Assembly (NCBI GenBank): GCA_028704885.1
Contig: JAQWEN010000001.1
Span: 109,172 to 173,171, forward strand
DNA: 64,000 bases
From: Candidatus Shapirobacteria bacterium
Lineage (GTDB): Bacteria; Patescibacteriota; Microgenomatia; UBA12405
Direction: 5' to 3'
This document shows, in pieces, positions 1-64,000 of this stretch. The position numbers were made by a program, and so were the translations under genes. Every line of letters begins with the position of its first letter. Positions within the stretch are counted from its first letter, which is position 1. The notes below the pieces were generated by a model, which saw only the letters and a list, made by a program, of their open reading frames with translations, was not told where the DNA came from and did no database searches.

Positions 1-480
1 GCAGATAAATTGTTGATTGGTTTGATTGAGATAAAGGGCCAAATCGCTTATAGTTTTGTTGGTGCAACCACCAGAGTTATCTAAACAAATAGTGCCAATA
101 GGTTTATCGTTGGCCTGACCAAGGAGAACATCTTTAATTATTTTGCCTTTAAGACAGGATTGAGTATTGTTGAAAGTAGATCTGGAACCGGGATAGGCAT
201 GTTTTTCCTTATATTCTGGAGAATCAACATTACCAAAATCTGAAACATCTTCAGCTTTTATAATTTCGCTACGATTTGTGTCGATATCGTATGGTTTTTC
301 AAAAAGACTAGTAATCCAAGCCCAGATTATGGCAAGAATATTAGGGTCGGTGTATTTTATGAATTTACAAGTGTAAGTTGGAGTTGGAGTTTCAGCAAAA
401 ATAGGAGTGACTTGAAAGAGAGGGATGATTAAAAAAAATAAAACAAAAATTAGGCGATAAAAAGCTAATTTAAGAGACAT
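1..480 (-). CDS. Hypothetical secreted protein, N-terminal part; the ORF runs off the window start so the C-terminus is outside
   Basis: My own translation of the reverse strand from the ATG at 480 gives MSLKLAFYRLIFVLFFLIIPLFQVTPIFAETPTPTY..., a signal-peptide-like hydrophobic N-terminus. The frame stays open to position 1. It is not in the ORF track because it is truncated. Confidence 0.4.
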   Translation of the reverse strand, partial: MSLKLAFYRLIFVLFFLIIPLFQVTPIFAETPTPTYTCKFIKYTDPNILAIIWAWITSLFEKPYDIDTNRSEIIKAEDVSDFGNVDSPEYKEKHAYPGSRSTFNNTQSCLKGKIIKDVLLGQANDKPIGTICLDNSGGCTNKTISDLALYLNQTNQQFIC

Positions 481-502
481 GATTAATTATAGCAGTTGAA
501 AA

Positions 503-943
503 TTAAAAACCTCGACCGCCACCGCCATGAATTACACCAGAAGAACTGGTGTGAGTAGTAGAAGAGCTGGGAATAATAAAATCAAAAACATTAACACCAG
601 TAAAATTGCCAATAAATTTGATAATTAAGAAAGAAAGAATGACACCGACTAGACCAATAACTGAGGTGGTGAGAGTGGAAGTAGCTTTGGCGGTTTTTTT
701 GGGATCACCACCAGAAGTAAGATATAGAAAGCCACCTTTGAGGAGCATAATAAAAAAGGCAATTCCAGCAAAATAGACTATAACTTGGGCAATATTAGCA
801 AAAATACATTCAAAACCCTGAATATTGGCAATTTTGTCACCATTGCTGTCGAGGTTATAACAGGTGCTATTCCAAGCATCTTGGGCATAAACTGGAGAGG
901 GAGAGAGGATATTTGAGAGTAAATTCATGGTGTAATTATACAT
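503..943 (-). CDS. TrbC/VirB2-like (T4SS-type) pilin family small membrane protein, paralog 1 of 6
   Basis: Two hydrophobic helices flank a conserved 'TSGGDPKKT' motif. Five downstream paralogs share the architecture. Short pilins of this kind are typical in CPR. Confidence 0.6.
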   Translation of the reverse strand: MYNYTMNLLSNILSPSPVYAQDAWNSTCYNLDSNGDKIANIQGFECIFANIAQVIVYFAGIAFFIMLLKGGFLYLTSGGDPKKTAKATSTLTTSVIGLVGVILSFLIIKFIGNFTGVNVFDFIIPSSSTTHTSSSGVIHGGGGRGF

Positions 944-1005
944 TAAATCCTCTCTGTCTCGCTACTGCGAGACATCTCCCCTTAACAAAGGGAGAAGCCT
1001 TTAAC

Positions 1006-1032
1006 GAAAAACCCCTCCAGTTTTGGAGGGGT
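1006..1032 (-). terminator. Rho-independent terminator for the pilin gene at 1056..1433
   Basis: Hairpin cccctcca-gtttt-ggagggg. On the minus strand it is followed by a T-run, the complement of aaaaa at 1006-1011. Confidence 0.55.
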
Positions 1033-1055
1033 TTAAAAATCAATCTGATTTTAAA

Positions 1056-1433
1056 TTAGAAAGGTTTGATGGTTAGATCACCAAGGATGCTAATACCAAA
1101 AACTGTTCCAATTAATTGCATTATGGCCCAAGCTGCGAAAACAATGACTAAACCAATTAGAGCATTGGTAATTTGAGCACGAGCAGCAGCAACTTTCTTT
1201 TCATCACCACCAGAAGTAATCCATTTAAGACCACCAATGACAAGAATAAAGAAGAAAATTAAAGAAACGACGATTAAAACTAAGCTGATAGCACCGGAAA
1301 CCATACGATTGACAGTTAAACCTTCGAGATTTTTAAAGGTTCCGTCTCCGGCAGTTAACTTTAGGCTGTCAGCTGCATAGATTGGAGCGGCAATGGCAGC
1401 GAACTGAATTTTATTTTTGATTTGTTTAATCAT
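1056..1433 (-). CDS. TrbC/VirB2-like pilin family protein, paralog 2
   Basis: N-terminal hydrophobic segment, 'ITSGGDEKKVAAARA' motif, second TM helix. Confidence 0.6.
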   Translation of the reverse strand: MIKQIKNKIQFAAIAAPIYAADSLKLTAGDGTFKNLEGLTVNRMVSGAISLVLIVVSLIFFFILVIGGLKWITSGGDEKKVAAARAQITNALIGLVIVFAAWAIMQLIGTVFGISILGDLTIKPF

Positions 1434-1472
1434 TTTTATTTTAATAATTATTAACTAATTTTAGCAGTAAAT

Positions 1473-1844
1473 TTAAATAGTTGGCCATTTAATTTCTAAG
1501 GTGCCTAGTCCGTCGATACCAAAAATATAACCAACTAGTTTAAGAAGAGCGAGAACTGAGAAAATAATAACAATACCGACTAGGGAATAAAGAAGGGCAT
1601 GTTGGGCTTCTTCATATTTTTTAGGATCACCCATGGAAGAAATCATATGATAACCAGCGAGAATAAAATGATAGACAAAATAAATGACACCAAAAACAAA
1701 TAAAACAGAAATTATTGTTTGAATAGCACTATTAATATAGCCAGTGGGATTTTCACTTACATTTATGTTATCTTTGTTGGTTAAAACAGGATTAATTATT
1801 TGGGCGTAGATTGGTTGAATTAAAGTCATATCTTTATTGAGCAA
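1473..1844 (-). CDS. TrbC/VirB2-like pilin family protein, paralog 3
   Basis: 'SSMGDPKKYEEAQ' motif between two TM helices. Confidence 0.6.
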   Translation of the reverse strand: MLNKDMTLIQPIYAQIINPVLTNKDNINVSENPTGYINSAIQTIISVLFVFGVIYFVYHFILAGYHMISSMGDPKKYEEAQHALLYSLVGIVIIFSVLALLKLVGYIFGIDGLGTLEIKWPTI

Positions 1845-2196
1845 TCGTTTTACTAAAAAATGTTTGTAAATTGAAAACAGAACTCATACCAAGAAGATTG
1901 GCAATTAGAGCACCGAGACCATAGGCAAGGATAATGATGGCTAAACCCATAACATTTGTGGTTAATCGTTTTTTGGCTGATTCAAGTTCTTTTGGATCAC
2001 CTTGGGAAGCGATCATAGTAAAACCAGCTAAAATTATTTGGATAGTAAAATAAATGACACCGATGATAGTCATAATACCGATGATGGCACTAATAATGTT
2101 TTCGATTTGAGGAGCTGATCCAACATTTGTATCGCTTGGTTGGATACCTGGACCAGTAAGAGGATAGGCTAATAATTTATTGGTTAATTGGTTCAT
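1834..2196 (-). CDS. TrbC/VirB2-like pilin family protein, paralog 4
   Basis: 'ASQGDPKELESAKK' motif between two TM helices. Overlaps the neighbouring paralog by 11 nt. Confidence 0.6.
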   Translation of the reverse strand: MNQLTNKLLAYPLTGPGIQPSDTNVGSAPQIENIISAIIGIMTIIGVIYFTIQIILAGFTMIASQGDPKELESAKKRLTTNVMGLAIIILAYGLGALIANLLGMSSVFNLQTFFSKTIAQ

Positions 2197-2198
2197 AA

Positions 2199-2525
2199 TT
2201 ATATTTCTGGATTAAGAATGTTTAAGCCGAGCCAATGACCAATGGTATTGGTAAGGACAAAGGCAGAGGCAACAATAACAATACCAATAAGACTTTGCCA
2301 AATAGTGGCCCAAGCTTGAGCAGTTTTTTTCTCGTCACCGTTGGCAGAAAGATAAGTATAACCGGCAATAATAATTTGAATGACGAAATAGATGCCGGCA
2401 ATAGTGCCAGCTAGTTTAAAAATAGCACTTAAAAAAACGAAAATTCCATTACCACCACCACCGCCAGCATTTTCAAAATCCTGAATTGCTTTAGGAGCTT
2501 GAATGTTTCCAAAAATTCCTATCAT
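2199..2525 (-). CDS. TrbC/VirB2-like pilin family protein, paralog 5
   Basis: 'LSANGDEKKTAQAW' motif between two TM helices. A Gly-rich stretch GGGGGNG follows the N-terminus. Confidence 0.6.
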   Translation of the reverse strand: MIGIFGNIQAPKAIQDFENAGGGGGNGIFVFLSAIFKLAGTIAGIYFVIQIIIAGYTYLSANGDEKKTAQAWATIWQSLIGIVIVASAFVLTNTIGHWLGLNILNPEI

Positions 2526-2535
2526 ATTTTTATTT

Positions 2536-2871
2536 TTATAAGGTTGACTCTAAAATATTAAGTCCAGTAATAACTTCGATTATTTTAATAATGGAATAAG
2601 CCAAAAAAACAACGGCAAATCCAATTGCGGCATTGGTGATAGCCGATTTACCTTGGCTGGCTTTTTTAGGATCACCTTTGCCTGCGTTCATTATAACTGT
2701 AATTCCGCCAAAAATCAAAAGAGAGAGGAGAATAATGCCGGCGAGCATTAGAGAATATTTAAGAACAGCTGAAACAAGAATGCTGACACCGCCAGTTCCA
2801 TAAGTAGTTTCTAGGTTTTTACCTGTTCCAAGATTAATTTCGCCTATGTTGAAGGCTAACAACTGTTTCAT
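2536..2871 (-). CDS. TrbC/VirB2-like pilin family protein, paralog 6
   Basis: 'NAGKGDPKKASQGK' motif between two TM helices. Confidence 0.6.
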   Translation of the reverse strand: MKQLLAFNIGEINLGTGKNLETTYGTGGVSILVSAVLKYSLMLAGIILLSLLIFGGITVIMNAGKGDPKKASQGKSAITNAAIGFAVVFLAYSIIKIIEVITGLNILESTL

Positions 2872-2966
2872 TCTGTAAAATTATACTATATTTAAGGCTT
2901 AAAAAGAGGGTTTATTTTAATTAATAATTAAGAATTAATAATTAAGAATTTTTTTAATAAAAACGG

Positions 2967-2975
2967 TGTTATAAT
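2967..2975 (+). promoter_or_regulatory. Extended -10 promoter element (TGtTATAAT) upstream of the membrane-protein/ATP-grasp operon
   Basis: tgttataat sits about 50 nt upstream of the ATG at 3028. The AT-rich intergenic region carries tandem 'aataattaagaatt' words, also seen at 5385-5400. Confidence 0.4.
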
Positions 2976-3027
2976 ACGCAACAAATTAGTTCTTCAAGTT
3001 ATCAAGTTATAAAGTAGAATAAGTTAT

Positions 3028-3906
3028 ATGAAAAAAATAGTCGCCCCACTATTAATAGTATTTGGTGTTTTGTATTTATTACTTGGCACAAGACCGATTG
3101 AAGCTAAGGCGGTAAAGATTCTTCCAACTAAAACAGCAACTCCGACAGCAACCTTAATTCCAACAGCAATTCCAACAATAACCAATATTACCGAAGCAAA
3201 AAGCAATAAAATTGATTATAAGGTGGGAAAATGGAATGGTTTGAATAGTATGAGATGGATGATTAGACTGGCGATTGAAAGAGGGGTGTCGACTAATACA
3301 ATAGTTTTACTTTTATTACTGCCATTAATTGCAACTTTGGTGTCATTTTTGCATTATGTGGTGGGTTTGTCCGGTTATGGAATTTTTATGCCAACAATGA
3401 TTGCAGTGGCTTTTTTGGCAACTGGTTTCTTTGGTGGATTATTACTTTTTGCTTTAATTTTGATTATTTCTTTGGTTGGTGATTTTATTTTGAAAAAATT
3501 GAAGATTCATTTTTGGCCAGCTAGAGCCATTAATTTAATGTTTATTTCGGTGGCTGTTTTTGGGTTAATGTTATTGACTAGTTTTGTAGATTTGATTGAT
3601 ATTAGTTCAATTTCTATTTTCCCAATCTTATTTATGATACTTTTAGCAGAAGAATTTGTGAGAACACAATTGGTTAAAAGTAAAAGTGAGGCTAAAAATC
3701 TAATGATAGGAACAATTGTATTGGCTATTAGTGGAGGAGTCTTGATGAATTTTAGTTCGGTTCAAAATTTGGTTTTGAGATATCCAGAACTAGTTATATT
3801 AGTAGTATTGGTGGCAAATTTATTGATTGGAAATTATTCAGGAATAAGGTTGACAGAAATAAAAAGATTTAAAGGGGCGATACGTTCTAAACCCACCACC
3901 CGATAA
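3028..3906 (+). CDS. Polytopic membrane protein with about 6-7 TM helices and a signal/anchor plus Thr/Pro-rich linker; possible 7TM partner of the ATP-grasp system
   Basis: N-terminal hydrophobic segment, T/P-rich low-complexity stretch, then six to seven predicted TM helices. The C-terminal 'SKPTTR' tail is encoded by an RPE-like repeat. Confidence 0.55.
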   Translation: MKKIVAPLLIVFGVLYLLLGTRPIEAKAVKILPTKTATPTATLIPTAIPTITNITEAKSNKIDYKVGKWNGLNSMRWMIRLAIERGVSTNTIVLLLLLPLIATLVSFLHYVVGLSGYGIFMPTMIAVAFLATGFFGGLLLFALILIISLVGDFILKKLKIHFWPARAINLMFISVAVFGLMLLTSFVDLIDISSISIFPILFMILLAEEFVRTQLVKSKSEAKNLMIGTIVLAISGGVLMNFSSVQNLVLRYPELVILVVLVANLLIGNYSGIRLTEIKRFKGAIRSKPTTR

Positions 3907-3954
3907 ATCGGGAGCCTCCCTTGAAGAAGGGAGGCCTTAATTAATTTAATTAAT

Positions 3955-5319
3955 ATGTTTAATTTAAGAAAATATCGACAATTTTTGACCAAAAATGAGA
4001 GAAATAAGGTCTATTTGAGAAAAAATAGTGCCAGTGGTAAGGCAATTGCTGATAGTAAATTTAAAACAAAAAGAATTATTTCTAAAGCTGGAGTGTCGGT
4101 ACCAAAGCTGATAGCCAGATTCAAAACAGAACAAGATTTGGCTAAATTCAGATGGGAAGATTTGGAAGGTAATTTTGTAATAAAACCGGAATCTGGTTAT
4201 GGTGGAGATGGAATTTTAATTATTCGAAAAAGAGGAAAATGGGCTGGGGAATGGCAAAAAATGAATGGAGAAATTGTAAAAAGTTACGATTTGAATATGC
4301 AGTGTGAGGAAATTTTGGCAGGAAAATATAGTTTACATACTATGCCAGATAGAGTATTGATTGAAGAAAGAATTAAAATTCATCCGATGTTCTTATCGTT
4401 GACTAAGTCAGGAACTCCAGATATTAGAGTGATTGTTTACAACAATGTGCCTGTGATGGCGATGTTTAGAATTCCGACTGAAAAAAGTGGAGGTAAGGCT
4501 AATTTACAACAAGGGGCAATGGGACTGGGGATTGATTTAGCAACAGGAATTACAACTTTTGGAATTGAAGGAAAAGGAGAAGAAATCTATCGAATTTATG
4601 ATTTTGGTAAGAAAAAAAATAGAAAAGTGAATGGAATTAAAATTCCTTTTTGGAGAGAAATATTAGAAACGGCGATTAATTGTCAAAAAGCGGTTCCAAC
4701 TTTGGGATTTATGGGGGTGGATGTGGTTTTGGATAAAGAGAAGGGGCCAATGGTGCTGGAAGTAAATGCCAGACCGGGACTTTCGATTCAAATTTGTAAT
4801 AAAGCGGGGTTAAAAGCCAGAATAGAAAAAGTTGACGGGATAACAGTTCGAAGTATTGATCATGCGGTTACTTTGGCTAAATATTTATTTGGAGAAAGTT
4901 TTTTTGAAAAAGTTGAAGAAAAAGAGAAAAAACAAACAGTGGCACCAATAGAAATAATTAAAGTTAAAATTCCAAAAGGGTTTAAACCGCTTTTACAAAA
5001 AAGTCCGATTCTTAAGCAAGGAAAGCATAGAGTGGTGGATGTTAGAGCTAAAGTTGATACTGGAGCATTTAGAAGTTCGATTGATAGAAATTTGGCTGAA
5101 AAATTGGGTTTATTAACTAAAGATAGAATTTTATATTATCGAAATTATAAGTCGAGTTTGGGAAAACATCACGATCGACCGGTAATCGGGATTACTTTTT
5201 GGCTTAATGGCAGAAAAGTGATAACGGCAGTGAATGTAGCGGATAGAGATAAATTGAGAACTAAATTTTTATTAGGTAGAAAGGATCTAGGAGGATTCTT
5301 GGTTAGTGCTAAAAAATAA
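3955..5319 (+). CDS. RimK-related ATP-grasp ligase (alpha-L-glutamate-ligase-like) fused to a C-terminal RimB-type retropepsin-like domain ('ATP-dependent Zn protease', PF05618-like)
   Basis: The N-terminal 'RNKVYLRKNSASGKAIADSKFKTKRIISKAGVSVPKL' is typical of the TIGR02291-like ligase family; ATP-grasp core follows. The C-terminal 'RAKVDTGAFRSSID...LLGRKDLGGFLV' matches the DTGA-containing retropepsin-like domain that partners RimK. Confidence 0.65.
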   Translation: MFNLRKYRQFLTKNERNKVYLRKNSASGKAIADSKFKTKRIISKAGVSVPKLIARFKTEQDLAKFRWEDLEGNFVIKPESGYGGDGILIIRKRGKWAGEWQKMNGEIVKSYDLNMQCEEILAGKYSLHTMPDRVLIEERIKIHPMFLSLTKSGTPDIRVIVYNNVPVMAMFRIPTEKSGGKANLQQGAMGLGIDLATGITTFGIEGKGEEIYRIYDFGKKKNRKVNGIKIPFWREILETAINCQKAVPTLGFMGVDVVLDKEKGPMVLEVNARPGLSIQICNKAGLKARIEKVDGITVRSIDHAVTLAKYLFGESFFEKVEEKEKKQTVAPIEIIKVKIPKGFKPLLQKSPILKQGKHRVVDVRAKVDTGAFRSSIDRNLAEKLGLLTKDRILYYRNYKSSLGKHHDRPVIGITFWLNGRKVITAVNVADRDKLRTKFLLGRKDLGGFLVSAKK

Positions 5320-5322
5320 TAA

Positions 5323-5372
5323 TCCTCTCTGTCCCGCTGTTGCGGGACATCTCCCCTTAACAAAGGGAGAAA
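5323..5372. repeat. RPE-like palindromic repeat (family 1)
   Basis: aatcctctctgtcCCGCTGTTGCGGGacatctccCCTTaacaAAGGgagaa. The copy at 7376 is nearly identical. Confidence 0.8.
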
Positions 5373-5415
5373 ATAAATTAATAATTAAGAATTAAAAATT
5401 AATAATATATAAAAT

Positions 5416-6387
5416 ATGACCAAAATAGCAGTGTTTTTTGGAGGGAAAATTAGTCAACATTTGGTGTTGGTGAAAAAGGCGGCAAAGAAATTGGGAGTTA
5501 AATTGGATTTAATTTCTTATAATAAAATTTGCTTTGATACGGAAAGTAGCAAAATTTTAATAAGACCAAATTTGGTCGGCGAAAGCAGAATTAAACAATT
5601 TGATGATTTTCAAAAAGTCGATGATTATGATGTGTTATTTTTTAGAACCACCGGAAAACATTGGGAAGAGGTCGATCTTATTATTAATCAAATTAATAAG
5701 GGCGACCACAAGAGTCGCCCGTACATAGTTGATCCATTGGTGGAAAGTGGAAAACCATCGATGGCTTGTAAAGCTTGGCAAATGTTGGCTTTGAAAGAAG
5801 CGGGAATAGAGGTACCAAAAACGGTTTATGGGAGTTTGTGGTATTTGTATGAACAAATGCGGGCAGACACATCGGTCTGCCCTTACACTTGGCCAGTGAT
5901 AATTAAAGGATCGGGTGGAGATAGAGGAACAAGAGTTTTTAAGGCGGATAATTTAAAACAATTGGAAAAATTAGTTAGAGATTTGAGAAAAAGTGAAACT
6001 GAAGAGGGCCGAAGATATATGCTACAAGAATTTATTCCTAATGATGGTGATTTTAGAGTTTTGGTTTTGGGAGAAAAAGTGTTGGGAGTGATGAAAAGAA
6101 GCAGTCAATCGGTGGCCGAATTTAAGAATAATTATTCGGCCGGGGGAAAAGTAGAAGTGGCTGATTTGCCGGAAGAAATTAAACAATTAGCGGTTAAGGC
6201 GGCGAAAGTTTGCGGATTGGCAGTGGCGGGAGTGGATGTGGCTTTTAGAGATTTTGATCTTAAAAAACCAGTAATTTGGGAAGTTAATAAAGGACCTCAA
6301 TTTAAAGGTTTTATGCAGGCAACTGGAATTGATGTACCAGCAGAAATAGTTAAATTTTTAGTAAGTTTAAAACCCCTCTGTCGATAA
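5416..6387 (+). CDS. RimK-family ATP-grasp ligase
   Basis: Pre-ATP-grasp N-terminus. ATP-grasp motifs 'WPVIIKGSGGDRGTRVF', 'MLQEFIPNDGDFRVLVLGEKVLGVMKRS' and 'AGVDVAF...WEVNKGPQFKGF'. The C-terminal 'KPLCR' is encoded by a repeat copy. Confidence 0.75.
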   Translation: MTKIAVFFGGKISQHLVLVKKAAKKLGVKLDLISYNKICFDTESSKILIRPNLVGESRIKQFDDFQKVDDYDVLFFRTTGKHWEEVDLIINQINKGDHKSRPYIVDPLVESGKPSMACKAWQMLALKEAGIEVPKTVYGSLWYLYEQMRADTSVCPYTWPVIIKGSGGDRGTRVFKADNLKQLEKLVRDLRKSETEEGRRYMLQEFIPNDGDFRVLVLGEKVLGVMKRSSQSVAEFKNNYSAGGKVEVADLPEEIKQLAVKAAKVCGLAVAGVDVAFRDFDLKKPVIWEVNKGPQFKGFMQATGIDVPAEIVKFLVSLKPLCR

Positions 6388-6417
6388 ATCGACATCTCCC
6401 CTTGAAGAAGGGGAGAA
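6372..6417. repeat. RPE-like palindromic repeat (family 1); the central hairpin is a cgATAAAtcg variant
   Basis: cccctctgtCGATAAATCGacatctccCCTTgaagAAGGggagaa. Confidence 0.75.
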
Positions 6418-6438
6418 ATATAAATTAAATATATAAAA

Positions 6439-7377
6439 ATGAATAAAAAAATAGTCACATTTACAATGTCGTTAAAACAAAGCCAATTTGAGGTAGATAG
6501 ATTGGAGACTGAAGCTAAAAAACTGGGAGTAGAGGTAAACAGATCGCTTTATAAAGATCTAACTTTTAATTTGGAAAATGGGAAAACCAAAGTTTTGATT
6601 AGAGAAGAAGAAATTAATGGAGAAAATACTTTGGGAATGTGGTTTAGAGTGGCGGGAACAGTGTCGGGAAAATATACTGAGGGTCGAAATTTGGCGATAA
6701 GACTTTTACAAAATGAAGTGTTTGCGGCCAATCATACAGGATATTTGAATTGGACCAGAATGGGAAAAATTAGTCAACATGGATTATTTCTAGAAAACAA
6801 TATTCCAGTGGTACCGACTAAAATATTTTATACAAAAGAACAAATTCAAAACCCCTCTGTCCTTCGGACATCTCCCCTTGATGAAAGGGAGACTTTTGGG
6901 GATTGGGAATTTCCAATTATTGCGAAGCATGAAAAGGGCTATCAAGGTAAAAGTGTGAGGAAATTTGAATCTATAAAAGAAGTTAGAAAGTTTGTAAAGA
7001 GAATTAATGAAAAGAATATTGGAATGTTTTTGTGGCAAAAATGTTTACCAACCAGATGGGATTTGAGAATTATTGTGTTGGACGGAAAGGCAATTGGGGC
7101 CATGAAAAGATCGGCAGTCGGTGATGAATTTAGAAGCAATTTTAGCTTGGGGGGAAATGTTGAAGCATGGAATTTGTCGGAAACTGATAGAGAAATTGCG
7201 GAAAAGGTGGCTAAAGTTTGTGGATTGGATTATTGTGGAGTAGATATTATGAAAGACAATGATGACAATAGTTTTGTATTGGAAGTAAACCGACAATGCC
7301 AATTTCAGGGTTTTGAAAAGTCGACGGGAATTAATGTGGCTAAATTAGTAGTGGAAATGTTTTTGAAAAAGAAATAA
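6439..7377 (+). CDS. RimK-family ATP-grasp ligase carrying an in-frame RPE-like repeat insertion
   Basis: 'FPIIAKHEKGYQGKSVRKF', 'DLRIIVLDGKAIGAMKRS' and 'GVDIM...LEVNRQCQFQGF' are ATP-grasp motifs. Residues 'NPSVLRTSPLDERE' are translated from the repeat copy at 6850-6893. Confidence 0.7.
   Translation: MNKKIVTFTMSLKQSQFEVDRLETEAKKLGVEVNRSLYKDLTFNLENGKTKVLIREEEINGENTLGMWFRVAGTVSGKYTEGRNLAIRLLQNEVFAANHTGYLNWTRMGKISQHGLFLENNIPVVPTKIFYTKEQIQNPSVLRTSPLDERETFGDWEFPIIAKHEKGYQGKSVRKFESIKEVRKFVKRINEKNIGMFLWQKCLPTRWDLRIIVLDGKAIGAMKRSAVGDEFRSNFSLGGNVEAWNLSETDREIAEKVAKVCGLDYCGVDIMKDNDDNSFVLEVNRQCQFQGFEKSTGINVAKLVVEMFLKKK
6850..6893. repeat. RPE-like repeat (family 1) inserted in-frame inside the ATP-grasp CDS
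   Basis: aacccctctgtCCTTCGGacatctccCCTTgatgaAAGGgagac. The frame is uninterrupted. Confidence 0.7.
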
Positions 7378-7426
7378 TCCTCTCTGTCCCGCTGCTGCGG
7401 GACATCTCCCCTTAACAAAGGGAGAA
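7376..7426. repeat. RPE-like palindromic repeat (family 1)
   Basis: aatcctctctgtcCCGCTGCTGCGGGacatctccCCTTaacaAAGGgagaa. Confidence 0.8.
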
Positions 7427-7489
7427 TTTTTTTATTTTTACGGGTATTTTAATTTTAGTAGGTTACTGTTAAAATAGGTTTACTTTTGA

Positions 7490-7563
7490 GGGTGATTAGC
7501 TCAGTTGGTTAGAGCACCGTCCTGATAAGACGGGGGTCGGAGGTTCGAGTCCTCCATCACCCA
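7490..7563 (+). tRNA. tRNA-Ile (anticodon GAT)
   Basis: The cloverleaf folds by hand. Acceptor stem GGGTGAT/ATCACCC. Anticodon stem CCGTC/GACGG with loop CTGATAA. T-arm GGAGG-TTCGAGT-CCTCC. CCA is not encoded. Confidence 0.85.
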
Positions 7564-7573
7564 CAGATACAAA

Positions 7574-7626
7574 ATCCCTCTCGTTCGCCAGCTGGCGAAC
7601 GCATCTCCCTTTGATAAAAGGGAGAA
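7574..7626. repeat. RPE-like repeat (family 1); the central hairpin is a gttcgccagctggcgaac variant
   Basis: aatccctctcGTTCGCCAGCTGGCGAACgcatctccCTTTgataAAAGggagaa. It lies immediately 3' of tRNA-Ile. Confidence 0.7.
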
Positions 7627-7655
7627 ATTGTTTTTGTTTTGTTAGAATTAAAGAC

Positions 7656-8771
7656 ATGAAGAAGTGGATTTTAAGATTAGGATTGATTCTTATATTAGTT
7701 GGTGGGTTTTTGGGATGGGGTTTTTTGAATAATAAAATTGAGATTTTAAATCCATTGTCCAATAAAAAAACTGTTGTTAATCATAAAAAAAACATGAAAG
7801 TGGTGGGTTTTTTACCTACTTGGAATATTGGTAAAACAATTGAATATACAGATGAAATTAGCCATTTGATATTTTTGGGAATAGAAATTGATGAAAAAGG
7901 AAACTTGATCTGGGATACTCAGAGTAAAAAAATAAATAATGAAAATTATCTAAAACAAAAAGAATTAATTTGGAAAAATGGAGGTAAAAATATTTTGGGA
8001 ATTAAATTATTTGAAGATGAAAATATTGATAAATTGATGGCTTCGGAGGAGGCCCAGGATAACTTGCTTAATCAATTAGCTGAATTATTAAAAACAAATA
8101 AGTTTGATGGGGTTAATGTTGATTTTGAATATATGGGGAATCCAACAGCAATTTTATCGGAAGAAATTGTTGGTTTTTTAAATAAATTAAAAGAAGAAAA
8201 TTTAGGCGAAATCAGTTTAGATGTATTTGCCAATACTATTATTAAAGGTGATCAAGAGAATTTATTAAAATTAATGGCCGAAGTTGATTATTTAATAGTG
8301 ATGGCTTATGACTTTCATCGACCAGGAGTGGATTTTGCTGGACCGGTGGCACCAATTAGGGCATCAGTAGGAGAGAGAAGTATTTTGGAAGTGATAGAAA
8401 AAATAGGAATTTCTGGTTTAGACAAAACTAAAATGGTGTTGGCATATCCCTTATATGGTTATGAATGGAAAACTTATAACAATGAATTTGGGGCAGCGGT
8501 TAAAAGAGGCTGGTCGGCTTTGGCTTCGTATAAAAGGATGAAAGAGATGATAGATACTGCCGACACTAAAGCTATGGCGGTTAAATGGGATGAGGAATCG
8601 ATGACACCGTGGATGTCTTTTGAAGAAAATGGGGTAATTCACCAGATTTATTTTGAAAATTTGGAAAGTATTACCAGGAAAATTGAATTGGCAAAAAATA
8701 ATCAGATGGGAGGAATTGGTTTTTGGGCGTTAGGTTATGAAGGAGAAAATAGTGAAGTTTGGGAATTTTAG
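7656..8771 (+). CDS. Glycoside hydrolase family 18 (chitinase-like) protein with an N-terminal membrane anchor
   Basis: The GH18 catalytic motif 'FDGVNVDFEY' fits the DGxDxDxE pattern. 'LIVMAYDFH' and 'GGIGFWALGYEG' are present. I chose the start at MKKWILRLGLILILVGG (7656); the track start at 7611 would read through the repeat. Confidence 0.7.
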   Translation: MKKWILRLGLILILVGGFLGWGFLNNKIEILNPLSNKKTVVNHKKNMKVVGFLPTWNIGKTIEYTDEISHLIFLGIEIDEKGNLIWDTQSKKINNENYLKQKELIWKNGGKNILGIKLFEDENIDKLMASEEAQDNLLNQLAELLKTNKFDGVNVDFEYMGNPTAILSEEIVGFLNKLKEENLGEISLDVFANTIIKGDQENLLKLMAEVDYLIVMAYDFHRPGVDFAGPVAPIRASVGERSILEVIEKIGISGLDKTKMVLAYPLYGYEWKTYNNEFGAAVKRGWSALASYKRMKEMIDTADTKAMAVKWDEESMTPWMSFEENGVIHQIYFENLESITRKIELAKNNQMGGIGFWALGYEGENSEVWEF

Positions 8772-9412
8772 CTATTTTTTTTAAGCCATTTTTCTCGTTT
8801 AAGAAAAAGGAATCCCAAAATTAGACCAGCACCGACAACAGTGAGAACACTTTCGATTTTATCTAGACCATGAGCTAGACCAGTAAAAGCTTCGCCCATT
8901 TGAAAACCGATAAAGCCTAAAATAATGGCACGAACAATAAGGGCTAAAAACATAATAGGATAAAATTTGGCTGGTTTAAAGCGGAAAGCACCACAGAAAC
9001 CAGACATTAAAGAAACTGGGACAACGGGAATAATGACAGCAATAAAAATAAAGAGTTCATCTTTGATGGTTTTTTGAAAATCGGCTCTAATTTTTTCAAT
9101 TAAAGGCCAAGAAATACCAACATATTTACCAAATTTATCAACTAATGGTCGACCACCAAAATAAGCGATTAAAAAAACCATACTGGTACCAATAACGGCA
9201 CCAATGGAATAAGGAAGGGAAACTTTGGAAATTATTTCCCAAAGAGCTTGAAAAATGGAAACATTATGAGAAACAAGAAAGGCGCCACCGGACATAGTAA
9301 TAATAGGGGATGGAATAGGAACTATGATTTGTTCAACTATACCGCCAATGAACATAGATAAAGATCCATGGGTTTTGACCATGTCGAGAATAATTTGAAG
9401 AATTTGAGTCAT
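8768..9412 (-). CDS. DedA/TVP38-family membrane protein
   Basis: 'GGIVEQIIVPIPSPIITMSGGAFL' matches the DedA signature 'e.i.PiP.e.l...aG'. 'GGRPLVDKFGKY' is present. Multiple TM helices. Confidence 0.65.
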   Translation of the reverse strand: MTQILQIILDMVKTHGSLSMFIGGIVEQIIVPIPSPIITMSGGAFLVSHNVSIFQALWEIISKVSLPYSIGAVIGTSMVFLIAYFGGRPLVDKFGKYVGISWPLIEKIRADFQKTIKDELFIFIAVIIPVVPVSLMSGFCGAFRFKPAKFYPIMFLALIVRAIILGFIGFQMGEAFTGLAHGLDKIESVLTVVGAGLILGFLFLKREKWLKKNS

Positions 9413-9484
9413 GGCTTAATATTATCGTCAAAATGAATTATTGTCTAGCGAACTTTTAGAGATAAACTGAGCTATATTTAGTTG

Positions 9485-9513
9485 TTGACGTGTCTGTTCA
9501 AATTAGGTAGAAT
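9485..9513 (+). promoter_or_regulatory. Near-consensus sigma70 promoter: TTGACG, 17-nt spacer, TAGAAT
   Basis: ttgacg at 9485-9490, tagaat at 9508-9513, spacer exactly 17 nt. Confidence 0.6.
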
Positions 9514-9616
9514 ACTTCCACTTATCGAGATGCTGAAAGTCAACCTAAAAAACAATAAAAACTTTATTAAAGGGGGATTGCCCGCTTAAGAAAGTAAATT
9601 GTAAATGGAATATTGA

Positions 9617-9644
9617 CCGAAAGCTCCGAGCTTTCGGTTTTTTT
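9617..9644 (+). terminator. Intrinsic terminator closing the roughly 130-nt unit that begins at the promoter
   Basis: ccgaaagc-tccga-gctttcgg followed by ttttttt. Confidence 0.6.
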
Positions 9645-9680
9645 ATGACCAAAAGCAGTACTTTAAAGAGGATAGCATTT

Positions 9681-9754
9681 GGGCCTGTGGCTTAGTTGGT
9701 TATAGCGCCTCATTTGCAATGAGGAGGTCGGGAGTTCGACTCTCCCCAGGTCCA
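9681..9754 (+). tRNA. tRNA-Ala (anticodon TGC)
   Basis: Acceptor stem GGGCCTG/CAGGTCC includes a G3:U70 wobble, the alanine identity element. Anticodon stem CCTCA/TGAGG with loop TTTGCAA. T-arm GGGAG-TTCGACT-CTCCC. Confidence 0.85.
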
Positions 9755-9928
9755 CCTACGCATAAAGCTACGGTGGATAAATCCACTAATAAATGGTTAG
9801 AAATAAGGAGACAAAGAAATTTATCTCCTTAAACTAAGTATTTGTACATTAACAATTTATTGAATCGAAAGTAATTTAATTTCAATTTCGTTTATTCTTG
9901 GCAACTAAATTGAGTTGCCAAATATTGA

Positions 9929-12855
<2,927 letters not shown>

Positions 12856-13061
12856 GATTTAAGCTAAGTAGAGAGAAGATTGAAGAAACTTTTTCAATAT
12901 GTTTGGCTTTTAGCCCCAATCAAAATTTGGGATTAAAAGCTGAATGGGCAACTCAATTTAGAGGCCAAGAAGAAGAACTTTAGAGCTTTAGTTCGCTAGA
13001 GCTTTAGATTTTAGAAATTAGAAATTATAATTACATTTTCGATCAAATTTAGTTTTTGAAC

Positions 13062-13178
13062 TCTGGTCATTGGAGCGAAGTGGACCCACCTCTTCCCATT
13101 TCGAACAGAGAAGTGAAACTCTTTAGCGCTGACAATAGTCTTTCCGCAAGGGATCTTGAAGATAGGTCGTGGCCAGAA
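13062..13178 (+). rRNA. rrf: 5S ribosomal RNA
   Basis: 'cttcccatttcgaacagagaagtgaaactctttagcgctgacaatagt' matches the 5S loop-B/C consensus '...CCCATnCCGAACnnGGAAGTnAAGC...'. Terminal helix ctggtca/tggccag. Confidence 0.85.
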
Positions 13179-13210
13179 TTCAGAAACTAAATTGATAGGT
13201 TGTTTAAAAC

Positions 13211-13292
13211 CTCATCACAAAATTTTTTATAATCGGTGAGATCTGCGTAGCAGGCTCAATATTATAAAAAATTGTGATTTCGGATTTAAACA
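13211..13292. repeat. MITE-like palindromic repeat (family 2), copy 1
   Basis: The arms atcacaaaattttttataat and attataaaaaattgtgat flank the core cggtgagatctgcgtagcaggctcaat. About 85% identical to the copy at 54268. Confidence 0.75.
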
Positions 13293-13357
13293 TATTTTCG
13301 ATTCAATAAGTTAAATACATATTAATAATTTATTTGGGGTAACCAATCCCGCGAAAG

Positions 13358-13384
13358 CTCCCAAGTAATTGGGAGATTTTTTTT
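13358..13384 (+). terminator. Intrinsic terminator at the end of the rRNA unit, 6 nt before the rpsA start codon
   Basis: ctcccaa-gtaa-ttgggag followed by atttttttt. Confidence 0.5.
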
Positions 13385-13390
13385 AAAAAA

Positions 13391-14506
13391 ATGGCAAAAA
13401 AAGATAAAAAAATCAAAAAAAGTGACGCTACCTTAACAATGGCGGATCTTTTGAAATTAGAAGGAGTTCAACTAACTGGTCTTAAAAAAGGACAAGAAGT
13501 TAAGGGGAAAATTACGACAATCAAAAATAAAGCAATTTTTATTGATGTTGGCGGTAAAACTGATGCAGTGGTAACAGGAAAAGAGTTTGAATTTGTTAAA
13601 GATTATGTGGCTGATTTGAAAATTAATGATGAAATTGAAGTGCAAATTAAATCTCCAGAAAATGATAAGGGACAAATTTTGGCTTCAATTAGAGGTGCTG
13701 CTAGCGGTTATGGTTGGAATTATTTTAAAGAAAAAGAAAAGAGCGGCGGCGAAGTATCGGTTTTTGCTAAGGAATTAAACCGAGGCGGAGCAGTTGTTGT
13801 AGCCCCATTTGGTTTTTTTGGATTTATTCCTGGATCTCAAATTGGAAGCAAATATGACGGTGATCCAGACAAAATGATGGGTAAGAAAATCAAAACTAAG
13901 GTTTTGGAAGTTGATCAAGCTAAAAATAGATTAGTCTTTTCAGAAAGATTAGTGTCTGAACCTGATAAAGTCGGCGAAGAAGTCGGAGCTATCGAACATT
14001 TGGATGTTGGCGACGTCTTTGATGCTGACATTATGAGAGTTGAACCTTTTGGTGTCTTTGTTAGAGTTAACTGCGATAATAAAGGCCAACCTTTGAATCT
14101 TGAAGGATTAGTTCACATTTCCGAAATTTCTTGGGAAAAGGTGAGTGATCTTTCTCAAATGTTTAAAGCTAAGGATAAAATTAAGATTAAATTAATTAAT
14201 AAAGATGATGGAAGATTACAATTTTCTATTAAAAGACTTTCTGATGATCCATGGACAACTATTGAAGAAAAATATCCAAAAGATAAAGAAGTTGATGGTG
14301 AAGTAGTCAGATTGGCTAACTTTGGAGCTTTAGTTAAATTGGAAACTGGAGTTGAAGGATTAATTCATATTTCTAAACTTACTGGTGGAATTAATTTAAA
14401 AGAAGGCGATAAAGTTCAAGTCTACATTGAAAGTATCGATGTTCAAAAGAGAAAGATATCTTTGGGAATTGTCGAAACTAATAAGAAGAATGTAATTTAC
14501 AAATAA
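13391..14506 (+). CDS. rpsA: Ribosomal protein S1-like protein with four S1 RNA-binding domains; short CPR-type form
   Basis: Repeated S1-domain cores, for example 'GQEVKGKITTIKNKAIFIDVGGKTDAVV', 'GDVFDADIMRVEPFGVFVRV' and 'VDGEVVRLANFGALVKLETGVEGLIHISKL'. Confidence 0.8.
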   Translation: MAKKDKKIKKSDATLTMADLLKLEGVQLTGLKKGQEVKGKITTIKNKAIFIDVGGKTDAVVTGKEFEFVKDYVADLKINDEIEVQIKSPENDKGQILASIRGAASGYGWNYFKEKEKSGGEVSVFAKELNRGGAVVVAPFGFFGFIPGSQIGSKYDGDPDKMMGKKIKTKVLEVDQAKNRLVFSERLVSEPDKVGEEVGAIEHLDVGDVFDADIMRVEPFGVFVRVNCDNKGQPLNLEGLVHISEISWEKVSDLSQMFKAKDKIKIKLINKDDGRLQFSIKRLSDDPWTTIEEKYPKDKEVDGEVVRLANFGALVKLETGVEGLIHISKLTGGINLKEGDKVQVYIESIDVQKRKISLGIVETNKKNVIYK

Positions 14507-14523
14507 TTTGTAATTTGTAAAAA

Positions 14524-14550
14524 AGATCCCCCAGAAATGGGGGATTTTTG
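14524..14550 (+). terminator. Intrinsic terminator after rpsA
   Basis: atccccc-agaa-atggggga-t followed by ttttt. Confidence 0.65.
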
Positions 14551-14595
14551 GTGATGTGCTAGACTGATATTAGTTATTAGTTGATTTTTATTAAA

Positions 14596-15159
14596 ATGAA
14601 AAAGAAGAAAAATATAAAGAAAGAAAAAACAATCAAAAACAAATATTTGGGGTTAGTAATAATAGTTTTATTATTAGCATTTGCAGTCGTGGGAGTTAAT
14701 CGAATTTTGGGAAACGATGAAGTTAGTTTGGTTTGTGAAGATAAGAAAGGAAATTTATTTGTACCAAGGGATAAGGATGGAAAATTAGATGATTGCGGTA
14801 AACATGGTGAGTCAGTAACTTTTAAATTTAATAATAGCACTAGTACTGGAAACGAAAAAGAAACTGGTTTTGGAAATGCTGTTGGTTCTGGTTATGCTAG
14901 ATTTGCTGATGGTAATAGTGTATTGACTAATGATGGAAAAATTTGGCAATATAAAGGAGAAGGAAATACAGTTGGTGTTTGGAAAGAGAATACTACAATA
15001 GCTCAACTTACTCCAGATGTTGTTAATAAAATAATTTTCTGGGAAAAAGATTCTTTTTTAACAAGCGATGGTTATTTTGTTTTACAAACCATTGTTGATG
15101 GTAATCCGTCTTTTTCAAAATATATAGAAGCTGGTTTACCAATAGAAACAACTCAGTAG
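14596..15159 (+). CDS. Hypothetical membrane-anchored or secreted protein
   Basis: The Lys-rich N-terminus is followed by the TM helix 'YLGLVIIVLLLAFAVVGV'. No recognisable domain. A more upstream ATG (14581) is possible. Confidence 0.5.
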   Translation: MKKKKNIKKEKTIKNKYLGLVIIVLLLAFAVVGVNRILGNDEVSLVCEDKKGNLFVPRDKDGKLDDCGKHGESVTFKFNNSTSTGNEKETGFGNAVGSGYARFADGNSVLTNDGKIWQYKGEGNTVGVWKENTTIAQLTPDVVNKIIFWEKDSFLTSDGYFVLQTIVDGNPSFSKYIEAGLPIETTQ

Positions 15160-15174
15160 TTTTTGTTTATATAT

Positions 15175-15203
15175 AAAATCCCCCTGAAAATGGGGGGTTT
15201 TGG
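15175..15203 (+). terminator. Intrinsic terminator
   Basis: aaatcccccc-tgaaaa-tggggggttttgg. Confidence 0.6.
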
Positions 15204-15320
15204 TGGTGAATGCGTGAGAGGCCCTAGAAATGAAGAAAATTTATTTTTCTATTACTTTGTAAGTAATATTTAAATTCCGTAACTTCTAATTTAAATATAT
15301 TATATTTAGTATAATTAGGA

Positions 15321-16658
15321 ATGAAAAATAAAGAGATGATTTTTGTATGTAATAATTGCGGTAATGAATTTTCAAAATGGATGGGGCAATGCAGTAGTTG
15401 TGGAGAGTGGAATACATTAAAAGAAGTAAAAAGTTTAGGAAAGGCAATAAAAGGGTCGACACATCGATCGACCCGTACATTTGAAAAATTGGAGGTGAAA
15501 AATTTGGCCGTCCTTCGTCAAGACTTCGGATCGGTAAAGGAAAATGGTGGTGTATTTTCGACGGGTATTTCCGAGTTTGATAGAGTTTTGGGTAAAGGAA
15601 TTGTTCAGGGATCGGCAGTGCTTTTTGCGGGTGAACCAGGGATTGGAAAAAGCACTTTATTGACTCAATTAATTGGAAAGATAGGTGGATTATATGTGGC
15701 AGGTGAAGAATCAGCCGAACAAATTGGACTCCGAGTAAAAAGGCTAGGTTTAAATGCTAATAATTTCGATATTTTAGGCACAAATTCAATTGATGAAATA
15801 GAAGAATTTTTGGATCGAACAAAAAATGTGTACAAAATAGCGGTAGTGGACTCGATTCAAGTGATGAGCAGTGAAAATGCGACCGGGGTAATTGGTTCAG
15901 TAGGGCAAATTAAAGAATCGACTTTTAGATTAATTCAAATTGCTAAGAAAAAAGGGATGGCAATTTTTATTGTGGGCCATGTGACGAAAGATGGGGACAT
16001 TGCTGGACCGAAACTTTTGGAACATATGGTGGACACAGTTCTTTATTTTGAAGGAGAAAAAAATGGAGACTTAAGAATTTTGCGAACTACTAAAAATCGA
16101 TTCGGACCAACTGACGAAGTTGGAGTTTTTAAAATGGAAGAAAAAGGACTTAGGGAAATTAAGTCTGAAGAAATTAATTTGATTGAAAATGGAGAAAATA
16201 AAATTGGGTCGGCGATAACAGTGACAATGGAGGGAACCAGACCAATGATGTTGGAAATTCAAGCTTTGGTGGTAGAAAGTTTTGCACCAATGCCAAAAAG
16301 AATTTTTTCGGGGATTGATTATAATCGCGGCCAATTAATGATTGCCATTGCGCAAAAAAGTTTAGGAATGCCGCTTTATAAATATGATGTATTTTTATCA
16401 GTGACTGGTGGAATAAAAATTGAAGAGACAGCGGCGGATTTGGCAGTGTTGGCGGCAATGTGGAGTAGCTACAAATCCACCCCCAACCCCTCCTTTGACA
16501 AGGAGGGGAGAAAATCACTTCCGGTTTGGGTAGGAGAGGTGAGTTTATTGGGAGAAGTTAAGAAAACAAGAAATTGGGAAAAGAGACAAAAAGAAGCTGA
16601 GACAATGGGAAGGAGAGTAGTGGAGATGAAGAATGTCAAAGAAATAAAGAATTTGTAA
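15321..16658 (+). CDS. radA: DNA repair protein RadA/Sms carrying an in-frame RPE-like insertion near the C-terminus
   Basis: Zn finger 'CNNCGNEFSKWMGQCSSCGEWNTL'. Walker A 'GEPGIGKSTLL'. 'KNRFGPTDEVGVF' is the KNRFG motif. A Lon-like C-terminal domain follows. Residues 'TPNPSFDKEGRK' come from the repeat at 16474-16512. Confidence 0.9.
   Translation: MKNKEMIFVCNNCGNEFSKWMGQCSSCGEWNTLKEVKSLGKAIKGSTHRSTRTFEKLEVKNLAVLRQDFGSVKENGGVFSTGISEFDRVLGKGIVQGSAVLFAGEPGIGKSTLLTQLIGKIGGLYVAGEESAEQIGLRVKRLGLNANNFDILGTNSIDEIEEFLDRTKNVYKIAVVDSIQVMSSENATGVIGSVGQIKESTFRLIQIAKKKGMAIFIVGHVTKDGDIAGPKLLEHMVDTVLYFEGEKNGDLRILRTTKNRFGPTDEVGVFKMEEKGLREIKSEEINLIENGENKIGSAITVTMEGTRPMMLEIQALVVESFAPMPKRIFSGIDYNRGQLMIAIAQKSLGMPLYKYDVFLSVTGGIKIEETAADLAVLAAMWSSYKSTPNPSFDKEGRKSLPVWVGEVSLLGEVKKTRNWEKRQKEAETMGRRVVEMKNVKEIKNL
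16474..16512. repeat. RPE-like repeat (family 1, short variant) inserted in-frame in radA
   Basis: aaatccacccccaaccCCTCCtttgacaaGGAGGggagaa. It aligns to the reverse complement of the copy at 53320. Confidence 0.65.
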
Positions 16659-16677
16659 ATTTGATTTTTTGTTTAAA

Positions 16678-16760
16678 TTCTCGATACGAATTTTTTATGT
16701 CTGGTGAATGTGGTTGCTCACGTTCAAGGACACAAAAAATTGCATCTTCAAATTTAAACC
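16678..16760. repeat. MITE-like repeat (family 2), diverged copy
   Basis: ttctcgatacgaattttttatgt...gaatgtggttgctcacgttc...acaaaaaattgcatcttcaaatttaaa. Confidence 0.5.
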
Positions 16761-17525
16761 AATTTAAATAAAGTTTTCCTCAAGTTTTCCACAATGACTG
16801 AAATGTTTATTAAAGTGGTGAAAATGAACCTAATTTTTATAAATAAAAAAATATAGGATGTGTGTTTTTAGAGAGGCAAATTAATATAGGATATAGACAA
16901 GGGGTAAAAGGAGGTTATACTAAATTAATGCTTCAACTAATTAAAAAAATGTTTTCTTCTAAAGGCGCGAAAAAATCCGGTAAAAAAGGTAAGGATAATT
17001 GGGCTAAGAAACAGTTTGAAGAGATGGGTAAATTAAGAGGAAAACTAATTTTGATGTAGTAGCTATACCGATAAATCGGTATCGTGTCTTTAGGCAAAAT
17101 CTTGTCGTCTTCGACTTAAGATTTTAGCTAAAGAAACGAATTTGACAATTAGATGTTGGAGAGGCGACAGTTGTTCGTTTCGAAAGATTTAGGTAGGAAA
17201 TTGGCTTATACTCCGATTTCGACTTAAGTCTCATCGGAGTTTGATAAATAGGCAAAATTTGGCTTCGCCAGCCGGCGAATTCAAATTTAGACCTATTTAA
17301 CAAAAAAAAGAAACAACATTATCGATATTCTCAAAGCAGGTGGAACACGTATATTGTTGTTTCTTCAACATCTAAAATAAGGTTTTTTGATAAAAAAGTC
17401 AAATTAACCTTGGTGGATTTATAGGCTAAATTTTTGATGTTTAGCTTTAAGAGTAGGGTTGAGAGTAGAAGAGGGGGCAGGTCTTCTACTTTCAACTTTA
17501 TTCTTAAAATGTTTTTTGTGTTTAA

Positions 17526-17592
17526 CTCTTTGTCACGAATTTTTATGTAATCGGCGAATGTGCGTCGCACGTAAAAATACCGATAAATCGGT
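17526..17592. repeat. MITE-like repeat (family 2), partial copy with the gaatgtgcgtcgcac core
   Basis: ctctttgtcacgaatttttatgtaatcggcgaatgtgcgtcgcacgt... It is joined to the ccgataaatcgg hairpin. Confidence 0.55.
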
Positions 17593-17684
17593 ATAGTGTA
17601 AATAGGCAAAATTTGGCGTTTAACTTCAAATTTAGACCTATTTAAACTAAAAATTGTGACTTCAGAGTTAAATATTAAAAAAAC

Positions 17685-17713
17685 TTGACAATGACCAGGA
17701 AAGCAGATAAAAT
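17685..17713 (+). promoter_or_regulatory. Sigma70-like promoter upstream of rho: TTGACA, 17-nt spacer, TAAAAT, with a leader of about 65-90 nt
   Basis: ttgaca at 17685-17690, taaaat at 17708-17713. Confidence 0.5.
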
Positions 17714-17777
17714 TATCTTTGAATTAAAGAAATTTCCCGTTTTTATGCTGTTTTCCAGCTAATTTATATAATTTTTA

Positions 17778-19205
17778 TTGATTATAAATTTCCCAAACAA
17801 AATGCCAAAGAAAAAAACCGATGAAGTCATCGTAGTTGAACCTGTTATTGTTCAAAACCCACCCGTTTCTGCTGTTGCAGAAACACCCTCCCTTGAAAAT
17901 GGAGGGCAAAAAAATGAACCTATTAAGACTGAAATAAAGCCAAAAGATAATAATGTGGTTAGTTTTGTGAAATCTTCTTACGCCCCTACGGGGCTTCAGA
18001 AGGACATGCCTGTTCAACAACCACAAATACAAAGACCACAATATCAACCTCAACAAGCACCAAGACCACAGGTTCATTATGCTCCACCAGCTCCAGTCCA
18101 AACTGAAACTATTGAAGGTGCATTAGAAATTATGCAGGATGGTCAAGGATTTGTGAGACCAAAATTTATTCCTAATAATAGAGATGCTTTTATCGGATCG
18201 ATGCAAATTAGACGATACGGACTTAGAGCCGGGGATATGATTTTGGGAGCAGCTAAGGCACCAAAAGAAAATGAAAAATATTGGGCAATGACAAGAATTG
18301 ATAAAGTAAATGGTTTAGATTTGGCTCAGGTTCAAAATAGACCAGAATTTAAAGATTTAGTGCCTATTTATCCGCAAAAACAGATTAAATTAGAAACTGC
18401 TTCGGATGTTTATTCAACTAGAATTATTGATTTATTTTCGCCAATTGGATTTGGACAAAGAGGAATGGTGGTGTCGCCACCTAAGGCAGGTAAAACTACT
18501 TTACTTAAAGAAATTGCAGCCGGAGTGGCAATTAATTATCCAGAGGTCCACTTGATGGCTATTTTAGTTGGAGAAAGACCAGAAGAAGTGACCGATATGC
18601 AAAGATTTATCAAAGGTGAAGTGATTGCTTCTTCTTTTGATCAAAAACCAGAAGAACAAACCAAAGCAGCGGAAATTGCCATGGAAAGAGCTAAAAGATT
18701 AGTGGAAATGGGAAAAGACGTGGTGGTTGTTTTTGATTCAATTACCAGATTAGCTCGAGCCTACAATTTAGCAATTCCGACCTCAGGAAGAACACTTTCT
18801 GGAGGTTTCGATCCAGCCGCTTTATATCCTTCAAAGAAATTTTTTGGAGCAGCTAGAAAAATTGAAAATGGTGGTTCTTTAACTATTATTGGAACTTCAC
18901 TAGTAGATACCGGTTCAAAAATGGATGAATTGATTTTTGAAGAATTCAAAGGAACTGGAAATATGGAACTTAGATTGGAAAGAAACTTAGCCGAAAGGAG
19001 AATTTTTCCAGCTTTTGATATCTTGAGATCGGGAACCAGAATGGAAAATTTACTTTTGGATCCAGCTGTAATGGCAAAAATTATTTCAATTCGTAGAATG
19101 TTTGATGCTTTGGGTAAAGCTGAAGAAACAACAGAAATGATTTTAGGGCAAATGGCCAAAACTAAAAATAATCAGGAATTTTTGGATAAAATTGGTAAAA
19201 AATAA
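17778..19205 (+). CDS. rho: Transcription termination factor Rho with a Q/P-rich N-terminal insertion
   Basis: 'RYGLRAGDMILG' lies in the RNA-binding domain. Walker A 'SPPKAGKTTLLKEIA'. 'ILVGERPEEVTDM' and C-terminal motifs are present. The low-complexity stretch is 'PQIQRPQYQPQQAPRPQ'. Confidence 0.9.
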   Translation: MIINFPNKMPKKKTDEVIVVEPVIVQNPPVSAVAETPSLENGGQKNEPIKTEIKPKDNNVVSFVKSSYAPTGLQKDMPVQQPQIQRPQYQPQQAPRPQVHYAPPAPVQTETIEGALEIMQDGQGFVRPKFIPNNRDAFIGSMQIRRYGLRAGDMILGAAKAPKENEKYWAMTRIDKVNGLDLAQVQNRPEFKDLVPIYPQKQIKLETASDVYSTRIIDLFSPIGFGQRGMVVSPPKAGKTTLLKEIAAGVAINYPEVHLMAILVGERPEEVTDMQRFIKGEVIASSFDQKPEEQTKAAEIAMERAKRLVEMGKDVVVVFDSITRLARAYNLAIPTSGRTLSGGFDPAALYPSKKFFGAARKIENGGSLTIIGTSLVDTGSKMDELIFEEFKGTGNMELRLERNLAERRIFPAFDILRSGTRMENLLLDPAVMAKIISIRRMFDALGKAEETTEMILGQMAKTKNNQEFLDKIGKK

Positions 19206-19332
19206 ATTGTCACTTGACTCGATAATATTTTTATCGTGCTCGCTACCTTCGGGCTGTCCGCTTCGCGTCACGCGTTTGCTGTGCTCGAAAAAATACTATC
19301 TTCGTCAAATTAATTGATATAATTAAACGGCT

Positions 19333-20427
19333 ATGTCGGTGTTAAAAGATAATATTGATAATGAAATTAAGTTGTGGGGGGAATTCCTTAAAGCACAGGG
19401 GGAGTTTTTGAATGGATTTGGAAAAACTTTTTTGGGTTGGGCAGAATTTCTAAAAGTGTTGACTTCAAAAATGATGTATAGACAAAGAGGTAGATTTTCC
19501 CAGACTTTTATTGGAGCCAGTATGGCAATTTTGGCCTTTTTGACAATAGTTTTTTCTAGCCAGCTCGAGGCTTTAATTAATAATAGTGATAAAGGTGAAG
19601 GAAGTACTTATTTAATTATGGCGGCTGATAGTAGCGGAGCAGATACTTTAGTTTCAGATTTACCAAAGGGAGAAATAACGGAATATAGAGTAGTTGAAGG
19701 AGACACTGTATCTTCAATTGCAATGAAATTTGGGGTGACAATAGATACGATTATGTGGGAAAACAACCTTAAATCGGTGGATGCAATTAAACCAAAACAA
19801 ATTTTAAAAATTTTGCCAGTGACTGGGGTGAGATATAAAGTAAAAAGAGGTGAAACTATTTATAGTATTGCTAAAGCTTATCAAGTCGATGCTCAAAACA
19901 TCATTGATTATCCTTTTAATACTTTCAGCAACGATGAAACTTTTGCTTTAAGTGCAGGACAAGAATTAATTATTCCAGATGGTATTAAACCAAAAGAAGT
20001 GGTTATTGATACTGCCAGATATGCGGCCAGATCGGTGGCACCAATTCCAGGAGTGGTTGGTGAAGGAAACTTTATGTGGCCAACTTCAGGTGTTATTACC
20101 CAAAGATTCTCTTGGTATCACAAGGCTGTTGATATCGCCAACCATAGCAATCCAACAATTGTGGCGGCTCAAGGCGGAACAGTTACAACTGCAGGTTGGA
20201 ATGGCGGTGGTTATGGTAATTATGTGGTGGTTAATCATGGAAATGGTTACAGCACTTTGTATGGCCATATGTTAAATAATTCAATGGTGGTTAAAGCCGG
20301 ACAAGTGGTTAAACAAGGCCAAAAATTAGGAATAATGGGAAGTACTGGTCGTTCAACTGGAACACATTTGCATTTTGAAGTTAGAACAACGAATGGAAAT
20401 ATTGATCCATTGAGTGCTTTGAGATAG
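19333..20427 (+). CDS. LysM-domain M23 family metallopeptidase (peptidoglycan endopeptidase)
   Basis: Two LysM domains: 'YRVVEGDTVSSIAMKFGV' and 'YKVKRGETIYSIAKAYQV'. M23 core 'GYGNYVVVNHGNGYSTLYGHM...GSTGRSTGTHLHFEV'. Confidence 0.85.
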   Translation: MSVLKDNIDNEIKLWGEFLKAQGEFLNGFGKTFLGWAEFLKVLTSKMMYRQRGRFSQTFIGASMAILAFLTIVFSSQLEALINNSDKGEGSTYLIMAADSSGADTLVSDLPKGEITEYRVVEGDTVSSIAMKFGVTIDTIMWENNLKSVDAIKPKQILKILPVTGVRYKVKRGETIYSIAKAYQVDAQNIIDYPFNTFSNDETFALSAGQELIIPDGIKPKEVVIDTARYAARSVAPIPGVVGEGNFMWPTSGVITQRFSWYHKAVDIANHSNPTIVAAQGGTVTTAGWNGGGYGNYVVVNHGNGYSTLYGHMLNNSMVVKAGQVVKQGQKLGIMGSTGRSTGTHLHFEVRTTNGNIDPLSALR

Positions 20428-20436
20428 TCAGATACT

Positions 20437-20476
20437 CAGTATGTCAGTATGTCAGTATGTCAGTATGTCAGTATGT
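20437..20476. repeat. Microsatellite (cagtatgt) x5
   Basis: Five perfect 8-bp tandem units, read directly from the sequence, between the M23 peptidase gene and the downstream membrane-protein gene. Confidence 0.85.
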
Positions 20477-20595
20477 CAGGTAGAGAACTGATAATCTGAA
20501 AAACTGAGAAACTAAATTAGCGGAGGAGAATGTGCGGGAAAAAGAGGGTTTTGGAGATTGTCAAAAAAAATGGCTTTTGTTATGCTGGAACTATG

Positions 20596-22602
20596 AATAC
20601 TATTCTCAAATATTATCTAAGAGCGGTTTTTTTGTTGTTTCCAATTGTTTTTATCCCGATAATTCTTGATAGTTTTGCTTTTGGTAAAAATTTAAGTCTG
20701 ATGGTGATGGCATTTTTGGCATTGGTATTATGGACAATTAAATTATTAGCAACTAAGGAAAAAACAGTAAAAACAAATAAATTATTTTGGTTATTTTTGG
20801 TGTACGTTATTTGGAGTGTAATATCATTTTTTAGATTAGATGTTGGAGTCAGAATGCAATCTTTAATGTTGCCAATGGGGATGGGGACGGTTGCTTCGCT
20901 TTTTATGTTATTTTTTGTATGGCTTCAAGTTAACAATAAAGAAGAAACAGAGAAACAATTTTTATTTTTGACAATATCAGGATTGATAATGGGATTAGTT
21001 TCTTTGATTGTGTTTATGTTGCCAGCAAGCAAATTGCCATTATTGATTCCTAAAACTTATCCATTATTATCGATTAATGCGGCTTGGTCTTTGGCTGGTT
21101 CGATTGTAGGAGAGATTATTTTATTTGCCTTTTTAATATTTGGTTGGTTAAAGAAATTGTTAACTAAAATAAAAGAAAAAGCTGAGGTAATAAATTATTT
21201 GACCGATGCAATGGCGGTAGTATTTTTTGGATTATTGTTTTTGTTGGATATTTATCGAATTTTCAAATTGGGATGGGGAATTATGGATGGAAATAGTGTC
21301 TGGGTAATTGCAGTGGAAGCTTTTAAAACAAAGCCTATATTTGGAATGGGAATCGGTAATTTCACTGAGGCTTTTAATATGTTTAGACCAGTTAGTTTTA
21401 ATTTGACTAAATATTGGACTAATGTTTTTTCAGGGTCATCAATGGGAATCTTACAGATTTGGACCGAACTTGGGATTGTTGGTTTGGCTTTGGTAACTTA
21501 TCTAGTGCTGATAGTTTTAAAAATGAAAAAGACAACTAAATTTTGGCAAGTGGTTTTATTTTTAGCAGTAGTTTTGTTTTTACAATTAGATTTAATGTCA
21601 GTCTTTTTATTAGCATGGTTATTATCGAGTGATGTATTGGAAAATAAAGAAAGTAAATTAATTTTGAATGTGGGAGAAAATAATTTTAACGTAATGCCTT
21701 ATTTGTTGGCGGTGGTGATTTTTATTGGGGTTGGTTTTGGTGGATTTTGGATGGGTAAAATGTTTTTAGGGGATTTTTATATGAGGCAATCATTAGTAGC
21801 AGCGACAAATAACGATGGTCTTAAAACATATGAATTGCAAATTAAAGCAATCGGAGTTAATCCAAATTTGGCCAGTTATAGAAAAATATATTCACAGACA
21901 AATTTGGCTTTAGCACAGAGTTTATTAAGTAATAAAGATATTACTGATACAGAAAAAGAAAAGGCTTCTACCTTGGTGCAACAAGCAGTAAGAGAGGCTA
22001 AAACAGCAATTTCTTTGAATCAAAAAAATCCAGAATATTGGTACAGTCTGGCAACTATTTATAAATCTTTAGTAGGGTTGGTTGATGGAGCAGCTGATTG
22101 GAGTTATCAAGCTTATCAACAAGCAATTATTTTGGATCCAGTTAATCCAGTTTTAAGTTTGGATATGGGTGGACTTTTTTATGCAGCGGGGAATTACGAG
22201 CAAGCTGATAGGGCTTTTGAAGAGTCAGTAACTGATAAAAGCGATTTTGCTAATGCTTGGTATAACTGGGCAAATTCGGCTTATAAATTAAAGAAGATTG
22301 ATGTGGCCGTAGCAAGATTAGAACAAGCTTTAAAACTGGTTTCAACTGATTCTGGTGATTACGAAACTGCTTCTAAAGAATTGGAAGTTTGGAAGAAAGA
22401 GTTAGCTGAGGCTGTTAAACAACAACAAGAATTATTAAAACAGCAACAGGCTGAGCAAAAACAACCAGAGACTTTGAAAACAGCAGAACCATTACCAACT
22501 GTGAATCCTGAAGAGAAGGTGAATGTGCCAAGTGAGGAATTAGAACCACCAGCAGTTGAGCCAACAGTGGAACCAACAGTGGAACCAACACCGGGAATTT
22601 AG
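20596..22602 (+). CDS. O-antigen-ligase-like (Wzy_C-type) polytopic membrane protein with a C-terminal TPR domain and a 'VEPT' repeat tail
   Basis: At least ten TM helices. The loop 'VWVIAVEAFKTKPIFGMGIGNFTEAF...ILQIWTELGIVG' resembles the O-antigen ligase signature. TPR-like helices run from about aa 450. The track start at 20530 is an alternative. Confidence 0.5.
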   Translation, partial: NTILKYYLRAVFLLFPIVFIPIILDSFAFGKNLSLMVMAFLALVLWTIKLLATKEKTVKTNKLFWLFLVYVIWSVISFFRLDVGVRMQSLMLPMGMGTVASLFMLFFVWLQVNNKEETEKQFLFLTISGLIMGLVSLIVFMLPASKLPLLIPKTYPLLSINAAWSLAGSIVGEIILFAFLIFGWLKKLLTKIKEKAEVINYLTDAMAVVFFGLLFLLDIYRIFKLGWGIMDGNSVWVIAVEAFKTKPIFGMGIGNFTEAFNMFRPVSFNLTKYWTNVFSGSSMGILQIWTELGIVGLALVTYLVLIVLKMKKTTKFWQVVLFLAVVLFLQLDLMSVFLLAWLLSSDVLENKESKLILNVGENNFNVMPYLLAVVIFIGVGFGGFWMGKMFLGDFYMRQSLVAATNNDGLKTYELQIKAIGVNPNLASYRKIYSQTNLALAQSLLSNKDITDTEKEKASTLVQQAVREAKTAISLNQKNPEYWYSLATIYKSLVGLVDGAADWSYQAYQQAIILDPVNPVLSLDMGGLFYAAGNYEQADRAFEESVTDKSDFANAWYNWANSAYKLKKIDVAVARLEQALKLVSTDSGDYETASKELEVWKKELAEAVKQQQELLKQQQAEQKQPETLKTAEPLPTVNPEEKVNVPSEELEPPAVEPTVEPTVEPTPGI

Positions 22603-22659
22603 TTTTTCAGCTATTCAGTTGATCAGATAGTCAGATAAAAAAGTGTTATCATTATCACA

Positions 22660-23019
22660 ATGATTGATAATAAATTTGAACAACTTAAGGTTTGGCAAAA
22701 AGCTCATCAATTAACTTTAGATATTTATAGAGTAACTAAAAAATTTCCAAAAGAAGAAAAATATTCTTTAGTTGATCAGATTAAAAGGTCTTCTAGTTCA
22801 ATTCCAACTAATATCGTCGAAGGAAATGAAAGAAAGACTAAAAATGAATATATCCAATTTTTATATATAGCTAAAGGTTCTTGCGCTGAGACCAAATATC
22901 ATTTACTTTTATCAAAAGATTTAAATTATCTCTCATTAGAGGAATATATCAATCTAAATGAACAAACTATTGAAATAAGTAAAATGCTTTCTAGTTTTAT
23001 TAATTTTCTTAAAAACTGA
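22660..23019 (+). CDS. Four-helix-bundle protein (TIGR02436 / 23S rRNA-IVS protein family; Avd-like)
   Basis: 'LKVWQKAHQLTLDIYRVTKKFPKEEKYSLVDQIKRSSSSIPTNIVEGNERKTKNEYIQFLYIAKGSCAETKYHL' matches the family consensus, including 'NI.EG..r' and 'A.GS..E'. Confidence 0.75.
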   Translation: MIDNKFEQLKVWQKAHQLTLDIYRVTKKFPKEEKYSLVDQIKRSSSSIPTNIVEGNERKTKNEYIQFLYIAKGSCAETKYHLLLSKDLNYLSLEEYINLNEQTIEISKMLSSFINFLKN

Positions 23020-23047
23020 CTATCTGAAGAACTGATAGTCTGACAAA

Positions 23048-24235
23048 CTAATTGATTATCCACCACTTAAATTCAATGTCTTCATTGATAGGAGAGCTGA
23101 GACCGACAGTAAATGATTCCTTCGATTTGCTCAGGACTTGGAGATTCTGATTTTTGCCACCTTTTGTTGCAGTTACATAGACTTGGGAAGTAGAAGTAAG
23201 TTGACTATTAGAGATAGAAATTTCCTTTTGATTAGATGGTAAAACAGAATTACCAGAGAGAGAATTAGAGTCGGTTTGGTTGGTGACAGCAATAGAAGTG
23301 TCTTCTTCAGGAGCGGCGACAATTAAACCACCATCAGCTAAAGCTTGAATAGTAGGAGAGTCGATGGTTGGAGCGATTGTTGGTTGGAGATTATCGATTG
23401 TCGAAGGGGAAGTATTTTTAAGATTTGGATTTTGAGAAATAAGTTTTTCAAGAGCTGACTTTTCGGATTCAACTTGAATTTTTTGAGTGGAGTCAGTAAC
23501 AATACTTATAAGGCGATTGTAGGTTTCTAATGCTTGAGGGAAAAGACCGACTTGTTGTTGAATCTTGGCTAAGTCATAAAAATTTTGAGCTTTAGTTGGT
23601 TCAAGAGCGACGGTTTGATTTAAATAGAGAATAGTATTTTGAGCATCGCCTTTTTTGGCATAGAGAGAAGCAAGGGTGTGAGTTATTTCAGCAGAAGAAG
23701 GATTTAATTTTTGAGCAGCGGCAATATCAGATATAGATTGATCTATAAGTTTAGGTTGTGAATCAGTAAGTGACTGGTAGATTCGACCGCGTTGTTGGTA
23801 GCCACGATAGTCGTCTGGGAATTCTTTTATGGCTTCAGTAGCAGCTAATATGGATTTATTGAGCAAATCGATGGTTAATGATTGATCTTTTTGGTTTTGA
23901 AGAGCTTGGGTAAATAATTGTTGTGATGTTAAAAGATAATGTTGGATAGATTTAGGTACTTGTGTTGGAGTAGGAGAGTTAGATCTCAGTTTATCAGATG
24001 TCGGTTGATCAGTTAAAACGGTTGAAGAATGACCTTTTAAAATAATTAGGCCGGAAAAAGAAAGAAGAGTGAGACCAGAGATGGAAAGTAAAGGAAAAAT
24101 TGGGAGAGTCAATTTAGATTTCAGTTTGTCAGTTGTCAGTTGTTCAGTTTTTAAAAATTCATTATTTTGATTTGAATCTTTGATGTCAATGCCGAGGGAT
24201 TTTAATTTTTCAATTTGATCGGGGGTGTAATCCAT
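23048..24235 (-). CDS. Membrane-anchored TPR-repeat protein whose C-terminal 'WWIIN' domain is shared with the adjacent giant protein
   Basis: One TM helix 'LPIFPLLSISGLTLLSFSGLIIL', TPR-like repeats and the C-terminus '...SKSKESFTVGLSSPINEDIEFKWWIIN'. Confidence 0.6.
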   Translation of the reverse strand: MDYTPDQIEKLKSLGIDIKDSNQNNEFLKTEQLTTDKLKSKLTLPIFPLLSISGLTLLSFSGLIILKGHSSTVLTDQPTSDKLRSNSPTPTQVPKSIQHYLLTSQQLFTQALQNQKDQSLTIDLLNKSILAATEAIKEFPDDYRGYQQRGRIYQSLTDSQPKLIDQSISDIAAAQKLNPSSAEITHTLASLYAKKGDAQNTILYLNQTVALEPTKAQNFYDLAKIQQQVGLFPQALETYNRLISIVTDSTQKIQVESEKSALEKLISQNPNLKNTSPSTIDNLQPTIAPTIDSPTIQALADGGLIVAAPEEDTSIAVTNQTDSNSLSGNSVLPSNQKEISISNSQLTSTSQVYVTATKGGKNQNLQVLSKSKESFTVGLSSPINEDIEFKWWIIN

Positions 24236-24253
24236 ACTTAATTTTAATAACTT

Positions 24254-27200
24254 TTAGTTAATAATCCACCAGTTAATAATAATGTCTTGATCTAAATAGT
24301 TGTCTAAAGCAATAGTAAAAGAGGATTCTGATTCAGAAACAACTTTGGATTTAACGTATGGAACTTGGTTTTTGGTGGAACCGACTGGAGTGAGATAAAC
24401 CATAGAATTTGGAGTGATTTTATTATTACTAATAATTATTTCAGTTTTGCCGGCTGGAAGGGTGGCAGTGCCAGCGGTGGCATTGGAGGTTAATTGAGAA
24501 GAACTGGTAGCAATGGCACCGAAACCGGATTCAGCAATAATGGTTTGAGCACTATCAGTTGAGATTTTCAGTTTATCAGATATCAGTTCTTCAGATGTTA
24601 ATTTTTTGGTTTGGATTTCGTCGGCAGTAATTAAATTGGCCATTAAACTGCCAGAGACTTTAAGATTGCCGGTGATTTCAACTTCGCCATTTTCGGCAAT
24701 AACCAAAGTGTCGCCCATGATATGAACAGAACCAGTAGAAGATGGTTGAATGAAAAGAGCGGAGTTGGTAGTTTCAATTAAATTATCTTTAATAGCAATT
24801 TCACCAGTAGTGAAAGTGCCAGTGACAAAGGCATTACCAAGTTCGGTGTCGCCTTGGACCATAAGTTTGGCACCGACAACAAGATTATTAGTAAGAGCGA
24901 GATCGCCGTTTATTTTAGCCGAATCACTGGCAATATTCATTGACCAATCAGAAGATTGAGACATAATTGAGCTGCCAGTGATGGCAGAGGATGAGGCTTC
25001 GTTTGTAGAAATTAATTTTTTAAGTTCATCGCGGAGAGAACTAACCTTGGCGGTCATTAAATCACCAAAAGAACCTTCTTTGGAAATAATGTTGTCGGCA
25101 TATAAAGTAGATACGCTCGCTTCGCGGGCTGTCAGTTTGTCAGATATCAGTTCGTCAGTTGTTAAGGTTCCGGAAATGGTGGCAGTGGTAGCAGTTAATT
25201 CGTCAATGTTGGCTTTTGGAGAAATAATTTTTTCAGCGACTAAGTTTTTAGTAACTATATTAGTAGCGGAAATTAAACCAGCTTTGATTTTAGCGGAAGC
25301 GATTTCGGCAAATTGTCCCATGCGAGTGACAGTAGCGCCAAGAGTATCCGTTAGAGAATAAGTGGCTGCCTCGATTTCATTTTTGGCACCATCGTAACCG
25401 AGAGAAGCGAGAACTTCATCGGAAACATTATAATTGACATTAATTTCGCCAGTAGCAGTAATAGAAAGATCTTTATTGAGATTGGTAACTTTAGCATCAA
25501 CTTCTTGAATGCCACGGATGGCTAAAGGAATCATACCAATATAGTTAATACTCTTATAACCATCGCTGCCAGTATTAACGAAACTTGGAAGAATTTGTTC
25601 AACATCTTGGGCAATGAAACCGTATTGTCGTTGAGCCATCTCTTGAGGATTAGTTATACCAACTTTGTCAGCATAAGCTTGGTTCCAATTGAAACTGACT
25701 GGATTAAGACTATTAAGAACGGAAAGACTGTCAAAAATTTCAATATTAGGGTTGGAGCTAGAACCAAGTCCAATGTTAACAACATCATCTTTAAGTCGTT
25801 GATCGGAAAGCCAGCTGGTACTAGAACTCCAGTCAGGAGAATTACTAGAGTAAAAAGGTCGACCATTAGTATCCATACCAATTTGTCGATTGGCATGAGT
25901 AAAACATAATTCATCACCGTTACCGCCAGAGACAGTACATTGAGAGATTGTCCAGCTGCCGATAGTAAAAGCATCACCTTGAGCAACATAAGTATATTCG
26001 GTACTACCGTTGAAGGCACGAATACGATCAGCATGGGTATGAATGTTCCAAATGTTGGCTGTGGTTTCATCTTTAACATTGATACCACCAGCTGATTGGC
26101 TGGAAGGAGTACCAGAGATATAAAGAGCACCGCCGGTTATTTCCATTTTACCGTAGGTAGCATTAGGACTAGCGGTGCCGACACCGACATTGCCACTACC
26201 AGTAAGAGATAAAGCCATTGATTCTCCAGCATTTGGGTATGATTTAACATAAAAACTTAGATTTGTTAAATTAGCACCAGAACCACTAGCAGTGAAGGCT
26301 GATCTGGCGTAATAGCTTGTAGGTTCATTACTATAACTCCATCTTAAGTTAGGACCACTAGAGGAAATATCTAAATTTGATTGAGGATTAGTAGTTCCAA
26401 TGCCGACATTGCCACCAAGAGGATTTAACATTAAAGGAAAAGTAAAATTATCGCTTTCTCTCATTGCTTGTAGCCAAGATCCATAAGTTGGACCTCCAGC
26501 CAGAGTACCAATATGGACACCAGCGTCACCTCCTAAAAATTTTGCAACTGCATTGACAGAAGTTATTGTATTATTTTGTGATCCTTTTACGTCCAATTTA
26601 GCTCCTGGATTGGTGGTGCCGATGCCGACGAGGCCAGTATCAGTGATGATCATTCTATCAGTTGTTCCAGCGTCGGCGTTAGCAGTAGCGAATATTATGG
26701 AACCAGATCCATAATTTGCAGCTCCTCTTTTAACCCAAATTGAGGCATTGTTGGCAGTGTTACCTGTGTTTCTCCAAAATATTTGACCTAAGTTGTTATA
26801 AGAACTGCCACCAGAACTTTTTAGTGCTATATTTCCTGCAACTTCTAATTTTTCCAAAGGATTGGTGGTGCCGATGCCGACTTTGCCAGCGAAATAATTA
26901 TTTCCAGTACCGACAGTACTGATTTCACCAGCAATTTGGAAATCACCGTTACCACTTAGAGCAGCAATATTAGTGGTGGCTAGTTGCCAAATCCAACCTC
27001 GGGTGGTGGCACCAGAAAAACGATTGTATAAAGCCCAATCGTTAGTAACTGGACCATAAGTTCCATAACCAGCGGTGGCAGTGGTTTGCATTTGAGTGAA
27101 ATAACCATTACCTAATGAGCCATAATAACTGAGGGATCTATTACTGCTAGCGGTTAGTTCAATACTAGTTCCAACAACAAGAGAGGTGCCAACATTGAGG

Positions 27201-30200
27201 GAAGTAGAAATATTACCATTGCCAATAACATGTAATTTACTAGTTGGATTAGTGGTGCCGATGCCGACATAACCACCACTTGGTTGTAGAGATAAATTAT
27301 AAGCGACAGCTGTTCCACCAACATTTTGAGATTGTATAAAACCGCTTCCATTGGTTAAAATACCCGAAATTAAACCACTGTTGTTTTCGGCTAATAATCC
27401 AAATTGACCCCAATTATATCCTAGAACTGGAGAATCAGAACTATACTGCCAGACACTTAATGGATAATCATGGGCGGTGGTTCCAATGGCAACATGGCCT
27501 TCAGCAATTGTCATAGCAATAGTTTCATTAGACCAATCATTGGTTGAAAATTGAAGATGACCATATGGGGAGGCAAACCCAGACCAATCAGTATAGGATT
27601 TGATGGTTCCGGTTGGGAAATTATAGCCAGGATTGCCAGTGCGGAATTCAATGGCAGTAGCGTTACCGACAGCCATAGTGGCACTGTTATTAAGAGTTAT
27701 AACTGGACCTAGTCCAGCACTAACAGATTTTTCTAAATGGAGAAGAGTTGTTGGATTGGTGGTGCCGATACCGACATAACCTCCGGTTTTTAAAAATAAT
27801 TGATTATCCCAACCAGTAACAGCGGTACCGGCAGTAGTGGTACCACTGGAAGCAATTAATAAACCGTTAGTGAAATTTTGAATTCTTGAGGCAGCACCAG
27901 CGGTAATGTGATTGCCATTGTCGTTATAATTAAATCTAATTGAACCAATATAAGAAAGAGAAAGAGAACTATTGGTAGTGCTGGCATTGGCTGAATCTAA
28001 TCCAAATTGAGTATCGCCAACATCTAAGAATTTTTGACCAATAACATTATTACTAGCTTTAATATTACCAACAACGTCAAGTTTTTCGATAGGATTGGTG
28101 TTGCCGATACCGACATAACCAGAGGCTAGAATTCTTAAAGCTTCGACAGCACCAACTGAGAGAGATAAATTATTGGTGGTTGGTCTCCAAAGGCCAGTGT
28201 CAGTGTCGGTGATAAAAGAATATCCAGGAGCAGAAACAGTACCATTGGCAGCTAAATGAATTTTAGAAGAACTAATGACAGTGGTACCGCCAATATTAAT
28301 ATTTCCAACTACATTAAGAGAAGTACCAACTGCTAATGAAGTAGTGATATTTCCATTACCAACAACATTGAAAGTAGCAGTACCAGTAGCGCCAACACCA
28401 AATTTACCTGAAATTAAAGCATTGCCGTTAACATGGAGATTGTAAAGAGGATTAGTGGTGCCAATACCGACATAACCAGAGGCTAGAATTCTTAAAGCGT
28501 CGACAGCACCAACTGAGAGAGATAAATTATTGGTGGTTGGTCTCCAAAGGCCGGTGTCAGTGTCGGTGATAAAAGAATATCCGGGAGCAGAAACAGTACC
28601 ATTGGCAGCTAAATGAATTTTAGAAGAACTAATGACAGTGGTACCGCCAACATTAACATTTCCAACTACATTAAGAGAAGTACCAACTGCTAATGAAGTA
28701 GTGATATTTCCATTACCAACAACATTGAAAGTAGCAGTACCAGTAGCGCCAACACCAAATTTACCTGAAATTAAAGCATTGCCGTTAACATGGAGATTGT
28801 AAAGAGGATTAGTGGTGCCGATACCGACATAACCAGAAGTTCCTGGTAAAAGATTAATATCACCCGTGCTGAATGTTGTTGTAAGAGTTAAATTACCAGT
28901 ACTACCATTGTAGAGTTCTATACCACCATACGAACCAGCACCGGCATTATTCCCGTATATTGATTGGGTAGCATCTAACAAAATAGAACCTCCAGCAATA
29001 TCTAATTTTGCTCCAGGGTTGGTGGTGCCGATACCGAAATTGGTGCCGTCTGTCCAAAGATTAGAAGAATTTAAAATTATTTTGCCAGCGTTATAGGTTT
29101 GTAAGGTTAAATTACTGGAACCAAAAACTTCACCGGTATTGATGGCGATTGGGCCGGCGGTGTTAATATTGGCTCCAGTTGAATTAGTAAAATTCAAATC
29201 ATAAGCAATGGAAACATCACCGTTGGAAAGGAAAGCGGTGGGGTTATAAAAAGTATTACCGGCACTAGAGAAAGAAGCAAAAGTAGACCCAGCATCAGAA
29301 AAGGTTAAAGAGAAACCAGAGAGACCAATATCAGTATTTTGAGATAGAAGACCACCAAGACCAAAAGTAATGGAAGTTCCAGAACCAAGAGTGGTAAGAC
29401 CATTGAGACCAGTGAAACTAAGAGTAGAACCGTTACCTATGGAAAGATTATTAGCGCCAATTTTAGCAACCCAACCAAAGGAAGCATTGTTCATGAAAGC
29501 TAGATCTCCTAAAGCTCTTTTAGTAATGGTGCCATTGGAAGCAATGAAGAGAGCAGTAGTACCAACAGAAGTAACATTAGTACCAGTTAGACTAAGAGTA
29601 CCAGCAATACCAACATTATTAAGAGCTGATCGACCAGTAACAGATAAAGTACCACCAATAGAGCCATTAGTACCAACAGTAAGAGAAGTACCAACTGCTA
29701 ATGAAGTAGTGATATTTCCATTACCAACAACATGTAATTTACTAGTTGGATTAGTGGTGCCAATACCGACGTTACCATCGCCAGTAATGCGCATTTTTTC
29801 AACAGGAGAGGAAGCTGCAGTAGGGTTAACAAAGAAAGAAAGATCTATTCTATTTGCCCAACCAGTACCTGCTACAGCCGCAATACCAGCCCATTTATTT
29901 AATTCATTTGGTCCTGCTTCACTACTTATTTTTAATTTTAGACCAGCACCATAATTAGTTAAATTTGCATTTCCTTCATTTTTAATATCCTGACCCCAAA
30001 GTATTTGACTACTATCGGAGCCGGCATATACTTCTAATTCACTTGCTGGGTTGGTGGTGCCGATGCCGACATTACCTGTGTTTCTTTGAATGAATAGAGG
30101 AGTATTCCAAGATGAATCTAAGTTTCCAGCGTTACCGTTATGAATTTGAAATGATAAATCAGATGATCTTGTACTTGCAGCATATCCCGTTTGAAGAATT

Positions 30201-33200
30201 CTTGCTCCATATCCACCCATAGTACCTCCATATCCCATATAAATAGCATTTCCATTATTGTCAGCAGTATTATTATTTTGTAAATATAAAGAATTAACAA
30301 CTGCAGCATAACCACTGTCTGAAATGGTTACTAATGCAGATGTTCCATTTGTTCCCATTACACTTAATTTACTTCCTGGATTAATTGTTCCAACGCCAAC
30401 GTTGCCATCACTTCTGATAACCATTTTGGTATTGGCCAAGGTGTTGGGGGTAGCTGCTTGAGATAAACCAAAAGCTAAAAGTTCATTAGTCCCATCGTAG
30501 TATTCAAATAATCCGGCTGCTCTCATGGTGGCAGCACTATATCTGGACAATATTAGTCCAGGCCCGGGAGTATTAGAACCCGTTTGTAAGGAATAAATTT
30601 CCAATTTTTCGTTTGGACTGGTTGTCCCAATGCCTACATTGCCAGAAGTAAACTGAAGATACATAACCTCAGTAGAACCAATGTTTAAGCGAGTATTTTC
30701 AGTAAGAGCATTGCCTAATTTGAATTGATTTCCGGTACCTAAAGTAATACCGTTGCCAGCAGTGTAGACAGTCCCAGCAGGTAGTGCCACTTGACCAGCA
30801 GTAGTTAATCGTCCTTGAGCATCAACAGTGAAAGTAGGAATAGAAGTACCAGAACCAAAAGAACCAGCAGTGACAGAAGTATTAGCTAAGTTAATATTAC
30901 GACTAACACCAGTACCAGTAATACTGATACCAACTCCATTAGTAAGAGTAGTAATGAAATTACCAGTAGAACCAACACCAACAAAACCAGTACTTTCGAT
31001 ACCATCTAATAAGTCGGCATCTAGGGTGGAAGTTGAACCATCATTATTAGAATTCCAACTTTCGTACCATGATCCCCAGTTGGTGACACCTATTCCCATT
31101 CTGGTCCAAAGGTTACCATTATCGGTATAAGCGATCTGAATTGGGTAACCACCAGACATATCGGTTGTGGCCCCATATTTTCTAAAAGTTAAAACACCAT
31201 GGTAGGTACCACCATCAGACAAACCATCTGTAGTATTGGCTTTGAAATCAGCGTATAAACCGGCATCTCTATCGTCTGGATCATAGTTGTTATTACGAGT
31301 ATCGGAACTAATCATACTGTTTTCGGTTGAAGCTCGACGAGTAAAATAAGTACTGCTAACGCCATCAAGTAAATCAGCATTTAGATTTGTAACTACAGTA
31401 GTATTTTGAGCATTAGTAGCTTTAAGAGTGGTGGTGGTAAGAGTGCCGCCAACCTCAAGATTAGTAGAAAAAGAAGCATTACCAATAACTTCGAGTTTGT
31501 GAGTTGGATTAGTGGTGCCGATACCGACATTGCCAGTAGAAAGATTACCGTAAATAATTGGACTTTGATTATTACCAATATAGAGACGATCATTGTAAGC
31601 ACCAGTGGCACCATTACTATTACCGATGAAAATATTATTGGAACCAGAAGTGAGATTCATGCCAGCCTGATAACCAATAGCGATATTTGAACTTAAAGTG
31701 GTACCAGAACGAAGTGCAGACGTACCTAAAGCAGTATTATAGCTACCGCTAACATTGGCACTAAGCGAATAATGACCCAAGCTGGAGTTACTAGAACTAG
31801 TATTAGCTTGTTGTGAATAAAAACCAATAGCAGTGTTGTAACTACCACTAACATTACTATAAAGAGAGATTGTTCCAGCAGCAACATTCTGACTACCAGT
31901 GGCATTACTATAGAGAGATTTGAAGCCAAAGGCGGTATTACTACTACCACTAGTATTGGAATATAAAGCTTGATAACCAAAACCACTGCCAGAGGATGCG
32001 GTATTGGTTCTACCAACGCCAACTCCAACGAAGGTACTGTGAGATGTATCATCACTGTCGGCTCGAATTTCTAAATTAACAGTACCGTTGGCATTAAGAA
32101 TATTGAAGGCTGGAGTTGTAGAATTTATTGAAGCAACTGTTAATTTAGCAAGAGGATTAGTAGTGCCAATACCGACGTTGCCAGAATTTGGATTAATAAG
32201 AACGTCACCAAAAGCACTACCAGCTGCGTTTACACCTTGAATCATAGCTTTTGCATTAGATTGTCCCATAAGAAAACCAGCTGATGAACTCTTAAACCAA
32301 GTATTATATCCAGATGAATCATTACCTTGAAAAATGGCAGCTTTTTCATTTACATTACTAATAACTTCCAACTTCGCTCCTGGACTGGTAGTCCCAATAC
32401 CCACATTACCACTAGCATATTGCAGGTACATAACCTCAGTAGAACCAATATTTAATCGAGTATTTTGAGTTAGAGCACCACCAAGTTGAAAAATATTATC
32501 AACAGTTTTAGTAATACCGTTATTGGAATTGTAAGTAGTGCCAATAGAAGTATTGTTAATCGTAATACTTGATCCAGATTGAACAAGAGAAATACCAACA
32601 CCATTATTGAAAGTGACAGTGGAACCAGTATCAATAGCAGTAGCAGCACCACTATTAGCTTGAAGCATCCAGTTTTGATAATCATCAGCACTAGATTTAT
32701 CCCAACCAACGGTACTGATGTAACCCATCAAACCACTATTACCACTTAAGAAAGCAGCAACAGAAGAACCACCAATAGCAGTATTACTGATATTTAATGA
32801 AGCAGTAGTAGTGGTAGTACCGACAGCTAAAGAAGTAGTGAAATTTCCATTGCCAACCACATTGAAAGTAGCAGTACCAGTAGCACCAACACCAAACTTA
32901 GACACTAAACCAGTACCAGAGATCCAGAAGTTAGAAGTAGATTGAGCAGAAGCAAATTGATTTTGAATGTAACGAGTATCAAAATTAACAGTAGCTAAAC
33001 TAGTTAAATGACCTAAACCATCAAGAGTAATATCTTGAATAACAGTACCGTTACTATTATCAGAGGAAGCTTGAGAAGAAGTATCAGCATGAGAGATAGT
33101 AGTACCAACTCCAGTACCAGTAATGACCATGGAAGTACCAGCTTGAAGATTGAGATTATTTTCAAAAGCTAAAGTACCAAGAACTCTTTTGGTAACAGTC

Positions 33201-35941
33201 CCATTAGCAGCAATCATTAAAGCAGTAGTACCAGTACCAGTATTAGTACCAGTAAGAGTTAAAGTGCCACCAACCGAAAGATTACCGGCAAAAGTAGAAG
33301 TGCCAGAAACACCAATACCACCAGCAGAGATAGTTAAACCAGCAAAGAGAGGAGTCGAAGAAGTGGTTAAGTGTTGTCCAGTATTGTAAGCCAATTGAGC
33401 ATCACCAATAGAATCACCAACGATAGCAAGCGACATACCAACACCTTCACCAGCAGCTCCAGTAACTGAAATTTGACCATTACCAATAATGGTAGAAACA
33501 TAATTACCATTGGTTTGAGTACCAAGAATGACATCTCCCCAGTTAAGATCACCATGCATTAATTGATTAGCAGTTCCAGAAGTACCAATAGTTTGATTAC
33601 TAGCATTGGTTCTCAGAAGAGTATTAGCAGTAACGCCACTAAGAGTTAAAGTACCACCAACTGTAGCATTGGCAAAAGTTTGAAGTGCTGTCCAAGTATT
33701 AGTAGAGCCAAGATTAAGAGAAAAGATATTATCAGAAGATAAACTTAAACCAGCACCGGCGAGATAGGTGGTACCAATTCCAGTATCAGGAGCCCAAAAA
33801 GAATTACCTGAAGAGTCAGAAGTTAAAATATAACCATTGAAAGCGCCTTGAGTTAAAGATAAAGTGCCACCAATGGTTAAATTACCAGAGATAATATCAC
33901 CAGTTTTTTTAACAAAAACACCTTCACCTGGGTCATATTGTTGCAAACGACTATTTTTATATTGATAAATTGGATGATACTGAAAAAGTCTTATTCCAGT
34001 GGTTGAGTACATTTGACCTAGTAAAATATAGACGAAACCATCATCTGTGGTAGGAAGAGTTTGAGTCATAAAACTGGTGTAGGAAGTATTATCTAAAACA
34101 AAATTACCAGAACTATTAATGGTTCCTTTAAGATAGATTGGAAGTTGATTTGTCCATGAGGCTTGGTTGGCAGTGTAATTTAAATAGGTGGTAGCGATAT
34201 CGCTGTAAACGTTGCTGAGAGTACCATTGATAGCAATATCAGTGGTACTGGAGTAATAGAGAATAGGGGAATTAATAGTAAATTCTTGAGTGGAAACAGT
34301 TTTAGTGTTAGTAGTGCCGGTTTGTAAGGTTAAGGGATACCATTTGCCATTTGAGGCTTGCATTATAAGTTTATAATCATAAATTGCAGCACCAGCGGTA
34401 ATAGCGTTGTTCCAATACATACTGGAATAAGTATCAGTATCAGAAGTTCGTTGAGAACCCATCATTTGGTAGTAAGTGCCATCATAGTAAAGTAAAACGG
34501 TGGAACTTGATCCAATAGACATAGTAGTGGTGGAGGCATCAGTGTTTCCAAGTCTAATTTTTTTAGCTCCAGTACTATTGAGATTTAAAGTAGGAGTAGA
34601 GACTGAATTACCATTAGCAAACATGACGGAAATTAAATCACCAGGAGTGAGAGTATAGTTAGCGGGGCCAGTACCAACTTTAGCAGCTGTGGCAGCAGGG
34701 GTATTGACACTAACTTTAACCGTAACGTTACGAATTGTTCCATTGGCTTTTATATCTCCAGAAACGGTTAAAGTGCCACCGACAAAAGTATTGCCGTTGG
34801 CATCAACTGAAAAACGAGAAGCATAATTACTAGTACTGGGATTAAAATTTTGAAAATCAATGAAATTATAGCCACGATTATCATTGCCGATTTGACCATA
34901 AAAAAGATTACCGGTAGATAAATTGGAATTAGTGGCAACAATAGCATTACTGGAACCGTTACCAGTGGTATTTAATTGAATGGCGCCATTAGGATTAACT
35001 GGATCAATTTTAATATTAGCAGTAGCTAAACTATTAGTGGCAGTGAACAATAAAGCCTGACCTTCAATTCCGAGAGTGCCGGAAGTGGATTTGATAGTAG
35101 GGGAAGTTTCACTTAACTTTAGGTTACCGTTGTCATCAATAACTAGCACTGTATTTTTTAGACCGCTAGCAGATGGAGGTAGACCTTGCAAAGTTTCAGT
35201 ATTTAAAGCATAGGCAACAGTAGCGATTGGTTGACGAGGATTCATAACTTCACCACCGGCAGTGATTTCGAGCCAGACTTCAGCGTTTTCAGAAAAAACA
35301 TTTGAAGGAATAGTGGTGCCATGGCTTTGACCAATGGTGACAGAAAAGATGCCATTTTCATCTGGAATAACAGTATTACTATTGCCAGATTCGGAAGTGT
35401 AAAGGGTAGTGCCAACTCCAGTAGTGCCAACATTGTAGAGTTTAAAAATGATACCAGTGGAAGATATTATAGGATTACCAGATGAATCAGTTAAACGACC
35501 TTGAAAAGATAAAAAATGGCCACCAGTAATTGGGGAAGTGGCAGTGGAATATGCTAGATTTTTTTGAGATTGAAGAAAGGCTTGACGGTAAAGGGTAAAA
35601 CCGAGACCGGCACCAACAGCAAAGAGGATAAAAATAGCAAGATATTTTGAAACCCACCTCCCCGCTGGTGAGGGGCCTCCTCCCTTGAAAAGGGAGGATA
35701 TTCTTTTTTCTTTTAAAAAAGGTAATTTTATTTTTTTTGGTAGCCATCCCTTTTCAAGGGAGGGTGCCAGAAGGGCGGGTGGGTTTTGAGCTTCAATTAA
35801 TTTCTTTTTGACGAGAAATTTTTGGAAAGAAGAAAGAGAAGAAAGCTTACGTTGAATACTGGCATCGGAAAGATTAGTGCTTTTTAGATAAGCAGCGTAT
35901 TGATTAAAATGAGACTGATTAAATAAATTATTTAGCTCCAC
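24254..35941 (-). CDS. Giant (3,895 aa) surface protein: N-terminal integrase-SAM-like domain, TM helix, tail-fibre-like repeats, an internal Peptidase_S74-like intramolecular-chaperone domain, a helical stalk and a C-terminal 'WWIIN' domain
   Basis: More than 20 'GxVGIGTTNPxxKLxV' repeats. 'SDQRLKDDVVNI...PVSFNWNQ...YGFIAQDVEQILPSFV...GYKSINYIGMIPLAIRGIQEV' matches the endosialidase-chaperone (S74) consensus. The C-terminus is 'SESESSFTIALDNYLDQDIIINWWIIN'. The N-terminal 'YAAYLKSTNLSDASIQRKLSSLSSFQKFL' is XerC/D-core-binding-like. Confidence 0.8.
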   Translation of the reverse strand: MELNNLFNQSHFNQYAAYLKSTNLSDASIQRKLSSLSSFQKFLVKKKLIEAQNPPALLAPSLEKGWLPKKIKLPFLKEKRISSLFKGGGPSPAGRWVSKYLAIFILFAVGAGLGFTLYRQAFLQSQKNLAYSTATSPITGGHFLSFQGRLTDSSGNPIISSTGIIFKLYNVGTTGVGTTLYTSESGNSNTVIPDENGIFSVTIGQSHGTTIPSNVFSENAEVWLEITAGGEVMNPRQPIATVAYALNTETLQGLPPSASGLKNTVLVIDDNGNLKLSETSPTIKSTSGTLGIEGQALLFTATNSLATANIKIDPVNPNGAIQLNTTGNGSSNAIVATNSNLSTGNLFYGQIGNDNRGYNFIDFQNFNPSTSNYASRFSVDANGNTFVGGTLTVSGDIKANGTIRNVTVKVSVNTPAATAAKVGTGPANYTLTPGDLISVMFANGNSVSTPTLNLNSTGAKKIRLGNTDASTTTMSIGSSSTVLLYYDGTYYQMMGSQRTSDTDTYSSMYWNNAITAGAAIYDYKLIMQASNGKWYPLTLQTGTTNTKTVSTQEFTINSPILYYSSTTDIAINGTLSNVYSDIATTYLNYTANQASWTNQLPIYLKGTINSSGNFVLDNTSYTSFMTQTLPTTDDGFVYILLGQMYSTTGIRLFQYHPIYQYKNSRLQQYDPGEGVFVKKTGDIISGNLTIGGTLSLTQGAFNGYILTSDSSGNSFWAPDTGIGTTYLAGAGLSLSSDNIFSLNLGSTNTWTALQTFANATVGGTLTLSGVTANTLLRTNASNQTIGTSGTANQLMHGDLNWGDVILGTQTNGNYVSTIIGNGQISVTGAAGEGVGMSLAIVGDSIGDAQLAYNTGQHLTTSSTPLFAGLTISAGGIGVSGTSTFAGNLSVGGTLTLTGTNTGTGTTALMIAANGTVTKRVLGTLAFENNLNLQAGTSMVITGTGVGTTISHADTSSQASSDNSNGTVIQDITLDGLGHLTSLATVNFDTRYIQNQFASAQSTSNFWISGTGLVSKFGVGATGTATFNVVGNGNFTTSLAVGTTTTTASLNISNTAIGGSSVAAFLSGNSGLMGYISTVGWDKSSADDYQNWMLQANSGAATAIDTGSTVTFNNGVGISLVQSGSSITINNTSIGTTYNSNNGITKTVDNIFQLGGALTQNTRLNIGSTEVMYLQYASGNVGIGTTSPGAKLEVISNVNEKAAIFQGNDSSGYNTWFKSSSAGFLMGQSNAKAMIQGVNAAGSAFGDVLINPNSGNVGIGTTNPLAKLTVASINSTTPAFNILNANGTVNLEIRADSDDTSHSTFVGVGVGRTNTASSGSGFGYQALYSNTSGSSNTAFGFKSLYSNATGSQNVAAGTISLYSNVSGSYNTAIGFYSQQANTSSSNSSLGHYSLSANVSGSYNTALGTSALRSGTTLSSNIAIGYQAGMNLTSGSNNIFIGNSNGATGAYNDRLYIGNNQSPIIYGNLSTGNVGIGTTNPTHKLEVIGNASFSTNLEVGGTLTTTTLKATNAQNTTVVTNLNADLLDGVSSTYFTRRASTENSMISSDTRNNNYDPDDRDAGLYADFKANTTDGLSDGGTYHGVLTFRKYGATTDMSGGYPIQIAYTDNGNLWTRMGIGVTNWGSWYESWNSNNDGSTSTLDADLLDGIESTGFVGVGSTGNFITTLTNGVGISITGTGVSRNINLANTSVTAGSFGSGTSIPTFTVDAQGRLTTAGQVALPAGTVYTAGNGITLGTGNQFKLGNALTENTRLNIGSTEVMYLQFTSGNVGIGTTSPNEKLEIYSLQTGSNTPGPGLILSRYSAATMRAAGLFEYYDGTNELLAFGLSQAATPNTLANTKMVIRSDGNVGVGTINPGSKLSVMGTNGTSALVTISDSGYAAVVNSLYLQNNNTADNNGNAIYMGYGGTMGGYGARILQTGYAASTRSSDLSFQIHNGNAGNLDSSWNTPLFIQRNTGNVGIGTTNPASELEVYAGSDSSQILWGQDIKNEGNANLTNYGAGLKLKISSEAGPNELNKWAGIAAVAGTGWANRIDLSFFVNPTAASSPVEKMRITGDGNVGIGTTNPTSKLHVVGNGNITTSLAVGTSLTVGTNGSIGGTLSVTGRSALNNVGIAGTLSLTGTNVTSVGTTALFIASNGTITKRALGDLAFMNNASFGWVAKIGANNLSIGNGSTLSFTGLNGLTTLGSGTSITFGLGGLLSQNTDIGLSGFSLTFSDAGSTFASFSSAGNTFYNPTAFLSNGDVSIAYDLNFTNSTGANINTAGPIAINTGEVFGSSNLTLQTYNAGKIILNSSNLWTDGTNFGIGTTNPGAKLDIAGGSILLDATQSIYGNNAGAGSYGGIELYNGSTGNLTLTTTFSTGDINLLPGTSGYVGIGTTNPLYNLHVNGNALISGKFGVGATGTATFNVVGNGNITTSLAVGTSLNVVGNVNVGGTTVISSSKIHLAANGTVSAPGYSFITDTDTGLWRPTTNNLSLSVGAVDALRILASGYVGIGTTNPLYNLHVNGNALISGKFGVGATGTATFNVVGNGNITTSLAVGTSLNVVGNINIGGTTVISSSKIHLAANGTVSAPGYSFITDTDTGLWRPTTNNLSLSVGAVEALRILASGYVGIGNTNPIEKLDVVGNIKASNNVIGQKFLDVGDTQFGLDSANASTTNSSLSLSYIGSIRFNYNDNGNHITAGAASRIQNFTNGLLIASSGTTTAGTAVTGWDNQLFLKTGGYVGIGTTNPTTLLHLEKSVSAGLGPVITLNNSATMAVGNATAIEFRTGNPGYNFPTGTIKSYTDWSGFASPYGHLQFSTNDWSNETIAMTIAEGHVAIGTTAHDYPLSVWQYSSDSPVLGYNWGQFGLLAENNSGLISGILTNGSGFIQSQNVGGTAVAYNLSLQPSGGYVGIGTTNPTSKLHVIGNGNISTSLNVGTSLVVGTSIELTASSNRSLSYYGSLGNGYFTQMQTTATAGYGTYGPVTNDWALYNRFSGATTRGWIWQLATTNIAALSGNGDFQIAGEISTVGTGNNYFAGKVGIGTTNPLEKLEVAGNIALKSSGGSSYNNLGQIFWRNTGNTANNASIWVKRGAANYGSGSIIFATANADAGTTDRMIITDTGLVGIGTTNPGAKLDVKGSQNNTITSVNAVAKFLGGDAGVHIGTLAGGPTYGSWLQAMRESDNFTFPLMLNPLGGNVGIGTTNPQSNLDISSSGPNLRWSYSNEPTSYYARSAFTASGSGANLTNLSFYVKSYPNAGESMALSLTGSGNVGVGTASPNATYGKMEITGGALYISGTPSSQSAGGINVKDETTANIWNIHTHADRIRAFNGSTEYTYVAQGDAFTIGSWTISQCTVSGGNGDELCFTHANRQIGMDTNGRPFYSSNSPDWSSSTSWLSDQRLKDDVVNIGLGSSSNPNIEIFDSLSVLNSLNPVSFNWNQAYADKVGITNPQEMAQRQYGFIAQDVEQILPSFVNTGSDGYKSINYIGMIPLAIRGIQEVDAKVTNLNKDLSITATGEINVNYNVSDEVLASLGYDGAKNEIEAATYSLTDTLGATVTRMGQFAEIASAKIKAGLISATNIVTKNLVAEKIISPKANIDELTATTATISGTLTTDELISDKLTAREASVSTLYADNIISKEGSFGDLMTAKVSSLRDELKKLISTNEASSSAITGSSIMSQSSDWSMNIASDSAKINGDLALTNNLVVGAKLMVQGDTELGNAFVTGTFTTGEIAIKDNLIETTNSALFIQPSSTGSVHIMGDTLVIAENGEVEITGNLKVSGSLMANLITADEIQTKKLTSEELISDKLKISTDSAQTIIAESGFGAIATSSSQLTSNATAGTATLPAGKTEIIISNNKITPNSMVYLTPVGSTKNQVPYVKSKVVSESESSFTIALDNYLDQDIIINWWIIN
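28091..28806. repeat. Near-identical tandem duplication of about 357 bp (2 x 119 aa) inside the giant-protein gene
   Basis: The DNA block from aggattggtgttgccgataccgacataaccagaggctagaattc to ggagattgtaaagagg recurs with a handful of point differences. The protein segment 'SGYVGIGTTNPLYNLHVNGNALISGKFGVGATGTATFNVVG...ALRILA' is repeated. Confidence 0.8.
35649..35697. repeat. RPE-like repeat (family 1), reverse-type unit, translated in-frame in the giant protein N-terminus
   Basis: aaacccacctcCCCGCTGGTGAGGGGcctcctcCCTTgaaaAGGGagga encodes '...SSLFKGGGPSPAGRW...'. Confidence 0.65.
35744..35786. repeat. RPE-like repeat (family 1), forward-type unit; it forms an inverted pair with 35649-35697
   Basis: ccatCCCTTttcaAGGGagggtgccagaagggcgggtgggtttt encodes '...NPPALLAPSLEKGW...'. 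Confidence 0.65.
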
Positions 35942-36356
35942 TTTCTACCCAATTTATAAATTGATGAATATCATTGATATAGTTACGAATAGTCGAAATG
36001 GAGAATTTTTTGGTTTCGAGCTGCTGTTGATATTGACTAATAATATTTTCAAGGTTAGTTTGTGGTTGAACTTTGAGAGCTTTGAGAAAAGGATTTTCAG
36101 AAATTAAATGTTGGTCTAAAGCAAATTGAAAGAATTTAGAGAGAGAGGCAAGAAAACGTTTATAGTTTTGGTCTTGATTAATGTTTTGAAAATAGGAAGT
36201 TAAATTATCTTGATTAAAAATTTGATCAGTTAATTGATTTTCATCTGGATTAGTAAAGAGAAAGTATTTTCGCAAATCCATTAAGTAGTTTCTGATAGTG
36301 GCATCAGAGTAAGACTTGGACAGAAGCCAATTTTTATAAGAATTGACTATTTCCAT
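35928..36356 (-). CDS. Protein made only of phage-integrase N-terminal (SAM-like/core-binding) domains, two tandem copies, with no catalytic domain
   Basis: 'YKNWLLSKSYSDATIRNYLMDLRKYFLF' and 'LETKKFSISTIRNYINDIHQFINWV' fit the XerC/D N-domain pattern f..yL....S..Ti..Y...l..f..f. There is no R..HxxR..Y catalytic region. It overlaps the giant-gene start by 14 nt. Confidence 0.6.
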   Translation of the reverse strand: MEIVNSYKNWLLSKSYSDATIRNYLMDLRKYFLFTNPDENQLTDQIFNQDNLTSYFQNINQDQNYKRFLASLSKFFQFALDQHLISENPFLKALKVQPQTNLENIISQYQQQLETKKFSISTIRNYINDIHQFINWVESGAK

Positions 36357-37114
36357 AACCAGACGAAGGTGGCGGCGATGATTAAAAAAGGAACTAACTT
36401 TTCGGCCATCAGATTGAGGTCGAATTTTTTCTGCGGTGATAAAGATTTAGGTTCGAAATTATATGTTTTATACATGGTTTATATATATTAATTATTAATA
36501 TAATAATAATATCTACTATTAGAAAAAGGCTGTCAATAGGCCATTTTTGATGTTTTGATGATCTATTTTGATAGTAGGAAAAGAGGATTTAGGTCGTAGA
36601 TTATAGATCTTAGATATTTTCACAAGAGATAACACAGCGGGTACACCTACTTACAAACGATATCATTTAAAATCAAATACATTCTTTTTGAAGATGTATA
36701 TTTTATTATCAATGCGGAGATATGCGGTTTACTCTAAAAGATATTAATTGATATACATATGTGGTGGAAAGATGATTTTATTTGAAACCCTAACTCTGCT
36801 TTTTCCCTTGATAAGGTAAGAGATTTTTTTGACTTCATCACTTGTCAAAGGAGAGCAAAAAAGAAGTTTAAATTGAATTCATTTGATATATAGGGTAGTA
36901 GATGGTAGTAATTTGTTATCTTCTTTGAAGAATTTGAGGCATAAATATTATTTATATGTATATTTTTTATTTTTGCGAGTCTAAATTAAATGATTATTGT
37001 GCCTAATTTAGCGAATCTTATTTGTTTTTCAAATGATTAGCACTTTTAAATAAATTGTGCCAAATGAGATATTTTGATGTTTGTTTTTTTAATTTTGTGC
37101 TATTATTTACTAAG

Positions 37115-37528
37115 ATGAAAGACATTAAAAAGAAAATAATAATTACCGGAAGTAGTTTTTTAGTGGTTATTGTTTTTATTTTTTATTTAGCTAGTTTTGT
37201 AGTTCCAAAAATTTTAACAACTGTTAGTAAAGCCAATGCGACAACTAAGGTTTCTATTAAAAATTCTTTTATAATTGGTGAGAAAATTATGGCTAAGGCT
37301 GATGGGGTAGAAGAATGTGTGGTCGATGTATTCGCAATCGATGCTGATGGTAAAGGAGTGGCGGGAAAACAAGTTCAATTAATGGGATTAGGGGATAATA
37401 CTGGGGTAACTGATAATTTAGGCAAGACGACCTTTAAATTGAATTCTAGCGTGGCTAAACAGTATGAGTTGACAGCTACAGTGAACGGGGCAGCTTTAGG
37501 AAAGACTTTGACGGTGACTTTTAGATAA
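37115..37528 (+). CDS. Small TM-anchored protein with one Ig-like (Big/invasin-type) domain; paralog of 42433..42846
   Basis: TM helix 'FLVVIVFIFYLASFVV'. 'VVDVFAIDADGKGVAGKQVQL...TDNLGKTTFKLNS...YELTATVNGAALGKTLTVTF' has an Ig-like beta pattern. The start was taken at MKDIKKK. Confidence 0.5.
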   Translation: MKDIKKKIIITGSSFLVVIVFIFYLASFVVPKILTTVSKANATTKVSIKNSFIIGEKIMAKADGVEECVVDVFAIDADGKGVAGKQVQLMGLGDNTGVTDNLGKTTFKLNSSVAKQYELTATVNGAALGKTLTVTFR

Positions 37529-37533
37529 AAACA

Positions 37534-37625
37534 AAACCCCTCCGCCCTTTGGGCACCTCCCCTTGAAGAATGGGAGGCTTTATGTTGAGCCCTCCCTTTT
37601 CAAGGGAGGGTGGGGGTGGGTTTTA
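37534..37625. repeat. RPE-like repeat (family 1), inverted pair of units
   Basis: aaaacccctccGCCCTTTGGGCacctccCCTTgaagaatGGGAgg ... gccCTCCCttttcaaGGGAGggtgggggtgggtttt. Confidence 0.7.
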
Positions 37626-37926
37626 AACTATAAGACGTAATTTTTAGTTTAAAAAATGAGCTTAAGTGGCTTTAATTGTTTGGTTTTGATATATTTAACT
37701 GAGTTTTGCTTAGCAGATTTTTAGTAAGAGTGCTAAGGGATGGGTTTTAGTCTTTTTCTGTTTGAAGTATGGAGAAAAATGGGATTGGAGAAGTTAATAA
37801 AGTATGGGGAAAAGTTATTTGTGAGGGATGTATCAGAAAAAAATTATGGGATAAATTATGGCATTAGAACTTTAGATCTGTAGTATATTAGATTGTAGTT
37901 TTAATTACATTAATTTATAATATTTT

Positions 37927-38241
37927 ATGGCTTATGAAATATGTATTTTAAAGGTTGAAGAGTTTAAAAAGTTTGTTAATAAATTAGATTGTGATGGTAA
38001 AGCAAGATTGACTAGAGACATAGATTTCTTAAAAGAAAATGGATCCGGTTTAAAGATGCCATTTGCCAAAAAGATTGATAAAAAGCTTTGGGAATTAAGA
38101 ACCAGTGGTAAACAAAAAATTAGAATTATTTATTCTATTGTAGGGACTCAAATATATGTGGTTAATTGGTTTATTAAAAAAACACAAAAAACTCCGATTA
38201 AAGAATTAAAGACAGCAATTAAGCGATTGACAGAGATATAG
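37927..38241 (+). CDS. RelE/ParE-superfamily toxin of the Gp49/HigB-like type
   Basis: '...KKLWELRTSGKQKIRIIYSIVGTQIYVVNWFIKKTQKTPIKELKTAIKRL' matches Gp49-like (PF05973) toxins. The toxin-first gene order is as in higBA. Confidence 0.6.
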   Translation: MAYEICILKVEEFKKFVNKLDCDGKARLTRDIDFLKENGSGLKMPFAKKIDKKLWELRTSGKQKIRIIYSIVGTQIYVVNWFIKKTQKTPIKELKTAIKRLTEI

Positions 38242-38246
38242 CGTTT

Positions 38247-38534
38247 ATGCTATATTATTTTATGGATAACTGGCAAACAATAAAAAAAGAAATATTAAGC
38301 AATTCTGAAGTAAAAAAGACCTATGATGGGTTAGATGTGGAGTATCAGATATTAAGTGATATGGTTAGAATTAGAAATAAAAAGAAAATTACCCAAAAAG
38401 AGTTAGCAAAAAAGATGGGAACAACCCAGTCGGCTTTGTCGAGATTTGAAATGGGGGATGTAAACCCTAGTTTGGATTTTTTAAAGAAAGTGGCAATTGC
38501 TTTGGGAAGTAAATTGGTGGTGAGATTGGAATAA
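38247..38534 (+). CDS. XRE-family HTH antitoxin (HigA-like)
   Basis: 'ITQKELAKKMGTTQSALSRFEMGDVNPSLDFLKKVAIALG' is a helix-turn-helix. The gene lies 5 nt downstream of the toxin gene. Confidence 0.6.
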   Translation: MLYYFMDNWQTIKKEILSNSEVKKTYDGLDVEYQILSDMVRIRNKKKITQKELAKKMGTTQSALSRFEMGDVNPSLDFLKKVAIALGSKLVVRLE

Positions 38535-38535
38535 T

Positions 38536-41500
38536 TTACCTAAAATTGACAGCGCCGTTGTTGTAGACGGTTTTAACTTGTTCTGGGGTGAGGGCGTAGT
38601 TGTAGATACGAACGTCGTCGATTTGACCATTGAATATGGCTGGTGAAGAATAATATGGACTTTTGTTTATTCCTAAATAATTACTATATTGAACAATAGG
38701 GTTAGGAACACTATTGGAAGAAGCTACTAATTTACCATTTACATAGAGATTTGCAGTTCCTCCAGCCGTGGCAGTACCGACTAAGTGGTACCAAACACCA
38801 GTATTAAAAGAGATTCTAGGGAGAGTAGCGCGTATACCATCAACAGCGAAACCAATAGTATCTGTACCTGGATCTTTAAAAAACATATAGCCATTAGTGG
38901 CTGAACTATTACTATTTTTAGCAACCAACCATTCCCATTGAGCATTATTAGTATTCCATTTAATCCAAGAGGAAACGGTAATTCCAGTAGTAGGATTCAA
39001 TATGGAATTGTTAGCTATAGTTACATAATCATCTACTCCATCAAAATTTAGTGAGGAGTTGATGTGACCGCTAGCACCATTGCCCCAAGCAGTGCCAGAA
39101 GTGGTACAAGTACCGACAGAGGTTTGAGAGCCAGAAGAACCGATATTGATTGATCCAGTGTTACCTATTCCGGATGAGTTGTTGACTACGGAACCTTGGC
39201 ATTCGTCGAGCTTCCACCAGGCAATAGGGCCTCCTTTGTTGTAATCATAGGCGATTTGGGCAGGGGTGCGGGCATAATTGTAGATTTTAACCTGATCAAT
39301 AATGGCATTTGAAGAAGCTGACCAATTACGACCAATTTGATTTACAGGGCCAGTTGATTGTGAAGAACCTACTCCTAAAGTATCACCGACTCCATCAACA
39401 TACATATCCATGGTTCTGTTGCTGTGATTTACCCAGGTTAAATAATGCCAGTTGTTGTCAGCAATATTTATATTGCCATATTCGTAAAGCCAAGCACTGT
39501 TGTAATGGGCGTAAGAAATTTTTGAGTTTGCTATACGGAGGTCATTAGCGACGGGGCCGCCACTGGAATTGGATAAAATACTACCACTGACGGTGTTTGT
39601 TTTTACCCAAGCAGAAACTGTCCAATCGTTACCGCTGACTAAATTTATAGTGGAGGTCAACGTGACTCGATCATCAATTCCATCAAATTTTAAACCAGCA
39701 CCTGTATTTTTTTTACCAACTGTCCATGCTGGAGAAGATGTACTTACACCGGCACCAAGTAATCCGTTGTTGTGAGAGGTACCAGTGTCATAAGCGATAT
39801 TTCCAGCGTTTTCTTCAAAATTCCATTCGTCGATGGGAGGTAAACAAACTGAGGTATCTCCGGGGATGCAATATTCCAAAGAAGTGGTAGTGCCACCAAT
39901 GGTTTGATTGGTGGTACCAAAAACGACAGACGAACCTTGATTGTAGTCTTGTTTAACTTCGTCGGCGGTGAGGGCGCGATTGTAAATGCGTGGTTCGTCT
40001 AAAATCATTCCTCTTCCTGAATTGTTTAATCCTATATTGGAAATATTTCCAGTAGCCGAATCAATTAAATAATTAGATAAACCAGTAATTTCAACACTTT
40101 GATATAAAACACCATTCTTATACATTTTGGCGAAATGGGTAGCACTGTCGTAGGTGTAAACAATATGGTACCAATTCCCATCGAAAGGAACTGGAACAGT
40201 TGCTGCCCCTTTTCTAACACCATCAATATAAACATCTCCATGAATTAATCCCGTATTGTAAGAGTCGTAAAAATACCATGCATTTGGTGGTGATAAAAGC
40301 ATTACATCAGTTAACTGGTTATAACCAGTTGTTCTTTTCATCCAGATTGAAACCGTAACAGCATTTCTAAAATTTGGTTTATAGGGAATAATTAAAGAAT
40401 CATTTACTCCAGAAAAAGCAATTCCAGAATTATATTTACCAGTAGTCCAAGTTGGTTTGGTTGTACCAGCAAGATAACCATTTGTTTTATTTATTGAAGA
40501 ATCAAAGACACTAGTTCCAATATTTTCGTTAAGCTTCCAATAAGCGACTAAACTTGAATTTAAATCTGGAGCAGTGGAGGATTTGATGCCTAAATTGACT
40601 GAGGAACCAGATAAAGATCCACGAGAATTATAATCTTGTTTGATTTGATCGGCAGTGCGAGCATAAGGATAAATTTTTGGTTCATCAATCCAGCCGTTAA
40701 AAGCGAAATAACCACCAGCATAAGTTTCTCGGCCAATCGTAGTGTTGGCGGCAGTGCTACCAATATTACCAGTAGTGCCAGTAAAAGGGGAACCAATTTG
40801 TTTTCCGTTAGTATAGGCAGTGATTTTAGTACTAGCTCGAGTGATACAAACATGTGTCCATTGATTGAGTGAAAAAGTGTAATTCCAAGTAGGGGTGTTT
40901 ACTCCGTCGGCTTTTCGGGCTTCAATTCTAGTATTGGCTTGATTTAAGGTAAAACCCCAATAAGAATTATTCCAATTACCGGAAGACATAATGGTACCAG
41001 AATAATTTTTATGGTTACCTTTAATATTTATCCAAGCACACATAGTGTAATCGGTTAATTCAGTAAAATTATTATTAATACTGACACCGTCATCAACATT
41101 ATCAAAGGCTAAACATTTTCCAGAGACACATTCACTTTCGTTTTTCCAAATGGGAGCACTTAAAAAAGTCCCAGTATTATTTTGACTTGTTGAATCGTAA
41201 GCAGTAGTACCAACACCTTCGTCGAATTTCCAATAAGCAATTGGACCACCACCGACTTCTTCAGAAGATATGGATTCTATTGATTGACTACTATTTAATG
41301 TAATAGCACTTTCACGAACATAAACACTAGATTCTTGATATTGGTATAAAGATAAATGCAAACCAGAATCTGTGGGGGTAGTTGTACGAGAATTAGAGCA
41401 ATAATTACCACCACTAGTACAACCTAATTCTGTACTGGCAAAAGAACTTCTAGGTGTACAAGTCGGTGATCCGCCTCCTAGATACAGATAATCAATAGAT

Positions 41501-42414
41501 GAAATATCAATGCAGGTATAAAAAAAACGCCAACTATTACCATAACCATACATAAAATAATTATTAGTTAAATTAATATTTTGAACTCCACTAAGATTAT
41601 GAAATGTTGCTTTTGGACTGGAAGCATCTGAAGCAACATGAACCTGATTAAAATAAGTACGAATAGAACTACCAAGCATAGCTGTTTGTGTAACAGTGTC
41701 GACAACATTGAAATTTAAATTAGTACCCTCAACTCGCATGTCATTAAAAATAATATTATTACTTAAGTTAATTGTTTCGTGAGTGCTGTCATTAGCAAAA
41801 GCTTCTGATGGAAGACCATGCCAAACTTGGATCCAACCACCACTAGAATAAGTCATGTCGCAATTAACTTGAATGGAATCGGCTAAATTTCCAGTGGGAG
41901 TAATGTAGTATTGTTGAGTGCCTTTATTGTCGCTTCGATGTTGAAGAATGTTTTTACAGGAAATAGCTGGATTTTGTTGAGTACCCAATTGAGGTTCAAT
42001 ATTGGTGGCAACTGGATTACCGTAATAAACATAAATAGTATTGCCGGAGTTGGGAATAGAATCAAGTAAAACATAAATAGAAGTGGTACTAGTGTTACAA
42101 GCAAAATTGGTATTACCATCAATAAAATGAGTTAATAATTTTCCATTAATATTGGTGACTCGGATGTCGTCACAGGTATTTTTTATTTTTCCATCAGTAA
42201 TTAAAGTAGCGGTATCAAGAGTGATTTTTATATATTGATTAGTTGTGCTAGCTCCGGAATTTCCTATATTAATGGCTTTTCGATAACTCCAACTATCATT
42301 CCACCAACTAGCAGAGACTTTTTTACTAGGTAAAACAAAACGAGATAAAATAACAACTCCAATTAGGAGAAAAAAGAGAATAGTAAAAAGAGATTTGTAA
42401 GAAAGTTTAGACAC
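38536..42414 (-). CDS. Giant (1,292 aa) secreted or anchored protein with four LamG/ConA-like lectin domains
   Basis: Four repeats of the type 'FDG(V/I)DD.V.I.....L.....T(V/M)S.W(I/V)K.......(I/L)....S.......Y........G...Y.NG.......DEP.IYN.ALT..(E/Q)(V/I)K..YN' match the Laminin_G_3 family. N-terminal signal anchor. Cys-rich N-terminal region. Confidence 0.75.
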   Translation of the reverse strand: MSKLSYKSLFTILFFLLIGVVILSRFVLPSKKVSASWWNDSWSYRKAINIGNSGASTTNQYIKITLDTATLITDGKIKNTCDDIRVTNINGKLLTHFIDGNTNFACNTSTTSIYVLLDSIPNSGNTIYVYYGNPVATNIEPQLGTQQNPAISCKNILQHRSDNKGTQQYYITPTGNLADSIQVNCDMTYSSGGWIQVWHGLPSEAFANDSTHETINLSNNIIFNDMRVEGTNLNFNVVDTVTQTAMLGSSIRTYFNQVHVASDASSPKATFHNLSGVQNINLTNNYFMYGYGNSWRFFYTCIDISSIDYLYLGGGSPTCTPRSSFASTELGCTSGGNYCSNSRTTTPTDSGLHLSLYQYQESSVYVRESAITLNSSQSIESISSEEVGGGPIAYWKFDEGVGTTAYDSTSQNNTGTFLSAPIWKNESECVSGKCLAFDNVDDGVSINNNFTELTDYTMCAWINIKGNHKNYSGTIMSSGNWNNSYWGFTLNQANTRIEARKADGVNTPTWNYTFSLNQWTHVCITRASTKITAYTNGKQIGSPFTGTTGNIGSTAANTTIGRETYAGGYFAFNGWIDEPKIYPYARTADQIKQDYNSRGSLSGSSVNLGIKSSTAPDLNSSLVAYWKLNENIGTSVFDSSINKTNGYLAGTTKPTWTTGKYNSGIAFSGVNDSLIIPYKPNFRNAVTVSIWMKRTTGYNQLTDVMLLSPPNAWYFYDSYNTGLIHGDVYIDGVRKGAATVPVPFDGNWYHIVYTYDSATHFAKMYKNGVLYQSVEITGLSNYLIDSATGNISNIGLNNSGRGMILDEPRIYNRALTADEVKQDYNQGSSVVFGTTNQTIGGTTTSLEYCIPGDTSVCLPPIDEWNFEENAGNIAYDTGTSHNNGLLGAGVSTSSPAWTVGKKNTGAGLKFDGIDDRVTLTSTINLVSGNDWTVSAWVKTNTVSGSILSNSSGGPVANDLRIANSKISYAHYNSAWLYEYGNINIADNNWHYLTWVNHSNRTMDMYVDGVGDTLGVGSSQSTGPVNQIGRNWSASSNAIIDQVKIYNYARTPAQIAYDYNKGGPIAWWKLDECQGSVVNNSSGIGNTGSINIGSSGSQTSVGTCTTSGTAWGNGASGHINSSLNFDGVDDYVTIANNSILNPTTGITVSSWIKWNTNNAQWEWLVAKNSNSSATNGYMFFKDPGTDTIGFAVDGIRATLPRISFNTGVWYHLVGTATAGGTANLYVNGKLVASSNSVPNPIVQYSNYLGINKSPYYSSPAIFNGQIDDVRIYNYALTPEQVKTVYNNGAVNFR

Positions 42415-42432
42415 TAAGCTATTTTACTATTT

Positions 42433-42846
42433 TTAGTAAAAGACCACCTTAACTTGTTGGGGGATAATGCTGTTTTTAGTTTTAGCAGTAACATCGAAAC
42501 GACCAGGAATATTGCTGGATAAATCAAAAACGGCCTTACCAGAATCGTCGGTAATGTTTTGAACTTCAGAGATACTGATTTGAGAGGAAGTAGTGAGACT
42601 AATATTTTGATTTGGGACACCGAGTCCACGACCGTCGAGAATAAAAACCGTAACGCGTATTTTTTCTTTATTATCGGCTTTGGCTTGAAGAGGAGAGGCA
42701 AAGAGATAGGAATTTTCTAAAACAACAGAAGATTGATTGCCGACTGAGGCTTTTTTAACGAAAATGGTGGTTCTTAAAACTAAAAAGACTGAGGCAATTA
42801 AAGCGATAGATAAAAAAAGAATGATAAATAAATATTTTTTATTCAC
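42433..42846 (-). CDS. Small TM-anchored Ig-like (Big-type) domain protein; paralog of 37115..37528; co-transcribed upstream of the LamG giant gene
   Basis: TM helix 'LFIILFLSIALIASVFLVL'. 'ASPLQAKADNKEKIRVTVFILDGRGLGVPNQNISL...ITDDSGKAVFDLSS...FDVTAKT...VKVVF'. Its stop lies 18 nt before the giant-gene start. Confidence 0.5.
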   Translation of the reverse strand: MNKKYLFIILFLSIALIASVFLVLRTTIFVKKASVGNQSSVVLENSYLFASPLQAKADNKEKIRVTVFILDGRGLGVPNQNISLTTSSQISISEVQNITDDSGKAVFDLSSNIPGRFDVTAKTKNSIIPQQVKVVFY

Positions 42847-42880
42847 TAGTTAAGTGTAACAAATTTTGTTTAATTTAAAT

Positions 42881-42965
42881 TCTCATTACGGAATTTTTGT
42901 GTAATCGGCGAATGTGCGTCGCACGTTCGATATTACAAAAAATTGTAATTTCGAATTTAAATTAT
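42881..42965. repeat. MITE-like repeat (family 2) with the gaatgtgcgtcgcacgttc core
   Basis: tctcattacggaatttttgtgtaatcggcgaatgtgcgtcgcacgttcgatattacaaaaaattgtaatttcgaatttaaa. Confidence 0.75.
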
Positions 42966-43871
42966 TTATTTGGCGATTTTCAGAGCGCGGGGAAGAACAT
43001 CAGGATAAACATGAGGGAAATGTTGAGTTTTGATGGCTGGGTAATAAGTGCGGAGAGCAGGGAGAAATCGAAGTCGAGAAATTCGATGATAAGTATTGGA
43101 ATTGAAAAATAAAAGTAAGAAAAAAAGGATAAGAGTAAAGATAAAAATGGGGAGAAGAACCATAAGATAAGTGTGCTGCATTAAGAATAACCAAAAAAGG
43201 GAAGGAAGAAAATAGAGCAAAGTGTTGGACTTTGGAGAATTATTACCATCATATTCGACTGAAGTATAAAGACGATAATTGCTGGAATAAGCAGTTGGTA
43301 AGTTGAGACTATAATCGCCGTTATCATCACTAACGGCTTTTAACGGGGGCAAGGAGTAGGCTAGAGCAGTTTTAGGAAATGATTTGGCAGCATCGTTAAC
43401 TTTATAAAAGAAAATAGTAATAGGAGAATTGGGAATGCTTTGACCGGAAGTAATAATAGTGGAATTGGGATTGATTTTATCTTGTTCAAGAGAAATTGTA
43501 GGGGGAAGAATTATTGGGCCAATGTCGGTGTGATAATTAGCGGCCGGAGGCGGGGGAATACAAACCAGAGTGCTATTGCGATCATAATTGTCTTTAGTCT
43601 GTAAACATAATTCGGAAGGATTCTTAGGAAGAATAATTTTATTAAATTCGAAATAACCATCATTTTGACTAAAGGTCAAAGAATAAATATTGACACCAGT
43701 TAATTCGACTTTAGAATTGGGAGAAGTGTGACCAAAGATAGTGACTTCATTTTCACCAATGGAAGCAAAAATTTTAACCGATTCTGATTGTTGTAAATCA
43801 AAAGCAAGAGAAGATGTTGGAAAAATAAAAAATAAAAATAAAAGAAAAAACCACATAATTAAGTTTAACAA
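42966..43871 (-). CDS. Secreted Ig-like-fold protein with a C-terminal TM anchor; it occupies the CscD-like position of the surface locus
   Basis: Signal peptide. Two beta-rich segments, 'VTIFGHTSPNSKVELTGVNIYSLTF' and 'ITIFFYKV...DDNGDYSLNLP'. C-terminal TM 'LFWLFLMQHTYLMVLLPIFIFTLILFFLLLFF'. Confidence 0.45.
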   Translation of the reverse strand: MLNLIMWFFLLFLFFIFPTSSLAFDLQQSESVKIFASIGENEVTIFGHTSPNSKVELTGVNIYSLTFSQNDGYFEFNKIILPKNPSELCLQTKDNYDRNSTLVCIPPPPAANYHTDIGPIILPPTISLEQDKINPNSTIITSGQSIPNSPITIFFYKVNDAAKSFPKTALAYSLPPLKAVSDDNGDYSLNLPTAYSSNYRLYTSVEYDGNNSPKSNTLLYFLPSLFWLFLMQHTYLMVLLPIFIFTLILFFLLLFFNSNTYHRISRLRFLPALRTYYPAIKTQHFPHVYPDVLPRALKIAK

Positions 43872-43898
43872 AAAACTCCCCCAGTTGCGGGGGGAGTG
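43868..43898 (-). terminator. Intrinsic terminator on the minus strand downstream of 43916..44920
   Basis: ctcccccc-agttgc-ggggggag hairpin with an adjacent run (aaaaa on the plus strand, T-run on the minus strand). Confidence 0.5.
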
Positions 43899-43915
43899 AA
43901 AGTTTAATCAAGAAA

Positions 43916-44920
43916 TTATTGATCTTTATATTTTTTCTTTAAAGTTTCGAGTTCTTTTTCAAGCTCATCAACTTTTTCATTGGTTTCTTTTTTACCACCA
44001 GTCTTTTTCTTAAGAGCAAGAATAATAACAACGATGATAATAAGGGCAGTGCCAACTAAGATAAGGAATCTCCAAGGAATAACCCAAAAGAAAATAGCAG
44101 CAGTGGCAATGCTCCCAGCAGTACCATAAACGGCGTTTAACTCGGCTTTGTAACGACCAAAAAGCCATTTTTTAGCCAATTGATTTTGGAATTCTCTGAT
44201 TTTTCCTGGGAAGATATTGGTACCATCAGCGTTGAATTTAATATCAGCAGTTTTTAGACCAAACATGTTGGTGACTTTAATACTACCAACTGGTCTGATG
44301 TGAACATCGGATAAATTTTGGATAATACTTTTGAAATCAATAGGTCCAAATTCGGAGAATTTAGGAGCGGTAAAATCTTTAACTGTGGCGTTTTGGCGAA
44401 TATTTCCAGGAATGGTGACGTAAACTAAAGTACCGACTTTGGTTTCAATAGATGCACCAGTGGAATTAACAATGGAGACTTGACTGTCTGGGCTATGAAG
44501 AACCATGGCGTAGTGACCACCAGGAAGAGCATTGGCTGGAGGCATAATAGTTAAGATTAAAGATTTAGTTTCACCACCTTTTAGTTTGACAGAAGAAGGA
44601 GAAACCTGAATCCAAGAACTGGCAGCCCAACGATTATCTTCTTTGGTAGAGGTAATAATTGTAGGAGTGCCGATATCATCATTAACAACAAAATCTTCAA
44701 CAGTAATGGTTATAATTCTTTCTTTACTAGATTCATTTCTGACTTTAATGGTTTGACTAGTAACACCATCTGGTTTGACGGTAACTTCAAGACGAGGAGG
44801 AATGGCGGTTAAACCTTCAGCACTTTGGGCTCGAACGGGGGCGGTTAGAAGAGAATAGTTCGTAGCTAAAAGAAGTAATAGAGTGCTGAGTTTGATGGTG
44901 TTTTTGGTGGCAGGTTTCAT
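43916..44920 (-). CDS. DUF916/DUF3324-like cell-surface protein (CscA-type) with a C-terminal TM anchor and a charged tail
   Basis: Signal peptide. 'LTAIPPRLEVTVKPDGVTSQTIKVRNESSKERIITITVEDF' is a chaperone-like beta domain. C-terminal TM 'FLILVGTALIIIVVIILAL' then KKKTGGKKE... The similarity is remote and judged by eye. Confidence 0.4.
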   Translation of the reverse strand: MKPATKNTIKLSTLLLLLATNYSLLTAPVRAQSAEGLTAIPPRLEVTVKPDGVTSQTIKVRNESSKERIITITVEDFVVNDDIGTPTIITSTKEDNRWAASSWIQVSPSSVKLKGGETKSLILTIMPPANALPGGHYAMVLHSPDSQVSIVNSTGASIETKVGTLVYVTIPGNIRQNATVKDFTAPKFSEFGPIDFKSIIQNLSDVHIRPVGSIKVTNMFGLKTADIKFNADGTNIFPGKIREFQNQLAKKWLFGRYKAELNAVYGTAGSIATAAIFFWVIPWRFLILVGTALIIIVVIILALKKKTGGKKETNEKVDELEKELETLKKKYKDQ

Positions 44921-44936
44921 TTTTTGTTTTTAATTT

Positions 44937-46364
44937 TTAGAAGGTAGCAGTAGCTGTATAAGTTATTTTACTTTCATAATCACCAGCTTCCTGACCAGTG
45001 TGAACGGTAATACGATAACAAACGTAGGCTGATTCTGAACTGCCAGGAAGGGCGGTTCTTTGCATAATATTTTGAGCCTGACCTGAACCAATACCAAAAG
45101 CTTTAAACTGACCGGCAGTAAAAGGAATACTACTGCCAACATTAAACATAGTGTAACCAAATTCTGATCTAGTATTACTAGCACTAGTCCAAGTTTTGGC
45201 TGTAGTGTAGTTACAACCAGTAGCATTACAGGTAGTGTCAGGAATAGTAGTAGCAGTATTAATATTTTTCATGACAGCATTTTCATAAGCAGTAACGACA
45301 TAACCACCAGAGGCATTGGTAAGACAAGATAGTCGTTGAGCTAATTGATTGGCGGTGGAACCGATGGTAAGTGATCCAAAAATAACACTGCTTGAAGTGG
45401 TATTGGCAGCACCAGAGGCTAGAGAAGTACCAAGTCCGCAGGCAGTAGAACCGATCGAATTGGCACCGACATTATCAATAGTAAAAGTGAGAGTAGGGTC
45501 GACGGTGGCAGTAACTCGGACTGATTCAACTACGGCAATTTTACCGAAAGTTTGATCGAGAACATTACTACCAGAATCTAAATGGCGGACAATGAAAGTG
45601 AGAACGTCAGCGCTACCTTCAGTGTCATTATTTTTACTAGGATTGATAAGAAGGGAACTACCAGAACCGACAATCATACTACCACCGACACCAACTGGAT
45701 TTGAACTACCAGCACCAGCAGGACATTGAATAACATGGTAATAGGAAGTAACACTGGGGCTGCCGGAAGTGACAGCAACAGTAGTACCGGCTGAGTAGGT
45801 AGCAGCACCACCATTAAAGGGGCAAGTAATAGCACCGGCGGTTAAAGCACCGGCATCAAAACCATCCATATCAGGAATTCGGTCAGTAGTACCAACACCA
45901 GTGGTGGCCTTAATTAGAAATTGCCAAAAACCACCAATAGCATTAACTTGTGGTTCAAAATAGACAGTATGAATAGCTGATCTAGTAGAAATAATACTGC
46001 CACCATAAGGAATAGCGACGGCAGAGATACCAGTGTTTAACATGATGGTTCTGGTATCACCAATATCTTTTACATAATAAGTACTTTGACTACCACCAAG
46101 ACCAATAGAGATGGTGTCACCGACGAATAAATTATTAGTAGTTTTTGAAGGGAAGGAAGCACCGAGATCAATTTTAACGATAGTACCATTGGCTGAAGTA
46201 CCAAGACCAACCCCACCATAATAGGATAATTGAGAATTAGAAATAACGTCTTTGACATTTTTAGGCGGAACAGACTTAATCTGATTTCGGTTAGCAAAGA
46301 AGGTTAAATAGATAGGTAATATTAAAACGAGGAACGTTAAAACTCGAAATAAGCCTTTTTTCAT
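44937..46364 (-). CDS. WxL-like surface protein (CscB/C-type), Ser/Thr/Gly-rich; paralogous to 51162..51926
   Basis: Shared with 51162..51926: the Cys pair plus 'K(T/V)WTS' motif, 'TTCNATGCNYTTAKTWTSAS' vs 'DTKCDSNTCSESTSDVWTSST'. Shared C-terminus: 'QEAGDYESKITYTATATF' vs 'QTAGTYQNSINYIAIPKY', resembling the WxL terminal motif aGtY.g.ltWtL. Confidence 0.4.
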   Translation of the reverse strand: MKKGLFRVLTFLVLILPIYLTFFANRNQIKSVPPKNVKDVISNSQLSYYGGVGLGTSANGTIVKIDLGASFPSKTTNNLFVGDTISIGLGGSQSTYYVKDIGDTRTIMLNTGISAVAIPYGGSIISTRSAIHTVYFEPQVNAIGGFWQFLIKATTGVGTTDRIPDMDGFDAGALTAGAITCPFNGGAATYSAGTTVAVTSGSPSVTSYYHVIQCPAGAGSSNPVGVGGSMIVGSGSSLLINPSKNNDTEGSADVLTFIVRHLDSGSNVLDQTFGKIAVVESVRVTATVDPTLTFTIDNVGANSIGSTACGLGTSLASGAANTTSSSVIFGSLTIGSTANQLAQRLSCLTNASGGYVVTAYENAVMKNINTATTIPDTTCNATGCNYTTAKTWTSASNTRSEFGYTMFNVGSSIPFTAGQFKAFGIGSGQAQNIMQRTALPGSSESAYVCYRITVHTGQEAGDYESKITYTATATF

Positions 46365-46413
46365 TTTATTTATGTAATTTAGTGATAAATAAAGATAGAT
46401 TTTTTTAATATCC

Positions 46414-46441
46414 TTGTCAAGAAGATAGTTATCTGTATAAT
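46414..46441 (+). promoter_or_regulatory. Sigma70-like promoter upstream of ppdK: TTGTCA, 16-nt spacer, TATAAT
   Basis: ttgtca at 46414-46419 and tataat at 46436-46441. Confidence 0.45.
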
Positions 46442-46477
46442 ATTGGAGCGTTAAAAGTTAATTATAAAAACAGAAAA

Positions 46478-49129
46478 ATGACGAATACAAAAAAGAATGT
46501 CTATTTTTTTGGTAAGGGAAAAGCTGAAGGCGACAAGGATATGAAATATATTCTTGGCGGTAAAGGCGCTAATTTGGCAGAAATGACCAATTTGGGAATT
46601 CCAGTACCAGCAGGATTTACTATTTCAACTGAGGTATGTCAATACTATTATAGTAATGGCAAACAATATCCAGCTGAATTGAAAAGGGATGTAGAAAAAG
46701 AAATTGCCCGTTTAGAAGAAAGCACTGGTAAAAAATTTGGTGATGACGAAAATCCATTGTTAGTATCAGTTCGATCTGGAGCAGCCGCTTCGATGCCAGG
46801 AATGATGGATACTATTTTAAATTTAGGTTTAAATGAAAAAGTGGTTGAAGGAATGGTAAGGAAAACTGGTAATGCCAGATTCGTTTGGGATTCTTATCGT
46901 CGATTTATTCAAATGTACTGCAATGTAGTAGAAAACATGGAACATGAAAAATTGGAACATGTGATTAACACTGTTAAAGCAGAAAAAGGAATTAAAGAAG
47001 ATACGGCCATGACAGCTGAAGATTGGCAAAAAGTGGTTAAAGGTTATAAAGAAATTTATAAAATTGAAAAAGGACATGATTTTCCAAGCGATGCCAACGT
47101 TCAACTTTGGGGAGCAATTGATGCTGTTTTTGGTTCATGGAATAATCCACGAGCAATAATTTATCGTCAATTAAATAAAATTGATGAGAAAAAAATCTTT
47201 GGAACTGCAGTGAATGTTCAATCGATGGTTTTTGGAAATATGGGTGATGACTGTGGCACAGGAGTAGCTTTTACCCGTAACCCATCAACCGGAGAAAATA
47301 TAGCTTATGGAGAATATTTGATGAATGCCCAAGGTGAAGATGTGGTGGCAGGAATCAGAACTCCAAAGAAATTGGAATCTTTAAAAGAAGACAATGAAGT
47401 TGTCTACAATGAATTAATGGCAATCTTCGATAAGTTGGAAAAACATTACAAGGATATGCAGGATGTGGAATTTACTATTGAAAATAGTAAATTGTTTGTT
47501 CTTCAAACCAGAAATGCTAAAAGAACTGCTCCAGCTATGGTTAAAGTAGCTGTTGATTTAGTTAAAGAAGGTATGATTGATGAAAAAACAGCTCTAACTA
47601 GAGTTGAGGCTGACAAATTAGATCAATTACTTCATCCAGCTTTAGATCCAAAAGAAAAATCTAAATTCCAATTAATTACTAAAGGTTTACCAGCTTCTCC
47701 AGGCGCGGCTTCTGGTCAAGTGGTTTTTAATGCGGAAACAGCTTTGGAATGGGTAGAAAATGGTAAAAAAGTGATTTTGGTTAGAGCAGAAACTTCGCCT
47801 GAAGATATTGCGGGAATGAATGTGGCAGCTGGTATTTTAACTGCTAGAGGCGGAATGACTTCTCACGCAGCAGTTGTGGCTCGAGGTATGGGTCGATGTT
47901 GTGTGGCTGGTTGTGAATCTTTAACTGTAATGGAAAGTTCTAAGCTATTTAAAGTAGGTGATATTGAAGTCAAAGAAGGTGACTTAATCACTTTAGATGG
48001 AACTGCCGGTGAAGTTTTCTTGGGTAAAGTGCCAACTATGGAAGCTCAATTAAGTGATGATTTTGCTCAATTAATGAAATGGGCTGATGAAACTCGAAAA
48101 TTGGAAGTCAGAACTAATGCTGATACTCCAAAAGATGCTAAAACAGCTCGAGGATTTGGAGCTCAAGGTATTGGTCTTTGTCGAACTGAACACATGTTTT
48201 TTGAAGAAGACAAAATTTTTGCTATTCGACAAATGATTATTTCCGATACGGTCGAACAAAGAGAAGCCGCTTTGGCTAAAATTTTCCCAATGCAGAAAAA
48301 TGATTTCAAACAATTATTTGACATCATGAAAGGTCTTCCAGTCAAAATTCGATTATTAGATCCACCTCTACATGAATTTGTACCTCATGAAGATAAAGAT
48401 ATTGAAGCATTGGCTAAAGAAATGGGAATTTCTTTTGAGAAATTAAAAGAAAAAGTGGAATCACTTCATGAAGCTAATCCAATGATGGGTCATCGTGGAT
48501 GTCGTTTAGGGGTAACTTTCCCAGAAATCAATCAAATGCAAGTTAAAGCCATAATGAGCGCTGCCTGCGAATTGAAGAAAGAGCAAAATGCAGAAATCGT
48601 TCCAGAAATCATGATTCCATTAATTGCTGATGTGGAAGAATTAAAATGGCTTAAAGCAAAATTAATTCCAGTTATCGAAGAAACCATGAAATCTTATGGA
48701 GTGACTTTGAAATATGAAATTGGAACCATGATTGAAATTCCACGAGCAGCAGTGACTGCTGATGAAATTGGAGCAGAAGCTGAATTCTTCTCTTTTGGAA
48801 CTAATGATTTAACTCAAATGACTTATGGATTTAGCCGAGATGATGCTGGCAAATTCATTAAAGAATATTTGGCTCAAAAAATCTTAGTAGAAGATCCATT
48901 CAAGAGTGTTGACCAAAAAGGTGTTGGTAAACTCATGGAAATGGCGGTTAAATTAGGTCGAGCTGGTAATCCACATTTGAATATTGGTATTTGTGGAGAA
49001 CAGGGTGGAGATCCAGATACAGTTAAATTCTGTCACAGAATTGGACTAAATTATGTGTCTTGCAGCCCTTACCGAGTACCAATTGCTAGATTGGCTGCAG
49101 CTCAGGCGGTGGTGGAATCTAGTAAATAA
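46478..49129 (+). CDS. ppdK: Pyruvate, phosphate dikinase
   Basis: 'YILGGKGANLAEM' lies in the N-terminal ATP-grasp region. 'RGGMTSHAAVVARGMGRCCVAGC' carries the phospho-His. 'NIGICGEQGGDP' is in the PEP-utilizing TIM barrel. The 883-aa length is typical. Confidence 0.95.
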   Translation: MTNTKKNVYFFGKGKAEGDKDMKYILGGKGANLAEMTNLGIPVPAGFTISTEVCQYYYSNGKQYPAELKRDVEKEIARLEESTGKKFGDDENPLLVSVRSGAAASMPGMMDTILNLGLNEKVVEGMVRKTGNARFVWDSYRRFIQMYCNVVENMEHEKLEHVINTVKAEKGIKEDTAMTAEDWQKVVKGYKEIYKIEKGHDFPSDANVQLWGAIDAVFGSWNNPRAIIYRQLNKIDEKKIFGTAVNVQSMVFGNMGDDCGTGVAFTRNPSTGENIAYGEYLMNAQGEDVVAGIRTPKKLESLKEDNEVVYNELMAIFDKLEKHYKDMQDVEFTIENSKLFVLQTRNAKRTAPAMVKVAVDLVKEGMIDEKTALTRVEADKLDQLLHPALDPKEKSKFQLITKGLPASPGAASGQVVFNAETALEWVENGKKVILVRAETSPEDIAGMNVAAGILTARGGMTSHAAVVARGMGRCCVAGCESLTVMESSKLFKVGDIEVKEGDLITLDGTAGEVFLGKVPTMEAQLSDDFAQLMKWADETRKLEVRTNADTPKDAKTARGFGAQGIGLCRTEHMFFEEDKIFAIRQMIISDTVEQREAALAKIFPMQKNDFKQLFDIMKGLPVKIRLLDPPLHEFVPHEDKDIEALAKEMGISFEKLKEKVESLHEANPMMGHRGCRLGVTFPEINQMQVKAIMSAACELKKEQNAEIVPEIMIPLIADVEELKWLKAKLIPVIEETMKSYGVTLKYEIGTMIEIPRAAVTADEIGAEAEFFSFGTNDLTQMTYGFSRDDAGKFIKEYLAQKILVEDPFKSVDQKGVGKLMEMAVKLGRAGNPHLNIGICGEQGGDPDTVKFCHRIGLNYVSCSPYRVPIARLAAAQAVVESSK

Positions 49130-49157
49130 GTTTGTCAGTTTTTCAGATTGTCAGATA

Positions 49158-49185
49158 AAAAGCCCCCGAAAGGGGGCTTTTTGAT
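49158..49185 (+). terminator. Intrinsic terminator after ppdK
   Basis: aaagccccc-gaaa-gggggcttttt. Confidence 0.7.
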
Positions 49186-49196
49186 ATCATGATTGT

Positions 49197-49739
49197 ATGG
49201 ATTATCACAGAAGATCAATTCGATTGGATGGATTCGATTATTCAAACAATAGATATTATTTTGTGACGGTTTGTTGTCAAAACAGAGAAAAAATATTTGG
49301 TGAAATTGGTGTAGGGGCGGGTCTTGTGCCCGCCCTTATGGAAAATAAAATGATTTTGAATGATGTTGGGATTATGGTGAAAAAAATTATTTTGGAATAT
49401 TTTAATAAAAATAAATTAATTTTTTTGGATGAATTTATTATTATGTCTGATCATATTCATATGATTGTGGTGATTAAAAATAAATTTATAAATAATGATG
49501 TGAACGATGAAATAAATACAAGGGCGGGCACAAGACCCGCCCCTACATTGGGAATGATTATGGGTGAATTTAAATCAATAATTACCAATGAATATATTAA
49601 AAATATAAAAGAAAATAATTGGCCACGTTTTAATAAACGATTGTGGCAACGTAATTATTACGAAAGAATAATTCGCAATGAAAAAGAATATTTAATGATT
49701 AAAAAATATATTAAAGATAACCCTATAAATAAAAAGTAA
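49197..49739 (+). CDS. REP-associated tyrosine transposase (RAYT; IS200/Y1 HUH family) with two in-frame REP-like hairpin insertions
   Basis: 'YYFVTVCCQNRE' and 'SDHIHMIVV' give the HuH motif. 'LWQRNYYERIIRNEKEYL' is the catalytic Tyr region typical of RAYT/TnpA-REP. The segments 'GVGAGLVPAL' and 'TRAGTRPAPT' are encoded by GC-rich palindromes. Confidence 0.75.
   Translation: MDYHRRSIRLDGFDYSNNRYYFVTVCCQNREKIFGEIGVGAGLVPALMENKMILNDVGIMVKKIILEYFNKNKLIFLDEFIIMSDHIHMIVVIKNKFINNDVNDEINTRAGTRPAPTLGMIMGEFKSIITNEYIKNIKENNWPRFNKRLWQRNYYERIIRNEKEYLMIKKYIKDNPINKK
49311..49335. repeat. REP-like GC-rich hairpin (GTAG-gggcggg-tcttgtg-cccgccc) inside the RAYT gene
   Basis: gtaggggcgggtcttgtgcccgccc. Its inverted partner lies at 49523-49546. 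Confidence 0.75.
49523..49546. repeat. REP-like GC-rich hairpin, inverted copy ending ...CTAC; together with 49311-49335 it forms a REPIN-like pair
   Basis: gggcgggcacaagacccgcccctac is the exact reverse complement of the first copy. Confidence 0.75.
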
Positions 49740-49757
49740 TAGTGATAATATTGGGTT

Positions 49758-50060
49758 ATGAACGCAGAAAAACTGGTGAATAGTTTTGAAGAGTATTCAG
49801 AGACAGGGGGACAGTTGAACCAAGAAGGTTTTAATAAAGCAATGGAAATTAGAAAAATAATAAGTGGTCAAAGAGTTAAGGATTTTGGACCATCTTTTCA
49901 TCAAGTAAAAGGAATGGCGGAGAGATATAAAGTAGAAATTACTGAAGAACAAATTAATTTTTATATCTTATTAAGAGAAAGTAATGTTGGTGGTGAAAAT
50001 GGTGGAGTATGTGATAGGGTAATTTTTGATGAAACTCGTCGTTTATTGACTGGAGTATAA
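49758..50060 (+). CDS. Hypothetical protein
   Basis: 100-aa ORF with no recognisable motif. It sits tightly between the RAYT gene and the next ORF. Confidence 0.35.
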   Translation: MNAEKLVNSFEEYSETGGQLNQEGFNKAMEIRKIISGQRVKDFGPSFHQVKGMAERYKVEITEEQINFYILLRESNVGGENGGVCDRVIFDETRRLLTGV

Positions 50061-50067
50061 TTAAATT

Positions 50068-50307
50068 ATGAAAAAAGAAATAAAAACAGCGGAATGCTGC
50101 GAAAAAAAAGATCAAAAAAAATACCGCTGTAATTGCGGTGGAAATAATGGTTCAAATGGAGCTATTTATGGATTAAGCGTAATCGGAGCGCTGTTTTACT
50201 TTTTAAGTAAAGCAACTGGTTTTAGTATGGTGATGGTCGGAATTGGGAAATCAATTTTCTGGCCAGCAGTATTGATGTTTAAATTGCTGACTTATTTAGG
50301 GATGTAA
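50068..50307 (+). CDS. Small Cys-rich membrane protein, hypothetical
   Basis: 'CCEKKDQKKYRCNCGG' is followed by two hydrophobic helices. Confidence 0.35.
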   Translation: MKKEIKTAECCEKKDQKKYRCNCGGNNGSNGAIYGLSVIGALFYFLSKATGFSMVMVGIGKSIFWPAVLMFKLLTYLGM

Positions 50308-51153
50308 TTTTAGTTTTTTGATTTTTTTAATCCCCAAAATTATTCCAGCGATTAGTAACAAAAATAAAATAGGGGAGATGGGGAGGACGTAAAAAGAAGT
50401 ATCAAGAGGCGGGGTATTGAGAGCGGGATTTAAGACAACAGAGACTTTGTAGTGGCCGGGCCAAAGGGGAGGATTAAGGGAACAAGAACTTTCATTTAAA
50501 CAACTGATGTTACGGCTGTGGTGATTTAAAACATTGTCGGGACTTAATTCAAATTCTTTAATGGTTTTATCATTTTTAGTAATGGTAATTTTGCCATTAG
50601 TTTTAAAAAAGAAGTCGGAATTATTTTTAATTTGGCCGTTAATAGTGATGGAATTAAAAAAGACATCTTTTATTTTTGGGGAAATGGAAAAATTTTGAAT
50701 GGCGGATTCGACTTTGGGATTTTCGACATTAGAAACAGTTAATAAAAGATGGGAACCGATTTTGCCGGTGGCTTGGCTAAAATTATCATTAGATTCAATA
50801 GCATTTTGATTTTGAAAAACAAAAAAAGTGTAATAGTTGTCGGATAAGTCGGTATTAGAGTTAGTTTTTATTTTTAAAACTAATTGTTGTTTGGAATGGG
50901 CAGCTAAAGTAAAAGGTTGACCGATTTTAATATCAGAATTAGCCAGAGAAAAATCAATATTAGGATTATTAACGGCTTGATTATAATTAACCGAGCCGTC
51001 GGTACCACTGGGAATCCAAGGTAAAATTTCAGTATTAAGAGTAATTTCGGAATCAGAATTATTGAAAATGTCGTAGGCCTGGACAAGATTAATGCCGGGT
51101 TTTAAAACGTATTCTGATTGAGCTGGAGAGATGGATAAATTAAAGTTAGACAT
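50296..51153 (-). CDS. DUF916/DUF3324-like cell-surface protein (CscA-type), second locus
   Basis: The N-terminal 'SISPAQSEYVLKPGINLVQAYDIFNNSDSEITLNTEILPW' is a beta-rich domain. C-terminal TM 'ISPILFLLLIAGIILGI' then KKIKKLK. Same architecture as 43916..44920. Confidence 0.4.
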   Translation of the reverse strand: MSNFNLSISPAQSEYVLKPGINLVQAYDIFNNSDSEITLNTEILPWIPSGTDGSVNYNQAVNNPNIDFSLANSDIKIGQPFTLAAHSKQQLVLKIKTNSNTDLSDNYYTFFVFQNQNAIESNDNFSQATGKIGSHLLLTVSNVENPKVESAIQNFSISPKIKDVFFNSITINGQIKNNSDFFFKTNGKITITKNDKTIKEFELSPDNVLNHHSRNISCLNESSCSLNPPLWPGHYKVSVVLNPALNTPPLDTSFYVLPISPILFLLLIAGIILGIKKIKKLKLHP

Positions 51154-51161
51154 AGAGGGGT

Positions 51162-51926
51162 TTAATATTTTGGGATGGCGATGTAATTAATAGAATTTTG
51201 ATAAGTGCCGGCAGTTTGATCTGGAGAAATATTAACTTTATAAGTAATCGTGGCGATGTGATCCTTGACGGGAATATTTTCGGACATAATAATTTTGGCA
51301 GTTTCGCCGGCAGAATTATCAGCAAATTGACGGAAATAAGTGGAATTAGAGAAAAAACTAGAAGTACCATCACCACTGCCATTAAGACCAAAACCGTAAG
51401 CGGTACTGCTGGTCCAAACATCTGATGTTGATTCGGAGCAAGTATTAGAATCGCATTTAGTGTCAGGGATAGTAGAATTACCACCAATAGTTTTTAAGGG
51501 ATGATTGGCAATAGTAAGAATGTCATAGCCATGAGCGGTGGGAGTGCTGATGGTTAAAGTATTAGAGACAGTCGAGCCAACGCTAGGAACCAAATTGCCA
51601 AAATTTAAATCAAGATTACTAATTTGAAAAGAGAAAGGAATATTACTTTCGTAGATATATTGAAAACCAGCTTTGACAGTATAACCAGTGCTGTCATATT
51701 GACCGGGAGCATTTTGGCCAACAGAGTCGGTTAGAGTGTAAGTACTAGAAGTTTTTTTGCCACCAGTCATATTAAAGTTACCGAATTCAATATGGAAATT
51801 GTTGGAATCAAAAGTCTGAGCAAATAAGATGTTAGATCGTAGATGATAGATCGTAGATAAAAATAAAAAGGTTATAAAAAAAATAAGGGGTTTTTTATTC
51901 ATCTGATTCTTGATCAATTTGGGCAA
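51162..51926 (-). CDS. WxL-like surface protein (CscB/C-type), second locus
   Basis: Signal peptide. 'FHIEFGNFNMTG'. The Cys pair plus 'DVWTSST'. C-terminal 'AGTYQNSINYIAIPKY'. Paralogous to 44937..46364. Confidence 0.4.
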   Translation of the reverse strand: MPKLIKNQMNKKPLIFFITFLFLSTIYHLRSNILFAQTFDSNNFHIEFGNFNMTGGKKTSSTYTLTDSVGQNAPGQYDSTGYTVKAGFQYIYESNIPFSFQISNLDLNFGNLVPSVGSTVSNTLTISTPTAHGYDILTIANHPLKTIGGNSTIPDTKCDSNTCSESTSDVWTSSTAYGFGLNGSGDGTSSFFSNSTYFRQFADNSAGETAKIIMSENIPVKDHIATITYKVNISPDQTAGTYQNSINYIAIPKY

Positions 51927-52554
51927 TTAATTGTTCGGAAGAATTTAGAAGGGATTTGGCAGAATCTTTAATTTTTTTGGCTTTTTCTTTTTGACTAGGA
52001 GAAATAGAAGAAGATAAAAGTTCTGAACTGCTATCAATAATTTGGCAAAGACCGGTTTTAAGTTTTAAAGAGTGCCAAAGTAAAACATCGGTTTCGTCGG
52101 CAGAAATGATTTGATCATCTTTAATTTTGGCTAAAAATTGTTTGCCGATAAACCAGGCCAGAGGAGTGATTAATAAAAGAGAAGAGAGAGAAATGACAGA
52201 AAGGAAGGAATTGAGTGATTGTGATAGAATTAGAACTAGAAAAAAGGAATAAGAAAGAGTGGTGGTGGCTGGGTTTTGAAAGGCAATGAAAAATAAAAGG
52301 AAATAAATAAGAAAGAAAAAAGGAGAATTTAGGCCGTTGGTGGCGAAGACAATGATGTTGACTAAAAGAGCAATTAAATGAATAGAAAGAGTTTTTTTGG
52401 TGAAATAGAGAATTAGAAGGGTAATTGAGACTAGAGCGATTAATTGGGGAGCAAAATAAAGAAAATTAGAGACGGAAAAAAAGAAGGAAAATAAAGAAAT
52501 TAAAAAAAATAAAATAATACTAATAATCTGAGACATCATTATAGTATTAATCAT
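51895..52554 (-). CDS. Hypothetical polytopic membrane protein with a C-terminal Ser/Glu-rich cytoplasmic tail
   Basis: About five TM helices, then 'ISADETDVLLWHSLKL...KEKAKKIKDSAKSLL'. Confidence 0.4.
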   Translation of the reverse strand: MINTIMMSQIISIILFFLISLFSFFFSVSNFLYFAPQLIALVSITLLILYFTKKTLSIHLIALLVNIIVFATNGLNSPFFFLIYFLLFFIAFQNPATTTLSYSFFLVLILSQSLNSFLSVISLSSLLLITPLAWFIGKQFLAKIKDDQIISADETDVLLWHSLKLKTGLCQIIDSSSELLSSSISPSQKEKAKKIKDSAKSLLNSSEQLIAQIDQESDE

Positions 52555-52601
52555 TTGAGGTTGAGTATCAAGTTTTTGGTCGAAAATGATAAGATTTATT
52601 A

Positions 52602-53213
52602 ATGAGGTTGTTAGAAAAGATACAGAAATTAAAGATTGTAGATGGATTATTGGTGATCGGATTTTTGTTGGTGATTTTAGGAATCGGAATGAATTTTAAA
52701 GATCAGTTTTTGACAAAAGAAGAAACAAAAATAATATCAAAAGATGTTGGTTCTACTAGTAAAAATGATGTACAAGTTGATAGTGAAGTAGTTATTGATA
52801 TATCTGGTGAGGTGGAAAAAACTGGGGTTTATAAACTAAAAAATGGGTCAAGAATTGAAGATGTTTTAATAATGGCGGGAGGATTGAGTGCTAAGGCAGA
52901 TCGAGATTGGGTGGATAAAAATTTAAATAGAGCCGAAAAAGTTTATGATGGACAGAAGATATATATACCTAAAGTTGGGGATAATGTGATGATTAGTAGC
53001 ACCCCGCTGGTGCGGGGTGCTACTGTGGTGAGGCTTAATTCGGCAAGTTTGGAAGAACTGGATAAATTGGATGGAGTTGGTCCAGCAATTGCCCAAAGAA
53101 TTATTGATTATCGAACTGAAAATGGGGGATTTAAAAGTGTGGAGGAAATTAAATTAGTCCCAGGAATTGGCGATAAAATGTTTGAAAAAATAAAAAATGA
53201 AATTCAATTATAA
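52602..53213 (+). CDS. comEA: Competence protein ComEA (SLBB domain plus tandem helix-hairpin-helix)
   Basis: TM anchor. SLBB-like 'VVIDISGEVEKTGVYKLKNGSRIEDVLIMAGG'. HhH pair 'LNSASLEELDKLDGVGPAIAQRIIDYRTENGGFKSVEEIKLVPGIGDKMFEKI'. Confidence 0.85.
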   Translation: MRLLEKIQKLKIVDGLLVIGFLLVILGIGMNFKDQFLTKEETKIISKDVGSTSKNDVQVDSEVVIDISGEVEKTGVYKLKNGSRIEDVLIMAGGLSAKADRDWVDKNLNRAEKVYDGQKIYIPKVGDNVMISSTPLVRGATVVRLNSASLEELDKLDGVGPAIAQRIIDYRTENGGFKSVEEIKLVPGIGDKMFEKIKNEIQL

Positions 53214-53225
53214 ATTTAAGTCAAA

Positions 53226-53302
53226 CTCTCATTACGATTTTTTTACGATCGGCGAATGTGCGTCGCACGTTCGATATCTTAAAAAAATGTAATTTCGACT
53301 TT
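53226..53302. repeat. MITE-like repeat (family 2) with the gaatgtgcgtcgcacgttc core
   Basis: ctctcattacgatttttttacgatcggcgaatgtgcgtcgcacgttcgatatcttaaaaaaatgtaatttcgact. Confidence 0.75.
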
Positions 53303-53319
53303 GACTATTTATTTTTTAA

Positions 53320-53362
53320 GCCCTCCTTGTCAAGGGAGGGTGGTCGAAGACCGGGTGGGTTT
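53320..53362. repeat. RPE-like repeat (family 1), forward-type unit
   Basis: gCCCTCCttgtcaaGGGAGGgtggtcgaagaccgggtgggttt. It lies immediately upstream of the comEC ATG. Confidence 0.65.
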
Positions 53363-53364
53363 AA

Positions 53365-54288
53365 ATGGAAAAATGGAAGAAATATTTAATTTGGTTAGGA
53401 ATATTTTTAGTAGTTATTTTTATATACAAGTTTATAGATAAGCAGGATTTGATACGGGTTATTTTTAAAAATTTACCACCGAGAGAAGCGTCATTAATGG
53501 CGGGAATGGTCTTTGGAGATAAAAATAATTTTGATAAAAATACCATTTTAAATTTTCAGGTGAGTGGGGTAATTCATATTATGGTGGTCAGTGGAACTAA
53601 TATAGTATTAGTGTTTAGAGGTTTAGTAGAAAGAATCGCTAGTTGGATAGGGCGGAAAAGAGCCATAATTTTGGGATTTGGAGTGACTTTGGTTTATATA
53701 AATTGGGTGGGATGGGAAATTCCGGCGGTCAGAGCTTTTTTGTTAATGAGTATTTTTTATTGGGCGCAACTTTTGGGAAGAAAATTTAGCCTATTTAGAG
53801 CCATAATGTTGATTATTTTAATAATGGTTTTGGCCGATTATCGAGTATTTTTGAGCGGCAGTTTTTATTTAAGTTTTGTGGCATTTGGAGCAGTGGTAAT
53901 TAATCTAAATAAGGAAAGAAGATGGTGGAGTGATTTATGGAATTCTTTTTGGGTGTCTCTATGGATTTTGCCGATATTAGTTTTATTTTTTGGAAAAATA
54001 AGCCTGGTGGCGCCATTAACCAATGCTTTAATTTTATTTTTAGTCGAAATAATTACGATTTTGGGGGTTTTGGGAAGTTTAATGGGATTAGTAATTCCGA
54101 TTTTGGGAAAAATTGTTTTATGGATAAGTTATCCATTATTAAAATACATACTATTAATAGTAGATGGGCTTTCCAGTTTTAAATTTGCTAGTATGGAAAT
54201 TAAATTTAATTGGATTTTTTTAGTTGGGTGGTATTTGGTATTAATATGTTTATTTATTAAAAAATCTTCATTACGGAATTTTTTATAA
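53365..54288 (+). CDS. comEC: ComEC membrane ('Competence') domain protein, the N-terminal part of a split comEC
   Basis: 'EASLMAGMVFGDKNNFDKNTILNFQVSGVIHIMVVSGTNIVLVF' matches the ComEC competence-domain signature 'LLlGd.s.l.....F...G..HllaiSGlhv'. Multiple TM helices. The last residues and the stop codon lie inside a family-2 repeat. Confidence 0.7.
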   Translation: MEKWKKYLIWLGIFLVVIFIYKFIDKQDLIRVIFKNLPPREASLMAGMVFGDKNNFDKNTILNFQVSGVIHIMVVSGTNIVLVFRGLVERIASWIGRKRAIILGFGVTLVYINWVGWEIPAVRAFLLMSIFYWAQLLGRKFSLFRAIMLIILIMVLADYRVFLSGSFYLSFVAFGAVVINLNKERRWWSDLWNSFWVSLWILPILVLFFGKISLVAPLTNALILFLVEIITILGVLGSLMGLVIPILGKIVLWISYPLLKYILLIVDGLSSFKFASMEIKFNWIFLVGWYLVLICLFIKKSSLRNFL

Positions 54289-54346
54289 TCGGTGAGATCT
54301 GCGGTGCAGGCTCAATATTATAAAAAATTGTAATTTCAGATTTTTT
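54268..54346. repeat. MITE-like repeat (family 2) lying between the two comEC ORFs
   Basis: tcattacggaattttttataatcggtgagatctgcggtgcaggctcaatattataaaaaattgtaatttcaga. Nearly identical to copy 1 at 13211. Confidence 0.8.
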
Positions 54347-54351
54347 AAATT

Positions 54352-55077
54352 ATGAAAATTAGAATTATTTTATTTGCGTCATTAATAGTTTTAGTGGTTT
54401 TATTTTGGGTGACTTTACCGGCGAAAAAAGTGGAAGTAATATTTTGTGATGTGGGTCAGGGCGATGCGACTTTAGTGACTTATAAAAACTGGCAGATGTT
54501 AATTGACACGGGTCCAAATAATAAAAAAGTGTTGACTTGCTTGAGTCGAAATATGCCGTTTTGGGACAAGACAATTGAATTATTAATGATCACCCATGGA
54601 GATAGTGATCATACCGGAGGATTAACAGATATTTCTAAATATTATAAAATTGAACAAAGTATTTACTCTAAAAATGTGAAACAGTTTGATTTAATTAGGA
54701 CTGATTGGATGACTTTTGAGGTGGTCAATTCTGGGCTGATTGATGATAATGAAAACTCAATCGCAGGTATTTTAAATTATAAAAATACTAAGATTTTTTT
54801 TAGCGGAGATATAACAGCGGAGGTAGAAAAAAAATTAGTGTGGCAAGGAATTTTAAAAGAGTCGGTAGATATTTTAAAGGTGAGTCATCATGGATCGAAA
54901 GACGGAACGAGTGAAGAATTATTAAATGTATTAAAACCGAAATTGGCAGTGATAAGTGTGGGGGCAAAAAATAGATTTGGTCATCCAACTAAAGAGGTAT
55001 TGAACCGCTTAAAAGAAAAAGGAATTGAAATTAAAAGAACTGACCAAGATGGAGAAGTGCATGTAATAGATAATTAA
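54352..55077 (+). CDS. comEC: ComEC C-terminal metallo-beta-lactamase-fold domain protein, the second half of the split comEC
   Basis: 'VIFCDVGQGDATLV', 'ITHGDSDHTGG' and 'VSHHGSKDG' are MBL motifs. 'VISVGAKNRFGHP' is the ComEC C-terminal signature. Confidence 0.75.
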   Translation: MKIRIILFASLIVLVVLFWVTLPAKKVEVIFCDVGQGDATLVTYKNWQMLIDTGPNNKKVLTCLSRNMPFWDKTIELLMITHGDSDHTGGLTDISKYYKIEQSIYSKNVKQFDLIRTDWMTFEVVNSGLIDDNENSIAGILNYKNTKIFFSGDITAEVEKKLVWQGILKESVDILKVSHHGSKDGTSEELLNVLKPKLAVISVGAKNRFGHPTKEVLNRLKEKGIEIKRTDQDGEVHVIDN

Positions 55078-55110
55078 GAACATAAAGAAGTAATAGATTT
55101 ACCCCTTGAT

Positions 55111-55440
55111 ATGGATGTAATAGATGCGCTAGACTGGATCGTGGAGAAGTGGATTTATAAAATTCGCAGATTGAGTTTGAACCAATTAAAGGCGTTGGAG
55201 GTTTTGGTGTCGGATAGAAACGGAATAATTGAAGCGAATGATTCCAGTAAAGAATTAAATCTAAAAGGAAAGAATTTAGGAGGAATATTTTCATCGTTAT
55301 CGAGACAGCAAATTGGAGGAGAAAGTATAATTTTAGCTTGGGGAAGGGCTAAAGGCGGGAGAGGTTTAAGATGGAAGTTGAACGAAAAAATAATAAATAA
55401 AGTAGAACTAAAAAAGTTAATAAAGGAGATTTTAAGATGA
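55111..55440 (+). CDS. Hypothetical small protein; the stop/start overlap (ATGA) shows translational coupling to the downstream giant gene
   Basis: 109-aa ORF. Its stop TGA shares a base with the ATG of 55437..62570. Confidence 0.4.
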   Translation: MDVIDALDWIVEKWIYKIRRLSLNQLKALEVLVSDRNGIIEANDSSKELNLKGKNLGGIFSSLSRQQIGGESIILAWGRAKGGRGLRWKLNEKIINKVELKKLIKEILR

Positions 55441-58400
55441 AATGGAGTAAAGTCTTTTTATTAGCCTGGATATTTTTTATCAGCAGTTTAATTTCGGCTC
55501 GAGTTTTTTATAGTAAATTTAAAACAGTTTTTGCAGCCCAAAAAATAATAACTTCAAGAGTAGATTTTGATTCGGGTTATTTTGAAGGAACGGAGAGTCA
55601 AAGTAAGGAAGGAGATTTGAAATTAAAAGCCAATGGAACTTGGAATCCAATGGTGTTTAAAACCCCAAAAGTGACATTGGTTAACCAATCAGCAATTACG
55701 ACAGATGGAAAAGATGTTTATTTATTGGCTGGAGGCGACAGATATTTTGCTAAATATATTTCAAACGAAGATAGATGGTTAACTTTGGAAAATGCACCTC
55801 ATTTGGTTTCCAATGGAGCAGATTTAGTGATGTTGGGAAACTATATCTATGCAATTTATGGAAGTTATACAAAAAATTTCAGCCGTTATTCAATAGCGAG
55901 CAACAGTTGGGAAGAAAAAAGTGATATGCCAGATTTATCGGCCAATGGATCGACTATTGAAACTGATGGAACTTATATTTATGCCTTAAGAGGAGGTGGA
56001 AATTCTGATTTTTGGAGATATAACCCGTCTAATGATAAGTGGTCTAGCTTAACAGCGCCACCAGCAACGATAAGTTCAGGAGCCAGTTTGGTTTATAAAG
56101 ATGGTTATTTGTATACTGCCAGAGGAGCTTCAACTCAAACTTTTTACAGGTACAACATTAGCAGTGGTGTTTGGTCAATGATGCAAAACATACCGGCGAC
56201 AGTAGGAAGTAATCATAAGTCAACAGTTTTAGGAAATTATATTTATGTAAATAGAGATACTAATACCAATAGTTTTTATCGATTTAATATTGGAACAACA
56301 GCTTGGGAAACAATTGCCAATTTACCACAAACGGCTCAATATGTGGGAGCGGTGGCGGTTGGGGATACAGCCACTGGTTTTGTTTATGTATTTAGAGGAA
56401 ATACTACTTATGATTTTTGGAAATATAATCCTAGAAATAATAGTTTTGTAGGTTTAAATGATTTACCAGGGGCACCAAATACTGGAGCTGATTTACTTTA
56501 TATGAATAATTATGTTTATTTCAGAAGAGGAGCAAGTGTCAATTCGTTTTATCGATATAATACGGCGGTGGGAGGAACTTGGGTAACGATGGCTAATGCG
56601 CCGGCAACTTTTGCGGATGATACCAGGGGAGTAAAGGCGGGAAATTATTTATATTATTTGAGAGGGAGCGGAGCAACAACTTTTTATCGATATGATCCTA
56701 ATAGTGGTGTTGGTGGAACTTGGGCGACAATGTTAGGTACACCAGCAGCTTTGGCGATTGGGGCCGGTGGAGCCTTGGCTTATCCAGGTTCAGGAAATTA
56801 TATTTATGCCACCAGAGGTGGAAGTTTTAAAACTTTTATGAGATATACGATTGGAGTTGGAGAAACTTGGGATGATGCAGTGGCAGCCGACTTACCAGAT
56901 AATGCCGAGAGTGGTTATGGTTCAAGGCTGATAAGTGATGGAACTGATATTTATTATATTTCAGGAAGCGGAATAACAAAAATTTATAAATACACGATTA
57001 TTGATAATACTTGGACTGAATTAGGTAATTTACCTTTTTCGCCTTATTACGGGACAGATATTAGTTATTATAATGGTAAAATTTATGCCCTGGCAGGTAA
57101 TTTGAAGGCTGATTATTGGGAATATACAATTTCGACTAACACTTGGAGATTACTGCCACCAATTCAAAATTATGGATTAACCGAAATTGGGGTTTGGAAT
57201 GGGGGATCGATAGCCGGTGATGGTAATGGAACTTTTTATATTGAAGCGGGGAATAATAATACTAGATTTTTTAGTTATAGCGTGGGAGCAAATAATTATC
57301 CGACCAGTGGAATTTGGACTAGTTCGACTCAAGATCTAAATTATGTTTCCAGTTGGGCACCAATGGGAATAGAAGCGAATCTGCCAAGTGGAAGCGGAGT
57401 AATCTGGGAAACTAGAACCAGCAGCGATCGAATAAATTGGGAAAATTGGAAAACTGGAGTGGGAACAAGTATAACTTCAACTCCAAATAGATATATTCAA
57501 ATAAGAGTAACTTTGACTTCTGACGGCAATCAGAGTCCAACTTTGAATTCAATAAATATTAATTACAATGGTGATATAACGGCGCCGAGCAACCCGACAA
57601 GGGTAGTTGGTTTATCTCAACAGGTGAGTGGAATTGGTTTGACTAACGGTCAAACTTATGCTTATTTAGCACCTCATTTTAATTGGAGCGGAGGATCTGA
57701 CATTCAAACTGGAATATCGGGATATTATGTTTATTTTGGTCCATCAGCTGAGGCTGATCCAGAAATTGAAGGTTCTTTTAGGACTGAGGCAAGTTATTTG
57801 GTAAGTGATCCAATGGAACAAAAAGCTTATTATTTAAGATTAAAAACGGTTGATGGAGCTGGTAATAAAAGTGAAGCAACAACAATTTTTACTTATATTT
57901 ATAACGGAGTATCGCCACCAACAATTTTAAATCAAAGTTTAACAAGTCATTTTGGATTAGGAACAACTAGCAATGTAAATATTAGCAATGATCAAATTAA
58001 ATTGGCGGCTAAGTCAGGATTTTGGCAACAGGAAAGACTAGGTCAATTATCAGGGACGATTAATTACGGGTCTGGTTTTGCTTATTCAGCATCGAGAAAT
58101 AAATTGTATATTTTAAAAGGAAATGCAACTTCTTTTTATCAATATGATTTGAAAACCAATGTGGGGTCAACTTTGGCTAATGCACCGGCAGTGGCTTATC
58201 ATGGTAGTGATTTAGTGGAGGGTCCAAGTGGGTATTTATATGCCTTGAGAGGAAATAATACTAATGGTTTTTGGTGTTATGATTTGGCAAATAATACTTG
58301 GTCTGATGTGATGGCAGCGGATACGCCACAACCAGTTTATTATGGAGGATCTTTGATTTTTGATGGAGATAGATATATTTATGCTTTGAAAGGAAATACG

Positions 58401-61400
58401 GATGACACTTTTATGAGGTATGACACGATGACTGATAATTGGGAAATATTAGAAAATATTAATTTTGGAGCGCCAACAGAACAATTAAATAACAATGTTT
58501 ATGATGGAGCCGATTTGGTTTTTGACGGTAATCATAATATTTATGCCACTCAGGGTGGAAGCCGAACTGGATTTGCAGCTTACAACATTAGCAGCGGTAA
58601 ATGGAGTCAATTGGAAAATCTGCCGGTGATTGCAGGACCAGGATCTCAAATAGAATATGATTCGGATACTAATGCAATTTATTATGTGTCTGGTTCTAGT
58701 AAAACTTTTTTCTATAAATATAGTCTAGAAACAAGAAGTTGGAGTGAATTGAATGAAGTACCAAATTTAGTTTCTGCTGGAGCGGCTCTTAAAAAGGTGG
58801 GAGGAAATTTATATTTGGCCATCGGTGGTGGAAGTGCCAATATGTATAAATATAATGTGGCCAAAAATGCCTGGTCGGTGCCAACCATGAATTTATTTGG
58901 TGGGTGGTTTAGAAATAGTTATAGTCGACCATTTGGAGCGGGGACAGATATTATCAAAGGGGATGGAGATAACTATTATATGACCAGAGGAAATTATGAT
59001 AATTTGTTTGCAAGATACAATTCTAAAACAGGGGAAATAACAAAAATGGCTGATGCACCAGCTGGTTTTACCAGTGGAGGCGACTTGGTTTATGAAAGTG
59101 TCCACAATAAAATTTATGCCGTAACTAATCCTTATTATCGAAAATTATTTATTTACGATGTGGCAACTGATGTATGGAGCGAAGAAATAGACGATCCGCC
59201 TCCGGTTGACCCGGCTGACGGTGGGGCGATGTCTTTTGATGGGTCTAGATATATTTATTGGACTAGAGGAATAGGTCAAAGTTTTTATAAATTTGATACT
59301 CAAGGAGTGGGAACTAGTAAATGGTCGGTTCAACCAAATGTACCTCTAGCAATCGGAGCTGGTGGAGATTTAGTAGCTAAAGGAGATTATGTTTATGCCT
59401 TGAGAGGAGCAACAACAAATGGATTTTTGAGATATACAATTGGGACGACAACATGGTCAGACGTAGCAGTGGCTGACTTACCGGCTGGAGTTAATGTGGC
59501 GGCTGATGGATTTTTGGTTGATTTAGGCGGTGATAAGTTGATGGCTTGTCGAGGAGCGACAACAACGGTTTGCTATGAATATTCAATTAGTGGTAATAAT
59601 TGGCAGTTAGTTAATGGAACTTTTGCTCCCTATATTTATGCTGGAGCGGCTGGAGCTAGCAATGGAGAAGGTCAGGCTTTTATAATACCAGGTAATGGAA
59701 ATTTAAATAGTTCAAGTAATGGATTATATGGATATATCAGCCAAAATGAAAATTCATCATTTGAAGAAAGTGGAAGTTATATAAGTCCGAGTCATGATTT
59801 AGGAATGGTTTACCGATTTGCCAATCTTAAGGTGGGAGTATCGATGGCAAATAATACTAATCTAGATGTTTACACTCGAACTTCAAATGATAATGTGACA
59901 TGGAATGATTGGACTGAGGCCAGTGATAAAAAAATAATTGGAAATGATTGGGTCTATAAAATTAATTCGAGCTCTGGGCGATATTTGATGGTAAAACTGA
60001 ATTTATCAACTGGGGATGGAATAAAAACAGGAATAATTAATGATTACCAGATCAGTTATTATCAAGATGAAATAGCGCCAAATAACCCAAGTGAATTAAA
60101 GGTTTATCAAAACTTAAATAAAGGAAGCACTTTAGTGTCTGGAGTTTGGAATAATAGCACGGCGCCTTATTTTGAATGGAATAATGGAAGCGATGGTGAA
60201 AGTGGATCAGGAGTGGCGGGATATTATACATATTTGGGGTTAGGGGAAACGGCTGATCCGGCAGTTTTAGGAACTTATACAACAGCGGTTAATTCTATTG
60301 GAGTAACACTAACTAGTGGTCAAACTTATTTTTTCAGATTAAAAACCAAAGATAATGCCAATAATGTTAGTAGTGAAGTAGGAACAACTTTTGTTTATAA
60401 ACTTGACAATACACCACCAACTAATCCAAATACGATTTCAGTTGATCCACCAGGTTATACGGCAACTAATAGTTTTAATTTCACTTGGTCATCGGCTACT
60501 GATGTTGGATCTTCGATTGGTTTTTATTGTTATAAGGTAGCTGTTGGAGGAAGCGAAACTTGTATCGAAGGAATAGGAACAACTGGAGTGAACGGAGTTC
60601 AGGCTTATCAAACAGGAACTAATACTTTTTATCTAAGAACAAAAGATATAGCCGGTAATTATGCTAGCGATTATGCCACGGCTAGTTTTTATTACAGTTC
60701 AATAGCTCCAGGAGCACCGAAAAATTTAGAAGTAGGGCCAACCAGTAATTCAATTAACGAGTTCTCATTTTCTTGGCAGGCACCAGATTTATTTTATGGT
60801 CAACAATCTGGTTTAAAATATTATTATTCGATTAATGAACAACCTAAAGCTTCTAATGTTAATAAAATTGGATTGGCGGCGACTTATTTATCAAAAGGAC
60901 CATATGCAACTAGAAGAGACAGTAATACTTTTTATGTAGTGGCGATGGATGAGGCCGGAAATATTGATTATAATAATTTTGTTTCGGTTGATTTTGAGGC
61001 AAAAACTTCAGCTCCGGGAATTCCTAAAAATATTGATATTTCTGATGTATCAGTGAAAGAAACAAAAAATTGGAGATTGGCTTTGGCTTGGGAAAGTCCG
61101 GAAGCTAGCGGATCAGGAATTGCCAATTATAAGGTTTATCGATCGGGTGATACTAATGCCAATTGTAGTACTAATATAAATGATTTTACTAGTATTTCTT
61201 CGACCAGCAGTGAATCTTTTGTAGATACAAATTTAAAACAAGCAAAATATTATTATTGTGTGACAGCTTGTGATTCAACTAGTGAATGTAGTGCACCGTC
61301 AAGTACAGTGTCTTTAACTCCTGATGGAAAATGGCGAGTGGCACCAACTTTATTAGATGGACCAAATGCATCGGTTAAAACTAAATCAGCAATCATAACT

Positions 61401-62570
61401 TGGACAACCAGCAGAACGGCAAGCTCTTTTGTGAAATATGGAAAAGGTTCTGGAGATTATGGTGACGAAGTGGGAACTTCAGATCAAATTAGTGCTCATG
61501 AAATTAGTTTGTCGGGTCTAGATCCAGGAACAACATATTATTACAAGACGTTATGGACTGATGAAGATGGAAATATGGGTGAATCAGCAGAACAAAGTTT
61601 CTCAACCAATGCGGCTCCTATGGTGTCGGCGGTAAAAGTAAATAATGTGAGTTTATATTCAGCTTATGTCGACTTTACTCTTAAAAATGCAGTTAAAGCG
61701 GTGGTTCAGTATGGAAAAACTAGTAGTTATGGAAGTAATCAGGAAATCACCACTTCAAAAACAGAGGGAAGTTATATGGTAAAAATTGAAGAATTAGAGG
61801 AAGGAACACCTTATCATTTAAGAATTCAGGCTTTGGACGAAGAGGGAAATATTTTTACTAGTGATGATTATGTTTTTGAAACTTTACCAGTGCCAAAACT
61901 TTTAGATATTAAAACTCAACAAGTTAAAGGAATGGCCACAGCAACTCTAAGAGTATTATGGAAATCAAATACTTCAGTAAGTTCAATAATGACATATTAC
62001 CCAAGTGGTAAAACAGAGATGGCTAAAGATCAAATTAAATTAACGTTAGCAAAAAGCCACGAAATGCTTTTAAGAGATTTGTATGACGACACTGAATATA
62101 CCTTAGTTTTTAAAGGAAGAGATGCCATGGGAAATAGTGCTGAAAATGTAACTTTGAAATTCAAAACATCAGCCGATATGAGACCGCCAGTAATTTCCGG
62201 TTTAAGGCTAGAGTCGGTGGTTGATGGAATCGGTGAAGAGGCAAAGGCTCAAGTGGTGGTTTATTGGAACACTGATGAACCGGCGACTTCACAAGTAGAA
62301 TATGGTCAGGGAACTGGGAGTGATTATCCAAGTAAAAGCCAAAAAGATTCTAAATTAACTTTGAATCACAGTTTAACAATTCCAGAATTAAAACCGTCAG
62401 AAGTTTATCACTTTAGAGTGGTGACTGAAGATAAAATTGGAAATATAAATATGTCTTACGACAATGTGGTGATAACTTCAAAAGAGACTAAATCTGCTTT
62501 AAACTTAGTAATTGAAAATTTATCTAAGAGTTTTGGGTTCGTCAGTAATTTATCGGGGGTAGCCAAATGA
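55437..62570 (+). CDS. Giant (2,377 aa) secreted protein with about 25 or more Kelch-like beta-propeller blade repeats and several fibronectin-III-like domains
   Basis: Signal peptide 'MKWSKVFLLAWIFFISSLISA'. Recurrent blades of about 48 aa: 'G(N/D)YIY...G.....F(Y/W)RYN....W'. FN3-like segments include 'APSNPTRVVGLSQQVSG...YYVYFG' and 'ASVKTKSAIITWTTSRTASSFVKYG...TTYYYKT'. Confidence 0.75.
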   Translation: MKWSKVFLLAWIFFISSLISARVFYSKFKTVFAAQKIITSRVDFDSGYFEGTESQSKEGDLKLKANGTWNPMVFKTPKVTLVNQSAITTDGKDVYLLAGGDRYFAKYISNEDRWLTLENAPHLVSNGADLVMLGNYIYAIYGSYTKNFSRYSIASNSWEEKSDMPDLSANGSTIETDGTYIYALRGGGNSDFWRYNPSNDKWSSLTAPPATISSGASLVYKDGYLYTARGASTQTFYRYNISSGVWSMMQNIPATVGSNHKSTVLGNYIYVNRDTNTNSFYRFNIGTTAWETIANLPQTAQYVGAVAVGDTATGFVYVFRGNTTYDFWKYNPRNNSFVGLNDLPGAPNTGADLLYMNNYVYFRRGASVNSFYRYNTAVGGTWVTMANAPATFADDTRGVKAGNYLYYLRGSGATTFYRYDPNSGVGGTWATMLGTPAALAIGAGGALAYPGSGNYIYATRGGSFKTFMRYTIGVGETWDDAVAADLPDNAESGYGSRLISDGTDIYYISGSGITKIYKYTIIDNTWTELGNLPFSPYYGTDISYYNGKIYALAGNLKADYWEYTISTNTWRLLPPIQNYGLTEIGVWNGGSIAGDGNGTFYIEAGNNNTRFFSYSVGANNYPTSGIWTSSTQDLNYVSSWAPMGIEANLPSGSGVIWETRTSSDRINWENWKTGVGTSITSTPNRYIQIRVTLTSDGNQSPTLNSININYNGDITAPSNPTRVVGLSQQVSGIGLTNGQTYAYLAPHFNWSGGSDIQTGISGYYVYFGPSAEADPEIEGSFRTEASYLVSDPMEQKAYYLRLKTVDGAGNKSEATTIFTYIYNGVSPPTILNQSLTSHFGLGTTSNVNISNDQIKLAAKSGFWQQERLGQLSGTINYGSGFAYSASRNKLYILKGNATSFYQYDLKTNVGSTLANAPAVAYHGSDLVEGPSGYLYALRGNNTNGFWCYDLANNTWSDVMAADTPQPVYYGGSLIFDGDRYIYALKGNTDDTFMRYDTMTDNWEILENINFGAPTEQLNNNVYDGADLVFDGNHNIYATQGGSRTGFAAYNISSGKWSQLENLPVIAGPGSQIEYDSDTNAIYYVSGSSKTFFYKYSLETRSWSELNEVPNLVSAGAALKKVGGNLYLAIGGGSANMYKYNVAKNAWSVPTMNLFGGWFRNSYSRPFGAGTDIIKGDGDNYYMTRGNYDNLFARYNSKTGEITKMADAPAGFTSGGDLVYESVHNKIYAVTNPYYRKLFIYDVATDVWSEEIDDPPPVDPADGGAMSFDGSRYIYWTRGIGQSFYKFDTQGVGTSKWSVQPNVPLAIGAGGDLVAKGDYVYALRGATTNGFLRYTIGTTTWSDVAVADLPAGVNVAADGFLVDLGGDKLMACRGATTTVCYEYSISGNNWQLVNGTFAPYIYAGAAGASNGEGQAFIIPGNGNLNSSSNGLYGYISQNENSSFEESGSYISPSHDLGMVYRFANLKVGVSMANNTNLDVYTRTSNDNVTWNDWTEASDKKIIGNDWVYKINSSSGRYLMVKLNLSTGDGIKTGIINDYQISYYQDEIAPNNPSELKVYQNLNKGSTLVSGVWNNSTAPYFEWNNGSDGESGSGVAGYYTYLGLGETADPAVLGTYTTAVNSIGVTLTSGQTYFFRLKTKDNANNVSSEVGTTFVYKLDNTPPTNPNTISVDPPGYTATNSFNFTWSSATDVGSSIGFYCYKVAVGGSETCIEGIGTTGVNGVQAYQTGTNTFYLRTKDIAGNYASDYATASFYYSSIAPGAPKNLEVGPTSNSINEFSFSWQAPDLFYGQQSGLKYYYSINEQPKASNVNKIGLAATYLSKGPYATRRDSNTFYVVAMDEAGNIDYNNFVSVDFEAKTSAPGIPKNIDISDVSVKETKNWRLALAWESPEASGSGIANYKVYRSGDTNANCSTNINDFTSISSTSSESFVDTNLKQAKYYYCVTACDSTSECSAPSSTVSLTPDGKWRVAPTLLDGPNASVKTKSAIITWTTSRTASSFVKYGKGSGDYGDEVGTSDQISAHEISLSGLDPGTTYYYKTLWTDEDGNMGESAEQSFSTNAAPMVSAVKVNNVSLYSAYVDFTLKNAVKAVVQYGKTSSYGSNQEITTSKTEGSYMVKIEELEEGTPYHLRIQALDEEGNIFTSDDYVFETLPVPKLLDIKTQQVKGMATATLRVLWKSNTSVSSIMTYYPSGKTEMAKDQIKLTLAKSHEMLLRDLYDDTEYTLVFKGRDAMGNSAENVTLKFKTSADMRPPVISGLRLESVVDGIGEEAKAQVVVYWNTDEPATSQVEYGQGTGSDYPSKSQKDSKLTLNHSLTIPELKPSEVYHFRVVTEDKIGNINMSYDNVVITSKETKSALNLVIENLSKSFGFVSNLSGVAK

Positions 62571-63376
62571 TGAATAAAAATAAAGAAATAATTTTAAAAA
62601 TTGAAAATGTAAAAATGGATTTTAATGTGGGAGGTCAAATTGTACCGGTATTAAAAGGAATTAGTTTAGATATCAACCAAGGCGACTTTGCAGTTATTTT
62701 TGGACCGTCTGGCTGTGGCAAATCAACCCTTTTACATTGTATTTTAGGAATGGAAAAACCAACTTCCGGAAAAGTTTTAATTGAGGGGACGGAAATGGGG
62801 GCAATGATTGAAGATGATGTGGTTAGGTTTAGAAAAACTAGAATTGGAATTGTGTTTCAGCAATCGATTTGGATCAAATCTTTAAATGTACTAGAGAATG
62901 TAAGTTTTCCTAATTTATTGAAAGGAATGACTAAAGAGGAGGCTCAAAGACTGGCATTAGAGACTCTTAAAGACGTTAAATTAGATAATTGGGCTAATTA
63001 TAATCCAAGTTCATTGTCTGGCGGTCAACAGCAAAGAGTAAGTTTAGCTAGAGCTTTAACTTTGGATCCAGCAATAATAGTAGCTGATGAACCAACGGGA
63101 AATTTAGATACAGTGGCTGGTGATGAATTGATAAATTTATTGGTAAATTTAAATAAAGAGAAAGGAAAAACAATTGTGATGGTTACCCATGATTTGGAAT
63201 ATTTAAAATTTGCCAATAAATTATTTCATATTATTGATGGTGAATTAGTGGAACAATTTGATAATGCTGGGGCAATAAAAATGTCAGGTTCTCTAAGAAC
63301 TAAAAAGGGAGAAAGAACACAAAAAACAGTTTGTCATAAGGATTATTTAGAATCTAAAGGTACAACATGCAAATAA
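62567..63376 (+). CDS. ABC transporter ATP-binding protein (MacB/LolD/FtsE-like)
   Basis: Walker A 'GPSGCGKSTLL'. ABC signature 'LSGGQQQRVSLARAL'. Walker B 'IIVADEPTGNLD'. H-loop 'MVTHD'. The start overlaps the giant-gene stop (ATGA). Confidence 0.85.
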   Translation: MMNKNKEIILKIENVKMDFNVGGQIVPVLKGISLDINQGDFAVIFGPSGCGKSTLLHCILGMEKPTSGKVLIEGTEMGAMIEDDVVRFRKTRIGIVFQQSIWIKSLNVLENVSFPNLLKGMTKEEAQRLALETLKDVKLDNWANYNPSSLSGGQQQRVSLARALTLDPAIIVADEPTGNLDTVAGDELINLLVNLNKEKGKTIVMVTHDLEYLKFANKLFHIIDGELVEQFDNAGAIKMSGSLRTKKGERTQKTVCHKDYLESKGTTCK

Positions 63377-64000
63377 TTAATAAAATAAAATCGTTTAGTT
63401 TAAAGGCATTTTTGGCTAGGTTTAAATCATCGGTTTTATTTATCTGGTCCAATATTGTATTTTTGGCAGTGCTTTTTGTTTATGTAATTAGAGGTTTGTT
63501 GAAATATTTTACGAGAATGAAATTGTTAGGGAAATTGTTTTTGCTAATAAAAACTGAAGTTTTGATTAATTTATTGACTAAATTAATGTATAAAATTGAT
63601 GTTAATGAAGATGGTGGAGTAACCAAAAGTTATTTAATAGAGTTGGCTTTTAGAAATATGAAAGCTAAAAGAAATAGGGCGATAGTGACAGTGGGAGGAG
63701 TCGCCTTAGGGGTAGGAGCAATTGTGTTTTTGGTGTCAATTGGCTATGGTTTGGAACAATTGGTAATTAGTAGAGTGGCAAAATTGGATGAATTAAAAAT
63801 AGCTGATGTAAGTTTGGGTAAAGCTTTAACTGTAAAACTTAATGATGAAACAATAGAAAAAATAAAATCTTTTAAAGATGTAGATCAGGTAATTCCGGTG
63901 GTATCGATGGTATCAAAAATAAATTACAATAATTCAGTTTTTGATGTAATGTCGTTTGGAGTAGACGAAAGATATATAAAAATGACCAATCCAGTATTTG
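63367..64000 (+). CDS. FtsX/MacB-type ABC transporter permease; 5' part, it continues beyond the window
   Basis: I translated from the ATG overlapping the ATPase stop. 'FRNMKAKRNRAIVTVGGVALGVGAIVFLVSIGYGLEQ' is the first TM and start of the periplasmic domain typical of the MacB/FtsX family. No stop codon before position 64000. Confidence 0.6.
   Translation, partial: MQIINKIKSFSLKAFLARFKSSVLFIWSNIVFLAVLFVYVIRGLLKYFTRMKLLGKLFLLIKTEVLINLLTKLMYKIDVNEDGGVTKSYLIELAFRNMKAKRNRAIVTVGGVALGVGAIVFLVSIGYGLEQLVISRVAKLDELKIADVSLGKALTVKLNDETIEKIKSFKDVDQVIPVVSMVSKINYNNSVFDVMSFGVDERYIKMTNPVF

What the first reader, a model, noticed from the sequence alone, without database searches (positions are those of the whole stretch)
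503..2871. Six tandem paralogs of a TrbC/VirB2-like pilin with a conserved G-D-P/E-K-K motif
All six small proteins share the same architecture: N-terminal hydrophobic or signal segment, a (S/A/N)xGD(P/E)KK motif, then a second TM helix. They are nonetheless highly divergent in sequence, so this is a diversified family rather than recent duplicates. Tandem pilin arrays of this kind are a hallmark of CPR bacteria. The array sits near comEA and comEC elsewhere in the window, which suggests a DNA-uptake or cell-contact apparatus. The degree of amplification, six copies including an 11-nt gene overlap, is notable.
Basis: partly seen in the sequence, partly recalled or inferred. Interest (0 to 1): 0.55.

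Follow-up and report, generated by a model that had tools for sequence, protein, structure and literature searches.

The report
Six-gene VirB2-like pilin array (Patescibacteria)

Summary
Six minus-strand genes (503-2871) all score above Pfam's threshold for PF18895 T4SS_pilin, and each has two hydrophobic helices around a short G-D-x-K loop. They are 22-36% identical to one another.

This kind of array is already published. VirB2-like pilin arrays of 2-11 genes are catalogued in Patescibacteria, especially Microgenomatia, and a six-pilin array is essential in the saccharibacterium Southlakia.

What I add:
- **Fixed set:** the paralogues have 1:1 positional orthologues. The order A-B-C-D-E-F recurs in 51 of 79 species-level genomes, and 52 of 66 complete arrays hold exactly six genes.
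- **Slowest paralogue:** the fifth gene, E (1056-1433), evolves most slowly.
- **Two units:** an intrinsic terminator follows E here and in 45 of 51 relatives, splitting the array into A-E and F plus downstream genes.
- **Downstream partners:** in relatives F is followed by a secreted protein, usually with a cell-wall-hydrolase domain, and a polytopic membrane protein with a weak fold resemblance to VirB6/DotA. The window cuts this off.

Corrections:
- comEA/comEC lie about 50 kb away and are unlinked.
- The 11-nt overlap is probably a start-codon artefact.
- Homology to canonical VirB2/TrbC is only indirect.
- No T4SS ATPase is in the window.

That the proteins form a pilus is inferred, not shown.

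The parts
2536..2871 (-). Pilin paralogue A (111 aa), first gene of the array. Loop reads GKGDPKK.
   Evidence: ORF. PF18895 33.7 bits, E 3.8e-8. Two hydrophobic helices around the loop. Positional orthologues are 54-71% identical.
2880..2890 (-). Promoter-like -10 element TATAGTATAAT, ending 8 nt before the ATG of A. A promoter role is inferred.
   Evidence: Sequence. It is the only occurrence in the 64 kb window, against 0.08 expected. The same 11-mer sits 6 nt before the ATG of gene F in L001 and L004.
2199..2525 (-). Pilin paralogue B (108 aa). Loop reads ANGDEKK.
   Evidence: PF18895 35.3 bits. Sub-threshold TrbC PF04956 match, E 0.016. Orthologues are 52-66% identical.
1834..2196 (-). 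Pilin paralogue C (120 aa). Loop reads SQGDPKE.
   Evidence: PF18895 30.3 bits. Orthologues are 45-74% identical.
1473..1829 (-). Pilin paralogue D (118 aa from the ATG at 1829; the longest ORF starts at a TTG at 1844, which creates the reported 11-nt overlap). Loop reads SMGDPKK.
   Evidence: PF18895 34.7 bits. Orthologues begin at the position of the 1829 ATG.
1056..1433 (-). Pilin paralogue E (125 aa), the slowest-evolving copy and a candidate major subunit. It has a signal-peptide-like N-terminus (...AAPIYA|AD). Loop reads SGGDEKK.
   Evidence: PF18895 39.0 bits, the best of the six. There are 866 homologues, the 120 listed being 67-96% identical and the named ones mostly Ca. Shapirobacteria. 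Mean orthologue identity is 75%, against 53-61% for the other five. Median identity is 63% against 47-53% over 51 genomes. The AF2 model is a helical hairpin.
1007..1034 (-). Intrinsic-terminator-like hairpin (CCCCTCC-aaaact-GGAGGGG followed by TTTTT) directly after gene E. It divides the array into two transcription units (inferred).
   Evidence: Sequence. The fold of the 112-nt E-F spacer is -46.3 kcal/mol, z = -5.7. L001 shows compensatory stem changes (GGGCGGAC/GTTCGCCC + TTTTT) and L004 keeps the stem. A hairpin plus T-run follows E in 45 of 51 related arrays, against 0-5 after any other gene.
935..942 (-). Extended -10-like element TGTATAAT, 6 nt before the ATG at 928. This is the proposed promoter of the F-G(-H) unit (inferred).
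   Evidence: Sequence. L001 and L004 have TATAGTATAAT at the same 6-nt distance from the ATG of F.
503..928 (-). Pilin paralogue F (141 aa from the ATG at 928; the longest ORF starts at 943). It has a Cys pair in the N-terminal exposed part and a Ser/Thr/Gly-rich tail. Loop reads SGGDPKK.
   Evidence: PF18895 35.2 bits. Orthologues start MNLL... and keep both Cys. Two Cys are found before the loop in at least 27 of 51 orthologues.
1..480 (-). 5' part (160 codons) of the next gene, G, cut by the window edge. It encodes a secreted Cys-rich protein whose orthologues carry SpoIID or SpoIID+VanY cell-wall-hydrolase domains, or none; one genome has an extra SLT-domain gene before G.
   Evidence: Translation. 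BLASTP to the SpoIID-domain protein of L004 gives E 2e-12.

Best explanation
**What it is.** The region is a chromosomal array of six old, individually conserved paralogues of the Patescibacterial VirB2-like 'T4SS_pilin' family (PF18895), in a Shapirobacteria-like (Microgenomatia) genome.

**Shown here.**
- Each gene encodes a 108-141 aa helical-hairpin membrane protein. It has a short leader or variable N-terminal segment, helix 1, a basic G-D-x-K-K loop, helix 2 and a variable tail.
- The six form a fixed ordered set, A-B-C-D-E-F, shared by dozens of species.
- E evolves most slowly.
- A conserved intrinsic terminator follows E.
- F heads a second group of genes that in relatives continues into a secreted protein, usually with a peptidoglycan-hydrolase domain, and a polytopic membrane protein.

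**Inferred, by analogy with VirB2/TrbC pilins and the essential six-pilin array of Southlakia.**
- The subunits are inserted into the cytoplasmic membrane with the basic loop on the cytoplasmic side and both ends outside.
- A monoderm-type T4SS then extracts and polymerises them. Its VirB4 ATPase would be encoded elsewhere in the genome, and a divergent VirB6-like protein would be encoded just downstream.
- The product would be a surface filament or conduit used for contact or exchange with a host cell.
- E would be the major subunit.
- A-D and F would be minor or specialised subunits, not interchangeable antigenic variants.
For: **Family and fold**
- All six proteins exceed the PF18895 gathering score.
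- All six also give sub-threshold matches to NF045849, the Mbov_0395 pilin-like conjugal transfer protein of mycoplasma ICEs.
- Hydropathy and the AF2 model show a two-helix hairpin.
- A profile of the six finds 69,445 cluster representatives at E <= 1e-3.
- Among these, P0127, P0138 and P0125 carry modules that score above threshold for both PF18895 and TrbC/VirB2 PF04956 on the same stretches. This links the family to VirB2/TrbC.

**Taxon**
- Named homologues are mostly Ca. Shapirobacteria, with some Woesebacteria.

**Fixed ancient set**
- Positional orthologues are 43-90% identical, against 21-39% off the diagonal for all but one comparison (E against a lineage-specific E duplicate in L006, 54%).
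- The order ABCDEF recurs in 51 of 79 species-representative loci.
- Of 66 complete arrays, 52 hold exactly six genes.
- E is the most conserved paralogue.

**Two units**
- The terminator after E is, and is present in 45 of 51 relatives.
- -10-like boxes precede A and F.

**Link to an apparatus**
- In relatives F is followed by a protein with a SpoIID or SpoIID+VanY domain, or no recognised domain; L006 has an extra SLT-domain gene.
- A conserved 510-590 aa polytopic protein lies within 6 kb downstream in 62 of 66 complete arrays.

**Literature**
- VirB2-like arrays of 2-11 genes, averaging 25% identity, are abundant in Microgenomatia. The two Shapirobacteria assemblies I read in Table S1 are scored VirB4-positive (PMC12102498).
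- The six-pilin array of Southlakia is essential (PMC10633639, PMC12857230).
Against: - No pilus has been seen for any PF18895 protein. The name rests on remote homology and gene context.
- The canonical TrbC model is matched only below threshold, in 2 of 6 proteins.
- hhalign against Agrobacterium-type VirB2 gives a probability below 1%.
- A sequence-profile search of the PDB finds nothing.
- No VirB4, VirD4 or VirB6 Pfam match occurs among window ORFs of 100 aa or more.
- None occurs within 10 kb of the array in the four orthologous loci with gene tables. The array is therefore not inside a recognisable T4SS cluster, unlike in Southlakia.
- Naming E as the major subunit rests only on conservation and the terminator, not on expression data.
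Confidence: 0.6

Rival explanations
1. The six proteins form a fixed heteromeric membrane assembly rather than an extruded filament. They would stay in the cytoplasmic membrane as obligate, non-interchangeable partners of a channel or platform, possibly together with the downstream polytopic protein. No homopolymeric pilus would be made.
For: - The same six paralogues occur in the same order in 51 of 79 species, with exactly six genes in 52 of 66 complete arrays.
- Each paralogue is under its own purifying selection.
- Relatives in other lineages fuse 2-17 pilin modules into one polypeptide, for example P0121 with 6 modules, P0127 with 11 and P0124 with 16-17. A chain of two-helix hairpins is topologically a valid polytopic membrane protein. 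It could become a filament subunit only after proteolytic processing.
- The array is not next to virB4.
Against: - Some family members score as TrbC/VirB2 pilins.
- The array co-occurs with a cell-wall-hydrolase-type gene, which is what one expects for a structure that crosses the wall.
- The N- and C-terminal parts vary between orthologues while the hairpin core is conserved, which fits exposed ends (seen by eye in the sequences; not quantified).
- Heteromeric composition and extrusion do not exclude each other.
Confidence: 0.2
2. The paralogues are alternative major pilins, used for antigenic variation or host range as proposed for Bartonella and Anaplasma VirB2 arrays and suggested for Patescibacteria. 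One or a few would be used at a time to fit different hosts or to evade host or phage recognition.
For: - Identity within the array is low, at 22-36%.
- Variation is concentrated in the N- and C-terminal parts (seen by eye; not quantified).
- PMC12102498 suggests this reading.
- Copy number expands to 7-11 in Woesebacteria-like relatives, mostly through extra E- and A-type copies.
Against: - The paralogues are old and kept 1:1 in fixed order across many species, with no sign of turnover, gene conversion or recent duplication within the Shapirobacteria-type arrays.
- Five of them share one transcription unit, with only 2-39 nt (or a few nt of overlap) between genes, so independent switching is unlikely.
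Confidence: 0.12
3. This is the first reader's reading: the array belongs to a DNA-uptake or competence apparatus working with ComEA and ComEC, like type IV competence pseudopili.
For: - ComEA (52602-53213) and a split ComEC (53365-54288 and 54352-55077) are in the same 64 kb window.
- T4SS-related machines import DNA in Helicobacter and in archaea. This rests on established knowledge and the review PMC12857230.
Against: - The com genes are about 50 kb away, on the other strand, beyond the 23S-5S rRNA genes.
- They are absent from the conserved neighbourhood of the array in relatives.
- The six proteins have no class III (prepilin) leader, meaning no G|F/M-x-x-x-E followed by a single N-terminal helix. 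They are two-helix hairpins instead.
- No PilB, PilT or PilC families are found in the window.
- In Southlakia, comEC deletion abolishes competence but not viability, while the T4SS and its pilins are essential (PMC12857230).
Confidence: 0.04

Closest known systems
Essential six-gene pilin array in the T4SS locus of Ca. Southlakia epibionticum ML1 (Wang et al. 2023, PMC10633639; reviewed in PMC12857230)
   Same: Patescibacteria. Six tandem pilins that are conserved in structure but divergent in sequence and are VirB2-like. A monoderm organism in which T4SS pilins are unexpected.
   Different: In Southlakia the pilins sit inside the T4SS gene cluster, which the review describes as also encoding VirB1-, VirB3-, VirB4-, VirB6-, VirB8- and VirD4-like proteins. 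Here no recognisable T4SS gene lies beside the array; only a hydrolase-type gene and an unannotated polytopic protein follow it in relatives. The class also differs (Microgenomatia, not Saccharimonadia). Essentiality is unknown here.
Patescibacterial VirB2 arrays catalogued by Quinonero-Coronel et al. 2025 (PMC12102498)
   Same: The definition fits exactly: 2-11 PF18895/PF04956-type genes in tandem, low identity within the array (average 25%, maximum 54%), and most abundant in Microgenomatia and Saccharimonadia.
   Different: That survey did not describe the fixed six-member orthologous set, the slow-evolving fifth gene, the internal terminator or the downstream polytopic protein. It reports VirB6 as scarce in Microgenomatia.
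Canonical VirB2/TrbC conjugative pilins (Agrobacterium T-pilin, RP4 TrbC; Pfam PF04956)
   Same: Small size, a leader followed by two hydrophobic helices joined by a short basic loop, and a helical-hairpin fold.
   Different: No direct sequence or profile similarity is detectable. They are usually single genes inside a virB/trb operon of diderm bacteria. Cyclisation or other processing is unknown for the proteins here.
VirB2 paralogue arrays of Bartonella and Anaplasma phagocytophilum
   Same: Tandem amplification and diversification of T4SS pilin genes.
   Different: Those arrays are thought to serve antigenic variation. Here the paralogues are old, 1:1 orthologous across species, and mostly co-transcribed.
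Mbov_0395-family pilin-like conjugal transfer protein of mycoplasma ICEs (NCBIfam NF045849)
   Same: A small two-helix protein of a monoderm conjugation system. All six window proteins align to it over about 65-75 residues.
   Different: Scores are 19.5-30.7 bits against a cut-off of 40, so membership is not met.

Membership tests
Pfam PF18895 T4SS_pilin | Whole-protein HMM score at or above the gathering score of 26.6 bits | tested here: met
   30.3-39.0 bits for all six proteins. Homologues of E carry precomputed PF18895 hits.
Pfam PF18895 T4SS_pilin | Two hydrophobic helices joined by a short polar or basic loop | tested here: met
   Hydropathy of all six. The AF2 model of E has helices 41-73 and 78-112.
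Patescibacterial VirB2-like pilin array (PMC12102498) | At least two such genes in tandem, with low identity within the array (published average 25%, maximum 54%) | tested here: met
   Six adjacent genes at 22-36% pairwise identity.
Canonical VirB2/TrbC pilin (Pfam PF04956) | HMM score at or above the gathering score of 27.9 bits | tested here: not met
   Only B (15.8 bits, E 0.016) and D (15.0 bits, E 0.029) give sub-threshold hits. The other four give none.
Canonical VirB2/TrbC pilin (Pfam PF04956) | Profile-profile similarity to bona fide VirB2 | tested here: not met
   hhalign of A1 and A2 against an alignment of 25 Agrobacterium/Rhizobium-type VirB2 proteins gives probabilities of 0.3-0.5%. 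The VirB2 alignment is narrow, so this is a weak test.
Canonical VirB2/TrbC pilin (Pfam PF04956) | Connection through intermediate sequences (same superfamily) | tested here: met
   Proteins retrieved by the window profile score above threshold for both PF18895 and PF04956 on overlapping modules: P0127 at E 2.4e-45, P0138 and P0125.
Canonical VirB2/TrbC pilin (Pfam PF04956) | Fold match to solved conjugative pilins | tested here: inconclusive
   [not shown]
T4SS gene cluster membership | Encoded beside virB4 and other T4SS core genes | tested here: not met
   No VirB4, VirD4 or VirB6 families occur among window ORFs of 100 aa or more, nor within 10 kb in L001, L004, L006 and L007. There is only a hydrolase-type gene and a polytopic protein with a weak fold resemblance to VirB6/DotA.
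T4SS gene cluster membership | A VirB4 ATPase somewhere in the genome | not testable with these tools
   Only 64 kb of this genome is available. The two Shapirobacteria assemblies I read in Table S1 of PMC12102498 are listed as VirB4-positive.
Conjugative-type pilus subunit (function) | Leader cleavage, extraction from the membrane and polymerisation into an extracellular filament | not testable with these tools
   D, E and F have a (P)(I/V)YA|(Q/A) site, like the signal-peptidase site of the neighbouring secreted protein G. This is suggestive only.
Type IV pilin / competence pseudopilin (T4P, ComGC-like) | Class III leader (G|F/M-x-x-x-E) followed by a single N-terminal hydrophobic helix | tested here: not met
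   None of the six N-termini has the motif, and all six have two helices around a central loop.
NCBIfam NF045849 Mbov_0395 pilin-like conjugal transfer protein | Score at or above the cut-off of 40 bits | tested here: not met
   19.5-30.7 bits for the six proteins.

The most novel reading that the evidence does not exclude
The six pilins would not be variants of one filament subunit. They would be an obligate, fixed-composition hetero-assembly conserved across Microgenomatia, with the terminator after E setting the ratio between the two units. It would be built together with a previously unrecognised, highly divergent VirB6/DotA-like protein and a cell-wall hydrolase encoded directly downstream. 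This 'pilin + VirB1-like + VirB6-like' module would be physically separate from virB4. The existence in other lineages of single polypeptides carrying 2-17 fused pilin modules would then mark a new class of covalently concatenated T4SS pilins.
Probability: 0.2. Interest if true: 0.6.

Novelty: new member of a known kind. Interest (0 to 1): 0.3.

Why it matters
T4SS pilins in monoderm Patescibacteria are one of the few molecular leads to how these ultra-small epibionts attach to and exploit host bacteria, and in Southlakia they are essential. This locus adds no new kind of system.

The comparative results do sharpen the published picture:
- In Shapirobacteria-type genomes the array is a fixed six-member set with one slow-evolving member and an internal terminator. 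That argues for subunit specialisation rather than antigenic variation.
- The array is tied to a conserved polytopic protein that may be the 'missing' VirB6 of Microgenomatia.

Both points can be tested with existing metatranscriptomes, structure modelling and the Saccharibacteria genetic system.

Tried and rejected
- **Exact-sequence look-up of protein F:** not on record, so this genome itself is not in the collection.
- **PDB sequence-profile searches:** only chance matches for the pilins and for the downstream polytopic protein.
- **hhalign against Agrobacterium-type VirB2:** no similarity.
- **Pfam and NCBIfam on orthologues of the downstream proteins** (polytopic H, and the 685-868 aa opposite-strand protein): no significant family.
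- **PADLOC on nine unannotated window ORFs:** nothing.
- **Rfam on the whole window:** only rRNA and tRNA. No known RNA family lies in the E-F spacer.
- **The generic promoter/terminator scan:** it missed the main terminator and reported an overlapping weaker hairpin. The terminator was identified by reading the sequence, folding it and comparing relatives.
- **Rejected idea, competence pseudopilins:** wrong architecture, and no gene linkage.
- **Rejected idea, recent tandem duplication:** the paralogues have 1:1 orthologues across species.
- **Rejected idea, a specific functional link to the divergently transcribed 7TM_transglut/ATP-grasp cluster:** this was not pursued, because the whole region is syntenic among relatives, so adjacency alone carries no information.
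Full report
**1. What is in the sequence**

Positions 503-2871 hold six head-to-tail ORFs on the minus strand. I letter them in transcription order.

| Gene | Coordinates | Length |
|---|---|---|
| A | 2536-2871 | 111 aa |
| B | 2199-2525 | 108 aa |
| C | 1834-2196 | 120 aa |
| D | 1473-1844 | 123 aa |
| E | 1056-1433 | 125 aa |
| F | 503-943 | 146 aa |

- All six match Pfam PF18895 'T4SS_pilin' above its gathering score, at 30.3-39.0 bits against 26.6, with E 4e-7 to 9e-10.
- An HMM built from the six finds no further copy among the 303 stop-to-stop ORFs of the window.
- Hydropathy and an AlphaFold2 model of E (helices 41-73 and 78-112, core pLDDT 80-92) agree on the architecture. It is a polar N-terminal stretch of 26-40 residues, a long hydrophobic helix, a four- to five-residue loop, a second hydrophobic helix and a short tail.
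- In the alignment only G, D and the first K of the loop are invariant.
  - A has GKGDPKK and C has SQGDPKE.
- Pairwise identity is 22-36%, mean 30%.

**2. Corrections of detail**

- The 11-nt C/D overlap exists only if D starts at the TTG at 1844. Orthologues of D begin where the window has an ATG at 1829 (MTLIQPIYAQ...). That start leaves a 4-nt gap.
- F most likely starts at the ATG at 928 (MNLL..., as in all orthologues examined), not at 943.
- Spacers are 10, 2, 4 (or -11), 39 and 112 nt.

**3. Whose genome this is**

- The window carries 23S and 5S rRNA and two tRNAs, so it is chromosomal.
- E has 866 homologues. The 120 listed are 67-96% identical, and those that carry names are mostly 'Candidatus Shapirobacteria'.
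- A scan of species-representative genomes returned 79 loci from Shapirobacteria, Woesebacteria and Microgenomates.
- The closest is DAONDY010000002.1, at 80-86% nucleotide identity.
- The exact genome is not in the protein collection.

**4. Gene context**

- **In the window.** Pfam scans of every window ORF of 100 aa or more found no VirB4, VirD4, VirB6/TrbL or type IV pilus ATPase.
- **The com genes.** ComEA (52602-53213) and a ComEC split into two ORFs (53365-54288 and 54352-55077) exist. They are about 50 kb from the array and on the other strand.
- **Upstream of the array.** Transcribed divergently from the array, the window has a 7TM_transglut gene and three ATP-grasp genes (3028-7377).
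- **Downstream of the array.** The window edge cuts a minus-strand gene, G, at codon 160.
- **In relatives.** Orthologous loci show the same arrangement: six pilins, or seven in L006, followed by G and then H (L001, L002, L004-L007).
  - G is a secreted Cys-rich protein whose C-terminal domain varies: SpoIID, SpoIID+VanY, or none. L006 has an extra SLT-domain gene. The window fragment of G matches the SpoIID-bearing orthologue at E 2e-12.
  - H is a 510-590 aa polytopic membrane protein with no Pfam, NCBIfam or PDB sequence match.
  - Across 66 complete arrays, an H-family ORF lies within 6 kb downstream in 62.
- **Fold of H.** An AF2 model of H has mean pLDDT 73, and 85-95 across most of the membrane helices.
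  - It matters because PMC12102498 reports VirB6 as scarce in Microgenomatia and attributes this to extreme divergence.

**5. The six genes are an old, fixed set**

- Window paralogues compared with those of five other genomes give a clean diagonal. Positional orthologues are 43-90% identical. Off-diagonal values are 21-39% for all but one comparison, E against a lineage-specific E duplicate in L006 at 54%.
- I assigned every pilin ORF in the 79 loci to its best-matching window paralogue. The order ABCDEF appears in 51 loci, and the truncated loci (EF, CDEF) are consistent with it.
- Of 66 complete arrays, 52 have exactly six genes. The rest, mostly the more distant relatives with E 45-60% identical to the query, have 7-11, mainly through extra E- and A-type copies.
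- E evolves most slowly.
  - Mean orthologue identity is 75%, against 53-61% for the other five.
  - Median identity to the window over the 51 genomes is 63%, against 47-53%.
- F keeps a Cys pair in its N-terminal part.

**6. Transcription units (inferred)**

- Directly after the stop codon of E lies CCCCTCC-aaaact-GGAGGGG followed by TTTTT (1034-1007).
- The 112-nt spacer folds at -46.3 kcal/mol, z = -5.7.
- The stem is kept in L004 and replaced by a different, complementary stem in L001.
- A perfect-stem hairpin plus T-run follows E in 45 of 51 ABCDEF loci. It follows A in 5, B in 1, D in 1, and C or F in none.
- The element TATAGTATAAT is unique in the window (0.08 expected) and ends 8 nt before the ATG of A.
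- The same 11-mer ends 6 nt before the ATG of F in L001 and L004. The window has TGTATAAT at that place.
- I read this as two units: A-E, closed by a terminator, and F-G(-H). The short distance from the -10 box to the ATG suggests leaderless or near-leaderless mRNAs. None of this has been tested with RNA data.

**7. Relation to known pilins**

- **Direct evidence for homology with canonical VirB2/TrbC is weak.**
  - PF04956 is hit below threshold in B and D only.
  - hhalign against 25 Agrobacterium/Rhizobium VirB2 sequences gives probabilities below 1%.
  - PDB sequence and fold searches are uninformative.
- **Indirect evidence is good.**
  - A full-library search with the profile of the six found 69,445 cluster representatives at E <= 1e-3.
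  - Several top hits score above threshold for both PF18895 and PF04956 on the same modules. In P0127, TrbC covers residues 2-105 and the window profile covers 27-120. In P0125, the ranges are 208-284 and 216-281.
  - All six proteins also approach the mycoplasma ICE pilin-like family NF045849.
- **Conclusion.** The proteins are members of PF18895. That family is connected to TrbC/VirB2 through intermediates. They are not type IV (T4P) pilins, because there is no class III leader and the topology is wrong.

**8. What is already published**

- Wang et al. [quoted passage not shown] - It stresses that pili are unexpected in monoderm T4SSs.
  - It notes that comEC deletion abolishes competence but not viability, so the essential role is not tied to ComEC.
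- Quinonero-Coronel et al. 2025 (PMC12102498) searched 3,035 Patescibacteria assemblies with PF18895 and PF04956.
  - They report 441 arrays of 2-11 pilin genes in 383 assemblies, most abundant in Microgenomatia and Saccharimonadia, with an average identity within arrays of 25%.
  - They suggest a role in adapting to different hosts.
  - The pilin gene is near virB4 in 1,135 of 1,948 assemblies.
  - In Microgenomatia virB4 tends to lie near dnaA/dnaN.
  - The two Shapirobacteria assemblies I read in their Table S1 are VirB4-positive.
- The finding is thus one more member of a described kind.

**9. Most likely mechanism**

- **Shown:** family membership, hairpin architecture, the fixed orthologous six-gene set, the conserved terminator, and linkage to G and H in relatives.
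- **Inferred from VirB2-type systems and from Southlakia:**
  - The proteins insert into the membrane with the basic loop inside and the ends outside. D, E and F carry a (P)(I/V)YA|(Q/A) site that resembles the signal-peptidase site of G.
  - A monoderm-type T4SS extracts and polymerises them. Its VirB4 is encoded elsewhere. A wall hydrolase (G) and a VirB6-like platform (H) would assist.
  - The filament or conduit serves host contact or exchange.
- The fixed composition and the co-transcription of A-E argue for specialised subunits, with E as the major one, and against interchangeable antigenic variants. My confidence in this functional chain is moderate.

**10. Rivals**

- **A membrane-resident hetero-assembly.** It is favoured by the fixed composition and by fused poly-pilins, in which 2-17 modules sit in one polypeptide.
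- **Alternative major pilins for host range.** It is favoured by the divergence and suggested in the literature. It is weakened by 1:1 orthology and operon structure.
- **A competence apparatus with ComEA/ComEC.** It is rejected on distance, architecture, lack of conserved linkage, and the Southlakia genetics.

**11. Verdict**

The feature is real and correctly named at the family level. It is biologically interesting as a class but already described. The comparative details are modest increments: the fixed six-member set, the slow-evolving E, the terminator, the G/H module and the fused relatives. Interest 0.3; new member of a known kind.

Noticed in passing
Not in the window; proteins P0121, P0124, P0125, P0127, P0138 and most of the 150 best hits: Many relatives are single polypeptides with 2-17 tandem pilin modules (for example 552 aa with 6 modules, 1147 aa with 11, 1775 aa with 16-17). 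Each module is a full two-helix hairpin. Several score for both PF18895 and TrbC PF04956. PMC12102498, which describes arrays of separate genes, does not mention fused pilins. They may be real poly-pilins or gene-calling read-through.
   Followed up: partly
[not shown]
   Followed up: partly
window 3028-7377 (+): A 7TM_transglut membrane protein, an ATPgrasp_ST protein with a RimB-like protease tail, and two RimK-like ATP-grasp ligases are transcribed divergently from the array. They keep this position in all orthologous loci examined (L007 has one RimK-like gene). This looks like a peptide-modification or peptide-ligase system. Any link to pilin modification is pure speculation, because the whole region is syntenic.
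   Followed up: no
window 944-1055 (-): Besides the terminator, the E-F spacer holds two more strong hairpins (about 997-973 and 973-956). The whole 112 nt folds with z = -5.7. These two hairpins are not conserved in L001 or L004.
   Followed up: partly
window 2880-2890, 935-942; L001 and L004 upstream of gene F: -10-like boxes (TATAGTATAAT or TGTATAAT) end only 6-8 nt before the ATG, and no Shine-Dalgarno-like sequence precedes any of the six genes. This suggests leaderless or near-leaderless translation.
   Followed up: no
window 7490-13178: The order is tRNA-Ile, then two protein genes (GH18 at 7611-8771 and a VTT-domain protein at 8768-9412), then tRNA-Ala, 23S and 5S. No 16S rRNA is in the window. 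The rRNA operon therefore appears split or interrupted. A 23S-rRNA-intervening-sequence-protein gene lies separately at 22660-23019.
   Followed up: no
window 24254-35941 (-), 38536-42414 (-), 55437-62570 (+): Three giant predicted surface proteins are present: 3895 aa with a Peptidase_S74 domain, 1292 aa with four Laminin_G_3 domains, and 2377 aa with Kelch and fn3 repeats. They may be adhesins of the kind found essential in Saccharibacteria.
   Followed up: no
window 53365-54288 and 54352-55077 (+): ComEC is split into two ORFs, one with the Competence domain and one with the metallo-beta-lactamase domain, separated by 63 nt. This is either a genuine split gene or a frameshift or pseudogene.
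   Followed up: no
window 35928-36356 (-), 49197-49739 (+): Fragments of mobile-element genes are present: an integrase N-terminal SAM-like domain only (142 aa), abutting the giant gene, and an IS200-like Y1 transposase-like ORF with a weak partial match.
   Followed up: no
loci L010, L012, L014, L015, L017-L020 and others: Many species-representative records that carry the Shapirobacteria-type six-pilin array are titled 'uncultured Gammaproteobacteria bacterium' (binchicken MAGs), and one is titled 'Candidatus Methanoperedens sp.'. The titles are evidently wrong or placeholders.
   Followed up: no

Follow-up and report, generated by a model that had tools for sequence, protein, structure and literature searches.

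A palindromic repeat family that has spread through a Candidatus Shapirobacteria genome and its relatives, with in-frame copies in intact genes

The closest described systems are the Rickettsia palindromic elements (RPEs; Ogata et al. 2000, as summarized in PMC10969869), the REP/REPIN repeats of Proteobacteria with their RAYT (Y1) transposases, and bacterial miniature inverted-repeat elements (MITEs) such as Correia, ERIC, and Nezha. A fourth is relevant for its enzyme: a homing endonuclease of a group I intron falls in the Vsr/DUF559/DUF2726 clade (PMC3424549). No prior description of the repeat family reported below was found in the literature. It was analyzed in a 64-kb stretch of a Candidatus Shapirobacteria genome, hereafter the window, and in related sequences.

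A covariance model built on a seed of 13 hand-picked copies and run unfiltered over the whole window returned 14 matches of 34.6 to 61.1 bits (E ≤ 1e-8), whereas the next match reached only 19.8 bits. The first-pass annotation had counted at least 12 copies; the model recovered all 12 of these, and the total is 14, the overlooked ones being 17853-17908(+) in rho, which was also outside the seed, and 37588-37625(-). The core motif CTCCCCTTnnnnAAGGGAG was found with up to two mismatches at 5 sites compared to 0.12 expected, and GC-rich perfect hairpins of any kind numbered about 20 distinct ones in the window compared to 0.6 hairpin calls per block-wise shuffle. Single units are 38 to 57 nt long, and inverted doublets about 95 to 140 nt. 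The features are as follows.

944..997, + strand: full-form copy, 57.9 bits; intergenic, antisense to two flanking minus-strand small membrane-protein genes.
1009..1034, no strand: perfect palindrome AAACCCCTCCA-GTTT-TGGAGGGGTTT with an 11-bp stem, a box-1-like sequence plus its own complement, spanned by the weak 19.8-bit match at 973-1036(-); this may be a doublet that has collapsed, or a terminator acting in both directions.
3887..3936, + strand: copy over the 3′ end of the 7TM_transglut gene (3028-3906), 52.5 bits; the TAA stop lies inside the hairpin-1 loop (CGATAAATCG), and the final residues KPTTR are element-coded; the homologous site is empty in L139.
5319..5372, + strand: copy that starts at the ATPgrasp_ST stop codon (gene 3955-5319), 57.5 bits; L081 has an orthologous copy with a different hairpin 1, and the L200 site is empty.
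6368..6417, + strand: copy over the 3′ end of the second RimK-like ligase gene (5416-6387), 61.1 bits; the stop is again inside the hairpin-1 loop (CGATAAATCG), and the tail KPLCR is element-coded.
6847..6893, + strand: in-frame copy in the third RimK-like ATP-grasp ligase gene (6439-7377), 57.2 bits; encodes QNPSVLRTSPLDERE.
7374..7427, + strand: copy with the TAA stop of the third ligase as its first bases, 57.1 bits; clean empty sites in L081 and L200.
7570..7626, + strand: copy 6 nt past tRNA-Ile (7490-7564), 44 bits; L081 has a diverged copy here with a different hairpin 1.
16472..16510, + strand: copy without hairpin 1, in frame in the Lon-like C-terminal domain of RadA (15321-16658), 34.6 bits; encodes STPNPSFDKEGRK.
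17853..17908, + strand: in-frame copy in the N-terminal region of Rho (ATG at 17802, to 19205), 46.9 bits; encodes QNPPVSAVAETPSLENGGQ.
35648..35700, + strand: left half of an inverted doublet, with box 1 on its outer side, 50 bits; antisense in the giant open reading frame (ORF), read as SSLFKGGGPSPAGRWVS.
35742..35788, - strand: right half of this doublet, 55.1 bits; sense in the giant ORF, read as QNPPALLAPSLEKGW.
37532..37578, + strand: left half of a second inverted doublet, 55.4 bits; 3 nt past the stop of a Big_1-domain gene (37055-37528).
37588..37625, - strand: right half of the second doublet, without hairpin 1, 42.4 bits.
49197..49739, + strand: RAYT-like Y1 (IS200-like) transposase gene, matching Pfam Y1_Tnp and NCBIfam REP_Tyr_transpos.
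53318..53364, - strand: copy in the spacer separating comEA (52602-53213) from comEC (53365-54288), on the opposite strand to both, 52.4 bits; ends 1 nt ahead of the comEC start codon.

The copies at 6847, 16472, 17853, 35648, and 35742 are inside ORFs. The last two, both in the N-terminal region of the giant minus-strand ORF (24254-35941), form the doublet 35648-35788, which folds into a single long hairpin.

Each unit consists of an A-rich, C-rich 5′ box, an optional and highly variable hairpin 1, and a conserved hairpin 2. The box consensus is (T/C)AAA(A/T)CC(C/A)(T/C)C for the window copies, with (T/C)AAAACC(C/A)(T/C)C as the family form, and hairpin 2 is TCTCCCCTT-loop-AAGGGAGA or CCTCCCTT-loop-AAGGGAGG. 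The first-pass description, a variable hairpin followed by a conserved one in each copy, fits the 12 of 14 window copies that have the box and both hairpins; 16472-16510 and 37588-37625 lack hairpin 1. In 134 distinct independent metagenome copies, hairpin 1 was 92% paired and all seven of its pairs showed changes on both sides; none of 500 shuffles reached the observed covariation, slid registers were far lower, and the result was repeated on 64 other copies. Among approximately 1,300 hairpin 1 cells there were 13 G-T/T-G pairs compared to 26 C-A/A-C mismatches. With wobble pairs this rare, the stems look more like a DNA-level Watson-Crick palindrome than a selected RNA fold. The compensatory changes noted earlier are real, and the covariation is strong.

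The repeat has spread through this genome of the candidate phyla radiation (CPR) and through related Microgenomates. Relatives found via RadA carried 65 copies in 208 kb, and a metagenome sample of at least 120 stretches, all matching an exact pattern with 21 specified bases, yielded 144 and 62 copies with the covariance model. Several trends were apparent. First, copies were about 18-fold enriched in noncoding DNA; in the sample not chosen via RadA, of which 89% is coding, 100 of 144 copies were intergenic or over a stop codon. Second, 17 of the 22 stop-overlapping copies in that sample were in the sense orientation, mostly with TAA at element positions 1 to 3. Third, sites are polymorphic. 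In the syntenic genome L081 (RadA 84% identical), 4 of about 12 occupied sites were filled in both genomes, with a comparable copy at only 2, and clean pairs of filled and empty sites were found past stop codons. No target-site duplication or exact boundary could be defined in the filled/empty comparison, where the flanks of the two differ as well.

The coding positions given by the first-pass annotation for copies in radA, the third ATP-grasp ligase, the N terminus of the giant ORF (two copies), and two C-terminal tails hold up, and comparison with homologs supports in-frame insertion. A good example is RadA, in which 54 of 112 homologs (67 to 88% identical) have a short segment of 10 to 12 residues of the same length as in the solved Streptococcus pneumoniae RadA, and 58 have longer, highly diverse inserts, most of them direct translations of the repeat (for instance, SPLNKGR from TCTCCCCTTAACAAAGGGAGA). 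RadA pairs that are 95 to 98% identical elsewhere differ at the insert site, and between alleles with 92% DNA identity the repeat accounts for a 63-nt difference. The third ATP-grasp ligase gene has a net gain of 33 nt over L081 at its insert. The closest homologs (85% identical) and about 85% of all homologs have no such insert, and in a minority this position holds other element-like inserts. The checks proposed in the first-pass annotation came out in its favor. The host genes run to full length and stay conserved past the inserts, and are thus not pseudogenes. The Rho of L081 is 18 amino acids shorter and has no covariance-model match, in an N terminus too variable for a clean empty-site alignment; other copies were found in the Rho N terminus of L086 and L001. 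In-frame insertion is supported, as first proposed, but is a minority outcome, since about 70% of copies in an independent sample are noncoding and lie at or just past stop codons.

In relatives, two inverted copies flank a gene for an approximately 130-amino-acid DUF559 (Vsr-like PD-(D/E)xK) endonuclease (Pfam DUF559, 98 bits; closest solved structure, 3hrl). Ten of the 12 DUF559 genes in the examined loci are preceded at 18 to 29 nt by a sense copy, and an antisense copy covers their 3′ end or follows directly after it. These include L001, located via RadA rather than via the repeat, and L081, also found via RadA, has the same arrangement if a weaker upstream copy is counted. Among the best 120 database homologs of DUF559, about 113 to 119 have a C-terminal tail coded by the element (LLPFLRGDV, LLPLIKGRC, or ASLSREV), and the D...ExDG..H motif is retained in 119; this tail was part of the query profile, and the metagenome loci were picked for containing the repeat, two choices that make the association easier to find. 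The cassette occurs in at least five flanking contexts, has opposite orientations at one locus between L001 and L081 and likewise between L156 and L159, and has lost its gene between the two repeats in L115, which is otherwise the L153 locus. In the L084/L213 genome, the two cassette repeats are the only strong copies in the 33.7 kb sampled. L081, L001, and L086 carry the cassette at one syntenic locus, with which a resident, vertically inherited gene is equally compatible. The DUF559 endonuclease may be the partner enzyme of the repeat, although we know of no small DUF559 protein that acts as a transposase. No DUF559 homolog was found in the 64-kb window, and none from the 735-kb source contig was among the best 120 homologs listed; for this genome, therefore, the partner enzyme is a candidate only.

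The reading that we favor, at somewhat better than an even chance, is a selfish, DNA-level palindromic repeat family, RPE-like or MITE-like, derived from the ends of the DUF559 cassette. The repeat units would be the terminal inverted repeats of a cassette of about 480 bp whose sole gene is that of the ∼130-amino-acid endonuclease, its C-terminal tail encoded by the antisense repeat, and solo units and gene-less doublets would be derivatives multiplied in some genomes. Copies probably move, rather than arise by conversion, and the DUF559 protein would mobilize or maintain them. Insertion appears to target A-rich or TAA sequence, with new copies preferring A-rich sequence at or just past TAA stops, where the element's own TAA could act as the stop. 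Less frequently, copies would land inside genes, the survivors being open-frame insertions in tolerant surface loops and linkers (the RadA Lon-domain loop and linker, the ATP-grasp interdomain loop, and the Rho N terminus) that add 8 to 50 residues rich in Pro, Ser, Gly, Lys, Asp, and Glu.

Alternatively, the repeats may be host-functional RNA elements, 3′-end hairpins selected at gene ends for termination, exonuclease protection, or operon tuning (as for REP/BIME), with the coding copies accidental. The strong enrichment at gene 3′ ends fits this, as do the stability of both hairpins when folded, the four genes at 3028-7377 that each have a copy at their end, and the T-runs following the 7374 copy and the copy past tRNA-Ile, which a terminator scan called terminator-like. 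However, T-runs follow only about 3 of the 14 copies, intergenic copies lie in the sense (32) and antisense (37) orientation to the upstream gene without bias, wobble pairs are not favored, and close relatives lack copies at the same gene ends. Function would also leave the multiplication, the doublets, and the DUF559 cassette unexplained. This explanation is unlikely, though individual copies may have been co-opted later by the host.

Slightly less probable again is a REP/REPIN-type system in which the RAYT-like Y1 transposase of the window mobilizes the hairpins as single-stranded DNA. Short hairpins, a conserved 5′ box, some inverted doublets, and the lack of target-site duplication would suit single-strand Y1 transposition, and the best NCBIfam match of the gene is the REP-associated tyrosine transposase, at 57.3 bits (Pfam Y1_Tnp, 28.7; cutoff, 23). 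That NCBIfam score is, however, below the family cutoff of 80, and the gene has no flanking repeats and carries GC-rich palindromes of another kind. The repeat lacks the GT[AG]G that is conserved in REPs, and among about 270 copies in approximately 0.9 Mb of repeat-rich loci none adjoins a RAYT homolog, the single distant one (L197) being 3.6 kb from the closest copy.

A third possibility, which we regard as improbable, involves no transposition: copies would arise by replication template switching and gene conversion between copies, at preexisting box-like sites. Orthologous copies keep box 1 and hairpin 2 while hairpin 1 is wholly different yet perfectly paired, with changes that include symmetric 2-nt indels on both arms, so simple transposition does not account for them. 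Some short RadA alleles read QNLS (P0026, at the protein level), like a translated box 1, the empty site in the ATP-grasp gene is in part similar to the 3′ arm, and genes contain further mini-palindrome families in which the stems vary and the loop is conserved. Against this, the copies at 944, 5319, and 7374 are 80 to 95% identical over about 50 nt, hairpin 1 included, at unlinked loci; clean 60- to 70-nt insertions occur in unrelated AT-rich spacers; and a preexisting 10-nt box would be too rare to seed so many sites. Template switching or conversion may thus explain the turnover of hairpin 1, but it leaves dispersal unexplained. Finally, selection for a useful peptide motif (NPS...SPLxKG), with noncoding copies as decayed gene fragments, is hardly credible and already contradicted: all 17 sense coding copies in the window and RadA-selected relatives read hairpin 2 in one frame, but the larger sample uses two frames and the antisense strand (TSPLNKGRS, GHLPLKKGE, and SPFFKGRC), conservation is of base pairing rather than peptide, and most copies are noncoding, one of them directly past a tRNA.

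The favored selfish repeat family can be set beside the known systems. The first-pass annotation saw in it the hallmark of RPEs, and the behavior is indeed alike, but homology is unlikely. Going by the RPE summary in PMC10969869, both are palindromic DNA repeats dispersed in a small reduced genome, both have a sizeable share of copies in frame in unrelated intact housekeeping genes, adding a short hydrophilic peptide, with the rest intergenic, and neither has a transposase inside the repeat. The present repeat is from CPR/Microgenomates, another phylum, with no sequence relationship expected; its units, of 38 to 57 nt (95 to 140 nt as doublets), are much shorter than RPEs of about 100 to 150 bp; and it is modular with an optional variable hairpin, is strongly associated with stop codons, enters the same protein loops repeatedly in different lineages, and flanks a candidate partner gene (DUF559), this last feature not being known for RPEs. 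With REP/REPIN and RAYT it shares short hairpins with a conserved 5′ motif, solo units and inverted doublets, locations inside operons and at the 3′ ends of genes, a small one-gene "master" between two inverted repeats that is often kept at one locus, and genomes that have the gene yet few dispersed copies. In contrast to REPs, the flanked gene is a PD-(D/E)xK DUF559/Vsr-like endonuclease rather than an HUH Y1 transposase, the RAYT-like gene of the window is unassociated with the repeat, GT[AG]G is lacking, and about a third of copies are inside genes. Like MITEs, the repeats are small noncoding derivatives with the same ends as a longer unit that bears a gene, their doublets are bounded by terminal inverted repeats and can form long hairpins, and host-ORF fusions occasionally occur in frame; unlike in MITEs, target-site duplications were not found, most copies consist of one "half" unit and do not run from one terminal repeat to the other, and the longer unit encodes no recognized transposase family. 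Finally, Vsr-like (EDxHD) homing endonucleases such as I-Bth0305I belong to the same PD-(D/E)xK clade (PMC3424549) and are likewise small selfish endonuclease genes, but they reside within group I introns and have a single cognate site for homing, whereas the DUF559 gene, whose enzyme is predicted from sequence, is free-standing between structured inverted repeats and accompanied by hundreds of gene-less dispersed copies.

The window has a G+C content of ∼35% and a strongly positive GC skew, and it encodes tRNA-Ile, tRNA-Ala, and 23S and 5S rRNAs. A protein with 100% identity to its RadA lies on a 735,491-bp NCBI contig of Candidatus Shapirobacteria (CPR/Microgenomates). The first-pass annotation had listed 12 copies of a composite palindromic repeat, and reading of the sequence showed one design at all 12 coordinates: a 5′ box, (T/C)AAA(A/T)CC(C/A)(T/C)C (box 1), then a variable hairpin 1, and then a conserved hairpin 2 of two flavors, ATCTCCCCTT-nnnn-AAGGGAGA and CCTCCCTT-nnnn-AAGGGAGG. 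The core motif, taken alone, is ∼40-fold over chance in the window. A covariance model with 13 seed copies, run unfiltered on the window, recovered all 12 reported copies but raised the total to 14 (34.6 to 61.1 bits; the next match scored 19.8 bits). The two additions are 37588-37625, the inverted partner of a reported copy, and 17853-17908, which is new and was outside the model seed. The unit is 38 to 57 nt long, and hairpin 1 is missing from two copies (16472 and 37588; copies are named by their start coordinate). Most copies are solo, and two gene-less doublets (35648-35788 and 37532-37625) each fold as a single long hairpin; several more doublets were found in metagenome loci, where solo copies are likewise the majority. 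An Rfam search of the window matched rRNA and tRNA only, with no RNA family for the repeat at gathering score.

The proposal that substitutions in the stems are compensatory was borne out by 134 distinct metagenome-contig copies, all from outside the model seed. In alignments that favor pairing because they were fitted to the model, hairpin 1 was 92% paired, with 7 out of 7 pairs changed on both sides, and hairpin 2 was 95.5% paired; the variety of perfectly paired stems is still plain in the raw sequences. The observed covariation was reached by none of 500 shuffles, slid registers were 45 to 71% paired, and an earlier set of 64 copies gave an identical outcome. Selection at the RNA level would predict more U-G wobbles than C-A mismatches, and this asymmetry gave it no support: hairpin 1 had 13 G-T/T-G cells versus 26 C-A/A-C cells out of ∼1,300, and hairpin 2 had 120 T-G versus 95 C-A cells. 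That wobble pairs are not favored suggests that the pairing is kept as a Watson-Crick DNA palindrome rather than an RNA fold. Pairing of box 1 with the 3′ arm was also considered and rejected, since it is not conserved across the two subfamilies.

Some trends were apparent in where the copies sit. In the window, three begin at a stop codon or no more than 5 nt from one (5319, 7374, and 37532), two have hairpin-1 loops that contain the host stop codon (3887 and 6368), one follows tRNA-Ile (7570), five lie inside ORFs (6847, 16472, 17853, 35648, and 35742), and the remaining three of the 14 are otherwise intergenic. Among 144 copies from metagenome loci, picked by DNA pattern rather than via RadA and placed with a simple ORF caller, 78 were intergenic, 22 overlapped a stop codon, and 44 were inside ORFs. 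The sequence is 89% coding, which makes the noncoding excess of copies ∼18-fold. Seventeen of the 22 stop-overlapping copies were in sense orientation, with the TAA mostly at element positions 1 to 3, so the stop is supplied by the element's own TAAAACC. Orientation was unbiased in intergenic copies (32 sense versus 37 antisense) and 3:1 in favor of sense in coding copies. A TGA or TAA in the loop of hairpin 2 closes one of the sense frames; both of the others are in use. A single obligatory reading frame for hairpin 2, on which all 17 sense coding copies in the RadA-selected loci agree, was rejected because the larger sample contains a second frame and antisense readings. The exact pattern GACATCTCCCCTTnnnnAAGGGAGA occurred in at least 120 metagenome stretches, and CPR loci outside Shapirobacteria gave no repeat match.

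RadA alignments bear out the in-frame insertion into intact genes that the first-pass annotation had claimed. The site lies between WSSYKEKPL and V(F/W/Y)VGEVSLLGE, and one example of a RadA peptide spanning an insert is ...SSYKSTPNPSFDKEGRK.... Of 115 aligned database homologs (67 to 88% identical), 112 had a recognizable insertion site; the segment there has 10 to 12 residues in 54 and 15 to 59 residues in 58. The short form matches the solved Streptococcus pneumoniae RadA in length, and alignment of that protein with the window RadA leaves an 8-residue gap exactly at STPNPSFDKEGRK. The long inserts are highly varied (STPNPSFDKEGRK, QNPPALRAPSLEKGGQ, ILSPDKPVSPLNKGRS, QNPSKSPLDRGDL, plus doubled or nested inserts), and 38 or more of them are plainly the translated repeat; the box and hairpins are visible in the DNA of nine filled alleles (the window and the relatives' loci L001, L004, L005, L010, L081, L087, L088, and L090). 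RadA proteins that are 95 to 98% identical elsewhere may be empty at this site or filled with differing inserts, so insertion or rewriting here far outpaces divergence of the gene itself. A second variable region, the RadA linker (residues 38 to 80), has the same element in other lineages. Surface exposure of the insert could not be argued from AlphaFold2 with 41 homologs (mean pLDDT, 65.5; insert, <50), since the conserved strand after the insert also fell below 50.

The third ATP-grasp ligase (6439-7377), which is RimK-like, carries a 33-nt net insertion relative to its counterpart in L081, a syntenic relative; the loop is short in its five closest homologs (85% identical) and most others, and at least eight lineages have other element-like inserts at the identical point. 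The copy in Rho (17802-19205) sits in the variable N terminus. Rho of L081 is 18 residues shorter and has no model match, with an N terminus too divergent for an empty site to be aligned, and Rho of the relatives L086 and L001 has different repeat copies there. In the giant ORF (24254-35941, minus strand), the stretch from the doublet to the first transmembrane helix offers no in-frame start codon, which places both halves of the doublet within the reading frame. The host ORFs are full-length and conserved after the insert and are therefore not pseudogenes. Other lineages have, at these RadA and ATP-grasp hot spots, another recurrent type of insert, SFSD(V/L)RSQ(I/M)S(G/E)KQ (for example, in the homologous proteins P0052, P0054, P0082, and P0143; L010 1021-1167), which probably represents a further repeat family.

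Comparison of relatives showed rapid turnover. L081 (RadA 84% identical) shares ∼20 kb of synteny with the window, and each has ∼14 copies; only 4 of ∼12 occupied sites are occupied in both. Comparable copies are found at two of these, after the first ligase and in RadA; at the remaining two, the second-ligase end and the site following tRNA-Ile, L081 carries no more than a weak, diverged copy of a different subtype. At sites occupied in both, hairpin 1 is usually wholly different, and template switching or gene conversion probably contributes to this. L084 (RadA 81% identical) has essentially no copies across the same region. In 13 filled/empty pairs, the filled sites were 50- to 75-nt insertions into short AT-rich spacers directly after stop codons; no target-site duplication was seen in them, at boundaries blurred by AT-rich divergence.

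Several convergent copy pairs in the metagenome loci are spaced ∼430 nt apart, with a gene of ∼130 aa between them (Pfam DUF559, 98 bits; closest solved structure 3hrl, 1.9e-19). Across the loci examined, 10 out of 12 DUF559 genes share one geometry: a sense copy ends 18 to 29 nt before the ATG, an antisense copy overlaps the 3′ end or lies 11 to 103 nt beyond it, and box 1 faces outward on both sides. The downstream copy encodes the protein tail (...KRLLPFLRGDV...). L001, which was found via RadA and not via the repeat, has this geometry, with cassette ends of the subtype without hairpin 1; L081 has it if a weaker upstream copy is counted; and in L086 the upstream copy is present and the gene runs off the end of the locus. 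A profile search returned 4,399 DUF559 homologs at E ≤ 1e-10; among the best 120 of these, about 113 to 119 have an element-coded tail, of three types, and 119 have an intact D...ExDG..H catalytic motif. The cassette has at least five unrelated flanking contexts, and at one locus L001 and L081 carry it in opposite orientations, as do L156 and L159. The locus L115 is the L153 locus with most of the DUF559 gene deleted between the two repeats, which links cassettes to gene-less doublets such as 35648-35788 and 37532-37625. Many solo copies retain AGAAGTCTT after hairpin 2, the complement of the last DUF559 codons. In the L084 genome, the cassette (L213 5865-6417) has the only strong copies in the 33.7 kb sampled and is a master without offspring. 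L081, L001, and L086 have the cassette at the exact site where the window carries, between two TPR genes, a gene for a 23S rRNA-intervening-sequence protein/bAvd-like four-helix protein (22660-23019, plus strand).

The simplest model treats the repeats as the ends of the DUF559 cassette; solo and doublet copies would then be its non-autonomous derivatives. Three observations weigh against it: the 64-kb window contains no DUF559 gene, a single syntenic locus holds the cassette in three relatives, and neither the element ends nor the target could be defined. Enzymatic involvement of DUF559 is suggested by the flanking arrangement. A selfish role for it is plausible because the Vsr/DUF559 clade contains a homing endonuclease (PMC3424549). 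We tentatively entertain, as a possibility somewhat short of even, that repeats and gene form a new class of minimal mobile element, a ∼480-bp cassette with structured inverted repeats of ∼50 to 60 nt and a 130-aa Vsr-like PD-(D/E)xK nuclease as its sole product, which would recognize the hairpin or cruciform ends and mobilize or maintain both the cassette and its many gene-less solo and doublet derivatives.

Other explanations fared less well than the cassette model. A host RNA role, as terminator or stabilizer, may apply to single copies such as 7374 and 7570, which are followed by T-runs. The intrinsic-terminator form is not general, with a T-run after only three of the 14 window copies (7374, 7570, and 35648), and an RNA role leaves the family as a whole unexplained. 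The classical partner of REP sequences is a Y1 (RAYT) transposase, and the window does encode a RAYT-like one as a single gene (49197-49739, plus strand; HUH motif SDHIHMIV, YY in RNYYERII). It was rejected as the partner enzyme because no repeat copy flanks it and no Y1 homologs adjoin repeat copies in other loci. None of the other repeat families seen in the window flanks it either. Carriage by phages found no backing in exact-pattern scans of IMG/VR, whose 2 and 0 matches were taken as chance level for an 18-base pattern. Finally, a Shine-Dalgarno role for the GGGAGG arm was dismissed because 21 to 47 nt is too far from the next start codon.

Two other palindromic families occur in the window. 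One is an unrelated intergenic repeat, a ∼90-nt AT-rich long palindrome (TTTAAATTC...ATTACGGAATTTTTGTGTAATCGGCGAATGTGCGTCGCACGTTCGATATTACAAAAAATTGTAAT...GAATTTAAA) that forms one long hairpin (z = −4.8 to −6.9) and follows the 5S rRNA, radA, comEA, and comEC genes. The other comprises perfect, GC-rich palindromes of 21 to 22 nt whose stems vary but whose loops are conserved (GGGnnnn-CACAAGA or CACATCG-nnnnCCC).

Other palindromic repeats in the window
13195-13295, AT-rich palindrome
16719-16758, AT-rich palindrome, partial
17507-17572, AT-rich palindrome, partial
42861-42965, AT-rich palindrome
53205-53305, AT-rich palindrome
54262-54346, AT-rich palindrome
5700-5720, GC-rich palindrome, in-frame in a gene
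5861-5882, GC-rich palindrome, in-frame in a gene
15453-15474, GC-rich palindrome, in-frame in a gene
49315-49335, GC-rich palindrome, in-frame in a gene
49522-49542, GC-rich palindrome, in-frame in a gene

Of the GC-rich palindromes, the two in the second ATP-grasp ligase are read as GDHKSRP and RADTSVCP, the one in the RadA linker as GSTHRST, and the two in the RAYT-like gene, which are exact mutual reverse complements, as GAGLVPA and RAGTRPAP; another lies in the RadA loop hot spot of locus L011. Within the comEA coding region, a 13-bp perfect palindrome (52995-53024, AGTAGCACCCCGC-TGGT-GCGGGGTGCTACT) has a core resembling hairpin 1 of some repeat copies (CCCGCTGNTGCGGG). The rRNA region (7490-13178) is unusual in that GH18 and VTT-domain genes separate tRNA-Ile from tRNA-Ala-23S-5S, and the window has no 16S rRNA gene. 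The VTT gene (8768-9412) is on the minus strand in the window and on the RadA strand in L081, L083, and L084, indicating a local inversion. A 142-aa ORF (35928-36356, minus strand) has Phage_int_SAM domains, the second of which continues into the N terminus of the 3,895-aa giant ORF; together they look like a single gene interrupted by a frameshift near 35930-35945, which may reflect a sequencing error, decay into a pseudogene, or programmed frameshifting. A tandem array of six paralogs, each for a small membrane protein (108 to 146 aa) with a GGDPKK-like motif, occupies 503-2871 (minus strand), and the internal DNA repeat D16 spans three of them. Directly 3′ of the second repeat doublet, at 37927-38534, is a Gp49-like (DUF891) and HTH_3 pair in a HigB/HigA-type toxin-antitoxin arrangement.

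The tiny, streamlined genomes of CPR/Patescibacteria are generally portrayed as carrying little mobile DNA. In this 64-kb stretch, a repeat that accounts for roughly 1% of the sequence outpaces the surrounding genes in turnover and repeatedly rewrites identical loops of the core proteins RadA, Rho, and ATP-grasp ligases. The best-known case of selfish DNA inside protein genes is Rickettsia, and its extension to a very distant lineage suggests a general outcome in small, gene-dense genomes. The inserts also provide a natural map of insertion-tolerant loops, and for annotation, the repeat accounts for many unusual C-terminal tails and differences in length among CPR proteins. DUF559 is a very widespread domain of unknown function, for which the fixed cassette association offers a concrete candidate function and may reveal a new enzyme class for mobilizing hairpin repeats. 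If the mobile-element reading is true, the system would parallel REPIN-RAYT with another enzyme fold at its core, and repeated in-frame insertion would contribute significantly to variation in protein length among CPR bacteria. Full-text searches of open-access papers turned up neither palindromic nor in-frame repeats described for CPR/Patescibacteria, and nothing relevant on DUF559 linked to repeats or homing beyond the PD-(D/E)xK survey.

The repeat is a dispersed, fast-turning-over, DNA-level palindrome that is RPE-like in its in-frame survival within tolerant loops and is also REP/REPIN- or MITE-like. Its behavior is already known in kind; novelty, as far as can be told, lies in the host lineage, the modular architecture of two hairpins, the preference for stop codons, the recurrently hit sites, and the link to DUF559. 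First, like Rickettsia palindromic elements, it forms a dispersed family of many copies (14 in 64 kb), palindromic by covariation and folding, with in-frame copies in otherwise intact genes (RadA, ATP-grasp ligase, and Rho). Its unit is 38 to 57 nt, however, compared to ∼100 to 150 bp, its host is Shapirobacteria and not Rickettsia, and no sequence homology to RPE-1 to RPE-10 is expected. Second, it shares with REP/REPIN or MITE elements the gene-end location, the doublets, and a small gene flanked by repeats. REP sequences have a 5′ GT[AG]G, whereas the conserved box here is (T/C)AAAACC(C/A)(T/C)C with no GTAG; and unlike in REPIN-RAYT systems, no RAYT (Y1_Tnp) gene in the window or the other loci is flanked by the repeat. 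Inverted doublets, the main replicating form of REPINs, number two among the 14 window copies, with several more in metagenome loci and most copies solo. Third, terminal inverted repeats common to the doublets (box 1 outward) and to the longer DUF559 cassette, with L115 as a deletion derivative of L153, recall MITEs, but no target-site duplication was seen in the 13 filled/empty pairs, with their blurred boundaries, and the cassette's only gene, unlike that of a MITE parent, encodes a DUF559 Vsr-like nuclease and no recognized transposase. Finally, the Vsr/DUF559 fold and the intact catalytic motif liken this gene, at the level of protein sequence, to a putative Vsr-like/EDxHD homing endonuclease gene.

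What the first reader, a model, noticed from the sequence alone, without database searches (positions are those of the whole stretch)
3028..7377. Operon of a polytopic (7TM-like) membrane protein and three tandem RimK-type ATP-grasp ligases, one fused to a RimB-type retropepsin-like domain, divergent from the pilin array
3955..5319 has the N-terminal signature of the alpha-L-glutamate-ligase-related ATP-grasp family. That family is known to be genomically linked to a 7TM protein and to a retropepsin-like 'ATP-dependent Zn protease' domain. Here the retropepsin domain ('AKVDTGAFRSSID') is fused to its C-terminus. Two further RimK-like ligases follow, 5416..6387 and 6439..7377. RimK-type enzymes add poly-amino-acid tails to protein C-termini; in E. 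coli the target is ribosomal protein S6. Three paralogous ligases plus a membrane component suggest a dedicated peptide-tailing or modification system. Its substrate is unknown. The six secreted pilin paralogs are transcribed divergently from the same 155-bp intergenic region, so a functional link to them is a hypothesis only.
Basis: partly seen in the sequence, partly recalled or inferred. Interest (0 to 1): 0.75.

Follow-up and report, generated by a model that had tools for sequence, protein, structure and literature searches.

The report
Rlo-like ligase-protease operon in Shapirobacteria
A four-gene operon in a tiny uncultured bacterium encodes a membrane protein, a peptide-building enzyme fused to a small protease, and two further peptide-building enzymes; it is a streamlined, previously undescribed variant of the Rlo/Rim systems that make and trim glutamate chains in Pseudomonas, and nothing ties it to the neighbouring pilin genes.

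Summary
Four same-strand ORFs sit at the stated coordinates:
- a PF14402 7TM protein;
- a 454-aa PF14397/TIGR02291-type ATP-grasp with a C-terminal retropepsin-like domain (DTG at D368);
- two RimK-family ligases, 30% identical to each other.

The genome is a Candidatus Shapirobacteria (CPR) MAG.

The closest characterised system is Pseudomonas rloABC, followed by RimB/RimK. This locus differs from rloABC in three ways:
- the 7TM protein lacks the inactive transglutaminase domain;
- the protease is fused to the cytoplasmic ligase rather than secreted;
- one or two extra RimK-family ligases are attached.

The core, 7TM plus ligase-protease fusion plus at least one extra ATP-grasp, recurs in most distant CPR relatives examined. 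Relatives also carry 7TM–ligase fusions and ligase–MATCAP carboxypeptidase fusions.

The pilin array adjoins the operon only within the Shapirobacteria clade, so that link looks like inherited synteny.

The three RloA residues that contact polyglutamate (the Lys two residues before the catalytic Asp, plus R114 and R137) are conserved here. The most likely function is therefore membrane-associated synthesis and trimming of acidic, Glu-rich alpha-peptide chains. The substrate is unknown.

Verdict: a new variant of a known kind, of moderate interest.

The parts
2872..3027 (.). 156-bp AT-rich divergent intergenic region between the pilin array and the operon; presumed promoter region
   Evidence: Sequence read. 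The consensus promoter scan found no more sites than in shuffled sequence: 14 against 17.8 expected. No promoter is demonstrated.
3028..3906 (+). 7TM membrane protein. It is a homolog of the C-terminal 7TM module of RloB. It has an N-terminal hydrophobic anchor or signal, a Thr/Pro-rich linker and seven TM segments, and it lacks the inactive transglutaminase domain.
   Evidence: PF14402, E 3.3e-27, aa 91-282. NF052267 RloB matches only model positions 312-506 of 508, 62.5 bits against a cutoff of 900. The hydropathy scan shows an N-terminal segment plus seven further segments. Invariant polar residues in the TM region include H109, H161, R166, D191, E208, R212 and Q214 across 30 homologs. The AF2 model has low confidence, pLDDT 59.
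3955..4854 (+). RloC-type ATP-grasp ligase domain (about aa 1-300) of the fusion protein
   Evidence: PF14397, 214 bits, aa 16-294; TIGR02291, 267 bits. The whole-protein AF2 model has pLDDT 86.8. Foldseek top hits are Ddl, cyanophycin synthetase, RimK and ArgX/LysX at E about 1e-9. The Mg/ATP motif 'GVD...LEVNARPG' is present, and D256, E269 and N271 are invariant in 30 homologs.
4966..5319 (+). Retropepsin-like (PF05618, RimB/RloA family) domain, about aa 338-454. The catalytic motif is D368-T-G-A. K366, R408 and R431 correspond to the polyglutamate-contacting K46, R114 and R137 of RloA.
   Evidence: PF05618 and Asp_protease_2 hits. The CPR-only profile hits 9G59, 9G58 and 2PMA. DTG is present in all 55 complete CPR fusions fetched. 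The domain has pLDDT 76-90 and is mostly beta-strand with a short C-terminal helix. It is strongly basic, 28 K/R against 9 D/E.
5416..6387 (+). RimK-family ATP-grasp ligase 1 ('RimK1')
   Evidence: PF08443, 96.6 bits; TIGR00768, 129.9 bits (cutoff 143.4); next-best LysX, MptN and CofF models. The best PDB sequence hits are Pseudomonas and E. coli RimK, E about 1e-15, with the FxxN..GG, GVD and EVN motifs aligned. NCBI annotates it 'hypothetical protein'.
6439..7377 (+). RimK-family ATP-grasp ligase 2 ('RimK2'), 30% identical to ligase 1
   Evidence: PF08443, 100.5 bits; TIGR00768, 126.5 bits. The best PDB hits are E. coli RimK 5ZCT and 4IWX, E about 1e-14. Identity to RimK1 is 30%. It is absent from about 15 related Shapirobacteria loci, which carry a single ligase about 40% identical to RimK1.
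503..2871 (-). Six tandem T4SS_pilin (PF18895) paralogs. They are a divergent neighbour and are not shown to belong to the system.
   Evidence: Pfam hits, E 4e-7 to 9e-10. The array adjoins the operon only in the Shapirobacteria clade.
7490..7564 (+). tRNA-Ile(GAT), marking the downstream end of the operon
   Evidence: ARAGORN and Rfam. A weak terminator-like hairpin lies at 7409-7422.

Best explanation
This is the Candidatus Shapirobacteria version of the Rlo/Rim class of amino-acid-ligase plus retropepsin modules.

**Proposed mechanism.**
1. The 7TM protein sits in the membrane with its C-terminus in the cytoplasm and docks the RloC-type ATP-grasp ligase.
2. That ligase, with one or two RimK-family ligases, uses ATP to build alpha-linked, probably glutamate-rich, peptide chains. 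The chains may be free or attached to the C-terminus of an unidentified acceptor.
3. The retropepsin domain fused to the ligase dimerises and cuts those acidic chains. This sets their length or releases them, as RimB does for RimK.
4. The 7TM partner either passes the product or a signal across the membrane, or localises the reaction to the envelope.

**Shown here:** the domain identities, intact catalytic motifs, conserved gene order, and ligase–7TM and ligase–peptidase fusions in relatives.

**Inferred:** glutamate as the monomer, the polymeric product, the cleavage specificity and the role of the 7TM protein.
For: - **Domain assignments.**
- **Protease domain.** A CPR-only profile hits RimB/RloA-family structures at E 3.6e-10. 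DTG is present in 55 of 55 complete CPR fusions fetched.
- **Polyglutamate contacts.** The RloA residues whose mutation most reduces polyE cleavage, R114 and R137, plus the contact residue K46 (PMC11957051), align by exact spacing to R408, R431 and K366. They are kept in 23-25 of 30 diverse homologs.
- **Precedent from RimB.** RimB cleaves polyE tails, and free poly-alpha-Glu was detected only when RimB and RimK were together. A RimB-RimK hybrid protein exists (PMC11957791).
- **Genetic link in Pseudomonas.** rloB and rloC deletions suppress the triple rloA protease mutant, which ties the 7TM protein, ligase and protease to one process.
- **Gene order.** The 7TM gene immediately precedes the ligase gene in every CPR and proteobacterial locus with upstream sequence.
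- **Fusions.** 7TM–ATPgrasp_ST and transglutaminase–7TM–ATPgrasp_ST fusion proteins exist (P0343, P0377).
- **Extra ligases and peptidases.** Distant CPR loci keep the 7TM gene, the fusion and extra ATP-grasp ligases, and add MATCAP carboxypeptidases.
- **Conservation.** The fusion is the most conserved gene of the locus, 77% mean identity against 60-65% for its operon partners.
- **Ligase motifs.** All three ligases keep the Mg/ATP motifs.
Against: - No substrate or product is identified, and no biochemistry exists for any RloC-type ligase.
- None of the ligases reaches an equivalog cutoff, so glutamate specificity is an extrapolation.
- The basic charge of the protease domain is weak evidence, because all four proteins of the operon have pI above 9.
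- The 7TM fold could not be modelled or matched to any transporter, so export is speculative.
- In 29 of 76 representatives with this domain the D[TS]G motif was not found. Proteolysis is therefore not essential to the family as a whole.
- Three ligases suggest the product may be a hetero-peptide rather than polyGlu.
Confidence: 0.5

Rival explanations
1. A post-translational tail 'writer/eraser' system acting on a specific cytoplasmic protein, most plausibly a ribosomal protein as with RimK and S6. The ligases add C-terminal residues and the fused retropepsin removes them. The 7TM protein acts only as a regulator or sensor.
For: - ORF3 and ORF4 are closest to RimK among solved structures.
- Relatives fuse or pair the ligase with MATCAP-type carboxypeptidases (PF08014), a family named for an enzyme that trims a protein C-terminus.
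- In three separate CPR lineages the operon lies next to translation genes. In the window and in L001 and L033 it is upstream of tRNA-Ile ... tRNA-Ala-23S (5S follows in the window and L001; L033 ends inside the 23S). In L056 it is directly downstream of 23S-5S. In L055 it is directly downstream of rplK-rplA-rplJ-rplL.
Against: - The S6-ligase equivalog model scores 64 and 61 bits against a cutoff of 331.
- No rpsF gene and no ORF with an acidic tail or a polyE run that could serve as a candidate acceptor occur in the window.
- The obligatory 7TM partner and the 7TM-ligase fusions point to the membrane.
- Translation genes probably make up a large share of such small genomes (general knowledge, not measured here), so adjacency is weak evidence.
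- RimK1-type ligases are replaced by an unrelated ATP-grasp class in distant CPR loci.
Confidence: 0.22
2. An envelope or peptidoglycan-related peptide ligase system. The ligases build or modify a cell-wall-associated peptide at the membrane and the protease recycles it.
For: - Rlo mutants in Pseudomonas have defects in cell shape, hypo-osmotic tolerance and sensitivity to cell-wall-targeting antibiotics, and the authors suggest a peptidoglycan connection.
- A secreted GH18 hydrolase gene often follows the operon in Shapirobacteria.
- One distant locus has a MurL-like epimerase two genes downstream (L085).
- Another distant locus has a class A PBP nearby (L083).
Against: - The GH18 gene is separated from the operon by a tRNA gene, and its position and order vary between loci.
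- Ddl models score far below their cutoffs; Mur ligases belong to a different fold family and were not tested here.
- The cell-wall neighbours are not consistent across loci.
Confidence: 0.1
3. One reading: the ligases modify the six divergently transcribed T4SS-type pilins.
For: The pilin array (6-8 genes) sits head-to-head with the 7TM gene in all 45 Shapirobacteria-clade loci with enough upstream sequence. In those loci the fusion protein is 65-94% identical to the window's.
Against: - A pilin HMM gives no hit in less related CPR loci that keep the operon (L050, L052, L055, L056, L080-L085; L051 gives only an E 8.8e-4 hit at a contig edge) or in any proteobacterial rlo locus. The association is therefore confined to one clade and fits inherited synteny.
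- The pilin C-termini are not acidic.
- If these pilins are processed and inserted like other T4SS pilins (general knowledge, not tested here), their termini are unlikely to meet cytoplasmic ligases.
Confidence: 0.06
4. A graspetide/RiPP cluster, in which the ATP-grasp enzymes cyclise a small precursor peptide.
For: CPR bacteria do encode graspetide clusters (PMC8939145). ORF3 and ORF4 give weak hits to maturase models at E 1e-5 to 1e-6.
Against: - Those hits are 20-28 bits against cutoffs of 350-475, whereas the RimK-family model scores about 130 bits.
- The intergenic gaps of 48-96 bp leave no room for a precursor ORF.
- The conserved partners are a 7TM protein and peptidases, not precursors.
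Confidence: 0.02

Closest known systems
Pseudomonas aeruginosa rloABC operon (RloA secreted retropepsin, RloB inactive-transglutaminase 7TM protein, RloC ATP-grasp); PMC11957051
   Same: - The same three protein families are present: PF14402 7TM, PF14397/TIGR02291 ATP-grasp and PF05618 retropepsin.
- The 7TM gene lies immediately upstream of the ligase gene.
- The catalytic DTGA motif and the Lys/Arg residues that contact polyglutamate are conserved.
   Different: - The extracytoplasmic inactive transglutaminase domain is absent. An anchor plus a Thr/Pro linker takes its place here, and PKD domains do so in one relative (L083).
- The protease has no signal peptide. It is fused to the C-terminus of the cytoplasmic ligase, so it acts inside the cell.
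- It is about 35 residues shorter between the DTG and RP motifs than RloA.
- One or two RimK-family ligases are added to the operon.
- The host is a CPR bacterium, whereas the authors report RloB as 96% proteobacterial.
RimB/RimK and the RimBK hybrid (Pseudomonas fluorescens; Desulfotalea psychrophila); PMC11957791
   Same: - A cytoplasmic retropepsin is physically coupled to an ATP-grasp alpha-L-glutamate ligase. A natural fusion of the two is precedented.
- ORF3 and ORF4 belong to the RimK Pfam family.
   Different: - Domain order is reversed: ligase then protease here, protease then ligase in RimBK.
- The fused ligase is RloC-type, not RimK-type.
- A 7TM partner is present.
- The RimK-like genes and the protease domain do not reach the RimK, S6-ligase or RimB model cutoffs.
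- There is no RimA.
Tubulin tyrosine ligase (TTL/TTLL) with MATCAP carboxypeptidase: the eukaryotic C-terminal tail cycle
   Same: An ATP-grasp ligase is paired with a MATCAP-family (PF08014) metallopeptidase. Many relatives of ORF2 are fused to, or adjacent to, MATCAP domains. ORF2 gives a weak TTL Pfam hit, E 2e-4.
   Different: The window itself has no MATCAP gene. The resemblance is one of logic only, and no target protein is known.
LysX/ArgX–LysW amino-group carrier system
   Same: These are RimK-family ligases acting on the C-terminal Glu of a small carrier protein. LysX is the second-best NCBIfam hit for ORF3.
   Different: The scores are far below the cutoff (96 against 276). No LysW-like small acidic protein and no lysine or arginine biosynthesis genes were seen among the ORFs examined around the locus.

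Membership tests
rloABC system | RloC-type ATP-grasp (PF14397; TIGR02291 'alpha-L-glutamate ligase-like') | tested here: met
   PF14397 scores 214 bits against a cutoff of 31.4. TIGR02291 gives E 1.8e-79 and 267 bits, which is below its hypothetical-equivalog cutoff of 314. The protein is a family member but not an equivalog. It is 35-40% identical to the proteobacterial RloC genes fetched here.
rloABC system | [quoted passage not shown] | tested here: not met
   Only the 7TM half is present. PF14402 scores 96 bits. NF052267 aligns only to model positions 312-506 of 508 and scores 62.5 bits against a cutoff of 900.
rloABC system | RloA: stand-alone retropepsin with an N-terminal signal peptide (secreted) | tested here: not met
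   The only retropepsin domain in the window is aa ~338-454 of the ligase, so it has no signal peptide of its own. The RloA2 model scores 15.8 bits against a cutoff of 250.
rloABC system | 7TM gene immediately upstream of, and co-oriented with, the ATP-grasp gene | tested here: met
   The gap is 48 bp in the window. The same order occurs in every CPR and proteobacterial locus with upstream sequence.
RimK (ribosomal protein S6 L-glutamate ligase) | Score above the equivalog model NF007764 or the subfamily model TIGR00768 | tested here: not met
   NF007764 scores 64 and 61 bits against a cutoff of 331. TIGR00768 scores 129.9 and 126.5 bits against 143.4. The Pfam RimK domain PF08443 is met, at 96.6 and 100.5 bits against 21.
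RimK (ribosomal protein S6 L-glutamate ligase) | Cognate S6 with a C-terminal Glu acceptor | not testable with these tools
   No rpsF gene is present in the 64-kb window or in any fetched locus.
RimB / PF05618 retropepsin-like peptidases | Homology to PF05618 with the catalytic D-T/S-G-A motif | tested here: met
   PF05618 scores 26.6 bits against a cutoff of 27 for the single sequence. The CPR-only profile hits 9G59, 9G58 and 2PMA at E 3.6e-10 to 2e-7. DTG is invariant in 55 CPR fusions. The RimB equivalog model NF052261 scores only 16 bits against 200, so this is not a RimB ortholog.
RimB / PF05618 retropepsin-like peptidases | Cleavage of runs of eight or more glutamates | not testable with these tools
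   Only the contact residues could be checked: K366, R408 and R431 are conserved.
RimBK hybrid | N-terminal RimB domain followed by a RimK ligase | tested here: not met
   The order is reversed and the ligase belongs to PF14397, not the RimK family (PMC11957791).
   Ddl scores at most 34 bits against a cutoff of 243. GshB scores at most 61 bits against 272. In every case these fall below the RimK-family or TIGR02291 scores.
Graspetide ATP-grasp maturases | Above-cutoff match to maturase models plus an adjacent precursor peptide | tested here: not met
   Scores are 20-28 bits against cutoffs of 350-475. There is no room for a precursor ORF.
Known anti-phage defence systems | Match to a PADLOC model | tested here: not met
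   None of the four proteins gave a hit.

The most novel reading that the evidence does not exclude
The 7TM protein and the ligase-protease fusion form a membrane-embedded synthase that makes an alpha-linked acidic peptide polymer, or polyglutamylated envelope proteins, and delivers it to the cell surface. This would be a streamlined ancestor-like form of the Rlo system. In ultra-small episymbiotic CPR bacteria it would shape the envelope or the contact with the host. The family-wide coupling of these ligases to retropepsin and MATCAP peptidases would then be a prokaryotic counterpart of the eukaryotic ligase/carboxypeptidase 'tail code'.
Probability: 0.15. Interest if true: 0.8.

Novelty: new variant of a known kind. 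Interest (0 to 1): 0.48.

Why it matters
The biochemical product of the Rlo system is still unknown, although the system affects osmotic tolerance, biofilm formation and antibiotic sensitivity in Pseudomonas.

The CPR form reduces the system to its essentials: a bare 7TM module and a ligase carrying its own protease. It shows that the protease need not be secreted. It also shows that the ligase is repeatedly fused to its partners, namely the 7TM protein, the retropepsin and MATCAP.

That narrows the possible models and offers simpler proteins for in-vitro work.

For CPR biology, this is a highly conserved operon of unknown role in organisms with very small genomes. The fusion protein averages 77% identity across about 50 species-level genomes. 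Two of the four genes are still annotated 'hypothetical'.

Tried and rejected
- **7TM structure.** The AF2 model from a 30-sequence alignment had pLDDT 59. Foldseek against the PDB gave nothing below E 0.9 and TM-scores under 0.25. No fold or transporter assignment is possible.
- **Fusion model against the PDB.** Foldseek returned only generic ATP-grasp hits (Ddl, CphA1, RimK, ArgX) at similar E-values. It neither resolves specificity nor reports on the small protease domain.
- **Single-sequence PDB search with ORF2.** No hits. A domain profile was needed.
- **Literature.** Searches for the Pfam and TIGRFAM names found no papers, as did a search for MATCAP with ATP-grasp. The Iyer et al. 2009 amidoligase paper (PMC3268129) is not held. 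What I recall of its gene-neighbourhood predictions is therefore not cited as evidence.
- **Candidate acceptors.** A search for rpsF and for acidic-tailed or polyE ORFs in the window and loci found nothing.
- **Promoter and terminator scan.** The counts did not clearly exceed those in shuffled sequence.
- **PADLOC.** No defence-system match.
- **Homolog search with RimK1.** It returned only the same Shapirobacteria/Woesebacteria clade among the 120 hits listed, so it could not test linkage from the RimK side.
- **Rejected readings.** Graspetide cluster; Ddl or GshB identity; functional coupling to the pilins.

Full report
**1. What is in the sequence**

Four co-oriented ORFs occupy 3028-3906, 3955-5319, 5416-6387 and 6439-7377. 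The gaps between them are 48, 96 and 51 bp. tRNA-Ile follows at 7490-7564. Across a 156-bp AT-rich spacer lie six minus-strand ORFs (503-2871), all matching PF18895 T4SS_pilin.

The exact proteins are in NCBI from a Candidatus Shapirobacteria MAG on a 735-kb contig, in the Patescibacteria/Microgenomates group. NCBI names them '7TM domain-containing protein', 'sugar-transfer associated ATP-grasp domain-containing protein' and, twice, 'hypothetical protein'.

**2. Domain identities**

- **ORF1** matches PF14402 (E 3.3e-27). It matches only the C-terminal 7TM half of the RloB model, positions 312-506 of 508. Hydropathy shows an N-terminal anchor or signal, a Thr/Pro-rich linker and seven TM segments.
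- **ORF2** matches PF14397 (214 bits) and TIGR02291 (267 bits, under the 314 cutoff). Its last ~115 residues match PF05618 (26.6 bits against a cutoff of 27) and Asp_protease_2.
- **ORF3 and ORF4** are RimK-family ligases. PF08443 scores are 97 and 100 bits, and TIGR00768 scores are 130 and 126 bits against a cutoff of 143. Their best solved relatives are RimK from E. coli and Pseudomonas, with the catalytic motifs aligned.

ORF3 and ORF4 are 30% identical to each other. They are barely alignable to ORF2, so the first ligase belongs to a different family. Ddl, GshB, graspetide-maturase and S6-ligase equivalog models all fall far below their cutoffs. PADLOC finds nothing.

**3. The protease domain**

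- A profile built only from CPR C-terminal domains hits three solved PF05618-family structures: 9G59 at 3.6e-10, 9G58 at 9e-8 and 2PMA at 2e-7. It then hits the ApRick and Ddi1 retropepsins weakly.
- Alignment with RloA-like lipoproteins from the proteobacterial loci shows three shared motifs: K-x-D-T-G-A-x-x-S-S, R-P-V and L-L-G-R.
- The Shapirobacteria domain is about 35 residues shorter between the DTG and RP motifs.
- DTG is present in all 55 complete CPR fusions fetched.
- In RloA, K46, R114 and R137 contact polyglutamate, and R114A and R137A most reduce cleavage (PMC11957051). Counting from the catalytic Asp, these map to K366, R408 and R431. They are retained in 23-25 of 30 diverse homologs.
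- The AF2 model of the whole protein is confident, pLDDT 86.8. The C-terminal domain is mostly beta-strand with a short helix at the GR motif.

**4. Relatives and neighbourhoods**

A scan of one genome per species returned 79 loci.

*Shapirobacteria clade.* These are 51 loci whose fusion protein is 65-94% identical to the window's. Several carry other record titles: Woesebacteria, Parcubacteria, 'Patescibacteria group', 'bacterium' or 'uncultured Gammaproteobacteria'.
- The order is pilin array (6-8 genes, minus strand), then 7TM, then the fusion, then a RimK1-like ligase. A RimK2 gene follows in some loci.
- The pilin array is present in all 45 loci with enough upstream sequence.
- About 30 loci have two downstream ligases. 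About 15 have one, roughly 40% identical to RimK1.
- The fusion is the most conserved gene, 77% mean identity against 60-65% for its partners and 50-64% for the pilins.

*Less related CPR loci.* These keep the core but not the pilins.
- L050-L052 have the 7TM gene, the fusion and one or two RimK-family ligases.
- L055 (Dojkabacteria) runs rplK-rplA-rplJ-rplL, 7TM, fusion, ATP-grasp, AAT (PF03417) domain protein, ATP-grasp.
- L056 runs 23S-5S, 7TM, fusion, ATP-grasp, with a convergent MATCAP gene.
- L083 has a PKD-PKD-7TM protein, a fusion-MATCAP protein, three ATP-grasp ligases and a MATCAP gene.
- L082 has the fusion, a MATCAP gene and an ATP-grasp ligase.
- L085 has the 7TM gene, the fusion, a DUF3541 gene and a MurL-like gene.

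The extra ligases in these distant loci belong to a different ATP-grasp class from RimK1 and RimK2. The theme of 'additional ligases' is therefore kept by non-orthologous genes.

*Proteobacterial loci.* Twenty-two of the 23 show an RloB-like 7TM gene immediately upstream of rloC. The five whose ORFs were inspected show a lipoprotein-type gene, then RloB of 500-520 aa, then RloC of 317-348 aa without a protease domain.

**5. Family-wide architectures**

An exhaustive search of 50%-identity representatives found 362 clusters at E <= 1e-30. Of the best 150:
- 76 carry the retropepsin-like domain after the ligase;
- 28 of those continue into a further large domain. The examples scanned carry MATCAP, YdjC or a second ATP-grasp;
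- 29 of the 76 have lost the D[TS]G motif, most of them the ~790-aa forms.

7TM–ligase and transglutaminase–7TM–ligase fusions also exist (P0343, P0377). These fusions argue that the ligase works physically with the 7TM protein and with peptidases.

**6. Mechanism**

Three published findings bear on this:
- RloA cuts runs of eight or more glutamates.
- Loss of rloB or rloC suppresses loss of all three RloA proteases.

Combined with the conserved contact residues, intact ligase motifs and the fusions, the best reading is as follows. The module sits at the cytoplasmic face of the membrane. It builds alpha-linked acidic peptide chains, and its own protease domain trims or releases them. The 7TM partner localises the reaction or transmits the product or a signal.

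The monomer, the product and the role of the 7TM protein are inferred, not shown.

The main rival is a tail writer/eraser acting on a ribosomal or other cytoplasmic protein. It draws support from the RimK affinity, the MATCAP partners, and adjacency to rRNA or ribosomal-protein genes in three CPR lineages. Weaker rivals are a cell-wall role, pilin modification and a graspetide cluster.

**7. Comparison and novelty**

The system works like Rlo/Rim but fails two defining features of rloABC: the transglutaminase domain and the secreted protease. It also fails the cutoffs for RimK, RimB and the RimBK architecture.

The Rlo paper reports RloB as 96% proteobacterial. No paper in the searchable library describes the CPR form.

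The protein families and the domain architecture are already in public databases, so this is a new variant of a known kind rather than a new kind.

**8. Verdict**

- Interest is moderate, 0.48.

Noticed in passing
window 7490-13178: The rRNA region is split. tRNA-Ile (7490-7564) is separated from tRNA-Ala (9681-9756), 23S (9929-12896) and 5S (13062-13178) by a GH18 gene (7611-8771) and a VTT/DedA-family gene (8768-9412, minus strand). No 16S gene occurs anywhere in the 64-kb window. L001 shows the same layout.
   Followed up: partly
window 503-2871: Six tandem paralogous T4SS_pilin (PF18895) genes lie here. The array has 6-8 copies in related genomes. None of the large window ORFs scanned is a recognisable type IV secretion component.
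   Followed up: partly
window 24254-35941 (minus strand) and 55437-62570 (plus strand): These are giant ORFs of 3895 aa and 2377 aa. The first carries a Peptidase_S74 (endosialidase chaperone) domain near its C-terminus, as in tail-fibre-like proteins. The second was not examined.
   Followed up: partly
L005, L006, L008-L012 and about 20 further loci (CAY.../CAZ... records): Many MAG records titled 'uncultured Gammaproteobacteria bacterium' carry this Shapirobacteria-type locus, pilin array included, with the fusion protein 65-87% identical. The record titles look taxonomically wrong.
   Followed up: no
P0245, P0258, P0264, P0273, P0291, P0294, P0312 and others: In many distant homologs, mostly the ~790-aa forms whose scanned examples are fused to a MATCAP domain, the retropepsin-like domain has lost the D-T/S-G motif (for example ATG, NTG, DTS, ETG, DSS). 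The domain may survive there as a non-catalytic module.
   Followed up: partly
L056 1-3950: A 23S rRNA gene is interrupted by three group I introns and contains two LAGLIDADG endonuclease ORFs. It lies directly upstream of 5S and of the 7TM/ligase operon.
   Followed up: no
L085 2553-4954; L083 12099-13876: Cell-wall-related genes lie near the operon in two distant relatives. L085 has a DUF3541 gene and a MurL-like epimerase directly downstream. L083 has a class A PBP nearby.
   Followed up: no
L016, L017, L019-L022, L024, L027-L029, L031, L038, L042, L044: This Shapirobacteria subgroup has only one downstream ligase (about 296 aa, roughly 40% identical to RimK1) in place of the RimK1 plus RimK2 pair.
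   Followed up: partly
L001 433-6711: Beyond the far end of the pilin array in the closest relative lie three ORFs without Pfam matches (265, 549 and 643 aa) and a DUF6909 protein. The corresponding region lies outside the window.
   Followed up: no
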